Part shown: positions 1-64,000 of the stretch, piece after piece
Layout of the letters: each line of letters starts with the position of its first letter
Numbering within the stretch: the stretch's first letter is position 1
NCBI GenBank assembly: GCA_965248755.1
Contig: OZ252149.1
Location: forward strand, 992,001-1,056,000
Reading direction: 5' to 3'
DNA length: 64,000 nt
From: Candidatus Latescibacterota bacterium
GTDB taxonomy: Bacteria; Latescibacterota; CBDEFO01
Translations under genes and position numbers: made by a program
The notes under the pieces: model-generated
What the model was told of the DNA's origin: nothing
What the model saw: the letters and a program-made list of their open reading frames with translations, nothing else
Databases searched by the model: none

Positions 1-404
1 TGCGTGAGCGCGAAGGACTTTGGACGAGCCTTTTTAATCTCTACCAACACCTCGAATGTCCAAGTACGGCCATCCGCAACGCTTAACACTATTGGTAGCT
101 CGAAGGTTTCACCCACCACTTCTTCCTCCACATACATGGGAATCGTTAGTTTTTCTGTTCCAGTAGACCTTTTAGGTATATCTATCCGCTTCACTAGTTC
201 TCCGATCTGAACCCACTCGGGTAGATCTTTCGCTCTCACTTCAACCCCTACCCCCTTTAAAGTCAATTCTCCCTCATTTACTACTGAAAGAAATACTAAG
301 TTATCACCTTCATATAAACCCAACACCGGCAATTCATCTCCCTGCACTACTCCAAGAAACATTACCAGCATCAATAATCCTATGAAATAAATTATGCGAA
401 TCAT
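1..404 (-). CDS. Secreted protein, paralog of 4604..5272 (FlgD/T9SS-type CTD protein); runs off the window edge
   Basis: ATG at 404 preceded by AAGGAGG. It reads MIRIIYFIGLLMLVMFLGVVQGDELPVLGLYEGDNLVFLSVVNEGELTLKG and is colinear with 4869..5272 at offset 4868. Not in the ORF track because it is truncated. Confidence 0.9.
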   Translation of the reverse strand, partial: MIRIIYFIGLLMLVMFLGVVQGDELPVLGLYEGDNLVFLSVVNEGELTLKGVGVEVRAKDLPEWVQIGELVKRIDIPKRSTGTEKLTIPMYVEEEVVGETFELPIVLSVADGRTWTFEVLVEIKKARPKSFALT

Positions 405-600
405 CGAACCCTCCTTCTTTTGTAGGCTTACTAATTCATAAGAAATTCTTTTTTTTTCTACTAGAATAAATACGTCTTCTCGATCACATCTGCCATCGAC
501 AATACTATAGTACAATTCCAACCCTTTTTTGATGATAAAATATATATATTTTACAAATATTTAGTATTTATCAATCATTCTACAAATACTATAAGAAATT
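1..600. repeat. Copy A of a duplicated gene plus upstream region (copy B about 4869..5490)
   Basis: Coding DNA is near-identical. Upstream blocks are shared (cgaaccctcctt, ttcataagaaattcttttt, tctactagaata.atacgtcttctcgat, tatatattttacaa) and identity decays with distance. Confidence 0.9.
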
Positions 601-1015
601 TATATCACTGTCATAGTATAGATACGTGAGAGAGACAAAACATCCAAAACTTTTTTGAGTTTTTATAAATTCAAGATAGAGTACAATACCTTAAAGAAAG
701 TATTAATAAAATTAAGAGTTTAGATGATATATAGAATTTTTGAGGACTTTGAGTGATTTCACAGATTTCAGCCTTTAATCAGCTAGAGTCACTGGAAATG
801 GAGAGATTTCGCCTACAGATAAACTTAAGGGAAGAGGAAAACAATGTGGGTGAAGTAAGGATGATTTGCCTAAAAGAAATTAGCCTGTGAAAGTAGATAC
901 GTCAACTGGGGATGGGATCATGCACTTCTTCAAGAAAATCTGACACAGTAGCATCGATTTTAGAAGAGTGCAATTCATACCACTTCGATCTGGAAATATG
1001 GAATCCATACATATA

Positions 1016-1843
1016 TTACTCAGAATTCACAGGGCTCTGTGACTCGTTTTTTGATTGCCGGGCAGCTCTTATCTTTTCTATAGCCTTCTTTGCATAGATC
1101 CTGTTCTCGTACCTACCACTGTTAGGTTGAACATATGGATCTTGCGCTGCTATCTTCTGCAGAATAGGAATAGTGGAAGCATCCCCAAAAACCTCTAATG
1201 CCACGATATTGGGTGTCCTATATGTGACCTTCGAATCCCCTAAAAGAGAATGAAGACGCTCCCTGATATTATCTTTATCTTCTTTAGTCAAAAAGTTGGG
1301 ATCCAACGTAGCAATCTTCCTGAGTGTTAACATAGCTCCCCTTCTTATTCTTCGTCGGGTACTACCTAGCGAATCAATAATGTCAGGCACTACGGAGCGT
1401 CCAAGTTCCATCAAACCCCAAGCTACTCCTCGTCCATACTTCATGCCTTCAAGCTGAATAGCTTTGGAGCGCTCATCGCCTATTCTACCCAACAGCTCTA
1501 GAATTCCTAATGTACTTTCCGCTTGTAATTCCCCTGGTGGCCCCTTTAATAGAGGTTCCGTCTCTAGTTCATTGAATCTGTATATTAACGCAGGCACAGC
1601 TGGCCTGACTGCGTCTTTACCCTCTCTACCGAGAAGTCTCCACAATTTAGTAATCACAATGCTTGCAGAACGAAGATCGCCGTGCTTGATTATTTGGGCA
1701 TCATCATCTGAAAAAGACCAGCCCTCCACATCAAATAAGGTTCTTTGCTCTTGAGCATCCCCTTGTGTACTTAGCCAATTGGTAGCGGAGAGAACTAAAG
1801 TGACACATACGAAGAAAAGTAGCAGAGAGTATTTTCGTTTCAT
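1016..1843 (-). CDS. Exported HEAT/ARM-repeat-like protein (possible immunity or partner protein)
   Basis: N-terminal signal peptide and HEAT-like motifs (LLGRIGDERS, ALEVFGDASTIPILQKIA, AKKAIEKI). Confidence 0.65.
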   Translation of the reverse strand: MKRKYSLLLFFVCVTLVLSATNWLSTQGDAQEQRTLFDVEGWSFSDDDAQIIKHGDLRSASIVITKLWRLLGREGKDAVRPAVPALIYRFNELETEPLLKGPPGELQAESTLGILELLGRIGDERSKAIQLEGMKYGRGVAWGLMELGRSVVPDIIDSLGSTRRRIRRGAMLTLRKIATLDPNFLTKEDKDNIRERLHSLLGDSKVTYRTPNIVALEVFGDASTIPILQKIAAQDPYVQPNSGRYENRIYAKKAIEKIRAARQSKNESQSPVNSE

Positions 1844-1947
1844 CTTATATTCCTTTCGAGGATCTTTAAACTCATCTTTGGAGATGGAAGCGAAGAAGGT
1901 AAATTCTCAATATTCCATCAGCTTGCACATATATCCATGTCCACCTG

Positions 1948-2493
1948 TTAGCAAGGAGGGACAGAACCAGTTCTTAAATGAAGATGATCAGACTTCTTTT
2001 TTACAAAATCAAAGTAAAGATTAACTCCGGTCTCAATTCTATCCCTTTCACTATCAGATGATAGGGATTGCCATAAAGTATCCCCTACACCATACTTCCA
2101 ACCATCACCAGCTGTACCATACATATGGCGACTTTTTGGTGTACCACCTTCATTATCATTCCAATCGGGAGTTCTGTAAATACTTGAGGCAGTAACCTTG
2201 TCATCATACCATTCTCGAAAGCAATCCATGTTATCCATGTGTTCTTGGTTCCATACCCAGTAGTTAGCACCATCGTTACTATTCATCTCGTTCTCTCCGA
2301 AATAAGTAGATGTTTGATCACAAGTAAATTCTGCCCTATCAGGTTCTGGTAAACCCAGAGCTCCGTACTGTGATTGTATCTGATGAATCTCGTCATGCCA
2401 CGAATAAGTATTGCTCCACAAAAGCGCTGCTACTAGTAACACGACAAACAGAATTATGATTTCTCTTGGCTGCATCTTTATCTCCCTTTCCAT
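1948..2493 (-). CDS. Exported peptidase M15/LAS-family Zn peptidase (putative peptidoglycan hydrolase)
   Basis: Signal/TM segment, then SSIYRTPDWN..GG...SRHMYGTAGD (S-x-H-x6-D) and a C-terminal HLH, matching the M15 H-x6-D / H-x-H zinc ligands. Confidence 0.75.
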   Translation of the reverse strand: MEREIKMQPREIIILFVVLLVAALLWSNTYSWHDEIHQIQSQYGALGLPEPDRAEFTCDQTSTYFGENEMNSNDGANYWVWNQEHMDNMDCFREWYDDKVTASSIYRTPDWNDNEGGTPKSRHMYGTAGDGWKYGVGDTLWQSLSSDSERDRIETGVNLYFDFVKKKSDHLHLRTGSVPPC

Positions 2494-2605
2494 TTCACGT
2501 TAAGGTTAGCAACCTTATGGTGTTCTGCTTCGCTATGGACTTGTAGTTCATAAAGATAATACTCCTCTCTTCTGCCGGGAATCTAAGCCAGGATAATTGT
2601 TAGTC

Positions 2606-4603
2606 TTACTGTTCAATTCCCTGCAATTGCAGGAATTCGGAGAAGACTTCCTTAAACACTCCCCGTTTGCGGAACATATCCCCTACAGTGCGAATGAGTC
2701 GGCCATTGAGGCCCTCATGAGCATGGTCAAGGAGATCTTTATATATGGTTGCAGCTTCCTCATATCTGCCAGCATTCACCATATCCAACGCATTTCCGAC
2801 TACCCTCCATTCCTCTCCGGGATAATTTCTTCTCATAGCATAGAGTTGTTCCAAATAAATTTGTGTATTAGCAAGGTACTCTTTAGAAATAACGTCAGCA
2901 TAATTATCCAGTACCTTTTCGAACTCCACGATAGCACGATCAACTTCAAACAGTAACCAGTAATTGTAGCCTATCGAATATTGAGCCGATGCTTCAAGGT
3001 TGGGATATAACTCCATAACTTTCTGATATTGGGCAATGGCCTCTCTATGTCTTCCCTGTTTTTCATAAACAGATACTAGCGCCATTAGAATTGATACCCA
3101 GCTTTGCCCGGGGGAATCTTTTCTACGCTCCAAAACCTCCCAAGACTCTTCATACATCTTCGCCACTTTCTCAAGTCCTACCAGTTTGATCCTGGGATGC
3201 ACTGTTTGTACGACATCACTCTCATATTGGGCGATGGCATCCTTATACATACCCTGTCCTTGATAAGCAGCTCCAAACGCTAATAGTCGAGAACCTTCTC
3301 TTTCCTTCCAGGCCTCTTCATACAGCCGCAAGCCTTGCTCATATTCTCCCAGTTTGATCTTATATAGCCCCATTTCTACGGTCGCATACTTTGCCACATA
3401 TGAACCTGAGTCTACAATATTGAGTATCTGCTCACAACTCGTAATAGCTTTTTGATATTCCCCCAAGGCATCATACGCATTAGCCATCACCTGTAGAGCC
3501 TGGCATCTTACAATCTCTGATGATGAAAGATGCACAAGTTTTTCCATTGTCTGAATCACTTTCTGATACTGTCCAGACTGCCAGTAAAATCTCCCCAGAA
3601 GGTACACCGCCCGTCTTCTTTGCGTATCTTCCTTACGGATCTCGACCCATTCCTCCAATTTGGCCTGAGCTTCAGTTACCTTTCCTTCGGAGATAAGAGC
3701 AGAAATAGCGTGCACTTCTGAGCTCTCCTGCGGCTCCATAGTCACCAACAGCTCTTGTGAACCTTCTTCTACTTTCACCTCCCCAACAACTAAATCTACC
3801 AACTCGGAAGCCGCTGGAACTGCTTCTACCTGTACTATCCCATAGGGTATCGTACCCTCGGTTTCCTTTTCTCTAGTCCAACTTAAAACATTGTCATGTT
3901 CTCCCCCATCATCATCATCTATAATTCGCACATTCAAACCGATCTGGGTTCCTTGAACGAATTGCTCCACACCTAATACTTCTTTAGGTATACGCATTTC
4001 AACTATATATCCTGTATCTGTACGCTTAACTACTGCCTCTACTCCTAAAAGCTCCCATGTATACGGAATCTCCTGATCGTAGGGATCTGTCACGGGATAG
4101 AAAAAGACTCCTGAACCTTCCAGATGAACCTTTCCCGGTGCGTCCGCCACAATCTGTATCTCCCCGTCGTTGAGATCGAAATAGTCCTTCTCCCATATCT
4201 CAAACACCGGTATCTTGTCAGCGTCCAGATCCCCATTAAAAGATATCTGCACGACATCATCCTGAAACCATTTTCTGCCCCATGTAGTGCCTGAGCACAC
4301 CAGGTCGTCGCTTACCTTAACCCCTATATATAGGTGATCCCTACTCACAAAAGTCCGGAAGTTTCCCGAAATGTCTGCCGCATCTGTTGTGGGTCCAAAC
4401 CAGAAATGTTCAATATTGACTGGCTCTAACCCTATCTTCTCCCAGTCTGCTAAATCCCCATTTAAAGTAATCTTTGGATCTTCAACCAAAATGGTGGAGT
4501 AAGTTGTTCCTACAACATCGGACCAGGCTGAAAAAGGGAACGAAAGTGCAAGCGCCAAAGCTACTATACTGATCTTCCAATCCATGCTAATCCTCCTTTT
4601 CAT
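2606..4603 (-). CDS. Secreted CBM9-like/DOMON sugar-binding domain plus TPR-repeat protein
   Basis: Signal peptide; PKITLNGDLADW, DDVVQISFNGD, GYIVEMRIP and IGLNVRIIDDD motifs; multiple TPR-like units (GQYQKVIQ, GEYQKAIT, GRHREAIAQYQKVMELYP). Confidence 0.75.
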   Translation of the reverse strand: MKRRISMDWKISIVALALALSFPFSAWSDVVGTTYSTILVEDPKITLNGDLADWEKIGLEPVNIEHFWFGPTTDAADISGNFRTFVSRDHLYIGVKVSDDLVCSGTTWGRKWFQDDVVQISFNGDLDADKIPVFEIWEKDYFDLNDGEIQIVADAPGKVHLEGSGVFFYPVTDPYDQEIPYTWELLGVEAVVKRTDTGYIVEMRIPKEVLGVEQFVQGTQIGLNVRIIDDDDGGEHDNVLSWTREKETEGTIPYGIVQVEAVPAASELVDLVVGEVKVEEGSQELLVTMEPQESSEVHAISALISEGKVTEAQAKLEEWVEIRKEDTQRRRAVYLLGRFYWQSGQYQKVIQTMEKLVHLSSSEIVRCQALQVMANAYDALGEYQKAITSCEQILNIVDSGSYVAKYATVEMGLYKIKLGEYEQGLRLYEEAWKEREGSRLLAFGAAYQGQGMYKDAIAQYESDVVQTVHPRIKLVGLEKVAKMYEESWEVLERRKDSPGQSWVSILMALVSVYEKQGRHREAIAQYQKVMELYPNLEASAQYSIGYNYWLLFEVDRAIVEFEKVLDNYADVISKEYLANTQIYLEQLYAMRRNYPGEEWRVVGNALDMVNAGRYEEAATIYKDLLDHAHEGLNGRLIRTVGDMFRKRGVFKEVFSEFLQLQGIEQ

Positions 4604-5272
4604 TTATTTTAGCAAAACCATTTTCCTTGTCTTCACAAATTTTCCTGCAGCTAGTTTGAAGAAATACACTCCGGTGGCGACCTTTTGTTCGTGATCATCC
4701 AAGCCATTCCATATGACGGAGTAATAATCTGGCGCCTGGGGCTCATTGACCAATGTCCGTATCTTCTGCCCCATAATGTTGAATATATTCAATTGCGTGG
4801 GAACAGTTTCAGTTCCTCCCAATGTATACTGAATCACTGTAACTGGATTGAACGGATTGGGTGCGTTCTGCATGAGCGCGAAGGACTTTGGACGAGCCTT
4901 TTTAATCTCTACCAACACCTCGAACGTCCACGTACGGCCATCTGCAACGCTCAACACTATTGGTAGCTCGAAGGCTTCACCCACCATTTTTCCCTCCACA
5001 AACATGGGAATCATCAGCTTTTCTGTTCCAGTAGACGTTTTAGGTATATCTATCCGCTTCACTGCTTCTCCGATCTGAACCCACTCGGGTAGATCTTTCG
5101 CTCTTACTTCCACCCCAACCCCCTTTAAAGTCAATTCTCCCTCATTTACTACTGAAAGAAATACTAAGTTATCACCTTCATATAACACCAATACTGGCAT
5201 TTCGTCTCCCTGCACTACTCCAACAAACGTTACTAGCATCAAAAGTCCCGTGAAATAAATTCTGCGAACCAT
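4604..5272 (-). CDS. Secreted protein with FlgD-Ig/T9SS type A-like C-terminal domain
   Basis: Signal peptide; C-terminus LMQNAPNPFNPVTVIQY...IFNIMGQKIRTL...WNGLDD...ATGVYFFKL...KMVLLK. Confidence 0.85.
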   Translation of the reverse strand: MVRRIYFTGLLMLVTFVGVVQGDEMPVLVLYEGDNLVFLSVVNEGELTLKGVGVEVRAKDLPEWVQIGEAVKRIDIPKTSTGTEKLMIPMFVEGKMVGEAFELPIVLSVADGRTWTFEVLVEIKKARPKSFALMQNAPNPFNPVTVIQYTLGGTETVPTQLNIFNIMGQKIRTLVNEPQAPDYYSVIWNGLDDHEQKVATGVYFFKLAAGKFVKTRKMVLLK

Positions 5273-5626
5273 CGAACCCTCCTTACTTTTATAGGGTTAC
5301 TACTTCATAAGAAATTCTTTTTTCTTCTACTAGAATATATACGTCTTCTCGATTTATCTTTAATCACCGACAGTATACGACAAGTTCAGTCCTTTGTCAA
5401 GACTTTTTTTGGTATTATTTTGATAATACCTATATATTTTACAAGTTGTTATATATGTCCAGTATTCTATAAATACTACAATAACTATATGTAAAAATAG
5501 ACCATCCCTGCATTAGATTACTGCCCCTGTATGAGAGCAATCTTAGATGGACACTTTGTCGAACACTACCGGGAAATTATCTTCCAACCTGTTTCTCTTC
5601 CCTATAGTCTATCATCTTTTTCAGCA

Positions 5627-7054
5627 TCATATCCTGTCAGCCGTAGAAAGGAGGAACGACTCGATCTCCTCCCTGTATTCACACCCCTTCTTCGATTCCC
5701 TGAATGTCGTAAGCCACGTTCTCATCTTTTTTGATCCCTCTGCTTTTCCGTTCAACTCGATCAGGCCCTGCAAGATGCCCTTGAACGCTCTAAAAGGTGT
5801 CATTACCCCGATGTGCAGAGCCTGTGCTTCCTCAGATTCCGCATCTGTCGCCTTTAACGTTATCAATCTATGAATAAATTCAGGAACGTCCACACCGTCC
5901 TCGTAGCCCTTGACCATAGTCAACTTAACGCTGATTTCCCCCGCAGTGGTCTGACCACCTGTAGCCGAGTTCCGCCTGAAGACAAAATCCCCGCCGTTGA
6001 TCCATAGCCCCTTGGACAGAATCGACCGCCCCTTTTCCGGATCGGAATAGATAGTCAAGATCTTGGCGATCTCCTCGCTTACGCTGCCCGAATCCTCCTC
6101 ATCCAGCAACTCGTGATCATCCTTGCTGTGCCACACTATAAACCTATCACCATTTTCCGAATACTTCATGTGTAGCTCTTTATATCCATCCAGCCACTCT
6201 TCAGCCACAATCCCGATCTTGATAGATTCCTGGCTCCTTTTCGCTTGGGAAAACCCGAATAAGTAGGGCTGGGGCACATAGCTGCCATTTACGGCGTAGC
6301 ATTCCGCAGCAGTCCGATACGCTCCGAGCAGCACATCGCTGCTTGGTTCGTTTTTGGCCGCGTGCAGGGCGAACTCTGCGTTCTGTTCCCTGTCCTTTAG
6401 CTCCACCCTTATATGAAAGACGCCTGTAAATTTCCCCTCAGCTATAGACTGCATCTCTACATCCCTAATGTCTTTAAGATCCACCCTCTCTCTGAGAAGG
6501 CACTCAAGAACATGCAGGAGATACCTCGCCCCGTCTCCGGACAGATGGCGATGGACCACAGCCCTCATCTGCTGCGGAGCGATCCCCTCTTCCAAATAGG
6601 CGTTGATGTCGAATCTCTCCTCTCCTCTATCAGGATAGAAGGGCTTAGATTTGAAAGCCACCTGCTCTCCACGGGCGTCAATTATTCTCCAATATCGGCC
6701 TATTTCCATCTCAAACTGACGAATCTTGAGATAATCAGACGCCTTAAGAAACGCTGTAAAGGCTCCATAAGAGGCAAGCTGACCTAAACACTTCATAACG
6801 CCCTGAATGCGCTCCTCTAACGTCTGATCTTTCAATAATATCAGCTTCTCGACAAGCTCTTTCTCTTTGCTGTTCGCCTTCAACCATCCATCCAGATATG
6901 AACTCCGTCCATCCGCTTCCGTTCCATTGAAGACATCTATGGCGTCTACCAGTAAGACGCTAATTGAGATCCAGGGGTCCATGTCGGGGTTGATCCCCAT
7001 GAGACGATCATATAATGGATGTTGTCTGATGAAGCGATCCATGTAGCCTCGCAT
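5627..7054 (-). CDS. Hypothetical protein, possible kinase/APH-like fold in the C-terminal half
   Basis: 475 aa ORF. IAEGKFTGVFHI, VPQPY, EEWLDGY and GGDFV resemble kinase-like subdomains, but the HxD catalytic loop is not canonical. Confidence 0.5.
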   Translation of the reverse strand: MRGYMDRFIRQHPLYDRLMGINPDMDPWISISVLLVDAIDVFNGTEADGRSSYLDGWLKANSKEKELVEKLILLKDQTLEERIQGVMKCLGQLASYGAFTAFLKASDYLKIRQFEMEIGRYWRIIDARGEQVAFKSKPFYPDRGEERFDINAYLEEGIAPQQMRAVVHRHLSGDGARYLLHVLECLLRERVDLKDIRDVEMQSIAEGKFTGVFHIRVELKDREQNAEFALHAAKNEPSSDVLLGAYRTAAECYAVNGSYVPQPYLFGFSQAKRSQESIKIGIVAEEWLDGYKELHMKYSENGDRFIVWHSKDDHELLDEEDSGSVSEEIAKILTIYSDPEKGRSILSKGLWINGGDFVFRRNSATGGQTTAGEISVKLTMVKGYEDGVDVPEFIHRLITLKATDAESEEAQALHIGVMTPFRAFKGILQGLIELNGKAEGSKKMRTWLTTFRESKKGCEYREEIESFLLSTADRI

Positions 7055-7056
7055 CT

Positions 7057-7078
7057 TCCCGTGGAAACGGGAATCCAG
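7057..7078. repeat. REP-like palindrome (TTCCCGTGGAAACGGGAATCCAG family)
   Basis: Hairpin; a related copy TTTCCGCGAAAGCGGGAATCCAG lies at 22601..22623. Confidence 0.7.
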
Positions 7079-7094
7079 CCTTATTATTTCACAA

Positions 7095-8105
7095 TCACTG
7101 CATCCTTACCCTGGGATCAGTTAGTGCGAGCAGAATATCCGCCAGCAGATTCCCGGCTATCAACAGCATAGCCCCCATGGTCAGACTCCCCATTACCAAG
7201 AACATATCCTGACTCAACACAGCATCCAGGATAAGCTTTCCGAGTCCCGGCCACGAGACGATAGCCTCCGTTATTCCCGCTCCGGATAATAGACCCGATA
7301 TTTGATACCCGAATATGGTCACAAAGGGATTTATGGCGTTCCTGAGAGCGTGCTTGTAGATGACGATCTTCTCCGACAGCCCCTTGCTCCTGGCTGTGGT
7401 CACAAAGTTCTCCTTCAACGCCTCAAGCATGTAGCCCCGCATCAATCTCACCAGCCCCGCCATTCCCCCTGTGCCCAGAACTACCGTAGGAATTATAAGA
7501 TAATGCAGCCTTTGCAGGATCTTCCCGAAGGCGCTGAAAGAATCGTAGTCCGAGCCGTACAGTCCCCCTATGGGGAACCATCCCGTCACAGATGCGATAT
7601 AGAGGAGAATGAAAGCCAGAAAGAAATTGGGCACCGACATGCCAAAGAAGGCTAAAAAGGAGAGGATCCTGTCCATCCACGTATGCTGATGAACCGCAGA
7701 GTAGATCCCTATCGGGATAGCCAGACCCCACGAGAAGACCATCGCACAGAGGGACAGGATCAAAGTGTTTACTAAACGTCCCTTTATCAGGGTAGATACA
7801 GGAACGTGGTATGTGAAGGAATAGCCAAAGTTGAGCTTAGGCCGTATAATCGGAATGCCCCATACCCTATCTACTATTGGAACTAAAATCTCCTTGAGCC
7901 ATCTGACATACTGTACATAGACAGGCTTATCCAGGGCAAATTCCGCCTCCATCTGCCTTATCGTCTCCTCCTTGATCTCGGGATTCATCTTCAACTGCGT
8001 AAAGTAATTGCCCGGCGCAAGCTGGAGGATCAAAAACGAAAGCAGAGTTATCCCGAACAGAAGGGGGATCGTATGGAGCAGGCGTCTTGCTATGTACCCG
8101 ATCAT
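7095..8105 (-). CDS. Peptide/nickel ABC transporter permease (OppB/DppB family)
   Basis: YIARRLL N-terminus, TARSKGLSE..VIYKHALRNA EAA loop, DPRVR C-terminus. Confidence 0.95.
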   Translation of the reverse strand: MIGYIARRLLHTIPLLFGITLLSFLILQLAPGNYFTQLKMNPEIKEETIRQMEAEFALDKPVYVQYVRWLKEILVPIVDRVWGIPIIRPKLNFGYSFTYHVPVSTLIKGRLVNTLILSLCAMVFSWGLAIPIGIYSAVHQHTWMDRILSFLAFFGMSVPNFFLAFILLYIASVTGWFPIGGLYGSDYDSFSAFGKILQRLHYLIIPTVVLGTGGMAGLVRLMRGYMLEALKENFVTTARSKGLSEKIVIYKHALRNAINPFVTIFGYQISGLLSGAGITEAIVSWPGLGKLILDAVLSQDMFLVMGSLTMGAMLLIAGNLLADILLALTDPRVRMQ

Positions 8106-8151
8106 ATTTGACTACCGAATAAGTTGGTAGAACAGACATTTTTGTCTGTTC

Positions 8152-8325
8152 AGTAGACAGGTGAGATTGCTTTGTCAGACAGGAATGTCTGACCCACCAG
8201 GTTTCACCCCTTGCGATGACTGAAGGCCAAAGCCAAGCAACGTCATTGCAAGCAACCTCCGATTGAATCTATCGGGGGGAAGCAATTTACGTTAGACTGC
8301 CTCTCCTCCCTGTATGCTGTTTACT
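8152..8325. repeat. Nested REP cluster: inverted GAGATTGC..GATGAC / GTCATTGC..GAAGCAAT pair containing a CAGACAGGAATGTCTG hairpin and a CCGATTGAATCTATCGG hairpin
   Basis: Read directly; the same families recur across the window. Confidence 0.75.
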
Positions 8326-10111
8326 ATATGCTGTCTACTGTTTTGATGAATATCTCCTCGATATTATGCAGATAGCCGCCGTATGCCGTCGGCTTCAGAT
8401 TTCCAAATTTGTTTCTAACCGCCATCAAGCTGGCGGGACTAGCTGTGTAGATCATCGGAAGTTGCTCTGACACTATCACCTGCCAGTGATCGTAAAGCTC
8501 TTTCCTCTTATCTTCATCTAACTCGACGGCTCCTTTTTCGAAGATCTCATCTATCTCTTTTTCCCACTCTGTCTCAGGGGAGTCTTGCTTTGGATTCCAC
8601 ATGTGCAGATGGCCGCTTGAGTGCCAGACATTTTTGCCACCGTGAGGCTCAATACCTCCCGTCAGACCAAGGATTATGGCGTCGAAGTCGAACGTGGCGT
8701 CTATACGGATCACTAACGAATTGAAAAGGATAGCGGCGTAGTTCACCTTCATACCTATCTTCTTGAGATCGTCCTGTATTATCAGTGCGATGTCCTCTCT
8801 GACCTGATTCCCGCTGTTAGTCAAAAGGTTGAATTCAACTGTGTTTCCATCTTCATCCTCTATCCATCCATCGCCGTCCCTGTCCTCATATCCCGCCTCT
8901 TCAAGGATAGCTTTAGCCTTTGAAAGATCGTATTCATATTTCTTCGTGTTGGGATTAGAGAAGAACTTCGCGGCCTCCGACACAGGGGAGTCCTGAGGAT
9001 AGCCTAGGCCGTTCATCACGCTTGAAATTACCGTCTCCTTATCCACAGCGTGAGCCACAGCCCTGCGGAAGTTTATATCAGTAAACCACTTCAGTTTATG
9101 AGGCTGGACAAACCACTCTCCTTCATTATCCCTCCTTGAATTGTGATTGAAAAACACAAAGTTGGAGCCGAACGTGGGTCCTGCGTTGTAAATGGTGAAA
9201 TTACCCTCCTGTTCCTTCGGCTTTAGTAGAGGAAAATCCTGACCCCTTAACCGCAATCCATCTAGCTCCCCCGCCTGAAACTTCAACACCTGTATAGCCT
9301 GATTCGGAACGGTAAGGATCACTATTTGATCTAAATAAGGGAGTCTGTTCCCTTTTGTATCTTTCTTCCAGTAATTTGGGTTCCTCTCCAATATCACGTG
9401 CTGACCGGGCTTGAACTCCTTTAACTTGAACGGACCTGTCCCTATTATCTGAGATGGGGGGGTGTCTATCCCCCAGGTGGAGTTGAATCTCCCCTCCTCG
9501 ACCGACTTTTCGAGAACATGCTGTGGCATTATCTCCGTGCCGATAGACCTCAGAAAAGGAGCAAAGGGTTTAGGAGTCGTTATTCTCACCGTATAGTCGT
9601 CCACCTTTTCGACCTTAAAGAACTCCCCCTCAATGTTGAGAATGTCCCTTGCACTTGTAGGAATGTCCTCATTGTATATCAAACTGTTGAACGTAAATAC
9701 CACGTCATCCGCAGTCAGCGGCTCCCCGTCGAACCACTCAACGTCTCTCCTTAAATGAAACGTCCAGGTCTTCTTATCCTCCGCCACCTCCCACGACTCC
9801 GCAAGGGAAGGCTCAACCTCCGTAGTTACCCCATCCACAGTCGTAAGCCCCTCAAACATATAACCCGTGATGCCGGTGGTCGAGGTCTCCTTAGCTATTA
9901 CTGCATTAAAAGACTTGGGATCAGAGATAGTTGAGTAGGTAATCTTCCCTCTATATCTCCCAATCTGTGTCTTTAGCATCTCCTGCTCTGTCGTCTTTTT
10001 GTCAGAACGTTCGCTGCTAACTGCCCCTTTCGATGCCTCCTTGTCTGTTCCTGAGCACGATAGGAGGACAACATACCAGAATAATGCAAAAATCAAATAT
10101 CTGAAGCTCAT
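8324..10111 (-). CDS. Peptide ABC transporter substrate-binding lipoprotein (family 5)
   Basis: Lipobox LLSC; SDPKSFN, PSLAESWEV, WFDGEPLTADDVVFT and GTGPFKL motifs. Confidence 0.95.
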   Translation of the reverse strand: MSFRYLIFALFWYVVLLSCSGTDKEASKGAVSSERSDKKTTEQEMLKTQIGRYRGKITYSTISDPKSFNAVIAKETSTTGITGYMFEGLTTVDGVTTEVEPSLAESWEVAEDKKTWTFHLRRDVEWFDGEPLTADDVVFTFNSLIYNEDIPTSARDILNIEGEFFKVEKVDDYTVRITTPKPFAPFLRSIGTEIMPQHVLEKSVEEGRFNSTWGIDTPPSQIIGTGPFKLKEFKPGQHVILERNPNYWKKDTKGNRLPYLDQIVILTVPNQAIQVLKFQAGELDGLRLRGQDFPLLKPKEQEGNFTIYNAGPTFGSNFVFFNHNSRRDNEGEWFVQPHKLKWFTDINFRRAVAHAVDKETVISSVMNGLGYPQDSPVSEAAKFFSNPNTKKYEYDLSKAKAILEEAGYEDRDGDGWIEDEDGNTVEFNLLTNSGNQVREDIALIIQDDLKKIGMKVNYAAILFNSLVIRIDATFDFDAIILGLTGGIEPHGGKNVWHSSGHLHMWNPKQDSPETEWEKEIDEIFEKGAVELDEDKRKELYDHWQVIVSEQLPMIYTASPASLMAVRNKFGNLKPTAYGGYLHNIEEIFIKTVDSI

Positions 10112-10142
10112 TTTATCGTATCTCCGCTACGCTGTATTTCGT

Positions 10143-11105
10143 TCAATCTATAAGGCAATCTGAATTTCGTGATTCAGACTGCGGCTGAAGCCCTGCGGGA
10201 GTCCGCTGTAAATTCCACTTCTGGCTTCCATATTTTTTGGAGGACAGGATCTCAGCCACTTGGAACTCATCTGACGTAGGCTCTTCACATATCATCTCAA
10301 CATCCAGATGCTCTTCAAAGCCCCTCTTAAGGGCGCAGCCAAGCTGATCGAAACCTATCCGGGAAGATGAAATCTCAGAGAGACTAACTGTCGTTCTGTC
10401 CAGTTCCTCTTTTAGATCTGTTTTGAACTTATCAGAATCCCTCCGGAGAATCTCCGATATAGCCTTGTGAGCAGGTCCCATCAATATAGAACCGTGTTGA
10501 AGCATTGTATTTTTTACTCTTCGCTGTGCGCTCCCCACAAGCTTCCTGCCCCCAACTGTAATCTCATATTTAGAGGCACTGGCAAAACAGGCTGTGCGTC
10601 CACTGCGAAACGATGTCACCATATTCCTGCGGCCTGAAGAACTCACACATTCGAACTCGGCCGGTATTCCTATACTTCTAAGAGCCAAGAGCAGACACTG
10701 GCTTATCACTTTATAGACGCTCTCTAAGCTTCCCTCTATGCGGTGATGGTCTTTAAAGGGTCCGCCAAAACGTATCGAACAACTTTGTCCTATATGACCG
10801 CTTGGGGAAAGAGGGGCGATAACACTGTACGTAAGTTCCTCCCAGTGTAAGACAGCCCTTCCACCCGTTATCCGTCTAACTATGTCTATCCCCATCTTTT
10901 TGCATCTTTCTAACTCGATCTTTCTGTCCACAGGCTGAGCGTACCCGAAGGACACGGCCGGAGGGTTCCATCTATAGACGCGAAGGGTCGGAGGAGATTT
11001 GCCCTTCCGCACCGAGCTCAGGATCGCCTCATCTAAAGCCATATTAAAAAAGGCGTCTCCCGGACCTGTATTTAGGAAACGCCATCTGTTATCTTTACCA
11101 TCCAC
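10143..11105 (-). CDS. Lipoate-protein ligase family / octanoyltransferase (LipM/LplA-like)
   Basis: NMALDEAIL, RRITGGRAVLH, RKLVGSAQRR and LQHGSI motifs. Confidence 0.9.
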   Translation of the reverse strand: MDGKDNRWRFLNTGPGDAFFNMALDEAILSSVRKGKSPPTLRVYRWNPPAVSFGYAQPVDRKIELERCKKMGIDIVRRITGGRAVLHWEELTYSVIAPLSPSGHIGQSCSIRFGGPFKDHHRIEGSLESVYKVISQCLLLALRSIGIPAEFECVSSSGRRNMVTSFRSGRTACFASASKYEITVGGRKLVGSAQRRVKNTMLQHGSILMGPAHKAISEILRRDSDKFKTDLKEELDRTTVSLSEISSSRIGFDQLGCALKRGFEEHLDVEMICEEPTSDEFQVAEILSSKKYGSQKWNLQRTPAGLQPQSESRNSDCLID

Positions 11106-11192
11106 TGTTGAGCAGGCAGTAGACAGGGGAATCCCTCCTATCCCTCTATGCTGTCTATCGTTTGCCGTCTACTGTACATTAAAGAGGTTCTA

Positions 11193-11984
11193 TTATTGGC
11201 CATCAGATTCTTTGAAAGCCCCCAATTTCTTGAGAGCCTCTTTGGCCGCTCTTTGCTCGGCCTGTTTTTTGCTTTTGCCTGTCCCTTTTCCCAGGCCTGT
11301 GCTCTCAAGGCTCACCTCGATCGTAAAGATCTTTTGGTGATCTGGTCCCTCCTCAGAGTTGACGCTGTATTCGGGCTGCCCGCGCCCATTTTTTTGAGCG
11401 TGCTCCAGAAGAGAGCTCTTGAAATTGACGTATTTGTCGTCAGAAGCGATCTCTTGGATCTTGCTGAGTATCTGGTTTGAAATAAATCGTCGAGCGCTGT
11501 CCAATCCCCCGTCTGTGTATATAGCCCCGAGTAGGGCCTCGTAGGCATCGCTTATTATTGAAGTTCTCTCTCTCCCGCCTGATGCTTCCTCTTCAGGGCT
11601 TAACAGTACGTAGGCTCCAAGATTTATCTTTCTTGCCTTGCGTGCCAGGATAGTTTTGCTCACCATCAAAGACTTTATCTGAGTTAGCTCTCCTTCGCGC
11701 TTTTGAGGGAAATTCTGATGGAGATATTCTGTGACGACCAGGTTCAGCACTGCATCCCCTAGAAACTCCAGCCTCTCATTGGAATCTATGCCGTCTTCCT
11801 CCTTGAAGTAGACATACGAGCGGTGCTTCAAGGATCGAATCAAGAGACCTATATCCTGAAACTGATAATCTATAATCGTCTGTACATCAAAAAGCATAGC
11901 CTCAAGATCTTTCTCATCCAGGGAAAACTTCCTCAGAATACCCCTGGGGATTATCCTCTTGAGCGATCGTATTAAATTCATCAC
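11193..11984 (-). CDS. rnc: Ribonuclease III
   Basis: NERLEFLGDAVL signature and a C-terminal dsRBD (GPDHQKIF, KKQAEQRAA). Confidence 0.97.
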   Translation of the reverse strand: MMNLIRSLKRIIPRGILRKFSLDEKDLEAMLFDVQTIIDYQFQDIGLLIRSLKHRSYVYFKEEDGIDSNERLEFLGDAVLNLVVTEYLHQNFPQKREGELTQIKSLMVSKTILARKARKINLGAYVLLSPEEEASGGRERTSIISDAYEALLGAIYTDGGLDSARRFISNQILSKIQEIASDDKYVNFKSSLLEHAQKNGRGQPEYSVNSEEGPDHQKIFTIEVSLESTGLGKGTGKSKKQAEQRAAKEALKKLGAFKESDGQ

Positions 11985-12062
11985 GTAAGCACAACCACGC
12001 AGGGCATAGAATCGAGGTCGGTCGTCACGAAGGTTCTGGCGGCTGTGACTTGGCCTTTAACT

Positions 12063-13316
12063 CTAACCTTTCTCATTCTTGAACCGCCCTACAGCGATCA
12101 CCGCGTTGTGTCCGCCAAATCCGAAGGAATTGTTCAAAGCCACCTTTACATCCAAAGATCTGGCCTTGTTCGGCACATAATCAAGGTCGCAGTCAGGGTC
12201 TCTATATTCATGATTGATTGTGGGAGGCACAATTGAGTGGTAGATGGACAATGCGCAGGCTATCATCTCAACTGCGCCTGAGGCTCCTAAAAGATGACCC
12301 GTCATCGATTTTGTGGAACTTGCAGCAAGCTTGTAAGCGTGTTCCCTAAATAGCATCTTTATCGCCTTGGTCTCGTTCCTGTCCCCTACGTCGGTCGACG
12401 TCCCGTGTGTGTTGATGTAATCCACGTCCTCAGGCGAAAGTCCAGCGTCCTCTATGGCCAGCTTCATCGCCCGTGCTCCGCCCTCGCCGTCGGGAGCCAT
12501 CGCCGTTTCGTGATAAGCATCAGCCGTAAACCCTATCCCTAGGATCTCTCCGTAGATCGTGGCTCCTCTCCCTACTGCGTGCTCCAGACTCTCAAGGATC
12601 ATAGTCCCTGCTCCCTCTCCTATCACGAAACCGTCCCTTTGGGAATCGAATGGCCTGCTGGCTTTCTGGGGCTCATCGTTCCTGGTAGACAGGGCCCTCA
12701 TTGCCGCGAAGCCCCCTACTCCCATTGGAGTTACCGCCGCTTCGGCTCCTCCCGTTATCATCACGTCTGCCTCTCCTCTTTTGATTGTCCTGAAGGAATC
12801 ACCTATGGCGTGAGCCGCAGATGAGCAGGCCGACGTAGTTGTGTAGTTTACACCCTTGGCTCCTAACAATATGGAGATCATCCCGGATGACATATCTGAT
12901 ATGAGCATGGGGATGAAAAACGGGCTTATTCTCCTTGGCCCTTTTTCCAGGAAATTGCAGTGTTGCTTCTCCAGGGTTGTGATCCCGCCAATTCCCGATC
13001 CGTAGATTACGCCAACTCTTTCCGGGTTATTTCCTCTTATATCGAGCTTTGCGTCCTCCACAGCATCTAAAGCGGAGCAGACAGCATACTGGGTGAAGGG
13101 ATCCATTCTCCGTGCGCGTTTCTTATCCAGATAGAGATGAGGATCAAATTCCTTAAGTTCACCGGCGATCTTGGATGGGTATTCCGAAGTGTCGAACTTG
13201 GTGATCTTATCTATCCCGCTTACACCCCCACAGATGGACTTCCAGAACTCATCAACAGAAAGACCATTAGGCGCAAGTACACCCATGCCTGTTATTACCA
13301 CTCTCTTGGGATCCAA
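12063..13316 (-). CDS. fabF: 3-oxoacyl-ACP synthase II
   Basis: RVVITGMG, TSACSS, HGTST, KSMTGHLLGA and NSFGFGGHN motifs. Confidence 0.97.
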   Translation of the reverse strand: MDPKRVVITGMGVLAPNGLSVDEFWKSICGGVSGIDKITKFDTSEYPSKIAGELKEFDPHLYLDKKRARRMDPFTQYAVCSALDAVEDAKLDIRGNNPERVGVIYGSGIGGITTLEKQHCNFLEKGPRRISPFFIPMLISDMSSGMISILLGAKGVNYTTTSACSSAAHAIGDSFRTIKRGEADVMITGGAEAAVTPMGVGGFAAMRALSTRNDEPQKASRPFDSQRDGFVIGEGAGTMILESLEHAVGRGATIYGEILGIGFTADAYHETAMAPDGEGGARAMKLAIEDAGLSPEDVDYINTHGTSTDVGDRNETKAIKMLFREHAYKLAASSTKSMTGHLLGASGAVEMIACALSIYHSIVPPTINHEYRDPDCDLDYVPNKARSLDVKVALNNSFGFGGHNAVIAVGRFKNEKG

Positions 13317-13428
13317 AGTCCTCTCCCCTTAGAACAGGTAGACACTAGATAGTAGCAAGAGCACCTCCTGCCCTTCTCTAGGGCACCTCCTGCCCCTTTC
13401 TACTATTAGCTGGCTACTGATCTGGCCG

Positions 13429-13659
13429 TCAATGGCTCTCTAAATACCCTATCGCATCTCCTACAGTTACCATTTTCTCAGCGTCCTCGTCGGGTATTTC
13501 CAAGTCAAACTCCTCCTCAAACGCCATTACTAATTCCACCGTATCCAGTGAATCTGCTCCAAGATCGTCGATAAAGGATGCATCTTCTGCGACCTGTTCG
13601 GGGCTTACGCCTAATTGTTCAACCACAAGATCCACTATTTTTTCCTTAATCGACGCCAT
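13429..13659 (-). CDS. acpP: Acyl carrier protein
   Basis: [14 protein letters not shown] motif. Confidence 0.98.
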
Positions 13660-13734
13660 AGGTCCCTCCTTTTAAAATTAGTAGACAGAGACCGGGCATC
13701 CTCTCCTCCGACCTGCTATCTACCTATCTACTGT

Positions 13735-14490
13735 TTACATAATCATCCCGCCGTCCACGTTTATCACCTGCCCTGTTATATACGACGAACCCTCTGACGC
13801 CAAGAATGCCACCACCTCAGCTACATCTTCCGGCTTTCCTGGACGCCCAATCGGTATCTTATCTATAAAAGACTTATTAACTTCCTCGGGGAGACAAGAG
13901 GTCATTCTGGTCTCTATATGTCCGGGCGCAACAGCATTTGCTGTGATGCCCCTTGTTGCAACCTCCTTAGCTGTGGTCTTGGTAAGACCTATAATCCCCG
14001 CTTTTGACGCTACATAGTTGGACTGTCCGGGATTCCCGGAAAGTCCAACGACAGAAGTTATATTTATTATCCTGCCGTACTTAGCCCTCATCATCTGTTT
14101 CAGGGACGCCTTGGTGCAGCTGAAAGCCCCTTTGAGATTAACATCGATTACCCTATCCCAATCCTCTTCCTTCATCCTCACTATCAGACTGTCGCTTGTA
14201 ATTCCTGCATTGTTTACAAGTATGTGAAGTCCACCGAGCGCCTCAACACTCCTTTCTACAAACTCTCCTACCTGCTGGGGATCCGATACGTCCACCTGCA
14301 TAGCCAGAGAATTTACACCTACAGATCTTATCTCTAAAGACACCTGTTGAGCCTTATCCACACTCTGGCTTGAGCATACTGCTACATCTGCACCCTCCTT
14401 AGATAGCCGGATCGCCACAGCTTTGCCTATCCCCATGGAACCACCTGTGACTATAGCCTTTTTGCCTTTCAATCTATCCTTGCATATCAT
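13735..14490 (-). CDS. fabG: 3-oxoacyl-ACP reductase
   Basis: TGGSMGIG, NNAGIT, YVASK and GQVINVDGG motifs; fab operon context. Confidence 0.96.
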   Translation of the reverse strand: MICKDRLKGKKAIVTGGSMGIGKAVAIRLSKEGADVAVCSSQSVDKAQQVSLEIRSVGVNSLAMQVDVSDPQQVGEFVERSVEALGGLHILVNNAGITSDSLIVRMKEEDWDRVIDVNLKGAFSCTKASLKQMMRAKYGRIINITSVVGLSGNPGQSNYVASKAGIIGLTKTTAKEVATRGITANAVAPGHIETRMTSCLPEEVNKSFIDKIPIGRPGKPEDVAEVVAFLASEGSSYITGQVINVDGGMIM

Positions 14491-14491
14491 C

Positions 14492-15499
14492 TTATGCCTG
14501 GAACTGGATCGTTTTAGCGACAGAATTCCGCTTCGTGTCTCCTCTAGTGGTACGATTGCTTCGCGTTGTTTGAACTGACGATATAAATTCCTTTATTTGC
14601 TCTCTATCTCCCAGTGCGATTGTCTCAACACTCTTATCGATTCGTCTTAAAAGCCCCACCAACACATGACCTGGCCCTACTTCAGCCATACTTGTGATTC
14701 CAGATGAAATTATGCTTATCATGGAGTCCGACCATCGCACAGGACTCGTCAACTGCTCGACTAAAAGCCCTCTGATCTCTTCAGGATCTTTTTCAAAATC
14801 CCCGGTCACATTTGCCACAAACGGGACTTCGGGTTCTGATAACTTAATCTGCGACAGTGCCTTTTCCATTCCACTTTTGGCGCTAGACATCAACTCTGAA
14901 TGGAACGCTCCACTGACCTCCAGTTCGACTGCTCTTTTTGCCCCTTTTTGTTTGGCTATCTCCATCGCTCTTTTAACAGCCCGCGCCTCCCCTGAAATAG
15001 CCATCTGCCCTGGACAGTTAAAGTTAGCTGCCCCAACAATTCCCTCTTCTGAAGCTTGCCGGCACACTAAAACTGCATCCTCAAAAGAGAGTCCTATTAT
15101 CGCTGCCATCGTCCCCGGACGTTTCTCGCCCGCCTCCTGCATGAGCCTTCCGCGCAGCCCTACTAAACTTAGAGCGTCAGGCAATTCCAAAGCTCCAGCG
15201 GCAAAGAGAGCCGAATATTCTCCCAGACTGTGCCCGGCTACCGACGAAGGCTTTACACCTTTGCCTTTCAGAATAAGGACTGCCGCCGCGCTGTGCACAA
15301 ATATGGCCGGCTGGGTGTATTTTGTCTGCCTTAAATCCTCCTGTGGTCCCTCAAACGATAACTTCTTTACATCGAATTCCAGTATCTCTTCGGCCCGGTC
15401 GTAGATCTTTTTAGCGACATCAAAGCTTTCGTAGAGATCCTTCCCCATCCCCACAGACTGCGAGCCCTGACCGGGGAATATAAACGCAGGACCAACCAT
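14492..15499 (-). CDS. fabD: Malonyl-CoA:ACP transacylase
   Basis: FPGQGSQ, GHSLGE and VSGAFHS motifs. Confidence 0.97.
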   Translation of the reverse strand: MVGPAFIFPGQGSQSVGMGKDLYESFDVAKKIYDRAEEILEFDVKKLSFEGPQEDLRQTKYTQPAIFVHSAAAVLILKGKGVKPSSVAGHSLGEYSALFAAGALELPDALSLVGLRGRLMQEAGEKRPGTMAAIIGLSFEDAVLVCRQASEEGIVGAANFNCPGQMAISGEARAVKRAMEIAKQKGAKRAVELEVSGAFHSELMSSAKSGMEKALSQIKLSEPEVPFVANVTGDFEKDPEEIRGLLVEQLTSPVRWSDSMISIISSGITSMAEVGPGHVLVGLLRRIDKSVETIALGDREQIKEFISSVQTTRSNRTTRGDTKRNSVAKTIQFQA

Positions 15500-16627
15500 C
15501 TAATACGTCCACCTTAGAAGCACACTTCCGGCAGTATATCCTGCGCCGAAACTCGTTAAGAGTATCAGGTTACCAGCCTTAAGCCTCCCCTCTTCAACTG
15601 TCTCCGAAAGACAGATCGGTATAGTCCCACAGGTGGTATTTGCGTATTTATCTATATTTATGATTATCTTTGAGTCATCGAGTCCTATCCTCTTTACGCT
15701 GGCATCTATTATCCTTTTGTTGGCCTGATGAGGGATAAAAAGGTCAATATCCTTTCCCGTAAGACTGTTGCGGTTCAATACATCCAAAGACACCTCTATC
15801 ATTCCCTCCACAGCCGCTCTAAACAGAACTCTGCCGTCCTGGTGGACTCGGTGCATATTTCTATCTATCGTCTCGTGGGTCGGCGGATTCAGACTCCCTC
15901 CTCCGGGCATGTAGAGGAATTCTCCACCAGAGCCGTCTATGTAGAAAGAAAAATCCAAAATTCCCACCTCGGGATCGTTCGTAGGCTCCAAAAGCACAGC
16001 GCCCGCTCCATCACCAAATAGAACACAGGTAGCTCTGTCATTATAGTCAACTATGGAACTCATCTTGTCGGCGCCGACTACCATTACCTTTCTTTCCGCT
16101 CCCGTCTCCACAAACTGAGCGCCGACCATCAAAGAATATATAAAGCCGCAGCAGGCTCCCAAAAGATCGAATCCCCAGGCGTTCTTAGCCCCTATTTTGT
16201 TCTGGATGATGCAGGCAGTCGAAGGAAACATCATATCGGGAGTCACTGTGCCTACTATTATCAGTCCTATCTCGTCAGGTGATGTGCCTGTAGAATCCAA
16301 CAGGCTCTGCGCGGCCTTGACAGCCATGTAAGACGTCGGCAAGCCATCGTCCAGGATCCTCCTTTCCGAGATGCCTGTCCTTGCCTTGATCCACTCGTCA
16401 GAGGTATCCGTCACCTTCTCCAGGTCCAAGTTAGTGAGCCTTCCTTCGGGAAGATACCTTGAAACTCCTGTGATCGTTGCGTTGAATGGTTTGTCAGGGA
16501 CCCCAGAAAGGTGGTGTGGCCACTTTGACAGGGTGGGGGCAGTGGTCGAAGAGCTTTTTGGGGACAAAGAAGAATCTCCCACAGCGCCCGGTTTTTTCTT
16601 CAATCTGCTCATAACTTCCTCAAACAA
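15500..16627 (-). CDS. fabH: 3-oxoacyl-ACP synthase III with an N-terminal extension (start uncertain)
   Basis: RTGISERR, ACCGF, LFGDGAGA, PHQAN and YANT motifs. Confidence 0.95.
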   Translation of the reverse strand: MFEEVMSRLKKKPGAVGDSSLSPKSSSTTAPTLSKWPHHLSGVPDKPFNATITGVSRYLPEGRLTNLDLEKVTDTSDEWIKARTGISERRILDDGLPTSYMAVKAAQSLLDSTGTSPDEIGLIIVGTVTPDMMFPSTACIIQNKIGAKNAWGFDLLGACCGFIYSLMVGAQFVETGAERKVMVVGADKMSSIVDYNDRATCVLFGDGAGAVLLEPTNDPEVGILDFSFYIDGSGGEFLYMPGGGSLNPPTHETIDRNMHRVHQDGRVLFRAAVEGMIEVSLDVLNRNSLTGKDIDLFIPHQANKRIIDASVKRIGLDDSKIIINIDKYANTTCGTIPICLSETVEEGRLKAGNLILLTSFGAGYTAGSVLLRWTY

Positions 16628-16729
16628 TTAGACGGTAGCCCCCAATTGAATCTATTGGGGGTCGGAGTAGTCAGGGCACATCCTCCCTTGCCTGTATGCT
16701 GTCTGAGAGTCACAATCTCCTCGATGAGG

Positions 16730-17740
16730 CTATGCAAGCGTGTAGTGGTGATCCAACGCCTCTTTGATGTGATCGTTTATCCTTCCTTCAACTGTCCTTT
16801 TGGCGACCTTTATGGCGTTGCAGATAGCTTTTGAGGATGAACTCCCATGACATATAATCGTGACGCCGTCCACTCCTAAAAGTGGAGCCCCCCCGTATTC
16901 TTCATAGTCCATCTTCCGGCCTATCCCCTTAAAGACAGGCTTTAGAAGCAAAGCCCCAAGTTTTCTGCTCAAATTTTCGCCACTCTCCTCTTTAATCATT
17001 TGATAGAACATCCCTATGATGCTCTCTGTAAACTTGAGTATTATGTTGCCCACAAAGCCGTCGCAGACCACAACGTCCGCTGTCCCTCTCAGTATGTCCC
17101 TTCCCTCTACATTTCCTATGAAGTTGAGATCAGAGCCAGCAAGCAGATTGTGAGACTTGATTGTAAGCTCATTCCCCTTGGAACTCTCCTCTCCGATGTT
17201 CAAAAGCCCCACCTTCGGAGCTTGGATACCGAGTGCACAGTCCACGTACACACTGCCCATAACAGCGAACTGTAAAAGGTTGCCAGGTTTACACTGCAAG
17301 TTTGCTCCCACGTCAAGGACCAGGCACGGCTTTCCCTTTTCTGTAGGGAAGACGCTTGCAATAGCAGGTCTCCTTACATGCTTGAGAGATCCAAGTTCTC
17401 CTAAGGAAAAGCCCACGGCCGCCCCTGTGTTCCCTGCGCTTATAACCGCCTCGACTTCCCCTTTTTTGGCAAGCGCCATTGCAACAGCTATGGATGAATC
17501 CCTCTTCCTCCTTAGAGCGTGGCTGGGGGACTCGTGCATCTGGACGACCTCTCCAGCGTGAACAATAGAAATATTGTCCACGTCTGGGAACTTGGAAAGT
17601 TCTCCTTCTAAAATATCCCTGTCCCCTGTCAGTACTATCCCAAGGTCATCCGTATCCGCCGCTTGCAAGGCTTCCACTACACCTTTGATCTGGGCATTAG
17701 GAGCCTTGTCCCCTCCTGCTGTGTCTACGGCGATTCTCAT
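16730..17740 (-). CDS. plsX: Phosphate acyltransferase
   Basis: IAVDTAGGDKAP, SAGNTGA, DGFVGN and GGAPLLGV motifs. Confidence 0.97.
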   Translation of the reverse strand: MRIAVDTAGGDKAPNAQIKGVVEALQAADTDDLGIVLTGDRDILEGELSKFPDVDNISIVHAGEVVQMHESPSHALRRKRDSSIAVAMALAKKGEVEAVISAGNTGAAVGFSLGELGSLKHVRRPAIASVFPTEKGKPCLVLDVGANLQCKPGNLLQFAVMGSVYVDCALGIQAPKVGLLNIGEESSKGNELTIKSHNLLAGSDLNFIGNVEGRDILRGTADVVVCDGFVGNIILKFTESIIGMFYQMIKEESGENLSRKLGALLLKPVFKGIGRKMDYEEYGGAPLLGVDGVTIICHGSSSSKAICNAIKVAKRTVEGRINDHIKEALDHHYTLA

Positions 17741-17777
17741 AACTTCTCTATCTATCCTATAATTCGTGACACTAGTC

Positions 17778-17960
17778 TTAGGCCTCTTCGACCTTCACTA
17801 TCTCTCGTTCGTTATAGTATCCACAGCTATGACAGATCCTGTGAGGGAGCTTAGGTTGATGACAGTGCGGACATTCAACTAACATCGGCCGCGAGAGCTT
17901 CCAGTTAGCTCGCCTCTTATCTCTTCTGGATCTAGATTGTCTTCTCTTAGGTAGGGCCAA
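17778..17960 (-). CDS. rpmF: 50S ribosomal protein L32 (TTG start)
   Basis: ALPKRRQSRSRRDKRR and CxxC..PHRICxxCGYY zinc ribbon; AAGGAGG upstream. Confidence 0.97.
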   Translation of the reverse strand: MALPKRRQSRSRRDKRRANWKLSRPMLVECPHCHQPKLPHRICHSCGYYNEREIVKVEEA

Positions 17961-18586
17961 TTGTTTTTCGCCTCCTTGCTGTTATGTTTCTGGGAACTAT
18001 CAATCCATTTTCCCAAAATATCTCTATTTATAAGTTTAGTATGATTGGATTCGGCCAGTTCGTATGCACCTTTTGTAAAATAATTATTCGTAACCACCAT
18101 AGATGCATTGCACCCATACTCCTTAATTCCGCCCACTGCGTCACTTACAGCATTTCTTGGAACAGGTGTGGCTTGTCGCTTGGCCTGAATGGAGTACTTT
18201 TTGCCGTCCTTCTTGGCCACAAGATCGACACCTTTATCTCCAGGACGGCCTGTAAGTAAAACGCCACTATAGCCCTGATGTCGAAGAAGATGCCCTACGT
18301 ATTCTGGAAACTCTTTACGTCCATCCATGTTATCTACATCCGCTATCCGAAGTGCTTGAATACGTTGTTTTTCATCGAACCTGAGAGAAAAACTTCTGAT
18401 TGTAAATATCACGTATACTGGCAATACTAGTAATGCTGGTAGCCCTTTAAGTCTGGTCCTCTGTCCTGAGTAGTATACGTCAAGCGTGAAATCTTTCATG
18501 ATTTTAAACAAGATTAGTATTAATACTGGTACTATTATTAGTTCCACTCTCCATTTTCCCCTTATTAGTGTAACGCCAAATCTCAA
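17879..18586 (-). CDS. Membrane-anchored Mrr-like restriction endonuclease domain protein
   Basis: Two hydrophobic N-terminal segments; MDG..F..Y..LL..GY, GDKGVDLVA, IQAKR and VVTNNYFT..A.ELA motifs; AT-richer than its neighbours. Confidence 0.85.
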   Translation of the reverse strand: MRFGVTLIRGKWRVELIIVPVLILILFKIMKDFTLDVYYSGQRTRLKGLPALLVLPVYVIFTIRSFSLRFDEKQRIQALRIADVDNMDGRKEFPEYVGHLLRHQGYSGVLLTGRPGDKGVDLVAKKDGKKYSIQAKRQATPVPRNAVSDAVGGIKEYGCNASMVVTNNYFTKGAYELAESNHTKLINRDILGKWIDSSQKHNSKEAKNNWPYLREDNLDPEEIRGELTGSSRGRC

Positions 18587-18599
18587 GAGCCATCCGAAT

Positions 18600-19115
18600 T
18601 TAGAGATTTACCTTTAGCTGAGCAAGAGCCTCCCATCTGGGATCTATCTTGGTATGATCGCATCTGCAGGGTCCCTCGTTCAGATTCGCCCCGCACAGAT
18701 GGCACAGCCCAGCGCAATCGGAAGAACACAGTGGCTTGCTCGGCACATCCAACAAGATGGCGTCCCTTATCACCGCCTTCAAGTCGATGTAAGTATCATC
18801 GAATCCTATAGTGATAACCTCGCTGTCCTCCAACTGATCTTCAGAGCGTGCCTCTTTTTCCCTCTGGAAGATCGCGCTGAATTGAGGGGCGATCTGGGAC
18901 TCAAACTCCTCTAAGCAGCGGCAGCATGACATCATAGCCATCGAGATTACGGATCCATCTACAAAGAAGGAGTTAGAACTTTTGCCTATCGTCAATTTTA
19001 CGGTCACAGGATCCATGAACCCTACGTCCTCATCCGTCAATTCCAAGCTCAGAGCCTTGGCCTTCAACTCCAGTCTATTGATCCCTTCCTCCAGCTCCTT
19101 CATCTCAATTTGCAT
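18600..19115 (-). CDS. yceD: DUF177/YceD family protein
   Basis: CCRCL, PLCSSDCAGLCHLCGANLN and IDPRWEAL motifs; upstream of rpmF. Confidence 0.92.
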   Translation of the reverse strand: MQIEMKELEEGINRLELKAKALSLELTDEDVGFMDPVTVKLTIGKSSNSFFVDGSVISMAMMSCCRCLEEFESQIAPQFSAIFQREKEARSEDQLEDSEVITIGFDDTYIDLKAVIRDAILLDVPSKPLCSSDCAGLCHLCGANLNEGPCRCDHTKIDPRWEALAQLKVNL

Positions 19116-19146
19116 AACTTACCAGCGCCCTTCTATTCAGACGGAA

Positions 19147-19572
19147 TTACACCTTGTATATATCCTTCGTTCCGAAGAAGAATGTTATTTCAACCTCAGC
19201 GTTTTGGGGAGAATCGGATGCGTGGACAGCGTTATTTTGAACATCCGTGGCAAAGTCGCTTCTGATAGTTTCAGGTTCAGCCTCTTCGGGGTTAGTGGCT
19301 CCGATGACCTTTCTTAAATACTCGACGGCATCCTCCCGCTCTAACACCATCGGAACGATCCTGCCGGACGTCATAAAATCCAAAAGGCTCTCGTAGAAGC
19401 CCCTCTCTTTATGTACTTCGTAGAACCTTGCGGCTTCTTCCCTCCTCAGAGTTGTCATCTCCATAGCTAGAACTCTAAAGCCTTCTTTTTCGACTCTGCC
19501 TATTATCTCTCCTATATGGTTTTGAGACGCAGCATCAGGCTTGATTATCATCAAAGTTCTCTGCATAAGCAT
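19147..19572 (-). CDS. ndk: Nucleoside diphosphate kinase
   Basis: RTLMIIKPDA, GATNP and NAVHASDS motifs. Confidence 0.97.
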   Translation of the reverse strand: MLMQRTLMIIKPDAASQNHIGEIIGRVEKEGFRVLAMEMTTLRREEAARFYEVHKERGFYESLLDFMTSGRIVPMVLEREDAVEYLRKVIGATNPEEAEPETIRSDFATDVQNNAVHASDSPQNAEVEITFFFGTKDIYKV

Positions 19573-19591
19573 ACTCTAAAAGCCTATTGGC

Positions 19592-19759
19592 TTATCGCCT
19601 CCCACGTCGTGGGCCACGTAGATATTCCCGGCTTACGAGTTTGCGACCGATGAACTTGCTGATGATCCTGCGTAGAATCCTCACCGGATTCCCCGACGTC
19701 AAGGCCTGAAGATCGGCGCTTCTTAGAGCCATCCCAAAAAGTTTTGAAGTCAAAGACAT
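19592..19759 (-). CDS. Small basic amphipathic protein (55 aa), below the ORF-track cutoff
   Basis: MSLTSKLFGMALRSADLQALTSGNPVRILRRIISKFIGRKLVSREYLRGPRRGRR*; lies between a promoter and ndk. Confidence 0.65.
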   Translation of the reverse strand: MSLTSKLFGMALRSADLQALTSGNPVRILRRIISKFIGRKLVSREYLRGPRRGRR

Positions 19760-19896
19760 TGCTCGCCTTCTCGGTTTTGAGGCCTCAACACTGTCGACTG
19801 CATTCTGATGTAACGTAGCACACCAAAACGAGCAAAGGGAGGACTACGAATTTACTCAGCCCAACGACTAACTGCATGTTACTGTCAATGGATAAC

Positions 19897-19925
19897 AAGA
19901 TAGGCTTTTTCGCCGTTCTTGTCAA
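19897..19925 (-). promoter_or_regulatory. Sigma70-type promoter for the small ORF/ndk/fab operon
   Basis: TTGACA-17 bp-TATCTT on the minus strand. Confidence 0.6.
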
Positions 19926-20048
19926 TATATATTTTTCTCCCAACAACACCCGATTTCTTTGAACTGTTGGAAAAGCCATCGTGGAACACAAGGTAATTTA
20001 TCGCCTGGATAGGGTGTATCCAACGACTTCTTGTGGAAAAGGTAAGAT

Positions 20049-21698
20049 CTATTTTAGAAGCGTCATCTTCTTTTGGAAGACGCCGCCTTGTGAAGTTCTG
20101 AGGAGCGCAAAATAGACCCCGCTTGAGACCGGATCGCGGTTCTTATCCCTACCGTCCCAGTTGAGACGATAGCTCCCCGCTCGGATTATCTCATTTAAAA
20201 GGCTGGCAATTCTTTGTCCCGAAGAATTGTATATATCAAGTTTGACCTGTGTGCGATCTCCTTCGTGAGGAACGAGGAAGGTAATAAAAGTTGTGGGATT
20301 AAAAGGATTCGGAAAGTTACCTTCCAGCTCCCAGTTCGAAGGCAGAAGGCCAAAATCTGTCTCTTCCTCCTGCACCAGCGAGATGGTACTCGCTTGAGCA
20401 GAGTATCGATAGTTGCCGCCAAAATCAGAGGTCTTTGCTACAACAAGCGTTACCGTATCTGCCTCTATAGCTTCCAAAGTAGAGTTTAAGTCCTCATCCG
20501 AAGCAGGAAAGTCCAGAATCTGAGCTTTTCCGTTCCTCCTCAATATCAAACGTGGAGTAAAGCCCTCCCCCCTGAACGTGATTTTGAGGTTCTCTCCAGT
20601 TACAAACTCTATATATTGAGCCGCCCATCCTTGGACTCGACCGGAGGACGTCTCAACTGGCAGTAAATTTTCCAGGGACGTTTCAGGTTTGTCTATGTCG
20701 AGTCCGCTGTAGCCATACTTGCCGTTGCCATCCAGATAATTGGCGACTGTCCAGTCTGAGAAGATATCCTTGAATTGAGCGGCCAATTCCAGCTTCTGAA
20801 GAGTCCTATCTATCCCCAAAATACCGTTCTCTTTGGTATCCACAAGCTCCCTTACAGTGGGAAGTCCTCCGTAGTGTTCCGCAAAATACGATACAAAGAG
20901 GAAGGTCTTGTCGTAGTCCGCCTCTGTGGCTATCGGAAGGGAGAAAAATGTCAGACTGTTGTTGGGATTAGGTGGGAAGAGGGTCCCGTAGCGTTCGTCA
21001 GCGTAGCCACATATATCCTCAGCATAGCCGGACAGTCCTTCGTTGATCCAGGCGTCCTCATCAATATCGTGCGCCCAATGTATCAGATGCTGGAATTCAT
21101 GCGCCAGCGTAGCCTTGGCCAATCGACTTTCTAGATCCAGTGGATCGCTGTCTAAATAGACTATCTCCCTGCCCCTGGAGGGAACCTGATTGTTGAAATC
21201 GAAGTAACCAGCTACAAAGTTGGTCAAAGTTCCCGGCAGGTGACCGTCCTGAATGTCCAAAAGGACTATGTATATCCGGGGATCAGCGTCCACATCGGGA
21301 GGATCGCCAAAAGCAGAGATATCGATTTGGAATATCCCTTTTCCCGGATCGGCGTCTGTAGACTCGTCGAAGATATGTGCCATAAGCTCCACGTCTTCCT
21401 GGGTCACATTCAAGTTCCACTGAGAATCCTCCACAAAGACGTAGCAATTAGCTCCGACAATTCGTAAGGTTGTCTCTATATCGTAGCGCCCTGAGGTCAG
21501 GAAACTGTAGGCTTTAAACATCTCAGACTTCCCCAGGGATATGGGCTTAGATGAAGGCAAAGACAAAGGCTTTGGAGGTGAATCAGGTGATCTATCCCGG
21601 ATACGGGACGTCCCGCATATCCCTTTTGAAAAGCATTCTTCGGCTCTGGGACTGGCGGGGAAAGTTGCTAAAAGCACAAAAAGAAGGATAAGAAACAT
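20049..21698 (-). CDS. Secreted zinc metalloprotease (M30/M6-like) with FlgD/T9SS-type CTD
   Basis: Signal peptide, TLAHEFQHLIH and WINEGLS; C-terminal NFPNPFNP...SSGVYF...KMTLLK. Confidence 0.85.
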   Translation of the reverse strand: MFLILLFVLLATFPASPRAEECFSKGICGTSRIRDRSPDSPPKPLSLPSSKPISLGKSEMFKAYSFLTSGRYDIETTLRIVGANCYVFVEDSQWNLNVTQEDVELMAHIFDESTDADPGKGIFQIDISAFGDPPDVDADPRIYIVLLDIQDGHLPGTLTNFVAGYFDFNNQVPSRGREIVYLDSDPLDLESRLAKATLAHEFQHLIHWAHDIDEDAWINEGLSGYAEDICGYADERYGTLFPPNPNNSLTFFSLPIATEADYDKTFLFVSYFAEHYGGLPTVRELVDTKENGILGIDRTLQKLELAAQFKDIFSDWTVANYLDGNGKYGYSGLDIDKPETSLENLLPVETSSGRVQGWAAQYIEFVTGENLKITFRGEGFTPRLILRRNGKAQILDFPASDEDLNSTLEAIEADTVTLVVAKTSDFGGNYRYSAQASTISLVQEEETDFGLLPSNWELEGNFPNPFNPTTFITFLVPHEGDRTQVKLDIYNSSGQRIASLLNEIIRAGSYRLNWDGRDKNRDPVSSGVYFALLRTSQGGVFQKKMTLLK

Positions 21699-21781
21699 TT
21701 CAAGTATTAGGTCAAAATAGTCCCGACAGGATTATGAAGTTCTGAAATAATGGACAGCGTACAGGGAGAGGTAGTCTAATT

Positions 21782-21920
21782 AAGATTGTTTCTGGCTTCG
21801 TCCCTTGCAATGACTGGTAGTGGATAGTAGCACGTCATTGCGAGCGAAGCGAAGCAATCTCAAGGGAGGGGAAGCGGTGCCCTGTCTACTGTCTACTGTC
21901 TGCTGACTGCTATCTACTTG
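21782..21920. repeat. Inverted REP pair followed by a GTAGACA-heptamer element
   Basis: AGATTG..GCAATGAC / GTCATTGCGAGCGAAGCGAAGCAATCTC, then CCCTGTCTACTGTCTACTGTC. Confidence 0.8.
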
Positions 21921-21921
21921 T

Positions 21922-22590
21922 TTAGAAGTGCTTCGATAGTCCGATGTGAATGTGGGATACATAGTCCGTCTCTACGCGGAAACTTAAGTCTCGATCCGAG
22001 GGAAGACTTCTATCAAGATCCTTTGCTACTCTTGAAGCGTTGATCGCGCTTATGGTCCTGATCAGAACACCAGCACCTATGGCAAAGAGCGATCTTCGCC
22101 GGGCAACTTCACTGCTGTTTTTGAGCTCTCTATATCTTTTTCTGGATTCTCTAGAGTTCCATTCCCACACAGAAGCCGGATCGTCCTCAGAGTAGACGAA
22201 TCCGCCGGGACCCTCATCTGCGCGGGCTGTGCTGTTGTGCTCGTACACGCTGGAGTAAAATCCGAGGTCGTCGAAGAACTCTTGCGACTTTCCCCCAGGC
22301 GACGCTTTAGCGTGCACAGCAGCAAATGTCTTATAGTCCTCTTCCCGTATGTTCCCGTACTTCCTGAAAGCCGCGAAACTAGCCCAGACTGCTGCCTCAG
22401 TACTCCAGAAGAACTTCGTCGTCCTGTTCATGCCCTGGACGGAGTATTCCCCAAGACCGGGAACGATCAATGACAAAACGAACGCTCCTTTTGAGGACTT
22501 CGTCTGGGCGCAAGCTTGCGGCGTGAACAGCATTCCGCCAATTAAACCCAGAAGAATTGCAATCTGCAAGAGCCTTCTCATCTGTCTCAT
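21922..22590 (-). CDS. Exported/membrane hypothetical protein (DUF5683-like), paralog of the upstream gene
   Basis: AFVLSLIVPGLGEY motif. Start moved to ATG 22590 because the track's extension (LDSRFRGND) is a translated REP. Confidence 0.7.
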   Translation of the reverse strand: MRQMRRLLQIAILLGLIGGMLFTPQACAQTKSSKGAFVLSLIVPGLGEYSVQGMNRTTKFFWSTEAAVWASFAAFRKYGNIREEDYKTFAAVHAKASPGGKSQEFFDDLGFYSSVYEHNSTARADEGPGGFVYSEDDPASVWEWNSRESRKRYRELKNSSEVARRRSLFAIGAGVLIRTISAINASRVAKDLDRSLPSDRDLSFRVETDYVSHIHIGLSKHF

Positions 22591-22635
22591 CCGTCTGTCA
22601 TTTCCGCGAAAGCGGGAATCCAGTGTCGGGAACAA

Positions 22636-23547
22636 TTAGAACCTCCTGGACAAATATACCATCAACACATCGCGGCCGTCCCTGTTCTCCATTCTCGCTT
22701 TGAACTTGGTCTTTCTTTCTAATAACGCGTTTCCCTTCAGGGACTTTGCATGAAGAGCCGCATCTACAGCGCTTACTACATGGTTGAACAGAACCGCGCC
22801 CGTGCTGAAGGACGCCCTTTTGAGATTTCTGTTGCTGTCGTCTCTTCTATCTTCGTATTGTTCTCGTATTACGGACGTTACAGTGTATGTACGATCGAAA
22901 GAGCCATCGCTATTGGGACCTTTACTCCTGTCCTCCCAGCCATAGACGAACTGATCGTACTTGCCTATCAGTTCGTAGTACTGCTGAATATCCTCTTCCT
23001 TGGAAGGCAGAACGTGCGTAGTATCTCCGCGGGTAGATCCTGAGCTGAGCCATTCTAAATATCTTTCTCTACCCCAGTTTTGATCGGCAAAGGCCCGAAA
23101 CTCCTTTTCTATGTCATTTCCCCTGTCTCTAAATATTCCGTACGATATCCAGGAGGCGATCTCAATCCCCAGAAAAGCTATACCCCTTTTTTTCGCCCCA
23201 CTGTATAGTTCCCCCAGCCCCGGCACAAGCAGAGAAAATAAAAACGCCTTTTTAGGAGACTTGGCACTGTAATTCATCTTTACAGGATCGGATTTACTTG
23301 CAAATTTCACCTGATGTCTTGCACCGTCAAACATATCAGGATCGATTTTCTCGGACAACTCAAATCGGTTCAGGCTACTTTTATCCACAGCCAGAAGCAG
23401 TTGTGCAGACTCAGCGAACTTCTGCGCACCAGAAATCGTATCGGACGCTCCACTGGAGACAAGTATTGACGCTACAACCTCGGAAGCTCCCGATAAAACA
23501 GCCACAGTGAGGATCGTCAGGATAGCTTTCATGTTCATTTTTTCCAT
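22636..23547 (-). CDS. Exported/membrane hypothetical protein (DUF5683-like)
   Basis: KSPKKAFLFSLLVPGLGELY, QQYYELIGKYDQFVYGW and NHVVSAVDA motifs. Confidence 0.75.
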   Translation of the reverse strand: MEKMNMKAILTILTVAVLSGASEVVASILVSSGASDTISGAQKFAESAQLLLAVDKSSLNRFELSEKIDPDMFDGARHQVKFASKSDPVKMNYSAKSPKKAFLFSLLVPGLGELYSGAKKRGIAFLGIEIASWISYGIFRDRGNDIEKEFRAFADQNWGRERYLEWLSSGSTRGDTTHVLPSKEEDIQQYYELIGKYDQFVYGWEDRSKGPNSDGSFDRTYTVTSVIREQYEDRRDDSNRNLKRASFSTGAVLFNHVVSAVDAALHAKSLKGNALLERKTKFKARMENRDGRDVLMVYLSRRF

Positions 23548-23580
23548 TTAGCAACATAAAAGGAGCGATTTTGCAGGATA

Positions 23581-23679
23581 AGATTGCCTCGCTCCCCCCG
23601 ATTAAATCAGGGGGTCGCAATGACGTTGCTTGGCTTCAACCTTCAGTTATTGCGAGGGGTAAAACCCCGAAGCAATCTC
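23581..23679. repeat. Inverted REP pair with a CCCCCCGATTAAATCAGGGGG hairpin inside the left unit
   Basis: Read directly. Confidence 0.8.
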
Positions 23680-23713
23680 AATCTGTCGTTGAAACAATTT
23701 TGCAATACTCATT

Positions 23714-26770
<3,057 letters not shown>

Positions 26771-26917
26771 TTGCCTTTCGCTGTCTACTATTTGCTGTTT
26801 GGTGATAAGGATCATATTTCGCTCTTTCCAAATATAGATACCACATTAAGAAATGGCACTAAAATCCAGCAATAAATAATGTAGGGGCGAGGTGATCTCG
26901 CACCTACTATACGCTGT

Positions 26918-29900
26918 TTACTTACTCACGGCCGCCTTTATGAAGACCTCTTCCTGTTTCCCGTTACCCGTAGCCTCAAGCCGAAAGATGTAAAGACCGC
27001 TTGCGTAATTGCTCATATCCATCAGGATTTCATTATCCGACACCGGTTCTAAATCGTCCTTTGACATCTCTCCCACAAGCTCTCCCGCTCCGTTGAACAT
27101 TTTGACGTTTATCCTGGCTTCTCCTCCCAGGAAGAACCTTAAATGAGCCGAATCACCATCTATGGGATTGGGATAACAGTAAGCTCTGTCCGAAGGCAGA
27201 AGACTTACAGATTGCGGGGGGGGGGATGTAACACCCGGATAGACTCCTGGATTAGCCGGACCTGCGTTTGACTGACCCCACGTTATATCGGTTCCCGTGT
27301 AGGATGAAGCTATCTTGGATATGTCCCAGACATGAGCAGTACCCGAGGCGGTCAGAGCGCACAGTTCGAGGCGGTCATCGCCATCCAAATCATCTATTAC
27401 AAGCGATGAGACGATATCTCCTATCGAGGTTAGAGGAAATCCGGAGGCTATTTGACCGTCAGAACGGAGGGCGTAGACCAGATCTTGCGATGTCCCGAAA
27501 ATTATCTCCTGATCCCCGTCGCCATCTATGTCAGCCGCGATAGGCGAAGATGCGATCCCTCCGACCTTATCCTTCAGAGGCAAAATGAGGGGAAAATTGG
27601 CCTCTGGGATGCCGTTAAACCTCCAGGCGTGCACCTTTCCCTCTCCCGTAAATACAACCTCCAAAGAACCGTCTCCATCCAGATCGGTCAAAATAGGGGA
27701 CGACCGAATATCATCTCCGATATCTGCCTGGAACAGCGGACGTTCCTCCCCGATAGACTCAATCAGGGATTTAGAATAGACAGTCAAAATCCCATTTTCT
27801 GACAGGAGGATAATTTCAACCTTCCCGTCTCCATCCATATCTCCAAGCACGGGAGAACCTGAGGGACGACCTTCGATATTGCCGACCGGAGCTTGCTCTC
27901 CGCTTCCGTCCTCTCCTACGATAAATAGTTCTCCCTCTTCGTTGACAGCAATTATGTCCTTGCCCTTTATTGCTATCCCGACTATCTTTGACCCTCCTGT
28001 TTCGACTTTGCGAAGGAGGCTCCCATCCTGGCCATCTAAAATGGCAATTGAACCGTCGTCTGAGCCTACTATAACTTCTCCTGTCGCATCCGTATCCACG
28101 TTAGAGATAATTGGAGCCGTCGAGGCACCTATCCCCTCTATTCTCCACAGTAGAGAAGTGGACTCAGAGTTCCAAGAAGATACGTCTCCGTTTTCGTGAA
28201 CCAGCACGACTTCTGGCGTCAAATCCCCATCCACATCGCCTACCGCAGGGTCGAGTAGGACACCAGAATCCGTCTGAAAGGCAGAAAGAGTCGTCCCATC
28301 CAACCTCCAGATATGCACATTGCCATCGCGCGCGACGGCTATTATCTCTTTTTCCCCATCTCCATTTACATTAACGGTCTTCGGAGACGCCACGAATCCC
28401 GACGGCAAAGAGAGCGGCCATCCTTCCTTATTTGCGTTAAACGTAATTTCCACCGTCATTTCATCTTGTAGAGAGTCCTTCACAACTATCGTAATACCCG
28501 TCACTGTCCCGGACTTGCTATCTGAACTCGGGACAGTAGAGGGCGAAAAGGCCGTCGCTCCGCCCACAAAAAAAGGATCTTTCTTTGACCCGGCGATCCC
28601 GGCGATCCTATCGAAATTAAGATTGCCGATGTCCTCATAGCCGTCTGCCTCTTCAAGGTCTATGCCTCTGTCAAAGGAATCATCATTTATACTTCCTGTA
28701 GCTCTTTTTCCCCTTATAACGGCCTTGTCTATATGCCATATCAATATCCCTGATCCGGGGATATAGGAATCGTAGCTGTCGACGGAGAGCCACACTCCCG
28801 CGCTGTCCCCTGTCGAATACTCCACATCGGGAAGTTCACCCTCCCGTCGTCTCATCTGTCTGTTTTCCAGGAGAAAGTATTCGTCGGAGTCTATGGGAAC
28901 CAAAACCGCTTTGGGGTGGTGGGACGAAATGTCTGTTGCTGCAATGGTCAGAGTCGTATCTCTGGTCACCTTTAGGGGGTCTATCCATCCGAGTTCTATC
29001 TTCGACCACGCCATGGGATAGCTCGGAACGTATCCCAGAAGCCCAGCTCCCACGTTTATAAATCCAGTATCCATCAAACTCCAGCCACCTACGGCGGGGA
29101 GATTATCTTCAAAGTTCGATAGCCCCGGAAGTCCCAGTTGATTCCCAAAGATCCGCGCCGCCGTCCCGTTCAAGCCGCCTACGCCATTTTGACTTATAGA
29201 CTCCGGAAGTATCCAACCGTTATCTATGGCGAAAGATCCTTCCTCCACAAAGACAGGACCGCCCACAAAAGTATCAAAGTCACGAGGAGATAGATAGGCA
29301 GATGGGATATCGTTCAAAGCTCCTGTGCTGCCGTCCATCCCTGCGTGGATGACCAGAAAACTGTTGTACTGCTCAAAATCTAAGTTGTCCCCTTCCACAG
29401 AATCGGCCAAGGATAAGGCGTTCTTAAACAGATCAACCAACCTTTGATCGATCTCGTCCTGATTCCTCCCGTTTCCGTAGCTTATCATTGTTCGTCGGAG
29501 CTTGTAGCTGGAGTCCTGTTTTGTCGGGAAGACATCGAATCGGATCTCTACCTTGCCCTCTGAGACTTTATCGTAGTAGTTGGCAAGGGCCTGAAGATGC
29601 CATTCGAAGTACTGGCGATTGTGCGGGGGGGTGTCGTAGGGAAATTCATACGAGGGGAGGGCTTCCTGGAAGCTCCTCAGATCAAATATACCGTCCCCTG
29701 TGGTTGTAGGATCGTCCGGCTCCTCTTTAGGGAACTCCACCCTTAGTGCCAAAATGTTCCACACGGAGTCGACCCCCCCGATTAAATCGGGGGTCGACCT
29801 CTCTTGGTCCGAGGACGAAGATGCGGCAAACGATAACACCAAGCAAAGAGCAGATAGGCTAAGGCAAAGACAGCTACGCAGTTCCTTCGCCTTTCCCTTC

Positions 29901-29965
29901 TTCTTTCTATAGTGTGGACGTTCCTTTGCCTTAGGAGCGTTGCAAGAAGGCTTTGCCATCCTCAC
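26918..29965 (-). CDS. Secreted M6 (immune inhibitor A)-like protein with degenerate zinc motif, FG-GAP repeats and T9SS type A-like CTD
   Basis: LALRVEF, VIHAG, WSLMD.G, EYFLLENRQ and GILIWHID; many D.DGDG repeats; YCYPNP...ASGLYIFR C-terminus. Confidence 0.85.
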   Translation of the reverse strand: MRMAKPSCNAPKAKERPHYRKKKGKAKELRSCLCLSLSALCLVLSFAASSSSDQERSTPDLIGGVDSVWNILALRVEFPKEEPDDPTTTGDGIFDLRSFQEALPSYEFPYDTPPHNRQYFEWHLQALANYYDKVSEGKVEIRFDVFPTKQDSSYKLRRTMISYGNGRNQDEIDQRLVDLFKNALSLADSVEGDNLDFEQYNSFLVIHAGMDGSTGALNDIPSAYLSPRDFDTFVGGPVFVEEGSFAIDNGWILPESISQNGVGGLNGTAARIFGNQLGLPGLSNFEDNLPAVGGWSLMDTGFINVGAGLLGYVPSYPMAWSKIELGWIDPLKVTRDTTLTIAATDISSHHPKAVLVPIDSDEYFLLENRQMRRREGELPDVEYSTGDSAGVWLSVDSYDSYIPGSGILIWHIDKAVIRGKRATGSINDDSFDRGIDLEEADGYEDIGNLNFDRIAGIAGSKKDPFFVGGATAFSPSTVPSSDSKSGTVTGITIVVKDSLQDEMTVEITFNANKEGWPLSLPSGFVASPKTVNVNGDGEKEIIAVARDGNVHIWRLDGTTLSAFQTDSGVLLDPAVGDVDGDLTPEVVLVHENGDVSSWNSESTSLLWRIEGIGASTAPIISNVDTDATGEVIVGSDDGSIAILDGQDGSLLRKVETGGSKIVGIAIKGKDIIAVNEEGELFIVGEDGSGEQAPVGNIEGRPSGSPVLGDMDGDGKVEIILLSENGILTVYSKSLIESIGEERPLFQADIGDDIRSSPILTDLDGDGSLEVVFTGEGKVHAWRFNGIPEANFPLILPLKDKVGGIASSPIAADIDGDGDQEIIFGTSQDLVYALRSDGQIASGFPLTSIGDIVSSLVIDDLDGDDRLELCALTASGTAHVWDISKIASSYTGTDITWGQSNAGPANPGVYPGVTSPPPQSVSLLPSDRAYCYPNPIDGDSAHLRFFLGGEARINVKMFNGAGELVGEMSKDDLEPVSDNEILMDMSNYASGLYIFRLEATGNGKQEEVFIKAAVSK

Positions 29966-29981
29966 AGGTGGACGATCCGCC

Positions 29982-31037
29982 TTAGAAGTTCAAGTTTACC
30001 GAAAACTTCGTGCTGTCCTGGAGGGGAGAATCCTTCGAACCGCCAGAGATGTAGGCAAAATCGAATCTCACCCAGTCGTACTTGAGACCTACGCCGAAAG
30101 TCGGGGTTTTGATCTCGCCGTCCTTGTCGTAGGTGTAACCGGCTCTCAGAGCGAAAAAGGAGTTTTGATTGGGATCCAGAAAGTACTGATACTCTCCTCC
30201 CAAGTGGATGTCAATTTCGTCTCTTTCATTCTTGAAGGATTCATCTCCCCACGCCTTGACCAAAGCTACCAGGAAGTTACTGTCCCTGGTTATTAAGGGC
30301 TTATAGAAGTCGGTCGTCAGCATTATGTCGTTAAACTCGGTGTTGAGGATCTTGTACGACGCTCCGACTACGATGTGCTGAGGTAGTGGATCTGCCTGAG
30401 AAGCATCTACGAAGCTGATTTTGGGCCCCAGGTTGCGAAGGGCGACTCCGAAGTTGATGCCGTCTTCTGAGCGCCGCAGGTAGCCAAGATCGGTGGCGAA
30501 CGTTGTGCCGACGCCATCTCCTCTCTCCTTACCGGTGCCTACACCTGCAAGATTGCTGCGGATTATCTTGAGCGTAAGACCCGCTGCACTCTCTTTAGTT
30601 ACAAACGCTCCGTACGAAAGTGAAAGGGCAAAATCGTAGCTGGAGAACGTTCCTAAATCGTTGTTGAACTCGTCTCTCCTTTCCTGAGTTCCCAAAGTGA
30701 GGAACGAAAGGTTGACCCCGAAGTTTCCCCATCCTTCAATAGGCTGAGAGTATCCGACAAACTCGAAGAACAGGTCATCCGCCAGCCCTGGAAGCCACTT
30801 GGTATGGGTAAAGGTCATATCCCTCTTTTTCTGTCCCGCTAAGCCAGCAGGATTAAAGTAGCTGGCTGTGGCGTCGTCCGCTATAGAAACGTAAGCGTCG
30901 CCTAAGGCTGAGGCCCGTGCCCCCGGCTCTATCAACAGAAAGAGGACAGCAGCCTGGCTTTCTGGCGTAGCCTCTGAAGGTGGTGCAAGAGAGAGGAACA
31001 TTATCGCTGAGATGACGATACGAATGACTAGTTGCAT
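29982..31037 (-). CDS. porV: PorV/PorQ family outer-membrane protein
   Basis: FLLIEPGARASALG, DDATASYFNPAGL and RNLGPKISF motifs. ATG 31037 follows AAGGAGG; the track's longer N-terminus is a translated REP. Confidence 0.85.
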   Translation of the reverse strand: MQLVIRIVISAIMFLSLAPPSEATPESQAAVLFLLIEPGARASALGDAYVSIADDATASYFNPAGLAGQKKRDMTFTHTKWLPGLADDLFFEFVGYSQPIEGWGNFGVNLSFLTLGTQERRDEFNNDLGTFSSYDFALSLSYGAFVTKESAAGLTLKIIRSNLAGVGTGKERGDGVGTTFATDLGYLRRSEDGINFGVALRNLGPKISFVDASQADPLPQHIVVGASYKILNTEFNDIMLTTDFYKPLITRDSNFLVALVKAWGDESFKNERDEIDIHLGGEYQYFLDPNQNSFFALRAGYTYDKDGEIKTPTFGVGLKYDWVRFDFAYISGGSKDSPLQDSTKFSVNLNF

Positions 31038-31077
31038 TTTTACCTCCTTTTGACAAAGGGAATAAAATAATTCCTTT

Positions 31078-31161
31078 GAGATTGCTTCGGGGTTCCACCC
31101 CTCGCAATGACTAAGGCAAAAGCCAAGCAAACTGTCATTGCGGGCGAAGCGAGGCAAACTC
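31078..31161. repeat. Inverted REP pair
   Basis: GAGATTGCTTCGGGGTTCCACCCCTCGCAATGAC / GTCATTGCGGGCGAAGCGAGGCAAACTC. Confidence 0.8.
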
Positions 31162-31178
31162 AATTCTGTCCTGGTTGA

Positions 31179-34100
31179 CTATCTCATAACTACAATCTTA
31201 TCCGTCTTTTCATCTTTGTCTCCTCCAGATCCGAGGACCTCAATTTTGTAGAGATATACGCCGTTTGCTAACTTGACATCGGGTATCCAACCAGTCTGGT
31301 TGTATCCCGTTCCAGTCTCCCCCTCAAGATCGTCTATAAGTCTGCCTGAAGGTGAGAACACTTTGATCTTTACCCTCCTAGCTGGATGACTGAGTTCGTA
31401 CGTGAAGGTCGTTTGGGACGTCATCGGATTCGGATAGCACAAAAGGTTTGAAACCGAAAACTCCCTTTCGGAAGCTACCACGACCCGTACAACCTTCTTG
31501 GATGAATTGTTGAACGTATCCCAGGCTTTAACTACTATAGTATGTTCTCCTTCTGAAAGCTGCGGGAGTTGATACTTCAGAACCCCCATCTGGTAGCCGT
31601 CTTGGTTTACAAAGTTATCCGTAACCTTAAAGACCTTTTCGTCATCTATTTTGATCTGTATCTCGTGCCCTATTTCCCCTGTTACGTTTATTCCGTTTTC
31701 GTCCTGGATAGTCGCTTCTAGAATAGGAGTGCGCGATACAAAATCCCCGTCTTGAAAGCCTTTTTGTCCCTGGAATCCTATCTCAATAGTAGGTCCTGTC
31801 TCATCTTGCACGGAAGTTTCTGCAGTTCCAGTTATAGATATAGACTCAACTTCACCTGTGCCTGAGATCCTGTCGTTCCATACAAACGCGCTTATTCTGG
31901 CAAAACGCCCCCCGTATGTTATGTCCTTGGGGACCTTAAAAGCGCCCTCAAAGTGACCGTTATCCACGGGGAGGGTGCCTTTAAATATAGTAGCTCCGGG
32001 GAGAAGATAGCTGACGTCTCTGGGAGACAGAATAGTCCTGATTACTTGAATCCCCGAGTCGAAGACCTTTATAATGGCCTGTCCCTGGAAGTCTGTAGGA
32101 TCTCCATCAGGTGATAGCACGGAACCTTCAAACGTAACCTCTTCTAACGCCTTGATGTTCTTTGAGATGGCGATGTCAACAGAAAGTCGAGGGAGGGAAA
32201 GCCTTGTGCCTGGGTCCCCGAAGATGGTGTATCTGCGGGTGTTAAAGATAGCGGAAACGTTGACCAGTAGCTTTGCTTCCCAAAATGCCAGGCCTATGGG
32301 GACACTTTCTCTTTCTGAAAGGAAGAGCCTGTCGTAGAATCTCCTGTTCAGATCCATGTTTGAATTGTGAAAGCCTATTCTTGTGGCTCCGATGACGGCT
32401 ATGCACCCTCCCTCTGGCCATTTGACCATCGTCTCGGGCATAGATTCAAAATCAGGGTCGTCGAACCAGCCTGTCTGGCTTGCCGCCAGATACATCAGCG
32501 GAAGCTTCCTGCCGTTGTTTATCTTGGACATGTCGCTTGAGGCTACAAAGACATGCTCGTGGGCAAGGACATCAGAGTTTCCGTGCCCGACATAGCTTAA
32601 AAGCAACGCCCCTTTATTAAAAGCGTCTATGAATGCCCTGTTGGCATCGGGTTTGAATCTTCCTATTTTGTCAAATTCCATAAGGAATATCTTAACCTGA
32701 TCCAACTCCTGCGGCACAAAATTTAGCGATATATCTTCGGCATCCTGGGCAAAAATGGGCTCTATTCTACCCGGCCTGGACTGCCTTTCGTCATCCGCCA
32801 CGATAATGATCTTGCTTTGCCAGTCTCCTATCTCGGGATCTCTGTCGTAGCCGATGATCTTATCCGAGACAATCTTCGCCTCTTCTTTAGTCTGAACGGA
32901 GATCCTTCCTATAGCCATATCAGGACGCCTGTCTCTGTCGCCACTTACAAGGACGTACCACTCGTCCAGACTGCTTATGCTCTTCTCATAGGGAGGTATC
33001 CAATTACCCGGGCTGATGCCGCTGTTGTTCTTGTAATCGAACGACCCGTCGCCGAAGAGATTGACAAATGTCGGTCTTATCCTCCAGTTGCCGAAAGTAT
33101 GCTTCATAAAATCCCTTATGGCTGTAGGATCGAAGACCCCCCAGGAAAACTCATCGTAGATGTGTTCAACATCTATAAGCTCGACAGATAGGGGCGGTCC
33201 AAAGCGGTCATCGGTCTCCCTCCATTCGGCAAGCCTTCTGGCCTCGTCAATAAAGTCCCTGTGCGTAATGAGCAGATAGTCGGCGCCATTATCGGGGCTT
33301 CTGAGGTTGGAGTTTTCCTTCAAAGATATTCTAGCGGGAGACTTCCACTGAGAATCTAACGCAATACAATACTGCATGGGAGGATCTCTTCTACCTTGGC
33401 CCTGAAATGTGACGGACTCCTTGCCACTGTCGTAGGAAAAGTTGACAACCCTTAAGACATTGAAAGGATCTGAGACCTCAAGAATTTCAAAGATCGGACT
33501 TAAAACACCGGAAATTTCAAATTGGGCGCTCCCGGAATCGACAGGGGAGGTGAAGAAGAGTTCCCCCTCGTCTATGACGAACTTTCTAGAATACTCTAAT
33601 TCGTACCAGTCCAGTCGGACGGATGTCTTTCCTATCTGTCTTATCTCTAAATCATTAAGTCCGTCCCTGGGAGGCTCGGGAGACTCAAGCTCTACGATCT
33701 CTGGAGTTCTGTTGTAGAACTGAGCGTTCCCAAGGGAAGAGCCGTTGAAAGAGAACGAAAACTCGTGCTTTACGTTGTCTTGATTGCCTAGAAATCTGAC
33801 TTTAACGTTTGTAGGTCCTTCGGCAGGAGAGGTGATCAACCGCCTTTTGACTCTCCTGTTTCCTGAGTAATCTTCCCAGTACCACCGTTTTCCCGAGTCC
33901 TTCTCAAACGAAAAGAGTTCCTGCTCAACGTGGAGTCTGTCCCTATAACTTAAGGGACGCACAGGGTCAGGTTCCTTGAGACTGCCGTCCTGAGGGATCA
34001 TCCTCTTGCCCTGTCCACTCCCGAAGGTAAGCCAATATACGTTCTGTCTGGTAAATTCATTAAGGAAGTACGCAAATTCCTTCTTCCTCGAGAAATAACG

Positions 34101-35054
34101 CCATCTGGAGATATTGTTCCCGTAGAAGAGCACATAATCGTCCGGATCCAGCCTTCCGTCTCCTTCGTCCTCCACGAGGATAGCTATCTGGTCCATATTC
34201 TGTCTTCTTGGGGTGAGCATTCCCTCGGGGAGTTGTTCCCCCCCTCCGTAAAACATCTTTATGGTCTTCGGATCGATCCTAGATATGTCCACTCCGGAGT
34301 TTTGGATATCCCGGCCGCTTATGACATGTATTCCATCATCTTCGATGTAAATCTTCAGCCACTCTCCCGAAGCAAAGGGACCATCAGAAATGACCTTGGG
34401 ACTGGAGTCATCTGTACCTTTCCTCCAGTACTTGCCCTGTTGATAGTTGAGAAGGATTTTGTATATTTCTTCTCCTATTTCCGATTCACGGTGAGAGACG
34501 GAGAGGGGACCTTCATAATCGCCGTAGAACCCAATATTAGCTTCTATTTGCTTGTAGGCGACGATATGATCTTTTGAGGGATCGTACACCGCTGGGTAAA
34601 AGGTGAGGGTAACGACACTTTGATCCCTCAAAGTGCCCGGTTCTGAAAGAACCACCGCTTGTGTTGGCGCGTCACGATAGTCCTTTGTGGACTCAGTCTG
34701 AAAAATTTTATGCGGTGGAACACTATCTACTCGTCTGAGTATAGCCCCGCCCTTAGGTGGAACCGCTATCAAGAAGGATTCTGAAGGGAAGACTATCGAA
34801 CCTCTGCCTGTCTCCGCCTGATCCACGTCCATAAAAAGAGCTACGTCCTCCCTTACGTTTCTTTCTAACCGGGCTCCTTCAAATTCATCTATCGTGTAAA
34901 CTAATCCTATTCCAGAACGATCCGAACTTGTCACTGCTATATGTCCGGCCTCACTGTACGCCGATAGGCCTAAAATTAAGGAGGTAAACAGAGCAAAGCG
35001 ATGCATATATAAGCCTTCTGCGGACACCTTGCGAATTTTTTCACCGATGTTCAA
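31179..35054 (-). CDS. porU: PorU-like C25 (gingipain-fold) T9SS sortase with a CTD; Ser at the catalytic Cys position
   Basis: IYDEFSWG..DPTAIRDF, LFGDGSFDYKN, YVGHG, IFGDP, D..GP.I, D.NGIN...IGH, KAWDTFNNSS and YPNP...NGVYLYK motifs. Alternative start at ATG 35006. Confidence 0.88.
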   Translation of the reverse strand: MNIGEKIRKVSAEGLYMHRFALFTSLILGLSAYSEAGHIAVTSSDRSGIGLVYTIDEFEGARLERNVREDVALFMDVDQAETGRGSIVFPSESFLIAVPPKGGAILRRVDSVPPHKIFQTESTKDYRDAPTQAVVLSEPGTLRDQSVVTLTFYPAVYDPSKDHIVAYKQIEANIGFYGDYEGPLSVSHRESEIGEEIYKILLNYQQGKYWRKGTDDSSPKVISDGPFASGEWLKIYIEDDGIHVISGRDIQNSGVDISRIDPKTIKMFYGGGEQLPEGMLTPRRQNMDQIAILVEDEGDGRLDPDDYVLFYGNNISRWRYFSRKKEFAYFLNEFTRQNVYWLTFGSGQGKRMIPQDGSLKEPDPVRPLSYRDRLHVEQELFSFEKDSGKRWYWEDYSGNRRVKRRLITSPAEGPTNVKVRFLGNQDNVKHEFSFSFNGSSLGNAQFYNRTPEIVELESPEPPRDGLNDLEIRQIGKTSVRLDWYELEYSRKFVIDEGELFFTSPVDSGSAQFEISGVLSPIFEILEVSDPFNVLRVVNFSYDSGKESVTFQGQGRRDPPMQYCIALDSQWKSPARISLKENSNLRSPDNGADYLLITHRDFIDEARRLAEWRETDDRFGPPLSVELIDVEHIYDEFSWGVFDPTAIRDFMKHTFGNWRIRPTFVNLFGDGSFDYKNNSGISPGNWIPPYEKSISSLDEWYVLVSGDRDRRPDMAIGRISVQTKEEAKIVSDKIIGYDRDPEIGDWQSKIIIVADDERQSRPGRIEPIFAQDAEDISLNFVPQELDQVKIFLMEFDKIGRFKPDANRAFIDAFNKGALLLSYVGHGNSDVLAHEHVFVASSDMSKINNGRKLPLMYLAASQTGWFDDPDFESMPETMVKWPEGGCIAVIGATRIGFHNSNMDLNRRFYDRLFLSERESVPIGLAFWEAKLLVNVSAIFNTRRYTIFGDPGTRLSLPRLSVDIAISKNIKALEEVTFEGSVLSPDGDPTDFQGQAIIKVFDSGIQVIRTILSPRDVSYLLPGATIFKGTLPVDNGHFEGAFKVPKDITYGGRFARISAFVWNDRISGTGEVESISITGTAETSVQDETGPTIEIGFQGQKGFQDGDFVSRTPILEATIQDENGINVTGEIGHEIQIKIDDEKVFKVTDNFVNQDGYQMGVLKYQLPQLSEGEHTIVVKAWDTFNNSSKKVVRVVVASEREFSVSNLLCYPNPMTSQTTFTYELSHPARRVKIKVFSPSGRLIDDLEGETGTGYNQTGWIPDVKLANGVYLYKIEVLGSGGDKDEKTDKIVVMR

Positions 35055-35224
35055 TCTTCGATCTTTTCCGCCTCATCTATGAGCATAATAGGTATGTCAT
35101 CCTCAATGGAATATCGCAGCTTGCACGACCAGCAGGTAAGCTTTTCGTTGTCTTGATCGTATTGCAACTCCCCCTTGCACTTAGGACATGCAAGGATATC
35201 CAGAAGTTCCTTTTTCAGAGACAT
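35051..35224 (-). CDS. Trm112/UPF0434 family protein (57 aa), below the ORF-track cutoff
   Basis: MSLKKELLDILACPKCKGELQYDQDNEKLTCWSCKLRYSIEDDIPIMLIDEAEKIED*. Confidence 0.92.
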   Translation of the reverse strand: MSLKKELLDILACPKCKGELQYDQDNEKLTCWSCKLRYSIEDDIPIMLIDEAEKIED

Positions 35225-35334
35225 TTCCCTTTCCTTCTAATAATTAGAATCTGAACCCAGTAGCTTGACAAAAGTTAGCGGATATGAGTACACAGCGGAA
35301 CTTCCCCCTATCCACCGCGTACAGGTTATTCGTC

Positions 35335-35880
35335 CTATGAAGTCAGGAGACTTCTCCTTGGACCTTTGATTAATCTTGAATGATAGGTTTTGACATCCTG
35401 ATGACGCCCTGCATGTCGCATGACGCCCTGCATGTCGCCGTCGCTGGCTGCTACATGCCCTTTATATTCGTGACTGTGATCCGTCCCGCCCTCATCACCA
35501 GCAACAGCATCCCTATGACAACCACGATCAACTTCGTGTTCTATGTCATCAGTCACTTCATCACTGTGAGAATCACTATCGCCGTCTTGCTCTATGTCAT
35601 GAGTTATCTGATCACTATGAGAACCACCATGACCCTCGGGATCCGCGCCAGCCACAAGGTCAATCAGGTTCCTGATGTCTCCTGAATCCTCCGTACTGAC
35701 CACGAGATCACCGCTGTCGTCCTCTCCTGCAGCTTTCTTAAGTCTATCTGTTGACTCCTGATCAGCCGATGTGGAGCCTGAGTAATCCGATCCAATTACA
35801 CTATCGGTTGGTCCCCGACCACATCCAAGAATGAGGAGCATAGCACCGATCCCCGACGAAAATGTTACAATCATGCGCAT
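35335..35880 (-). CDS. His/Asp-rich low-complexity lipoprotein
   Basis: Lipobox LILGC; repeats HSDQITHDIEQD / HSDEVTDDIEHE; AAAGGAGA upstream. Confidence 0.65.
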   Translation of the reverse strand: MRMIVTFSSGIGAMLLILGCGRGPTDSVIGSDYSGSTSADQESTDRLKKAAGEDDSGDLVVSTEDSGDIRNLIDLVAGADPEGHGGSHSDQITHDIEQDGDSDSHSDEVTDDIEHEVDRGCHRDAVAGDEGGTDHSHEYKGHVAASDGDMQGVMRHAGRHQDVKTYHSRLIKGPRRSLLTS

Positions 35881-36050
35881 CCCAACTCCATCTCCTTTTG
35901 AAGATGTTATGCAACATCTACTAAGTCTATATGACTACCTCTTCCGCCGGTGGGATTCAACTTTTTCCGCTTTGAAGTTATAAATTTGCAACAATGTCCA
36001 CATCATGTCAAGTTAATTCTATTTTGCCCAAAAGGTTCTTCGATACCCCT

Positions 36051-36395
36051 TCATCCGGGCGGCCAGTTCATGCTCCTGCCTCCCAAAAGGTGCATATGTA
36101 TATGAAATACCGACTGTCCCGCCCCGCGGTTGCAGTTAAAAACGAGCCTGTAGCCCGAATCCGATATCCCTCGGTCCTTGGCTATCTTGGCTGCTGCTAT
36201 GATCATTTTGGCTGTTGTATCGCTATCACCCACTGAAAGATCGTTCAAGGTAGAAATGTGCCTTCTGGGAATGACCAATATATGGACTGGGGCTTGTGGG
36301 TTTACATCCTCAAAAGCCACAAGATCGTCGTCGCTGTATACTATAGTGCTTTGGATTTCTCCATCAGCTATCTTGCAGAATATGCAGTCGGGCAT
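36051..36395 (-). CDS. hinT: Histidine triad nucleotide-binding protein
   Basis: DCIFCKI, GQSVFHIHMHLLGGR and WPPG motifs; ATG 36395. Confidence 0.95.
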   Translation of the reverse strand: MPDCIFCKIADGEIQSTIVYSDDDLVAFEDVNPQAPVHILVIPRRHISTLNDLSVGDSDTTAKMIIAAAKIAKDRGISDSGYRLVFNCNRGAGQSVFHIHMHLLGGRSMNWPPG

Positions 36396-36495
36396 AGAAG
36401 GCCTCCTCAAAAGAAGTAGTCGGTAGCCCCCGACCCCCGATAGAGTCAATCGGGGGTAGACAGGGCCACTCCACCCCCTGCTTACTGTCTATTAA

Positions 36496-37224
36496 TCACA
36501 CTATCTGTCGCAGTTGGTATAATACGAGAGCTGTCGAGACTATTCCGGCGGTCTCGGATTTAAGCTTTGTGGGTCCAAGAGAAAAGGTGGATGCTCCGAA
36601 TTTGCGAGCTATTTGGACCTCCTCCTTTGTGAACCCTCCCTCAGGACCGATAACGACTCCTACAGATTCTACTCCCTTACATTCAGAAAGCGCATCTTTG
36701 AGGGTCCCATCCGTTTCGCCCTCCCAGGCCATCAGAAGGACGTCCGTATCGTTATTAAGCAGACAGAGGGAATCGTCAAGGGATAGTGGATTACAGATTT
36801 GGGGGAGACGGGATCTTCCCGACTGTTTCATAGCCGACTTTGCTATCTTCCTCCACCGCCCTGTTTTCCCCTTCAAAGCGCGCACGGTTCTACAGGAAAT
36901 GACCGGCACTATCCTGTAGATTCCGACCTCCACAGCCTTTTCGACCACCAGATCGAATCTGTTTCCTCTTATCAGAGATTGTGCCAAAGTTACCTTATAT
37001 TCAGGCTCTCCGACGTTCTGATCGCAAAAGAGGATGTGGCCTTCGAGTCTGTCACTCTCGACAGAATCTATTTCGATCCGGTAGTAATTTCCGATGCCAT
37101 CTACCGCGTCTATGATATCTCCTATGTTAGTCCGCTTTACGTGAATTGCGTGATGAAATTCTTCACCCCTGAGGATGGCGCGGTCTTTACGCACGTCATC
37201 CGGAGCGATGTAGAAGCCGGACAT
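36496..37224 (-). CDS. rsmE: 16S rRNA m3U1498 methyltransferase
   Basis: KAVEVG, AMKQSGR, IGPEGGF and LGP..L.SETA motifs; ATG 37224 overlaps the prmA stop (TAATG). Confidence 0.93.
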   Translation of the reverse strand: MSGFYIAPDDVRKDRAILRGEEFHHAIHVKRTNIGDIIDAVDGIGNYYRIEIDSVESDRLEGHILFCDQNVGEPEYKVTLAQSLIRGNRFDLVVEKAVEVGIYRIVPVISCRTVRALKGKTGRWRKIAKSAMKQSGRSRLPQICNPLSLDDSLCLLNNDTDVLLMAWEGETDGTLKDALSECKGVESVGVVIGPEGGFTKEEVQIARKFGASTFSLGPTKLKSETAGIVSTALVLYQLRQIV

Positions 37225-38192
37225 TACTTTCCTTTCGAGATGGCCGATATTCCCACCCACTGGCCCATCTTCTCCGACGAGGGATTCTCAAATCCCCGCT
37301 CTTTGAGTTTTGAGCTGAATAGATCCTCCTCAGATGCCAGAATACCAGAAAAAATAACCCTTCCCCTGGGCTTGAGAAGCTCTTTGAATCTGTCTAAACA
37401 GGGAAGGAGAGCCTGTGTCTCTATGTTAGCCACAATAAGGTCAAAATCTCTGGCGGCTATATCTGTTACTGTACCGGTCTGGAGGAGGACTTTAGAGGAG
37501 ACGTTGTTCAAAGTTAAATTCTCCCCTGCATCCCTTATCGCCTGTAGATCTATGTCAACAGCCACTATCCTTTCTGCCCCTAATTTGGCGGCCGCGATGC
37601 TCTGTATTCCCGTTCCTGTCCCCACATCGAGCACAAAATCTCCTTTTCGCATCGTTTTTTCCAAAAGCAGAAGCGCAACCTGTGTGGTCTCGTGCTTACC
37701 CGTCCCGAACGCCATCTTTGGATCGATAACGATAAAAAGTGGAGCGTTCACTTCGGTCTTGGAAGGACTTTTCCCCCAAGGAGGGATAATAATAATCTTT
37801 TCGGAGATCCTAACCGGAGGGAAGTGCAGCCGCCTTTTAGCCTCCCAATTCAAGGCTTTCAAATCACAAAGCAAAGGAGGCAAGATCGAAGTCAGAGAGC
37901 CGATATCTAAGAGACAACGCAGGTAGATATCCAGTCGGAATAGAATCTCCTCGGGGTCTGTTGTCCTGTGAAAATAGGCGGTCAATTTGACGAAAGGGTC
38001 AGACGATGCCTCGTCCAACTGGATTCCCAAACTTCCCATCTCCATCAGGAAGTTAGCCACCGAGTCCGCAGATTGGTATGATACCTGTATCTTTAACTCG
38101 AACCAATCCCTATCCTGAGAGGCCTGTCCTTTTACATCCGTCACATTGTCAGCCCCTATAGTCACTGTACGTTCAACTAAGTATCGGGTCAA
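37224..38192 (-). CDS. prmA: Ribosomal protein L11 methyltransferase
   Basis: IDPKMAFGTGKHETT, VLDVGTGTG and DLIVANI motifs. Confidence 0.93.
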   Translation of the reverse strand: MTRYLVERTVTIGADNVTDVKGQASQDRDWFELKIQVSYQSADSVANFLMEMGSLGIQLDEASSDPFVKLTAYFHRTTDPEEILFRLDIYLRCLLDIGSLTSILPPLLCDLKALNWEAKRRLHFPPVRISEKIIIIPPWGKSPSKTEVNAPLFIVIDPKMAFGTGKHETTQVALLLLEKTMRKGDFVLDVGTGTGIQSIAAAKLGAERIVAVDIDLQAIRDAGENLTLNNVSSKVLLQTGTVTDIAARDFDLIVANIETQALLPCLDRFKELLKPRGRVIFSGILASEEDLFSSKLKERGFENPSSEKMGQWVGISAISKGK

Positions 38193-38329
38193 AATAGTCT
38201 GGATTGGTGATTATAGAGATCCAAAATAGTGGACAGCAAATAGTAGACGAGGCAGTTTAAGTGAGATTGCTTTGCTTCGCTCACAATGACGGTTTGGAGG
38301 AGAGGCGGCACCCCCTGTTTACTGTCTTA

Positions 38330-39481
38330 CTATTGAAAAGCATCTTTGAATTTTTGGAAGAATCCCTTTTCAGATACGGGAGGAGAGATATTTTCGTGTT
38401 TGGCTAGTTCTCTGAAGAGCTCTCTTTCTTCTTGACTAAGTTTAGTTGGCGTCCAAACCGTAACTTTGACCAATTGATCGCCCCTTCCCGATCCGTTCAA
38501 CTTAGGTATAGCCTTTCCTCTGAGTCGAAGTATCTGGCCGGACTGAGTTCCTGGTTTTATTGTCATTTTGACCCGTCCCGAAAGAGTTGGAACCTCCACT
38601 TCATCTCCCAAAGCAGCTTGGGTGACGTCTATTAGATGTTCGTAGAGCACATCGTCTCCGTGCCTTTCGAAATACTCATGTTCCTCTTCTTCTAGGAAGA
38701 CCAGAAGGTCACCTCGGGGTCCACCTTTGGGTCCGGCGTCTCCCTGCTCGCGCATAGAAATATAGTTTCCCGCAGCCACACCGGCCGGAACATCTACAGA
38801 GATAGTAGTTGAGCTTTGCACTCTTCCCTCACCCGAGCATTTGTGGCACTGCTTATCTATCGCCTGTCCTTCCCCACCACAGGTCGGACAGGTCGTCACG
38901 TTGATGAACTGACCGAACAGCGACCTGGATGCCTGTCTTACCTCTCCGCTCCCGCTACAGGTCGGACAGGTCTTTGGAGACGTTCCTGGCTCAGCTCCGC
39001 TCCCCTGACAGACATCGCAGCGCTCCAACCGTGAAACCCTCACCTTCTTCTGGACGCCTGTAGATATCTCCTCCAAAGTCAGCCTTAAAGTGATCCTTCT
39101 ATCCCTTCCCTTTCGAGGACTGCCTCTCCTTGAGCGTCTCCTGGAACCGAAGAAGTCCTCAAAAAGGCTGCCGCCGAAAAGGTTCCCTAATACATCCTCA
39201 AGATCCGCAGCGTGCGTAAAATCCGACCACTGGAAATTCCCCGTTCCAAACGAACCACCCAGACCCTCGTGCCCAAATCGGTCGTAGGCAGATCTCTTTT
39301 CAGAATCGGTCAGAACCTCGTAGGCCTCGGATGCCTCTTTGAACTTTTCCTCTGCCTCATTATCTCCAGGGTTTCTGTCCGGATGAAATTTGAGAGCCTG
39401 TTTTCTGTAAGCTTTCTTTATCTCCTCAAGAGAGGAGCCTTTGTCTATTTCCAATATCTCGTAATAATCGCGTTTTGCCAT
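38330..39481 (-). CDS. dnaJ: Chaperone DnaJ
   Basis: J domain with HPD and four CxxCxGxG motifs. Confidence 0.98.
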
Positions 39482-39512
39482 TTAACTATGTCCGTTTAAT
39501 AGGTTCTTCCTG

Positions 39513-40106
39513 CTATTTGTTTACCACGACCTTTGCATGGCGGATTACCTTATCCTTGAGCATATATCCCTTTTCAACTTCTTCGATCACGGTGCTCGAA
39601 TCCTGCCCTTCTTCCTCCAACTGCATTACGGCTTCATGGAAATCGGGATCGAAGGGTTTACCCAAAGACTCTATCGTCCGGAGTCCCTCTTTGCTTAAGA
39701 CACCCTTGAACTGTTCCAATATCATCTCGATTCCCTTCTTGAGAGCCTGCGGATCCGTATCATCTTCGACGTGATTTAGCGATCTTTCAATGTTGTCCAA
39801 AACAGAGATCAACTGCACTATCAAATCCTCGTTTGCCGTCTTGATAAGCGTTGCGAACTCCTTTTGGGTGCGCTTTTTGTAATTCTCAAACTCCGCTTTC
39901 AATCTAATCCATCTGTCGTAATGCCCATTTGCCTGTGCCTTAATCTTATCTAATTCTTCTTTGAGTTTATCTTTTTCACTTTCCTGCTCTCCTTCTGTGT
40001 TTTCTACCGTGTCCCCAGAATCGTCAGCAAGGTCTGATTTTACCTTTCGTGTTTGCGTCTCCTCATCCTGTTCCTGCTCATCTTGAAGATCGGTCTCTTT
40101 TGCCAT
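39513..40106 (-). CDS. grpE: Nucleotide exchange factor GrpE
   Basis: AEFENYKKR, FDPDFHEA and KGYMLKDKVIRHAKV motifs. Confidence 0.97.
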   Translation of the reverse strand: MAKETDLQDEQEQDEETQTRKVKSDLADDSGDTVENTEGEQESEKDKLKEELDKIKAQANGHYDRWIRLKAEFENYKKRTQKEFATLIKTANEDLIVQLISVLDNIERSLNHVEDDTDPQALKKGIEMILEQFKGVLSKEGLRTIESLGKPFDPDFHEAVMQLEEEGQDSSTVIEEVEKGYMLKDKVIRHAKVVVNK

Positions 40107-40138
40107 TCTGCATCCAACCTCCGCGATATCTTAACTTA

Positions 40139-41167
40139 TTATAGAAGACTGCTCGTCAGTTCGCACGCGTATTTAACCAACGCTGTCAATCTGTTATACT
40201 TCATCCTGGTCGGGCCTATCAAGCCTATAATGCCGGCGTTCCCGCCGACAACATAGGAAGAGGTAACCATACTGCACATCTCCATCCCCTCAGCCCTATT
40301 TTCATGACCGATAGTTATGGAGATTCCTTCTTCATCTGTATTCTTGTGGAGCATATAGACAACGGACTCCCTGTCCTCCAGAAGATTCATAAGGTCTGAA
40401 ATTTTTTCTCTATCGCTAAACTCAGGCTGCATAAAAACATTGGTGGTTCCGTCTAGGTAGAGCCTACCTAGACCAACGAAATCAAAAAGGACGTTAACCT
40501 CTTCAACTACTATTTGGATCAGTTTAGGATTTCCTCTGGATACCGATTTGAACCTGTCCTTTATAGATCTTCTGATCTGGCCTATTGAAAGTCCAGATAG
40601 CCTGTCGTTTAATATGCCAGCGGTCTCCAAAAGCTCATCGGACGATATTCTGGAATCTAACTCCACTGTGACCGTCTTGATAGGGCCAGAAACAACCTTA
40701 AGTACTAAAAGGAGCTTATAAGTTGTGAACGATACTAACTCAACTTTCTCAAGTAAGCCATTTTCAAAGCGGGGAGCCAGAGCGATACCGAGCTGTTTCG
40801 ATACATCTGCAATAGCTTTGGAGACCTGCTCCAGGATGTTTTCGATATCACCTTCCCTGATGTGTGAACGCACCGCTTGACTGATCAAAGACTTCTCAGT
40901 GCTTGTTAATATCCCATCCCCCATAAGAAGATCCACATAACACCGATAGCCTTTATCAGTAGGGATCCGGCCCGCAGACGTATGAGGCTGGCGGACGTAG
41001 CCTTTTTCCTCCAGGTCAGCCATAGAATTCCTGATTGTAGCTGGACTCACCCCAAGAGAACCGGTTTGAGATATTGCCCTCGATCCGATGGGTTCAGCCC
41101 TGTCTATATATGCGTCGACCAGAAAGTGAAGGATAGTTTTCTCCCGCCCTGATAATACATCATCCAT
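40139..41167 (-). CDS. hrcA: Heat-inducible transcription repressor HrcA
   Basis: PIGS, SPATIRNSMADLE, HTSAGRIPTDKGYR and IGPTRM.Y motifs; ATG 41167 lies downstream of the CIRCE. Confidence 0.96.
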   Translation of the reverse strand: MDDVLSGREKTILHFLVDAYIDRAEPIGSRAISQTGSLGVSPATIRNSMADLEEKGYVRQPHTSAGRIPTDKGYRCYVDLLMGDGILTSTEKSLISQAVRSHIREGDIENILEQVSKAIADVSKQLGIALAPRFENGLLEKVELVSFTTYKLLLVLKVVSGPIKTVTVELDSRISSDELLETAGILNDRLSGLSIGQIRRSIKDRFKSVSRGNPKLIQIVVEEVNVLFDFVGLGRLYLDGTTNVFMQPEFSDREKISDLMNLLEDRESVVYMLHKNTDEEGISITIGHENRAEGMEMCSMVTSSYVVGGNAGIIGLIGPTRMKYNRLTALVKYACELTSSLL

Positions 41168-41208
41168 GGTATACCTCTTTTGGTCTTTTTGTGTTTGCGC
41201 TCGGCTCC

Positions 41209-41235
41209 TTAGCACTTTCACATCTTGAGTGCTAA
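41209..41235. promoter_or_regulatory. CIRCE element (HrcA operator)
   Basis: TTAGCACTT-TCACATCTT-GAGTGCTAA, one mismatch to TTAGCACTC-N9-GAGTGCTAA. Confidence 0.95.
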
Positions 41236-41250
41236 GATACTCTACACCAT

Positions 41251-41279
41251 ATATTATTAGATAACCTGGCTTTTGTCAA
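41251..41279 (-). promoter_or_regulatory. Sigma70-type promoter of the hrcA operon
   Basis: TTGACA-17 bp-TAATAT just upstream of the CIRCE. Confidence 0.7.
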
Positions 41280-41333
41280 GTCAAAATACGTTCTTAATAG
41301 GATGCTACTTGGTAACATCGTGGAGATTAATCC

Positions 41334-41362
41334 TTGACAAATGCCTATAGAATAGATATATT
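41334..41362 (+). promoter_or_regulatory. Sigma70-type promoter of cvpA
   Basis: TTGACA-17 bp-TATATT. Confidence 0.65.
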
Positions 41363-41427
41363 GCCAAAGAAGTATCATGTTCGCATATAACCACCAGATT
41401 CATATATAGACGGACAGGGCATATCCT

Positions 41428-42087
41428 ATGGGTAAAATAGACGCCATAATCGTCGCAGCAATCGTCATCAGCGTCATCTACAGCCTCTTCAGGGGCTTTC
41501 TCAAAGACTTGATGTCTGCCGTATCCGTTATCGCTGCAATCATCATAGCGGCTTATATCCAGAAGATCCCTCAAGGCTGGGCAGAAGAGCTATTCGGAGA
41601 GCCGGGACTCGGGATTCGTCTTTTAAGTTTAGGAGTCCCTTTCATCATTATATTCATCGTCCTAAAGACGGTCACAACTCTACTCAGAGGAATCCTTGGG
41701 GTGCTCTCAAAGCCGATCGACAAGGTTCTAGGAGGGGTAGTCGGACTCGCTAAAGTGATCATGTTAGTAGCTGTGACACTATTTTTAATTAACGCATACG
41801 CGGATGATCCCGATCAGATCATAGGAGATTCGGTAATCGCCCCTTGGATAATAGACAGATCGGGATTCCTGGCTGACCTCTTCCCTGACGACTTGACGGA
41901 TGAGCTTGAGAAGTTAGACGAAGCCATGAAGGAGCTGAAGGACTACAAAGAGGAAATAAGCGATACAAGTCATATAACGGAAACACGCAAGAAAATAGGA
42001 AAGGCCCAATTGAGAAAGGCTGAGATAGAAAGTAAAATGAAGGAGATAGAGGAAAAGAGAAAGGAGGTGCTGTCAGGAACTAAGTAA
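41428..42087 (+). CDS. cvpA: CvpA family membrane protein with a coiled-coil tail
   Basis: ID.II....RGFLK.L and DKVLGGVVG motifs. Confidence 0.85.
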   Translation: MGKIDAIIVAAIVISVIYSLFRGFLKDLMSAVSVIAAIIIAAYIQKIPQGWAEELFGEPGLGIRLLSLGVPFIIIFIVLKTVTTLLRGILGVLSKPIDKVLGGVVGLAKVIMLVAVTLFLINAYADDPDQIIGDSVIAPWIIDRSGFLADLFPDDLTDELEKLDEAMKELKDYKEEISDTSHITETRKKIGKAQLRKAEIESKMKEIEEKRKEVLSGTK

Positions 42088-42260
42088 CCGATCATTCTTG
42101 AAGATCCAAAAGGAGGAAGGCTTTTCGTCGCTTATGGAGTAAGGGTCGCGTACCTAATCTGCTCCGCTGAAACTAAGAATCAGCTTGTGCGTCAGCTAAT
42201 AGAGATTTTCTATGGCGGCAGGGATCCTAAACGACAATTTCCCAAGACCGATACAACGTA

Positions 42261-43139
42261 ATGGGATTACATATAGCTCTGATCCTTTTAATATATCTTC
42301 TCCTCCCTGATACTTTGTTTGCCGGGGCGTGGATCCTTCCGAAGAAGAGTCTCTGGACTAAAGTCTCTTTCTTCCACGAATCGGACAAAGAGAGATTCTG
42401 TCCCGAAAGAGAGACCTGTAAAGACGGAGAGAAAGTCCCTTTAAGTCTTTTCACCGATGACGCTGAGAACGTCTCCACAGTTCTATCAGTTGATGTATCC
42501 TATGCATTGACCGACAGGTTAGAAATAGGGACTCAGATACCTTACTTCAGGTTGGATTTTGAGGAAAACCTCGGTAACATAGCAGTTACAGATATATCTA
42601 GCGCTGGATTCGGAGACATAAGATTCTTTGGAAGATATAACGTTCTGTCTGAGCCAGCCGTCGTGACGGTCAAAATAGGGGTCAAAGCCCCGGTAGGAAA
42701 GTTCGACAACGACATCTTTGCACTGCCTGTGGGCGAAGGTCAATGGGATGTGGAGTATTTCCTCCAGATCGGAAGATCGCTCTATCCGATCCCTGGATAT
42801 GTCAATCTGGACATCGGCTACAGGTCCAGGCAGGAAAACGACACTAACAAGTTCAGACCGGGAGATGAGTTTGTATTCCTTGCAGAGATAGGATACACCG
42901 CACTTCATGGGATAGGGTTAAAAGCCACAACTTCAGGCCTATTTGGAAGGGATCCTGAAAACTCAGGCATAAGCGCCAGCGGAGCTCGCCGTCAGATAAT
43001 ATATATGGGGCAGGGGATAATCTTGGGTCCTGTAATGGGAGTGAATATAGAAACTTCTTTGAAATTGCCTGTAAAAGGCTTAAATTTTCCAGCGGGCGCT
43101 CAGTTCTTAGGGGAAATTTCCTATAACATCAGTCTGTAG
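42261..43139 (+). CDS. Exported, probable outer-membrane beta-barrel protein (MetA-pathway/transporter-like)
   Basis: Signal peptide ending AGAW; GFGDIRFFGRY and KAPVG...LPVGEGQWD motifs; aromatic C-terminus. Confidence 0.6.
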   Translation: MGLHIALILLIYLLLPDTLFAGAWILPKKSLWTKVSFFHESDKERFCPERETCKDGEKVPLSLFTDDAENVSTVLSVDVSYALTDRLEIGTQIPYFRLDFEENLGNIAVTDISSAGFGDIRFFGRYNVLSEPAVVTVKIGVKAPVGKFDNDIFALPVGEGQWDVEYFLQIGRSLYPIPGYVNLDIGYRSRQENDTNKFRPGDEFVFLAEIGYTALHGIGLKATTSGLFGRDPENSGISASGARRQIIYMGQGIILGPVMGVNIETSLKLPVKGLNFPAGAQFLGEISYNISL

Positions 43140-43243
43140 AATCTTCAGCTACAGATCTTAAGCTCTACCGAAAGGGACCCTGCTTTAAAAAGACCGCTGG
43201 GTCTGGGGTCTCTGCTTTTAATTGCTCCTCACAACCGGAAAGA

Positions 43244-44101
43244 ATGTTAATTATGAAATTCAGAAAGCTCGTTTTCTTATCGTTGTTCTCCGTAAGCATG
43301 GGATTCATATGGGGCTGTGGAGACGATGAAGAAAGCCCCTTGACACCTGGCAGCGGTACTCCAATAGAGGGCGCATATTCTATAAAGACCGTCAGGTTCT
43401 CCACAAGCGATGATCTTACAATATCTGGAGGCTGGACCCTTCCCAAGATGGAGAAAGACAAATTCCCGGCGGTGATCCTCCTTCACTCACTCCGCTCCGA
43501 CCGCGACAATTGGATCTTAAGTTCTCTTTGGACTGAGCTTCTCGAGGGCGGATACGCTGTGCTTCGGATAGATCTTCGAGGACACGGAGAAAGCCAAAAT
43601 CCTGGCGGTCGTTCGTGCGATTTGTCATCTTGTACCCTGACTATACAGGATCTGGAAAACACTCCTCTGGATGTTAAGGGAGCCTTAGACTGGCTCTTTA
43701 GCAAACCTGAGGTAGATACGGACAAAATCGCCCTTATCGGCGAGGATATAGGAGCCAATGTCGCTTATGTAAGTTCAGGGGCTTTCAGCGGGATCAAGAC
43801 CGCTGTTTTAATTTCACCTGTAGCTTTGCAGAGCGCAAGTACAGGAGAGACCATCCTGATCGCGCCCCGGTTTGTGGGAGCCGACGCTGGGAGCTTCAGT
43901 CCTCGTTCTATTCTCTTTGTAGCGTCTCAAGCTGATTCAAATTCTGTATTCATGGTCGACAACATGCTGCCGCTTACATCAGAACCGAGGGGATCCATAG
44001 GGATTAGCGATACCAATGCCCACGGCATCGCAACGTTGGCAATCCAAGGGGTTAGGAACGCGATTATAGAGTGGCTGAGGGACAGATTAGGAGAGGAGTA
44101 A
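43244..44101 (+). CDS. Alpha/beta-hydrolase fold lipoprotein
   Basis: Lipobox IWGC; VILLH, DLRGHGES, IALIGEDIGAN and AHG motifs. Confidence 0.85.
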   Translation: MLIMKFRKLVFLSLFSVSMGFIWGCGDDEESPLTPGSGTPIEGAYSIKTVRFSTSDDLTISGGWTLPKMEKDKFPAVILLHSLRSDRDNWILSSLWTELLEGGYAVLRIDLRGHGESQNPGGRSCDLSSCTLTIQDLENTPLDVKGALDWLFSKPEVDTDKIALIGEDIGANVAYVSSGAFSGIKTAVLISPVALQSASTGETILIAPRFVGADAGSFSPRSILFVASQADSNSVFMVDNMLPLTSEPRGSIGISDTNAHGIATLAIQGVRNAIIEWLRDRLGEE

Positions 44102-44134
44102 TTATCTAGAGATCAAAAACTAAATTGCGCGATT

Positions 44135-45394
44135 ATGGGGGGAGTGATCGTAGCTTCTCGAAAGGAGCGGATAAAGGTGCTAAGATTACTCTTGACCGCA
44201 TTAGGTGTACCTGTTATTTTTCTCTCCATCTCCTGCGGCGGTAGTGGCACAGACAGAGACACTAATATCCTATCGCCAGGATCTGAGTCTGATAATACCA
44301 ATCAAACTCCCTCTGATTCAGAAGCTCCCCAGCCTGGTGGAGATATTGCAGATCAGATCCCTGTTGAAGACGGTGGAACTGGCGAATCTGCAGTCTCTTC
44401 ATTTTCTCCCTTCAGGATCAAAGATAAAGAGACCGGAACCGTCTGGAACATCAAAGGTGAAGCTGAAAGCGGCCCCCTTAAAGGTGCCGTCTCGAACAGA
44501 TAGCAGCCTACAGTGCATATTGGTTCGCCTGGGCATCTTTCTGGCAACGCACTCAGATATGGAGTCCTGATGGAACATCCTCAGAAAATCTGGTCTTCAG
44601 AGAAGTTTCCCCCGGCGAAATATTTCAGGATCTCCCAAAAGATGCAATCCCTCCTTTAGATTCCCCCCTCTTTCTGAATGCAGATGAATCGTTCGGCCTC
44701 TTCGACGACGACATAATCCTGGGAGTAGCCATCAATGGCGATGCCAAAGCTTACCCCATAAGGATTATGAACTGGCACGAGATAGTAAATCATTCGGTCG
44801 GCGGACAGAAGATATCCGTGACCTACTGTCCCTTGACCGCATCAGGCGTCAACTTTGACGCATCAGAGACAGAGTTCGGAAACACAGGAGCACTCTTCAA
44901 CAACAATGTGGTTGTATATGACAGAGAAAATCGGGATTACTGGACTCAGATGGGGTTTACCAATCTGACTGGAAGCATGGGCGAAAAGGAGCTTACGATG
45001 CTCCCTATAGTCCAGACTACGTGGGGAATGTAGAGGAAACTCTATCCCGACACAGAGGTCTTGTCTTTCGATAGCAGGATATAGAAGGAACTATGACGTA
45101 GACCGCTACGTCGAAGCTGGGTACACTGTCCAGGAAGTCGTATGGTTTAGGCAATTTGTCCCTATTGACAGACGTCTGAATTTAAAAGAGATGGTCCTGG
45201 GCCTTGTGGACAAAGAGGCGGAAATCGCCAGAGCTTATCCGTACTCCAACATGGGGAATCAGGCTGCGATAAACGACAATTTCGTCGGACGCGATGTTCT
45301 GATCCTCTATAAAGGTTCCGGACTCTTGGCCATAGCCTACGAAAAATCGGTGTCTGGAATGACTCTTACCTTCGACATTATCCCAAATATATAA
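44135..45394 (+). pseudogene. DUF3179-family lipoprotein with two frameshifts and one in-frame TAG
   Basis: KDAIPPLD, AKAYP...NWHEIVN and TYCPL motifs; frameshift near 44490; TTWGM-TAG(45031)-RKLYPDT where Trp is expected; frameshift near 45080. Confidence 0.8.
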
Positions 45395-45590
45395 GCAGAT
45401 TTCAAACAGTAGAAAGCATACAGGGCATCCCCACTCCTTCGCAATTCCTGTCTACGAAATTGCTTTTTTCGCTCACAGTGGAAGCTTCTGAAACGTTTAG
45501 TCATTGAAAGGGGAGTCTATGTCTACTGGGGCGAAACCGTGGGTTTTCCCCTACATTCATCTCTACGGGCGACGCGTGTGTTTGTCCCTG

Positions 45591-46364
45591 CTACTGACTA
45601 CTGTCTACTGCTCTTAGCTGGTCCATCACCCGGCGCACTATCTCTCGTATAGTATCCTGATCCACCTCCTGATCGCGACTTTCACAGGAATCTTGAGGGC
45701 CCTCTTCCGCTGTCTCACACAGAAGGTCTCCGGGTCTGTAGCTCGTATCCATAAGCCTCTGAACCTTTTCCGAAGAAAGGACGTTTACGTTTCCCATCTG
45801 ACGGGCGATGTAGATGATCTGAGCCGAATGCTCCACAGTCTCCATCTTGTAGTAGGCGTCCATCAGGTCCTTACCCACTGTCAGAGCACCATGGTTCTCC
45901 AGCAAAAGAGCGTCATAATCGCGCACGTATTTTCGTACGGACTCAGGGACCTCCTCCGTAGAGGGAGTGCCGTACCTGGTCAATGGGATCGAGCCCAACT
46001 GCAGAATAACCTCAGGCAGAACGCATTCTCTGATCGAGATACCTGCTACTGCAAAGCCTGTTGCATAGGGGGGATGAGCGTGAACCACACCAGCCACATC
46101 TGCTCTCTCCTTGTATACCATAAGGTGCATCTTGATCTCCGACGACGGCTTCAATCCGCCCGATACTACCCTCCCATCCAGATCGCAGAGGACCAACTGA
46201 TCCTCACTTAAGAATCCCTTGCTAAAGCCGCTCGGAGTCGAAAGGATCCGATCGTTAGTGACCTTTGCGCTCACGTTGCCTTCGCTTGCCACCACATATC
46301 CCCGCTCATACATCCTCTTGCAGACCTCTAAAACCTCTCTTTTTATCCTGTAAGCCGAATTCAT
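45591..46364 (-). CDS. Class II aldolase (FucA/RhaD-like) with a C-terminal encapsulation-peptide-like helix
   Basis: EGNVS, PSSEIKMH, VVHAHP and LLENHG motifs; C-terminal DQDTIREIVRRVMDQL. Confidence 0.92.
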   Translation of the reverse strand: MNSAYRIKREVLEVCKRMYERGYVVASEGNVSAKVTNDRILSTPSGFSKGFLSEDQLVLCDLDGRVVSGGLKPSSEIKMHLMVYKERADVAGVVHAHPPYATGFAVAGISIRECVLPEVILQLGSIPLTRYGTPSTEEVPESVRKYVRDYDALLLENHGALTVGKDLMDAYYKMETVEHSAQIIYIARQMGNVNVLSSEKVQRLMDTSYRPGDLLCETAEEGPQDSCESRDQEVDQDTIREIVRRVMDQLRAVDSSQ

Positions 46365-46367
46365 CTT

Positions 46368-46640
46368 TCAAGCTTCTCCATCTACCGAATCTATCACTCC
46401 AACTATCACCGACCTCAGGGGCGCGACTTCCAGATCCAATATTTGCCTTGCTCCGATCCCCTCACTCATGACAAGCACCGTCTCGCCTGCGCCTGCGCCT
46501 ACACTATCGACCGCCAGAAACGTCTCCTCTTGAGGTTTAAGATCCGTGTCCAGAGCCTGAACGATCATCAACTTCCTTCCCGAATAAGCTCCGTTCTTTA
46601 TCGTAGATACGACACTGCCAATCACCTTAGCGATCTTCAC
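46368..46640 (-). CDS. BMC vertex protein (BMC-P, EutN/CcmL family)
   Basis: MKIAKVIGSVVSTIK, AVDSVGAGAGE and IVGVID motifs. Confidence 0.95.
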   Translation of the reverse strand: MKIAKVIGSVVSTIKNGAYSGRKLMIVQALDTDLKPQEETFLAVDSVGAGAGETVLVMSEGIGARQILDLEVAPLRSVIVGVIDSVDGEA

Positions 46641-47553
46641 TATAGTGTGTCCTCTCAGGTTTGAGGGTCAAGATCAGGACACCCCCCACAATTCCCGGCG
46701 CTGCGACATCTATAAGGAACAGCATAAAGGCAGCGTTAAAAGCGTAGACGCCCTCCACGTTAAAGTTGGAAAGCAGCAGCACAGACACGGCCTCCCTGAC
46801 TCCCAGATCTACAAAAGTTATGGGGAAAAGGCTCTTTATCACAAATATGGAGGGTATCACAGACGCAGCGGCTTTCAGCGATATATCTGTAAAGGAGAGA
46901 ACCAAGAGATAAAATTGCGCAAAAAACGTGAGGTTGAAAAGAACGGACAAGATCAGGATATATAAGATTCTCCTGTTGTTCAGCACGTTAAAGCTCTCCA
47001 GAAGTGGATATATCTTCTCCTTGAAGGGCAAATTTGGGAATTTTTCCTTTAGCTTGTCCCCCAGGCGATCAACGTTGAAGCATCCCCACGTCATGACGCT
47101 GATAACCGCAAGTCCCGGCAGGACGATAAGATAGGGATAGAGCAGGAAAAGGCCCAATATCGCCGCTATAAGAGTCACGGCAAAGGACGAGAGCTTATCA
47201 ATAAGGGCAAGTCCCGCTATTCTGGCCGGACTTTGATCCTTTATACACAAGCCCCGCATAAGCTCCCCCGACCTTGCCGGCGACACAGCCCCCAAGGACA
47301 TGCCGACAAATAGAGAAGAAACTATCTCCGCAACTGTCACATTGGGCTTGAGGGTCTTGGCTAAATATCCCCACTTTAAGAGCTGAATCAACAGATTAGG
47401 GATCAAAAGAAGAGCCGCCCAACCTAATAGACCTGTATCCATGTTTCTCAACACGGATACGATCTCAGATGGACGGACCTTGAAGACGATGAGAGCCAGA
47501 ATTCCTATTGATGCTGCGATCTTGAGAGCTGTAAAATAGCGCCTTGGGATCAT
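46627..47553 (-). CDS. Lysylphosphatidylglycerol synthase TM / UPF0104 flippase-like membrane protein
   Basis: Multiple TM segments; PARSGELMR and PIT..DLGVRE motifs. Confidence 0.85.
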   Translation of the reverse strand: MIPRRYFTALKIAASIGILALIVFKVRPSEIVSVLRNMDTGLLGWAALLLIPNLLIQLLKWGYLAKTLKPNVTVAEIVSSLFVGMSLGAVSPARSGELMRGLCIKDQSPARIAGLALIDKLSSFAVTLIAAILGLFLLYPYLIVLPGLAVISVMTWGCFNVDRLGDKLKEKFPNLPFKEKIYPLLESFNVLNNRRILYILILSVLFNLTFFAQFYLLVLSFTDISLKAAASVIPSIFVIKSLFPITFVDLGVREAVSVLLLSNFNVEGVYAFNAAFMLFLIDVAAPGIVGGVLILTLKPERTHYSEDR

Positions 47554-47556
47554 ATC

Positions 47557-48027
47557 CTACTCTTTCTTCTCCTCTTTTTCTTCCTTCTCAGGCTCTTTGA
47601 CGCCCTTTACCTTCTGCTCCAACTTCTCGATCTCCTTCTGTATATCGGATCTAAGCCTCTGCTCCCTTTCCTTCAGCAGCTTCTCCCTAAAAACATCCGC
47701 CTCAGACTTTGCAGCCGGCGTTATAATAGCCGACTTTACCCCCAATTTGATCTTTAGCAGATCCTGGGAACTTTCCAACTTCAGCACATCTGACTCAGCC
47801 CTGGCCGCAGTCAATCTCTCCTTCAGTTCCTTATTTTCCGACTGCAGACGCTCTATTTCTCCTTCCAGCTCAGCTATCTTCTCCTTGAGAGTCCTCTTCT
47901 TTATCTGTGTCCTTTCCACTTCCGCTGTCAGGTCATCTACCCTCTTGTTCAGAGCCGCAGAACTCCCGCATCCGGCCAGCATAGAGAAAATCAGAGCAAT
48001 TGACATCAAGTTCAGTGCTTTTATCAT
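47557..48027 (-). CDS. Coiled-coil lipoprotein
   Basis: Lipobox LAGC; heptad-rich; start overlaps the BMC-P stop (ATGA). Confidence 0.75.
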   Translation of the reverse strand: MIKALNLMSIALIFSMLAGCGSSAALNKRVDDLTAEVERTQIKKRTLKEKIAELEGEIERLQSENKELKERLTAARAESDVLKLESSQDLLKIKLGVKSAIITPAAKSEADVFREKLLKEREQRLRSDIQKEIEKLEQKVKGVKEPEKEEKEEKKE

Positions 48028-48311
48028 ACGGATTCATCACCTTCCTGCATTACATCTATTCTGTCCACGATCCCTACCACAGCCGCGTCCACAGGCCCGT
48101 AGACGTTCGGGAGAGCGTGCGTAGCGTCCCGGCTCGTCACGTAAAAGACCGTCTCCTTATAGTCCGCACCCACCATATCCACAGCCACCAATGGCTCCTC
48201 GACCTCCTCGCGCCGATGATTCAACGGCTGGACGATCCTCAGCTTGATGCCCTCTAAATTAGGGTCTTTCCGCGTGGCTACGACCGAGCCTATTACTTTT
48301 CCTAAGCGCAT
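48024..48311 (-). CDS. BMC vertex protein (BMC-P)
   Basis: MRLGKVIGSVVATRKD, AVDMVGA and PVDAAVVGIVD motifs. Confidence 0.95.
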   Translation of the reverse strand: MRLGKVIGSVVATRKDPNLEGIKLRIVQPLNHRREEVEEPLVAVDMVGADYKETVFYVTSRDATHALPNVYGPVDAAVVGIVDRIDVMQEGDESV

Positions 48312-48403
48312 TGAATTGAATTATCCTCCAGACTATCGAAGGCAATTTTAGTCAAACGTAGTGAGCCGTAAAGCCCGTGTTATATGAAGTCGCCTCGTTC
48401 CTG

Positions 48404-48718
48404 TTATTTTAGTTTTACCGCGGTCCCATAAACCAGCAATTCTGACATATTCGAAGCAATCATGCTGGTAACAAAGCGCACATTCACGATAGCATCTGCA
48501 CCCAGCTTATCTCCTTCTTCAACCATACGCTTGAACGCCTCTTCGCGAGCCTCAATAAGGAGATGTGTGTATTGGCCAATCTCGCCGCCAATGATGCTCT
48601 TTAAGCCAGCGAGAATATCTCTACCAATATGCTTTGCCCGTACCGTATTGCCACGAACAACGTCCAATATTTCTGCAATGTCTCTGCCGGGAACTGTTTC
48701 TGTGTTCGTTACAATCAT
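48404..48718 (-). CDS. YbjQ/UPF0145 family protein
   Basis: RAKHIGRDILAGLKSIIGGEI, AREEA and LVYGTAV motifs. Confidence 0.93.
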   Translation of the reverse strand: MIVTNTETVPGRDIAEILDVVRGNTVRAKHIGRDILAGLKSIIGGEIGQYTHLLIEAREEAFKRMVEEGDKLGADAIVNVRFVTSMIASNMSELLVYGTAVKLK

Positions 48719-48886
48719 TTTCCCGTCTCCTTGTGGGCCGCACCGACCATGTCCACGGCAACCAGAGGCTCTTCGATCTTGTCACCCCTATGATTTAGAG
48801 GCTGAGACTATCTTCAGCTTGATGCCCTCTAAATTAGGGTCTTTCCGCGTGGCTACGACAGAGCCTATTACTTTTCCCAAGCGCAT
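48716..48886 (-). pseudogene. Frameshifted, truncated duplicate of BMC-P 48024..48311
   Basis: MRLGKVIGSVVATRKDPNLEGIKLKIV, a +1 base, then QPLNHRGDKIEEPLVAVDMVGAAHKETGK*. 48814..48910 matches 48239..48335 at 94/97 positions. Confidence 0.9.
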
Positions 48887-48954
48887 TGGATTGAATTATC
48901 CTCCAGACTACCCGTTTATAAATTGGAGAACGTTCAGATGGAAGGAGTTGAACA

Positions 48955-49485
48955 CTACGATGTGTTACCTGAAGATGATCCTCTTATCCTGTGCCCGTAG
49001 GCCAACCCCATCAGGAAACGACCATCTTTCAATAGGTAGACACCAACCCCAAGAAGTATGTATCCAGGCACAATGTAAGACCACAACTGCATCTGAAAAG
49101 AAGGATTGAGCATTATCCTCATAATCCCCTGTCCCACAATCTGAGGGATCGAGAAGGCAACACAGACAGCGCCGATAACTTTCAACGCAAACTGGAACAT
49201 ATCCTGACTCTTAGAGAGATCATTCAATCCTCTTATATCAATCTCTTCATCGGAGGAGACAAATTTTGCGGTCAGCGGATCCGCATATCTAAAAAGCAGA
49301 CAGGCTGCGACAAGGCTCAGAATAAAAGCTGACGCTTGAGATGCGATATTGGGCCACTGGGAGGGTTCATGAGACAGGAGTTGCGCCATACTCCAGCCAA
49401 TCATCGGTACATAAACAATGGCGTGGATCCCCAACAGTAAGGCAATAAGTCTCATACTGAGAGATAATATAGCGGACGCTTTCAT
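48955..49485 (-). CDS. Hypothetical 4-TM membrane protein
   Basis: Four hydrophobic segments with apparent internal two-fold similarity. Confidence 0.7.
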   Translation of the reverse strand: MKASAILSLSMRLIALLLGIHAIVYVPMIGWSMAQLLSHEPSQWPNIASQASAFILSLVAACLLFRYADPLTAKFVSSDEEIDIRGLNDLSKSQDMFQFALKVIGAVCVAFSIPQIVGQGIMRIMLNPSFQMQLWSYIVPGYILLGVGVYLLKDGRFLMGLAYGHRIRGSSSGNTS

Positions 49486-49555
49486 CTAATTCTTCCTGCT
49501 TAAATAGATTCAGAATTAAATAGATTCAGATAACTTGCTAATACCCATTCAGACT

Positions 49556-50134
49556 TCAGTCACTCCAGCTCCCCATAGATAGAAACTCCTGTAATTGCTT
49601 CTGTAGTTCGTCCAAAGAGACTTGTATCTGTTCGATCTCCTTCTGGGGAGCGCCCTTGAGCTTCAGATTCTCCAGTTTTAACTCAAGAATTTCGTTCTGG
49701 CTAATATAACCATATCCTCTTATCGTTGTCATAAGATTTGGGAAACCTATATGTTGTACTTCCCAGCCTAAATCCCTTTTGAATCGCTTCAGATCTTTGC
49801 CCTTAACTTTAAAGATGATAACCTGATCATCGGAAATCTTGTTAAAGTGAAGCTTATTGGGATGATTAAGATTGCTGTTTTCTCCAAGCAGATTGGTAAA
49901 ACCAGCGAAGTTCTTCAGGGTAGTACCTACCCTTTCAACTTTCTCTCTAAAGTTTGTGAAACTGAATCTCTTATCATCTGCCTTTAACTTCGACCATTCA
50001 TCCTCTCCGGATACAGAATTTTCTGGCATGAGCAGTATCACGACCAGAGACAGTAAACAGCTAAAACAGCGTACGAACCACATAGCAACCTCATTAGGCG
50101 ATGCCCATGACGCATTATGATCGTACTTTCTCAA
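49556..50134 (-). CDS. Hypothetical exported protein (likely start ATG 50083)
   Basis: Signal-peptide-like MWFVRCFSCLLSLVVILL; AT-richer than the BMC genes. Confidence 0.6.
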   Translation of the reverse strand: MRKYDHNASWASPNEVAMWFVRCFSCLLSLVVILLMPENSVSGEDEWSKLKADDKRFSFTNFREKVERVGTTLKNFAGFTNLLGENSNLNHPNKLHFNKISDDQVIIFKVKGKDLKRFKRDLGWEVQHIGFPNLMTTIRGYGYISQNEILELKLENLKLKGAPQKEIEQIQVSLDELQKQLQEFLSMGSWSD

Positions 50135-51608
50135 ATAATCCTAAAATAATCCACAAGCGTGCACCGCCTCTGCCTTGTGAACGTGCGGGGCGAAGTTAAG
50201 CCTTCACCCGTCGGACCTGCTATCGAAAACGAAAGGTGCCCTTCGCCGCCCACTCCAAGACCCGCTATCGAAGGCCCGTTCTTCACAAAGATGGCGGTGT
50301 TGCACTTCCTCGCCATCTCGGTCATATTCTCCACGCTCTTGGAGTGCATCACAGCCGTATGCCCGTAGCCGTGCTCGGCCTGTACCGCAAGGTCTATAGC
50401 TTTATGGACATCGGAGACCCTCACTATAGGCAGAAACGGCATCATCTGCTCCTCCTGTACAAACACATGCTCGGGGGAACTCTCACCGATCAAAAGCCTC
50501 GTCTCCTTTGGAACAGAAACGCCGATCTTCTCGGCCAAGACAGAGGCGTCCCTCCCCACCAACTGCTTGTTTACCATCAGGTGACCAGCCTTCTCATCCT
50601 TCACAAAGGCAATCTTGGCGAGCTGTTCTATCTGAATCGCCGTAAGCTCGTGACAGTTGTTATTTTTCACATGTTCTTTAAACTCATCCGCCACAGATTC
50701 CACTACGAAGACCTCTTTTTCGGCTGTGCATATAATATTATTCTCAAAGCTCGCCCCCTCCACAGTATCCTTTGCCGCCCTTTCGAGATCGGCGGTCTCG
50801 TCCACGACTACAGGGGGATTGCCCGGACCTGCTGTAATAGCCTTCTTGTTGGACTCCATCGCCGCTTTCACAACGCCCGGACCTCCGGTCACTAAAAGCA
50901 ATCTTATCTTCGGATGCCTAAACAGCACCTTCGCCGTCTCTATGGTCGGATCGGTCACAGTTGTCAGGAGATTCGGCGGTCCTCCAGCCTCGACTATACC
51001 CTTATTTATCCTGGCTATACCGCACGCCGAGACCCTCTTTGCCCCCGGATGAGGATTGAACACCACCGAATTTCCAGCGGCGATTATAGAGATAGCGTTG
51101 TTGATCGTCGTCGGAACAGGATGCGTGGATGGTGTGGCAACGCCTATCACTCCGTAAGGTGCCATCTCCACAATCGTAAGGCCCCGGTCACCGGACCAGG
51201 AATCGGTCTTTAAATCCTCCACTCCCGGTGTCAGCTGAGACACCATAAGGTGCTTTTTCACCTTATCCTCAAACCTCCCCATGCCGTCTCCTCAAGGGCC
51301 ATCCTCGACAGGTCCTCGGCGTTTTCTGTCCCCACCTTCCTTATCGCCTCAACGATATCTTTCCTCTTTTCCAGCGAAAGATCAGATAGCTCCTTTTGAG
51401 CTATCTCTGCAGCGTCAATAGCGTCCTCTATATTTTCAAAGAGACCGTCCCCTGTCTCCATGCCGGACGCTATCTCAGATCTGCGTCCATCGCCCGAGTC
51501 GAACGCCGATTCCGACCGGGAAAACTCCCTTACCACCTCCTCCACAATCGTCCTTATCTTTGCCTCATCTATCTTGATATTGCTTGCTATCTTTTTTCCG
51601 TTAGCCAT
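50131..51608 (-). pseudogene. BMC-associated CoA-acylating aldehyde dehydrogenase (EutE/PduP family), split by a 1-nt frameshift near 51284 (real or sequencing error)
   Basis: N-terminal EP-like IDEAKIRTIVEEVVREF; EET-G-MGRFEDK is broken (GAG ACG GCA TGG); TGGPGVV, AGPGNPP, NIICTAEKE and GPTGEG motifs are intact. Confidence 0.85.
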
Positions 51609-51894
51609 CTTTGCGATAAACCACTCTGCCCTCTATCTCAAAGGAATCCACAATCGCCATGATAACAGCATCTACGGGCGTGTTTTCCGTTATACTCGTC
51701 TGTCGAGCCGAGCTTCCGCTCGCACACAGGACTATCTCACCGTATCCCGCTCCTACAGAGTCCACAGCTACCAGGTACGAATCCACAGGCTCCACATCCA
51801 TATCCACAGGCTGGACTATCTGAAGCTTCGTCCCTTTGAGCCTCTCATTTTTTTGTGTGGCCACAACAGTGCCCACGACCTTGCCCATTATCAT
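51601..51894 (-). CDS. BMC vertex protein (BMC-P)
   Basis: GKVVGTVVATQK, AVDSVGAG.GE, GSSAR and PVDAVIMAIVD motifs. Confidence 0.95.
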   Translation of the reverse strand: MIMGKVVGTVVATQKNERLKGTKLQIVQPVDMDVEPVDSYLVAVDSVGAGYGEIVLCASGSSARQTSITENTPVDAVIMAIVDSFEIEGRVVYRKDG

Positions 51895-52014
51895 TTAACT
51901 TCAGTAGACAGTAACCCCCGATAGATTCAATCGGGTGTAGACAGTAGACAGGGCATCTGCCGCCGCCTACTATCTAATCTGTTCTCTCTACTCCTCTATC
52001 TCCTTTCAAATCGT

Positions 52015-52299
52015 TTACTTTCCCGGCTTACTTATAGGCAGCACTTCGTCCAGGCTCGCATGCGGGCGCGGTATCACGTGCACAGACACAACCTCTCCCA
52101 CCTTCTGGCCGGCTGCAGCACCCGCATCGGTAGCGGCCTTCACAGCCGCCACGTCACCCCTCACGAGCGCCGTTACGTATCCCCCGCCTATCTTCTCCCA
52201 GTTCACAAACTGAACGTTTGCCGCCTTGACCATGGCGTCAGCGGCCTCAATCATCGCCACAAGCCCGCGAGTCTCTATCATTCCCAGAGCCTCACCCAT
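52015..52299 (-). CDS. BMC shell hexamer (BMC-H, EutM/PduA-like)
   Basis: [29 protein letters not shown] and HVIPRPH motifs. Confidence 0.97.
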
Positions 52300-52366
52300 T
52301 ACATTTTCTCCTTTCTAACAAAGTTTATGGACAGTCCGTCCTCAGCGCAAGCTTAAGTTTTACAGA

Positions 52367-52639
52367 TCACTTAAGTATCACCTCGTCCAGATCCGAATGC
52401 GGGTTGGGGATCACGTGAGACGACACTAACTCCCCGACTTTCCCAGCGGCTTCCACACCCGCCTGCACCGCCGCCTGCACCGCGCCCACGTCGCCCCTTA
52501 CGAAGGTCGTAACGTAAGCCGCGCCTATCGCCTCATACCTTTGGAGGGTCACATTAGCCGCCTTGACCATAGCGTCAGACGCCTCTATCATCCCCACCAA
52601 ACCCTTCGTTTCAACCATCCCAAGCGCAGTTCCTTCCAC
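52367..52639 (-). CDS. BMC shell hexamer (BMC-H)
   Basis: GTG start after [25 protein letters not shown] and HVIPNPH motifs. Confidence 0.96.
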
Positions 52640-52692
52640 TTTCTCACCTCCTTGACTTTTATTGCCAAAGCCTGAAGCCCTGTTAAGAACTG

Positions 52693-52721
52693 AAAATACC
52701 ACTATCCGACCATAAAGTCAA
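52693..52721 (-). promoter_or_regulatory. Promoter of the BMC operon
   Basis: TTGACT-17 bp-TATTTT with TGG extended -10. Confidence 0.55.
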
Positions 52722-52801
52722 GCATAAAAAATCACACGGATCACTGCGTTGACCGCCCTGGATGTCCTATTAGACTCCAAGGAGAAGCAACAAATAAAAA
52801 G

Positions 52802-52825
52802 CGGATAGATTTTGAAATCTATCCG
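52802..52825. promoter_or_regulatory. Perfect inverted repeat, candidate operator
   Basis: CGGATAGATTT-TG-AAATCTATCCG between divergent promoters. Confidence 0.55.
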
Positions 52826-52898
52826 TTCAGACTTGATAAAATGCACACGAGTAGCTACATTTAACAATCGAATAATCAATCCACTGTCAAAGGAGAAT

Positions 52899-53105
52899 AT
52901 GATGGCTGCGACATCTGTAACTATAAGACTTAAAGATGAGACTAATAGCTCCATTGAAAAGCTCGTCACAGAGGCTATCAACAGGACGGTAGTAGTGAAC
53001 GCAGCTCTAAATCACTTTGTGAGCCTGCCTTACAGGGACCAGAAAACCATCATTGTGGACTACGTCTACAAAGAGCCTGAGATAGAGTCTCTGGCAAGCG
53101 ATTAG
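52899..53105 (+). CDS. Ribbon-helix-helix-like small protein
   Basis: AAGGAGA then ATG; SVTIRL beta-strand followed by two helices; promoter TTGATA-17 bp-TACATT at 52833..52861. Confidence 0.6.
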   Translation: MMAATSVTIRLKDETNSSIEKLVTEAINRTVVVNAALNHFVSLPYRDQKTIIVDYVYKEPEIESLASD

Positions 53106-53109
53106 AGTT

Positions 53110-53282
53110 AGCGGAACACAGGCCACCAAGATAAGCGTTCCAAGGAGATGTCTCCATTGTTGATGACAGTGCGCCCAATACCAGGGCACGAAAATACTGT
53201 CACCATCCCGGATAGAATGTTCCTGATGATTTATGATGAGAGTTCCTACACCATCGGATGAAAAATAACTCCTGAACCTCAA
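53110..53282 (-). pseudogene. Possible cupin-domain gene remnant
   Basis: GVGTLIINHQEHSIRDGDSIFVP resembles a cupin G-x-G...GD.IFVP segment; no convincing start. Confidence 0.4.
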
Positions 53283-53294
53283 CTCTACGTAAAT

Positions 53295-53508
53295 GCCCGG
53301 ACGCTCGGGAAGAGCGATGCGCCCTCGAAGAAAACAGGACCGTAAAGCAGTTGTCGGGATTATGCTCCGCCCGGGCCCTTTCTAACTCTCCGGGTCGCTT
53401 TCAGCCACCGCTGCAAGGTATACTTCATTTTGCGCTTTGCCATCTTAGAGTGCGACTGAGCTGCCCGCCTGCTCCGACGCAGCCGCTGTCAGCTTGTCCA
53501 TCCGGGAC
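53295..53508 (-). ncRNA. Candidate ~215 nt structured ncRNA of unknown class
   Basis: Nested 5'/3' helices with many G-U pairs that work only on the minus strand; promoter TTGACT-17 bp-TATCAT at 53553..53581; no ORF. Confidence 0.55.
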
Positions 53509-53734
53509 TCGAAAGTTTTACGATCAATGATGAACAAGCACATTTGGAGGCAATGATATTAAATGAGGGTGCGAAAGTCAAGGATATTGTTCTGCAAAAT
53601 CCCGGTACAACGCGAAAACTGGGAAATCGATTGAAATTGGGTGAATTTTAGCGGAAAGATGGATAGCGTGGAGATAAAACCCGTTCGGCAAGGTTTTGAA
53701 GAAGATATTGTCACAGAAAGGTAAAAGATGCCTT

Positions 53735-56700
53735 TCAGGCAGCATTCACCCCATCTCTATTGAGGTCGAGTCTGACGGAGACGAGCTGAGACACTCCCGG
53801 TTCTCCCATAGTTACGCCGTGCAGACAGTCCGACGCCTCCATGGTGCGTTTGTTATGAGTCACGATTACAAATTGCGTTCTGTCTGAGAATTTGCGTATG
53901 ACCCTAATGAACCTTTCGATATTAGCGTCATCTAATGGAGCATCCACCTCGTCGAGTATGCACAACGGGCTGGGCTTGACCAGGTAGATGGAAAAGATGA
54001 GGGCTATGGCGGTCAGTGTCTTCTCACCGCCTGACATAAGGTTTATAGACTGGAGCCTCTTGCCCTGTGGCCGGGCAACGATGTTAATCTCGGACTCCAG
54101 GGGATCATCGCCTTCGGATAGGATCAAATCGGCCTGGCCCCCTTCGAAGAACTCCACGAACGTCTTTCGAAAATTGGCTGCCACCTTTGAAAACGTCTCG
54201 ATAAACATGCTCCTTGCGGTGCTGTCTATCTTGGCAATAGTCTTTTTCAGATCATCCTCCGCCTCCAAAAGATCGTCTCTTTGACCGGAGAGGAATTCAT
54301 ACCGCTCCGTTCCTCTTTCATATTCCTCAATAGCCCCTATATTGACTGGTCCGAGGCTCCTTATCCTCCCCTGTGTCTCCTCTATTTGCATCTGGGCAAG
54401 TTCAGGGTTGAACTCTTCCTCCAAAGGTTCTACCTCCACCACGTCAACTCCGTATCTGTCTCTTAAGTTCTGTCTTACTATGCCGGCTCTGGACGTAAGC
54501 TGTGAATGCTCAAACTGGAGATCTGAAAGGTTTTCCCTGCGCTCGTCCTGCACTCTCCTCTTAGCCCTTATCTCATTCTCTAATTCTCTTTCTTTGACCT
54601 CTAGTTCGTGATATTCCGAATCTTTTGTGTCCCTGTCCTTTTCTATCTGGGATCTTTGGGAATAGAGATGTTCAAGCTCATCTTGGTCCCTGTCTTTTTG
54701 AGCTTTGAGCCTATCGAGTTCCTCACCGGCCTTTTCGGATTGGGCTTTGGAGTCCGACAGGGTCTTCTCAAGTTCGTCTGTCTGTATGTTACATCTCTTC
54801 ACATCCGACGAGAATCCCCGCAAACGCTCCTCAAGCGAGGTCATCTTTCGTCTCAGTTCGTGGACTCCCTCAGCCTTTTGGTTCCTGTTCTCCTCCAGAG
54901 TGCGCAAAGCCCGTTCGTACTCACCTGAGGATTGACTCAGTTCCTCTTTTTGCCCTTCGAGTCTTTTTATCTCCAATGCTTGATTTTCTATATCCTCCAG
55001 AAGCTGTTCGGATCTTTCTTTAAGCTCTAAGGTCTCCTTTGAAATGGACTCCAACCTGGCCTGCAACCTTTTTATGTCAGATCTACTTTGAGCCTCCTGT
55101 TGTTTGAACTCGGACAGCTTATCTCTGAGCTCTAATAGGCTATCCAAGGCATTTGACAGGCTAGCTGAGATTGCCGAGATACGAGCCTCCGATCCCGCCA
55201 TCTGCTCTGAGAGGCGATTTAGGTTTATGCCCTCTTCCTCAATCTGTGCCTGTATGACCTCTATCTGCTCCGTCCTGCCTATAAGGCTCATATCTACCTC
55301 TGTCGGATTACCTCCTGTTATCTGGCCCGACGGTTCGACTATGTCTCCCTCGATCGTAACGAATCTTGTGGAATTACCGTTCTCTAAGGAGCAGGAAAGG
55401 GCCGTCTTCAGGTCTTCCACCACAACTGTTTTTCCCAACAGGAGGCGGACAATGGGGGCAAGCTCATCATCGAACCTGACAAGATCGACAGCTTTACGGA
55501 GTCGCCCCCGATTTAATCGGGGGTCGACCTTTTCTTCGGATCCCCTTCTTGTCAGGGGCTTTTGGCTGGACTCGTTTTGCTCTTTGTCATCTTTAAACTC
55601 CCGATCGAATCTATCGTGGATCACTCTGTCCATCGGAAGAAACGTGGCTCTCCCTCCCTCCTGTTCCTTCAAGAACGAGATCGAACCTGTGGCTGTCTCC
55701 ATCTTGTCCGTCACCAGATACTCCAGTGACTGCCCCAAAGCCGCCTCTATAGCCTTGGCGTATTTCTCCTGCGTGTGAAGCAGATCTGCTAAAGTTCCCC
55801 TTATCTGGTCTTTATAGGGAGAGCTTAATATCAGGGTCCTTACGCTCTCTGAATATCCCTCATACGACTCCCTTATCTTTTCCAGGAGCGCCAGAGCCGC
55901 CCTTTTGGCCTCTATCTTCCCTTTAACATCTGATAGCTGCTCCCTGATCGAATCTAATCTTTTCCTCTCCCCCTCAAGTTCCCCTTCAAGAGTCACTTTT
56001 TCGCGGCTGATCTTTTGGATAGCCTCGTGTGTTTCTCGATTAGCTTCAAGGGCATCCTGCTCTCTTTTTAAAGCATCTTTAAGCTCTGATTGAGCGCCAC
56101 ACTCCTCTTCGAGCAGTTTCTCCAGACGAGAGAGGATATTGTCCTTGTGGGCTTTATCCCTTTCAATGGCTCCCCTGTTCTGAGACTCAGAGCGGAAAAG
56201 CTGGATCAGTTTTTCTTTGTGAACCTCGAGTTCAGACCTCTTTTCCGAGTAGGAGCGATCCAGCCTTGCCAATTCCTCCTCTTGGACATTGAGGCTATCT
56301 TTGATCGATAGATAGTCCGCCTTGACTCTTGTTTTACTCTCTTCGGCTTTTTCACTTTCTCTTCTGGTTTGATCTAACTTTCGAGTCGCCTCGGCGACCT
56401 CCAGCCCAAGCCGCTCGATGTCCTTTGTCAGGCTCTCCATCCTTGCTTGGGCCTTTATCACCTCTTCGCTTTTTCGTTGGATAAGCTCCATCTGGCTGTT
56501 GAGAACTTGTGCTGTTCGAGAGCGCTCTTTGTCCTTCTCGATAAGATTGAGTCTTATTCTCTCAATCTGGGACTCCATCAGGGAAAGTCCAGACGCGTCT
56601 TCCTCTATCTCCACTCTAAGTTTTTCTATCTGATCTGCCAAGGGACGTATCCTTGTCTCCAGATGATAGTAATTATGCCGACCTAAGGAGATCTCTGATT

Positions 56701-57370
56701 CCTTTAACTTTTCCTGATACGCCTGATATCTTCTGGCTTTGCCGACCTGTCTTCTAAGATAGGCTACCTGATTTTCCACCTCCGCTATGATGTCTCCTAT
56801 CCTTAGAACGTCCTGCTGTGTGGATGTCAGCTTGTTCCAGGTCGCCTTGCGGCGCACCTTGTACTTTGTTATGCCCGCTACCTCCTCAAACAGACGTCTC
56901 CTGTCCTCCGTGCTATTTCCGATAATGGCCTCAACCATGTTCTGCTCCATAACGGTGTAGGCGTGTGGCCCCATCCCTGTATCCATAAAGAGGTTATTTA
57001 CATCCATCAACCTGCACGGGACCTTATTAAGCAGATAATCGCTCTGACCTGACCCGAAGATCCTGCGTGTGATCTGAACTTCGCTAAACTCTATTGGCAA
57101 AATATTCTTGGTGTTCTGGATGGTAAGCGTAACTTCCGACATTCCCAGCGGTTTTCTGGTCTTACTGCCGCAGAATATTACATCCTCCATCCTATCGCTC
57201 CTTAGCAAGCTCGGTCTCTGCTCGCCTAAAGCCCACCTTATGGCATCCACCACGTTTGTCTTGCCGCACCCATTGGGGCCAACTATAGACGTGATCCCGT
57301 CTCCCAAGTCCAAAGTGATCTTATCAGCAAAGGACTTAAAGCCGAATATTTCAAGACGGTGTAGATACAC
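53735..57370 (-). CDS. smc: Chromosome segregation protein SMC
   Basis: GFKSF, GPNGCGKTN, hinge GRATFLP, MSGGEKTL and LDEVDAPLD motifs. Confidence 0.98.
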   Translation of the reverse strand: MYLHRLEIFGFKSFADKITLDLGDGITSIVGPNGCGKTNVVDAIRWALGEQRPSLLRSDRMEDVIFCGSKTRKPLGMSEVTLTIQNTKNILPIEFSEVQITRRIFGSGQSDYLLNKVPCRLMDVNNLFMDTGMGPHAYTVMEQNMVEAIIGNSTEDRRRLFEEVAGITKYKVRRKATWNKLTSTQQDVLRIGDIIAEVENQVAYLRRQVGKARRYQAYQEKLKESEISLGRHNYYHLETRIRPLADQIEKLRVEIEEDASGLSLMESQIERIRLNLIEKDKERSRTAQVLNSQMELIQRKSEEVIKAQARMESLTKDIERLGLEVAEATRKLDQTRRESEKAEESKTRVKADYLSIKDSLNVQEEELARLDRSYSEKRSELEVHKEKLIQLFRSESQNRGAIERDKAHKDNILSRLEKLLEEECGAQSELKDALKREQDALEANRETHEAIQKISREKVTLEGELEGERKRLDSIREQLSDVKGKIEAKRAALALLEKIRESYEGYSESVRTLILSSPYKDQIRGTLADLLHTQEKYAKAIEAALGQSLEYLVTDKMETATGSISFLKEQEGGRATFLPMDRVIHDRFDREFKDDKEQNESSQKPLTRRGSEEKVDPRLNRGRLRKAVDLVRFDDELAPIVRLLLGKTVVVEDLKTALSCSLENGNSTRFVTIEGDIVEPSGQITGGNPTEVDMSLIGRTEQIEVIQAQIEEEGINLNRLSEQMAGSEARISAISASLSNALDSLLELRDKLSEFKQQEAQSRSDIKRLQARLESISKETLELKERSEQLLEDIENQALEIKRLEGQKEELSQSSGEYERALRTLEENRNQKAEGVHELRRKMTSLEERLRGFSSDVKRCNIQTDELEKTLSDSKAQSEKAGEELDRLKAQKDRDQDELEHLYSQRSQIEKDRDTKDSEYHELEVKERELENEIRAKRRVQDERRENLSDLQFEHSQLTSRAGIVRQNLRDRYGVDVVEVEPLEEEFNPELAQMQIEETQGRIRSLGPVNIGAIEEYERGTERYEFLSGQRDDLLEAEDDLKKTIAKIDSTARSMFIETFSKVAANFRKTFVEFFEGGQADLILSEGDDPLESEINIVARPQGKRLQSINLMSGGEKTLTAIALIFSIYLVKPSPLCILDEVDAPLDDANIERFIRVIRKFSDRTQFVIVTHNKRTMEASDCLHGVTMGEPGVSQLVSVRLDLNRDGVNAA

Positions 57371-57453
57371 TAAACGCTTCCCTTTCTATTTCTCCCCTTT
57401 TGGCAGAGAAGAGATCTGTCCTTACTATATCAATATCTTGTATGCTGAAACGT

Positions 57454-57482
57454 AATATACAATATATAGTATTAGTAGTCAA
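57454..57482 (-). promoter_or_regulatory. Sigma70-type promoter of smc
   Basis: TTGACT-17 bp-TATATT. Confidence 0.6.
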
Positions 57483-57668
57483 GAAAAAAATTCTCAAGCG
57501 CTTTGAAAAACATCCGTTTTGCGAAAAGAGTTTGTATAAAAGTATATCGTTATTTATATTATATTTCAAGTCGAATCGAGTCGTTTCGGCATGTCTTACA
57601 GGTAAAGAAATGCAGACAGAAGCAGGTAAGTATAGCATAATTACAAATCTCACGTAATCGGAGGCAAA

Positions 57669-58547
57669 ATGGACCGAGCATCAAAGCTCAGAGAATTGAT
57701 CGAACGTCCGGGGACGACCATCCTGCCGGGCGTCTTCGACGCAGTCTCAGCCAAGTTAGTGGAACAGATCGGTTTTGAGGTAGTTTTCACGAGTGGGTTC
57801 GGAATTTCAGGTACTACCTTAGGGATGCCGGACATGGGTCTTCTGACGATGACGGAGACCCTGGAGCGCGTCAGGAAGATCGTTGGAGCTGTGGACCTGC
57901 CTTTAGTGGCGGATGTGGACACAGGCTATGGCAATCCCTTAAACGTTATGCGGACAGTTAGGGAATGCGTTGAGATGGGGGTAGCAGGAATTATACTGGA
58001 AGACCAGGAATGGCCCAAGAAGTGCGGCCACTTTGAGGGCAAACGCGTAATCCCGTGTGACGAGAAGATACAGAAGGTCAAAGCGGCTGTAGAAGCCAGA
58101 GGGGATAAAGACCTTGTGATCATAGGACGCACCGACGCCCGCGCCCCGCTCGGTCTGGACGAAGCTGTAGAGAGGGGCATTGCCTACTTCAAGGCGGGGG
58201 TTGACGTGGTCTTCGTCGAAGCTCCTCAGTCTGTGGATGAACTGAAGAGAATTTCAGAGAAAATAGACGCGCCACTATTTGCCAATATGATAGAAGGAGG
58301 CAAGACCCCGTTTCTCTCCAGAGTGGAGCTGGAAGATTTAGGCTACAAGCTTGTGGTCTATCCTCTGTCCGCCCTTTTTGCTGCGACAAAGGCTATGGCA
58401 GATGTGTTTCAGAAGTTGAAGGACGATGGCACGACAGCAGGATTTGAACCTATGGTCTCCTTCCACGAATTTGAGGAGATTATCGGAGTGCCAAGATACA
58501 GGGAGATTGAGAGCAGGTTTGTCACGGGCGAAAGGGACGCTGTCTGA
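57669..58547 (+). CDS. Isocitrate lyase/PEP mutase family protein (methylisocitrate lyase-like)
   Basis: DVDTGYG, LEDQEWPKKCGH, RTDA and NMIEGGKTP motifs. Confidence 0.92.
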   Translation: MDRASKLRELIERPGTTILPGVFDAVSAKLVEQIGFEVVFTSGFGISGTTLGMPDMGLLTMTETLERVRKIVGAVDLPLVADVDTGYGNPLNVMRTVRECVEMGVAGIILEDQEWPKKCGHFEGKRVIPCDEKIQKVKAAVEARGDKDLVIIGRTDARAPLGLDEAVERGIAYFKAGVDVVFVEAPQSVDELKRISEKIDAPLFANMIEGGKTPFLSRVELEDLGYKLVVYPLSALFAATKAMADVFQKLKDDGTTAGFEPMVSFHEFEEIIGVPRYREIESRFVTGERDAV

Positions 58548-58692
58548 AGGGATTGCTTCGGGGCGCCCGCCCCGAAGCAATCTGGTGAGACAGGAGGCAA
58601 ATCCACCGTCAGTGGTCATGACCGGCACTGGCTGATGAAAAGCCTACCCTCGGATAGACGATTTTGCAGTAAAAAAAAGGACTTGACCCCAA

Positions 58693-59655
58693 ATGTTAGA
58701 AATGCTTATATGGATTATAGTTTTTGTGGTAAGTTTATCTGTTTTAATTAAAGCTTCAGATTATTTTACACGCTCAGCTGAAAACATAGGTTTATACTTT
58801 GGAATACCTGCTTTTATTGTTGGAGTTACTATTGTGGCTATAGGTACTTCCCTTCCAGAACTTATCTCTTCTATTTTTGCTGTCTTAAGTAATTCGTCAG
58901 AAATTGTTGTAGGTAATGTAGTCGGTTCAAATATAGCAAATATATTCTTTGTTTTAGGTATTACCGCTATTGTTGGAAAAAGATTGAAAATTACCTATGA
59001 GCTCATTCATGTTGATCTGCCCCTATTAATTGGTTCTGCATTCTTATTTGCTGTAATAATTTGGGATGGTGTTTCTACTTTGCCAGAGACTTTGCTGTTA
59101 ATCTTAGGCATCTTTATTTATTTTTTCTATACTGCAAGTTCGGAAAAAAATCATAAAAATGTTGAGATAAAAAAGGAAATGAAAGAAGAGCTTAGAATTA
59201 GAAAAAAGTTAGACGCAAAAACTATTGTCATAATTTTTGTCAGTGCATGTTTTATTTGTATTGGTGCAAGGTACACTATTGAGTCTGTAATAAAACTATC
59301 AGAAATATTTAACTTGGGAAAAGATATAATAGCGGCAAGTGCTGTGGCTTTAGGTACTTCGTTGCCTGAATTGACTGTATGCATTATAGCAGTAAGAAAG
59401 GGGAAACCAGAAATAGCTGTTGGAAATGTGCTCGGCTCAAATATGTTTAATACGTTTGCAGTAATGGGAATACCAGCATTATTTGGAACTTTAATTATCC
59501 CTCAAAGCATATTGACTTTCGGCTTACCAATGATGCTGATAGCAACATTGTTATTTTTCTTCATAACCCAAGATAAAGAGATTACAAAATGGGAAGGATG
59601 GCTACTCATAATGTTCTACATTTTTTTTATAGGAAAATTGTTTAAATTACTGTAA
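58693..59655 (+). CDS. Ca2+/Na+ antiporter (YrbG/CaCA family)
   Basis: Two GTSLPE...GN..GSN alpha repeats; very AT-rich. Confidence 0.95.
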   Translation: MLEMLIWIIVFVVSLSVLIKASDYFTRSAENIGLYFGIPAFIVGVTIVAIGTSLPELISSIFAVLSNSSEIVVGNVVGSNIANIFFVLGITAIVGKRLKITYELIHVDLPLLIGSAFLFAVIIWDGVSTLPETLLLILGIFIYFFYTASSEKNHKNVEIKKEMKEELRIRKKLDAKTIVIIFVSACFICIGARYTIESVIKLSEIFNLGKDIIAASAVALGTSLPELTVCIIAVRKGKPEIAVGNVLGSNMFNTFAVMGIPALFGTLIIPQSILTFGLPMMLIATLLFFFITQDKEITKWEGWLLIMFYIFFIGKLFKLL

Positions 59656-59665
59656 ATTATTAATG

Positions 59666-59922
59666 TAACTCAAGTTGTGACCTGCAAGGAGTTAATGCTG
59701 TAAGCCATAAATAACCTTTAATTCGAAAGCCTTCGGCGGTTACCGCATGAATGAATATGTTTAGACAAAAGACACTCTTACCAAGGCAGTTGTCATGATC
59801 TCGGCATCATTGACCTTGCATTGGGGTTTTCTCGGTGATTGAGGCTCTCTTAGCAACTCGTCGCGCAGGCAATAGGTCGTAATGATCTTTACCTATTTAG
59901 CAATACATCACAACTTAGGTTA
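59666..59922 (-). mobile_element. Internally deleted IS982-family-like element (MITE-like remnant)
   Basis: Terminal IRs TAACTCAAGTTGTGA / TCACAACTTAGGTTA (13/15). Frameshifted transposase N-terminus (IITTYCL.DELL..NHRENP.CKVNDAEIMTTALV) joined to C-terminus (IHAVTAEGF..K...MAYSINSLQVTT*). Confidence 0.75.
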
Positions 59923-60085
59923 TAGTATCCTCACCTCCGAAAATAGATCCGCCACGCGAAAGCCTTGATGGCGTCGTATCGAACGCGTCCCAATAGACGG
60001 TAGGCCAAACCTTCCCAATTGTCGCTCTTGCGGAGAATCCACAACAACATTTTCTTTGTTAGTGACAACTCCCTTTTGCCACTTT

Positions 60086-62506
60086 TCATAAATCTATCTG
60101 AACAATTGTCACACCGTCCCCGCCTTCTTCCCATGCTCCGGGCCTTTTGGACTTTACTCTCGGATGCTTTTCCAAGAAAGCGTTCAACTTGGTCCGCAAT
60201 GCGCCTGTCCCCTTCCCGTGAATGATCGATACCTGCCTTAATCCTTTCAGAAATGCATCGTCCAGATACTTATCCACCACCTCCGACGCGTCGTCGAAGG
60301 TCATGCGTCTGACTGTTACTTTGTCCGAGATATTCGATGAAGCTACCAGCTTCACTCCAGCAGGAGCGGATTTAGACACATTCTGCTCACAGAGTCGCGC
60401 CCGATTAAATCGGGGATCGGCCTTACCGCCGTCGCCTTTTGACAAAACCTTCAAGTGTGAAGTAGGGATTTCAACTCTGATTTTACCTACATCAACGTTC
60501 GCCTTATCAGAGTCTGTTAAGGATACAACTACCCCTTCTCTTTCAAAACTGTCAACCCACACAGTATCTCCAACCTGGACCTTTCCTCTGTCCATCTTGG
60601 CACTGGTATAGTCCTTCAAACTCTTGTCTACCTGCTCAACTGCATCTTTTATGACCCCTCTGGCTTCCTTTATCGCCTGTGTGCTGGCCTTTTGGGATCT
60701 TATCTCGGCTACAGTCCTTTCCACCAAAGCCTTAGCCTGATTCAAAATTCTTCTGGATTCCTCAAGAGCTTCCTTCTGGATACTTCTGCTCTCCCGCTTC
60801 ACATCCTGGAGCTTATCTTCGTACTCGGACTCCATCCTTTTGGCTTCGCTTAGAGCCTTTTGTAACTCTATGTTATTTCTCTGGTAATCGAGTCTTTGAC
60901 GGTCCAGCTCGACGATTAAGTCCTCCATACTCCTGACCACGCCGCCTGTAATTGAGGCGGCTTCTTCCACTACATCCTCCGGCATTCCCAGTCTTCTGGC
61001 TATCTCGAACGCATAGCTGCTCCCCGGAGTTCCAATCCTCAGAACGAACGTCGGCTCTATCGTCTCAGGATCGAACACCATCGAAGCGTTCTCCATGTTG
61101 TCCTTTTGATGTGCAAATAGCTTCAAAGTTCCATGATGGGTTGTAGCTACTGTCTTTGCACGCTTTCGGGACAGAGTTTCAAGGACAGCCATTGCCAGGG
61201 ACGCCCCTTCGTCGGGGTCGGTGCTTGCACCTATCTCGTCGAGGAGCACTAAGCTATCCCTGTCCGACTCGTTGCAAACCTTTACTAACTGTCGGACGTG
61301 AGACGAGAATGTGGAAAGATCGTCCTCAATCGACTGCTCGTCCCCTACGTCTGCATAGACCTTCTTAAAGACGCACAGCTCAGATTTTGGATTTGCCGGG
61401 ATGTGTAGACCGCATTGAGTCATCAGTGTCAAGAGTCCAACCGTTTTTAAGGCCACCGTCTTCCCGCCTGCGTTCGGACCTGTTATAATCAGTGTATTGA
61501 ACTTATCTCCTAAGCTTATATCCAGAGAGACGATTCTCTGTGGATCTTCTACTGTTTTCTGCCTTAATCTCCTTTCCAGGATAGGATGCCTTGCACCCAT
61601 GAGGACGATCCTTCCTTCATCGTTCAGTAGTGGTTCTGTCCCTTTGAAGTCCAAGGAAAAACTCGCTTTAGAGAAGAAACCGTCTAACTTCCCTAAAGCT
61701 CCCAAGGACCGGGAAATATCATCTTTTACCTTTCTCACTTCCTGCGTAAGCTCTCTTAGTATCCTTTCGACTTCCCTTTTTTCCTCGATCTGCAGCTGAC
61801 GGAGTTCGTTGTTAAGTTCCAGAGTTTCTAAAGGTTCTACAAACACCGTCGCTCCACTTGCGGACTGATCGTGGATGATCCCCTCGACTTTGCCCCTTTG
61901 CCTCTCCCTTATGGGGATCACAAATCTATTGTCCCTTATTGTCACCAACCTCTCCTGAATCACTGAGCTTGGAAGTCTCTCTATCATCTTGTCCAGCTCG
62001 CCCCTTATATCGTCCCCTACTTGCGATGTCCTTCTCCTGATCTCCTTTAGCCGTCTGCTGGCTGAAGTCTTGACGAGGCCCTTCTCATCTATTACTCTAT
62101 CTATCTCATTTTCCAGTACCTGTGAGTCTATCAACATACGTGCAAGATCAAACAAGGACGGACAAGTTTCTTTTCGCTTCTCAAGATAACGTTTGAGATG
62201 CCTCGAAGCCGAAAGCGTCTCCTTTATGTTCAGAAAGTCATCGGTGTTCAGCATCGAGCCTTCGATCGATGATTTATCTATAGCTTCGCGCACATCCCTA
62301 ATCCCGCCCATAGGCACGGGATCGTCGAACGCTATGAGATCGACAAGTTCCGATACCGTCTTGAGTCTACCCCTTATCTCGCCAAGATCCTCTAAAGGAT
62401 GCATCCCTGCTATCTCATCTTCCCCCAGAGCAGATACGGCGTAGGAGGAGATCATCGCTTTGACCTTCTCGAACTCTAAGACCTGCAAGGTATGTTCATC
62501 GATCAT
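60086..62506 (-). CDS. mutS2: Endonuclease MutS2
   Basis: TGPNAGGKT, LSTFSSH, LLDEIG and TTHH motifs; Smr domain IIHGKGTG; likely start ATG 62506. Confidence 0.96.
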   Translation of the reverse strand: MIDEHTLQVLEFEKVKAMISSYAVSALGEDEIAGMHPLEDLGEIRGRLKTVSELVDLIAFDDPVPMGGIRDVREAIDKSSIEGSMLNTDDFLNIKETLSASRHLKRYLEKRKETCPSLFDLARMLIDSQVLENEIDRVIDEKGLVKTSASRRLKEIRRRTSQVGDDIRGELDKMIERLPSSVIQERLVTIRDNRFVIPIRERQRGKVEGIIHDQSASGATVFVEPLETLELNNELRQLQIEEKREVERILRELTQEVRKVKDDISRSLGALGKLDGFFSKASFSLDFKGTEPLLNDEGRIVLMGARHPILERRLRQKTVEDPQRIVSLDISLGDKFNTLIITGPNAGGKTVALKTVGLLTLMTQCGLHIPANPKSELCVFKKVYADVGDEQSIEDDLSTFSSHVRQLVKVCNESDRDSLVLLDEIGASTDPDEGASLAMAVLETLSRKRAKTVATTHHGTLKLFAHQKDNMENASMVFDPETIEPTFVLRIGTPGSSYAFEIARRLGMPEDVVEEAASITGGVVRSMEDLIVELDRQRLDYQRNNIELQKALSEAKRMESEYEDKLQDVKRESRSIQKEALEESRRILNQAKALVERTVAEIRSQKASTQAIKEARGVIKDAVEQVDKSLKDYTSAKMDRGKVQVGDTVWVDSFEREGVVVSLTDSDKANVDVGKIRVEIPTSHLKVLSKGDGGKADPRFNRARLCEQNVSKSAPAGVKLVASSNISDKVTVRRMTFDDASEVVDKYLDDAFLKGLRQVSIIHGKGTGALRTKLNAFLEKHPRVKSKRPGAWEEGGDGVTIVQIDL

Positions 62507-62659
62507 GGCATTGATCGTCTGAAAATGAGAAATGTCCAGCGCTGTTGACAGTTCGACAGAAACGATACAATAACTTTCCAAGCTTTTAATAATAACAAAT
62601 TTAAGGCTCAAAATCAACTGATTTTTGGGAATTGCTTCAAGTTAGGAAAGATAAAGATC

Positions 62660-62738
62660 GAGATTGCTTCAATGCGCTCACAATGACCAAGTAAAGAGAA
62701 GCAAGTCATTGCGAGTTGCAAAGTTCTGAAGCAATCTC
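62660..62738. repeat. Inverted REP pair
   Basis: GAGATTGCTTC..CAATGAC / GTCATTGCGAG..GAAGCAATCTC; further units at 38263..38290 and 58550..58583. Confidence 0.75.
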
Positions 62739-62870
62739 AAAAGAAAATGTGGCAAATTCTTAAGAAATACGATCTTTTCGAACCACAGGAGGATTTGACG
62801 CTGAAAGTTTAAGATCTTAAGGAATCGTTGGGGGGCTATTTCGTAGTTTCAGGAAGGTGCGAAGAAAACA

Positions 62871-64000
62871 TCAACGATCAGTGTACACCGGATCTTCGGT
62901 CTCTGCGGAACGCGCATCTGACGGCTGCTGATAATCTTCGTGGATTCCGGCTATCTTCAGATCAGCGTGCTGTTGGATCCAATCGGGATATTCCAAGTAG
63001 GGATCGTTGCAAACGAGCCACGGGTCTCTGAAGAATATCTCGTTGTTACCAAACTTAACTGTGACCACCTTTCCATCTATCAACAACAGATCTACTCTCT
63101 CGGATTTTGTGGCATGATGTACTTCCCGACCGCTTCGTATCCTAATGCTCCTATATTGAACCTTAAGTACATAATCTCCGGGCTTAAGGCCTTTGAACAT
63201 AATACCGTTGCTGGTATCTGGAATCTCAGAGACATCTAACTTTACGCCATTCAGATAGACGGAAAGCCTATCTGGCTCAATGCTCTTGTAGGAAGGCACT
63301 CTCAAAAGGGCAAGGTATGCTTCTGTGCTAGCCACCTTGTTTTTCTCTTCTCCCCCAAGCTCAGCGACTCGCGGTGTACGCTTCAACCACATGGGGATAG
63401 GTCTCGTCTTCACTATGGAAGACGGAGCGTGTGTAAGGGTGTAGACGATAAGGTTCACGCCGAACTGGAGATATCTCTCGCCACGGGCACGCAAGATACC
63501 GGCTGCGCTTAAGAGAACTGCAAGCCTGTCATCTATCCAGACTCCTTCCAGATAATCATTCGTATAGTTGGGCCTCGGGATCGGTGGACCGTCTTCAAAG
63601 TCGTAGAAGGCATGAAAGAGGGGATGAGCGTTAGAAATTCTTCGGAATTCAGGCTCCCTGCCCAGCGAGTCCCTCAAGGCCTCTTTGAGATATATCTTCA
63701 TCTGTCTGATAGATTGACTCTGTTCGAATCCTCCGCTCGAATCTACAAAGAGCGTGCCGCCGCCTCTGAGGTAGATACCCAAGTTCTCAATCTCAAATTG
63801 ATTCAACAGGACTGAGCTGCCACCCATATATATAAGCGGAGCCGAAAAGATAGAACGGGAACTCAGCCGAATGGTGACATCCTTTATCTCCGTGCCGATA
63901 ATTGTGTAGTCCCTCACATAGCGCAGGAGGTTATCGACTGTTACGTTCGTAAAGGATGGTCTTCCCCATTGATTTCTAAAGTGGACGAAAGCCATCTTGA
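62871..64000 (-). CDS. DUF4159 domain protein, possibly 5'-truncated by the window edge
   Basis: PLIYMGG, YLRGGGTLFVD, HPLFHAFYDF, LEGVWIDDRLAV and FGVNLIVY motifs. Confidence 0.75.
   Translation of the reverse strand, partial: KMAFVHFRNQWGRPSFTNVTVDNLLRYVRDYTIIGTEIKDVTIRLSSRSIFSAPLIYMGGSSVLLNQFEIENLGIYLRGGGTLFVDSSGGFEQSQSIRQMKIYLKEALRDSLGREPEFRRISNAHPLFHAFYDFEDGPPIPRPNYTNDYLEGVWIDDRLAVLLSAAGILRARGERYLQFGVNLIVYTLTHAPSSIVKTRPIPMWLKRTPRVAELGGEEKNKVASTEAYLALLRVPSYKSIEPDRLSVYLNGVKLDVSEIPDTSNGIMFKGLKPGDYVLKVQYRSIRIRSGREVHHATKSERVDLLLIDGKVVTVKFGNNEIFFRDPWLVCNDPYLEYPDWIQQHADLKIAGIHEDYQQPSDARSAETEDPVYTDR

Follow-up and report, generated by a model that had tools for sequence, protein, structure and literature searches.

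A mobile 23-nt DNA hairpin in a Latescibacterota genome enters other hairpin repeats and, rarely, genes

The window, by which we mean the whole 64-kb stretch of Latescibacterota DNA analysed, carries ten short palindromic hairpins, in genes and between them. The smc gene (53735-57370, minus strand; Pfam SMC_N, and SMC_hinge at 522-659) hosts two of these in its hinge: a 35-nt composite (55496-55530, plus strand) made up of ACGGAGTCG, a 19-nt short hairpin (core 55507-55521) and TCGACCT, which has TCG on both sides of the hairpin and is read within KVDPRLNRGRL, and a decayed 23-nt element with a longer core (55598-55620, minus strand; HDRFDRE), which adds a net 27 nt relative to the unoccupied position in the sister genome, G001. 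Another 35-nt composite (60389-60423, plus strand; core 60400-60414; KADPRFNRARL) lies in the SH3-Smr linker of mutS2 (60086-62506, minus strand; Pfam MutS_III, MutS_V, MSSS and Smr). The third host gene (26918-29965, minus strand; Pfam FG-GAP_3 and Por_Secre_tail) encodes an M6-like FG-GAP protein with a T9SS tail and holds two elements, a 38-nt composite directly past the apparent signal peptide (29763-29800, plus strand; core 29777-29791; RSTPDLIGGVDS) and a 23-nt long-core element in an FG-GAP loop (27747-27769, plus strand; core in frame at 27749; SLIESIGE), a net 18 nt longer than the empty G001 site. Between genes, long-core elements occur within a GTCATTGC-type REP (8256-8278, minus strand; core at 8258), where G001 has a second nested copy (+19 nt); at 16639-16661 (minus strand; core at 16641), with two mismatches and also present in G001; at 36428-36456 (plus strand; core at 36436), where an outer copy contributes its left arm ahead of the element and where G001 retains that copy's right arm (+12 nt); and within a GTAGACA tandem repeat (51915-51937, plus strand; core at 51917), where G001 has a nested pair. 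A short-core hairpin (23595-23613, plus strand; core 23597-23611, one mismatch) sits within an intergenic GTCATTGCG-type REP, in a region too divergent in G001 for clean alignment. Nine of these sites had been listed by a first-pass annotation, and all were found where it placed them, with peptides that translate as it gave them; the tenth, at 55598-55620, had escaped it.

We then considered the hairpin across the source genome (G000, 98% complete). The main unit is a 23-nt hairpin, Y-CCCCGAT-AGAttCA-ATCGGGG-R, dispersed in high copy over 546 sites. Its stem is 8 bp long, and its loop measures 7 nt in this long form and 3 nt in a shorter, 19-nt sister; rare sisters have a 5-nt spacer. The genome contains 278 copies of CCCGAT-N7-ATCGGG and 22 with N3 spacing, against 0.82 expected per spacing, far above chance. 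The prominence that the first-pass annotation gave to the short core was not supported, since that core accounts for 32 of the 546 sites and the long "sister" core predominates. Nor are TCG-flanked sites a general rule: they are peculiar to a third form, the composite of about 35 nt, which by our reading occurs at eight G000 sites and is the form present in smc, mutS2 and the M6-like gene. The flanks of this composite are common to unrelated genes, and its empty form is rare. The outer base pair of the hairpin covaries (160 of 206, versus 88), and no complementarity of the flanks was found past the 23-mer. Searches with the element gave no match in Rfam or in viral contigs, and no clear replication-strand bias of the copies was visible by eye.

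Mobility was assessed against G001 (96% complete, 95% identical; 2.78 of ~4.6 Mb compared). This comparison yielded 35 unique, clean pairs of filled and empty sites, while 402 of 527 mapped orthologous sites, about three quarters, were filled in both genomes. Some of the empty sites may be losses, but gains could be given a direction elsewhere: 15 of 71 IS3-like copies were filled, with the ORF of the filled copy broken, as were 16 of 38 MITE copies; 68 copies were nested within another copy of the hairpin, and one lay within an IS630 transposase in L277. Moreover, 241 of the 546 sites had another REP motif no more than 45 nt away, and 61 more lay only beside the hairpin itself, compared with 190 of 3000 random intergenic positions. 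The hairpin is thus mobile, as the first-pass annotation had proposed for an element now seen to span 20-35 nt: it has moved into new sites, favouring hairpin repeats of other kinds as well as its own arm, and rarely enters genes.

An empty counterpart was found for 51 of 475 unique sites and was lacking for the other 424. Relative to these counterparts, the target had lost 8 nt once, 5 nt in 5 cases, 4 nt in 10, 3 nt in 14 and 2 nt in 3, and had gained 1 nt once, 2 nt once, 3 nt in 6 and 4 nt in 10; no case fell at 0 or -1. Among the 68 nested copies, -4 was found in 42, -5 in 8, +3 in 5 and offset 0 in 3. Insertion is therefore imprecise and two-peaked, the target losing 3-5 nt or gaining 3-4 nt. 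The bases adjoining the hairpin often derive from the donor copy: flank mismatches per position numbered 3-13 of 35 up to 7 nt from the junction and 0-3 (once 5) beyond 9 nt, and the internal variant CATTC was linked to the right flank CAGG (9 of 24, versus 11 of 451). In orthologous +4 events, duplication was perfect in one of nine, and one side matched the target 4-mer with at most one mismatch in eight of nine, the other side often being foreign. Direct repeats of 3 nt (43 versus 12) and 4 nt (19 versus 2.9) were in excess near the 475 sites; we dropped this genome-wide excess as proof of duplication because tandem-repeat targets confound it.

The genes called in this analysis cover 78.5% of the DNA and contain 93 of the 546 sites, a coding density 0.056 of the intergenic one. 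Within genes, the element occurs in both orientations and is read in a stop-bearing frame in 3 of 78 cases; polymorphic sites differ by a multiple of three in 13 of 15 cases in genes and in 6 of 47 outside. Insertion is thus not aimed at proteins, and the copies in genes are filtered, surviving in frame.

Alignment with orthologues did support in-frame insertion in SMC, MutS2 and the M6-like protein, each of which is longer than its homologues at these sites. The SMC hinge is 24-27 residues longer than in 12 of 13 orthologues and 15 longer than in the thirteenth, and some of the element residues fall on hinge columns that are conserved. The smc composite folds at -13.2 kcal/mol (z -4.9); in G001 it holds a further nested hairpin (+14 nt), and smc is frameshifted at the G run of this nested element. 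Where G001 shows 41 gap letters at the nested element, 42 appear in contigs of runs X4 and X5, a number that would be in frame, so that the G001 frameshift is likely a read error. The region 51906-58025 of the window, which includes smc, is identical in a contig of run X1. The MutS2 linker spans 69 aa, compared with 50-59 in 17 homologues and 75 in G001, where a long element is nested (+18 nt). Homologues of the M6-like protein carry the name M6 family metalloprotease-like; the 15 aligned from outside the genus all have a gap of at least 11 columns at the 38-nt composite, which takes a 35-nt form in G001, and the SLIESIGE region, 60 aa in the window, is 52-67 aa over the same span in homologues. 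Outside the window, PheS carries a 6-aa insert that falls at a gap relative to the solved chains 4P71 and 2RHQ, the loop placement being based on sequence alignment to these chains. The element peptides (SPIDSIG, SPIESIG, PDRFNRG, PRLNLSG and PDLIG) would be by-products that the proteins tolerate at termini and in loops and linkers.

Beyond this genus, 149 other genomes of the phylum show only background counts of the element, and yet 9 of 13 genomes in one deltaproteobacterial order carry it with every letter identical. The hairpin, loop included, is thus identical across at least two phyla.

The explanation we favor, at about even confidence, is that the 23-nt hairpin and its 19-nt and ~35-nt sisters are non-coding, non-autonomous mobile DNA with no enzyme of their own in the genome, spread by break and copy. 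A nick or a 3-4-nt staggered break would arise in hairpin-forming DNA, and its repair would use a single-stranded donor copy that is either copied or annealed to. The cut would fix the first junction, as at CCCCGA^TAG in self-insertions, and the second would be sealed through microhomology of 2-4 nt. The cutter may be a host enzyme or a nuclease borrowed from another element. This scheme is built from footprints, no enzyme or intermediate having been found. Ku was not found (0 of 5), and IS110 was seen once in G001 and not in G000. The first-pass annotation suggested looking for a nuclease or transposase gene lying between cores; none was recognised. A small GIY-YIG gene was rejected as mover, being present only in G001 and flanked by a different REP pair, and 38 G000 genes with an element on both sides were, by eye, ordinary enzymes and transporters. 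The neighbours of metagenome copies (62 of the 111 listed were scanned) were mixed housekeeping genes and one IS630 host. The identity of the loop across phyla counts against break and copy, as it points to a protein that reads the sequence and not to general repair.

A rival reading is that an HUH tyrosine transposase (RAYT/TIRYT), since lost from the genus or too divergent to be recognised, moved the hairpin as a tag-less REP singlet. We consider this unlikely: neither G000 nor G001 gave a Y1/RAYT match although gains postdate their split, the footprint is two-peaked and sloppy, and a GTCAT tag accompanies none of 822 strand hits (GTAG, three). Yet size and shape are those of a REP, the stem resembles that of CGTC REPs as given in excerpts of PMC3733652 (8-9 bp, AT first), with AT..AT flanks at 70 of the 822 hits, and CYTG is seen at 53 of 475 sites, always on a single side. 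Each of five deltaproteobacterial carriers has 3-13 Y1 matches, but the Y1 genes listed all lie at least ~1.3 kb from an exact copy. Alternatively, the hairpin could be two overlapped IS1380 IR tips, folded into a single-stranded mimic of a transposon end and moved by the resident IS1380 transposase. An intact IS1380 with IR CCCGATTAATTCA lies at 2921193-2922842 of G000, and G001 has pieces; this IS has an active ~250-bp MITE with 4-bp duplications, and matches to its IR are numerous in this genus alone (57 and 76, with no more than 7 in any of 59 others). The first 13 nt of the hairpin match the IR at 11 of 13 positions and the other strand at 10 (random P ~2e-5 per comparison), a comparison made only after the likeness was noticed. 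IS1380 is related to piggyBac. The one-sided target match in eight of nine +4 events would fit 4-nt donor flaps of the piggyBac type described in PMC7351741. Against this, DDE strand transfer makes no deletions and deletion footprints outnumber gains, YTAR is the target of the MITE and not of the element, the IR is present in 13 genomes of the phylum that lack the element, and among nine deltaproteobacterial carriers, all draft genomes, none has the transposase and one the IR. It is improbable, and so, to the same degree, is its boldest form, in which the hairpin would be the smallest possible transposon, DDE-moved in trans with 4-nt donor flaps, crossing phyla unchanged and seeding 6-12-residue loops in essential SMC, PheS, LpxD and RelA.

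Still a little less probable is RNA-templated insertion, in which a transcribed hairpin would be reverse-copied into nicked DNA. Target-primed copying can give both duplication and deletion of target bases. Both were seen at one site, and both orientations within genes also suit this reading. Reverse transcriptases, however, number two in G000, which by our reading look like defence enzymes (one is cut by an IS), none in G001, and occur in three of nine deltaproteobacterial carriers; the empty Rfam search also speaks against it. Lastly, the hairpin could lack mobility of its own, being an old repeat spread through carriers and gene conversion, with genome differences due to hairpin deletion. 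About 31 of the 546 copies do ride in IS3-like and MITE carriers, and most mapped sites are shared with G001. The nested and in-IS copies nevertheless already largely refute this very improbable account, as directional gains and insertions at conserved loops of PheS, RelA, MutS2 and SMC also argue for movement.

No paper on this hairpin was found in the literature searched, most subscription papers lying outside its scope. Repeats of this sort have precedents, the hairpin behaving much as Nostoc SDRs and intragenic REPs do. SDRs are reportedly 21-27 nt long and inserted in frame. For the question of how repeats below 30 nt move, the hairpin offers what SDRs and CGTC REPs do not: a genome that is closed, a closely related sister genome, a self-target that is fixed and shows opposite footprints (-4, +3), and linkage of internal variants to flanks. 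Footprints and linkage constrain the chemistry and name testable candidates. In addition, it supplies core proteins with short loop insertions, a source that can be measured; these are sifted by selection and are not aimed. In excerpts of PMC4390886, PMC5861425 and PMC2884548, SDR4-6 of Nostocaceae are likewise dispersed, ~20 nt long and apparently mobile, without a known enzyme; SDR5, confined to Nostocaceae, enters precisely between bases 3 and 4 of HIP1, whereas the hairpin inserts imprecisely (0 of 51 at offset 0), carries donor flanks and spans phyla. CGTC/GTAG and intragenic REPs (Di Nocera et al. 2013, PMC3733652, in excerpts) are also 20-40-nt hairpins, mainly intergenic and some in frame, including in replication and repair genes, and CGTC REPs are described there as having no dedicated transposase. 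The stem of CGTC REPs is 8-9 bp, which the 8-bp stem here fits, and their loop is 4-5 nt, which the loop of 7 or 3 nt does not. Our hairpin lacks the CGTC/GTAG tag and CCA tail, occurs as singlets rather than dimers and inserts into REPs; its peptides are absent from four supplementary files of that paper. Rickettsia palindromic elements, in excerpts of PMC3184786 and PMC10969869, are also palindromic and in frame in unrelated proteins, but are 105-150 bp long and often coding, whereas ours measure 19-35 nt and are strongly depleted from genes. IS1380-family MITEs share the matching ends and, in one class, the 4-nt gain, yet the hairpin falls below the 50-500 bp MITE range (PMC10969869, in excerpts), its duplication is inconstant (+4 in 10 of 51), and the transposase was not found in the draft genomes of the second carrier lineage. 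REPINs (Bertels and Rainey 2011, PMC3116915, in excerpts) are, like our element, miniature non-autonomous hairpin DNA; their mobile unit is a doublet beside a RAYT, singlets not being seen there to excise, whereas here singlets move in a genome where no RAYT was found.

The element is a hairpin whose conserved block spans 23 nt, Y-CCCCGAT-AGA(T/A/C/G)TCA-ATCGGGG-R, in 206 exact copies with unique flanks. The outermost base pair of these copies, either T-A or C-G, shows covariation (160 of 206 versus 88), and no pairing was found past it. A short-core sister hairpin is 19 nt long, and a composite subfamily of about 35 nt encloses the hairpin between ACGGAGTCG and TCGACCT. The copies in smc, in mutS2 and at the start of the M6-like gene are composites; G000, the genome holding the window, has eight composite sites, including three with the long core, and the empty form has only a few near-match places. 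The sites and peptides claimed for the window in the first-pass annotation were all as described, but its list of nine was incomplete, as the window contains ten, and its TCG flanks hold for the composite but not for the rest of the element. The cores are in excess over chance genome-wide in G000, with 278 occurrences of CCCGAT-N7-ATCGGG and 22 of the N3 form against 0.82 expected per spacing. A fuzzy search found 546 sites in the single-contig, 4.54-Mb G000 and 335 in G001, a genome of the same genus about 95% identical to G000, for which 2.78 of about 4.6 Mb were compared.

The element is almost certainly mobile. Mapping from G000 to G001 gave 65 of 267 sites without the element, and the reverse mapping 60 of 260, many of these unfilled sites being larger indels or multi-copy carriers. 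Filtering for single long-core sites with a net difference of 15-30 nt and well-anchored flanks, with identical flanks merged, left 35 filled/empty events. Directional gain was seen in an IS3-like element (56 empty and 15 filled copies, with the 308-aa frame split in a filled copy), in a REP within an IS1380 MITE (22 empty, 16 filled) and, with 68 nested cases, in the element itself.

Relative to the 23-mer, the target changed in length by -8 in one of the 35 events, -5 in three, -4 in nine, -3 in eight, -1, +1 and +2 in one each, +3 in two and +4 in nine. Empty counterparts sought anywhere in both genomes were found in 51 of 475 cases, which overlap with the 35 orthologous events and show the same two peaks, with zero at 0. 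Almost every nested copy sits behind the CCCCGA of the outer one. Either TAGA is then missing (-4; 42 of 68) or there are three extra bases (+3; 5 of 68, or 10 of 63 in a less strict list), so the position of one junction is fixed and that of the other varies. The target bases lost often resemble the ends of the element itself, YCGR. In the 35 events, positions that differ from the empty site cluster no more than 7 nt from the junction, and particular flanks accompany private internal variants (9 of 24 versus 11 of 451; in a second link, partly due to nesting, 18 of 36 versus 31 of 439), so flanks are inherited from donor copies. Beside the element, 3- and 4-nt direct repeats are more frequent than expected, although tandem-repeat targets can mimic them. 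Movement without target duplication applies to just the larger of the two footprint classes.

By our own gene calls for G000 (3683 genes, 78.5% coding), 432 sites are intergenic, 93 lie in genes and 21 at gene edges, and genes carry the element at 0.056 times the density found outside them. The coding share is higher for short cores (15 of 32) than for long cores (78 of 514). Stop-bearing frames, two of the six, are avoided, being used at 3 of 78 sites. Polymorphic sites had a length that was a multiple of three in 13 of 15 cases in genes versus 6 of 47 outside, or 6 of 26 once carrier copies were merged by hand (p 2e-4). The protein loops are filtered by-products.

Alignment with orthologs bore out the proposal that MutS2, the M6-like protein and SMC are lengthened at element sites. 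The MutS2 SH3-Smr linker has 69 aa versus 50-59 aa in 17 of 41 aligned homologues, the M6-like start is at least 11 residues longer than in 15 aligned homologues, and the SMC hinge exceeds 12 of 13 orthologues by 24-27 residues, located between two blocks matching 1GXJ and 5H69. Since RGRLR of the composite aligns on conserved hinge columns, the composite may have displaced a strand there. The second copy in the M6-like gene, at 27749, adds 6 aa relative to G001 in a loop that is variable anyway. PheS, LpxD and Fmt-, FabF- and MsbA-like proteins were named from 25 host proteins scanned in G001; for PheS, alignment with solved chains shows a clean gap of 6 residues. The G001 smc (L002/L019, G001:C4 about 407500) carries a frameshift at a G run within a nested hairpin, probably a read error. 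The M6-like FG-GAP protein belongs to a T9SS-type cluster (window 23714-35054) with a PorU-like C25 peptidase, PorV and a peptidase MA/PD40 protein, whose longest ORFs begin early through reading across REPs.

Homologues carry the name Latescibacterota. Across 151 genomes of the phylum, the element occurs only in G000 (256) and G001 (289); the others have 0-3 matches with unrelated loops, and a count over 31 genomes agrees. The exact 23-mer also appears in records labelled Deltaproteobacteria and Thermodesulfobacteriota and, among the matches listed, once in Nanoarchaeia, on a 3.5-kb contig that may be misbinned (at least 11 loci in all, among 80 listed). Nine of 13 genomes of a deltaproteobacterial order carry 1-18 copies. 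Metagenome matches (80 of 120 listed) span 37-68% GC, and in-frame copies among those listed include RelA and an IS630 transposase.

No Ku was found, no RT or IS110 common to G000 and G001, and no nuclease or transposase gene flanked by the cores, as the first-pass annotation had envisaged, was recognised. The sole positive lead is that the element agrees at 11/13 positions with the IR of an intact IS1380 (444 aa, L167, G000:C1:2921193-2922842), whose MITE, with about 45 copies of 230-275 bp, two REPs inside and perfect YTAR duplications, is active in both genomes and polymorphic between them. This match would suit IS1380 acting in trans, but the IR is neither required nor sufficient (there are carriers without it, and genomes with it that lack the element), and we consider this reading improbable. 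Our preferred reading, to which we give an even chance, is therefore that a nick directs copying from a donor in single-stranded form, probably by a host pathway. Next in rank, and unlikely, is an HUH enzyme, lost or unseen: RAYT had no match in either genome, nor was a Y1/RAYT gene found in G000 despite its REPs (169 exact GTCATTGCGAG ends plus other types). RNA templating is likewise improbable, slightly below IS1380 in trans, as no RT is shared by the two genomes.

Several other genes were observed. A retron-like RT (L165, G000:C1:3730098-3733640), interrupted by an IS3-like copy, adjoins a 294-aa gene, and a second G000 RT (507 aa) lies in L166; no counterpart of either was found in G001. 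A 96-aa GIY-YIG gene at G001:C4:479806-480157 is enclosed by an inverted GTCATTCCC REP pair. Lying as an insertion within a duplicated region and with no counterpart found in G000, it is a candidate REP-associated nuclease cassette; a literature search found no paper on such a link. An Mrr-type endonuclease domain fragment lies at window 17879-18220. A second IS1380 family (468 aa, about 48 copies; G000:C1:1056424-1058041, just past the window end) has few copies in the 2.78 Mb of G001, and many of its copies have long stretches of DNA past one end in common, as if adjacent sequence had been captured.

The element is real, mobile and of a known but unexplained kind. Compared with published elements (also PMC3116915 and PMC7351741), it differs in size from RPEs (PMC3184786, PMC10969869) and in target duplication from MITEs, is missing the tag present in CGTC/GTAG REPs (PMC3733652), and is without the precise insertion described there for SDR5 (PMC4390886, PMC5861425, PMC2884548). 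It works in like manner to the Nostoc SDRs of those same three papers and to intragenic REPs (PMC3733652).
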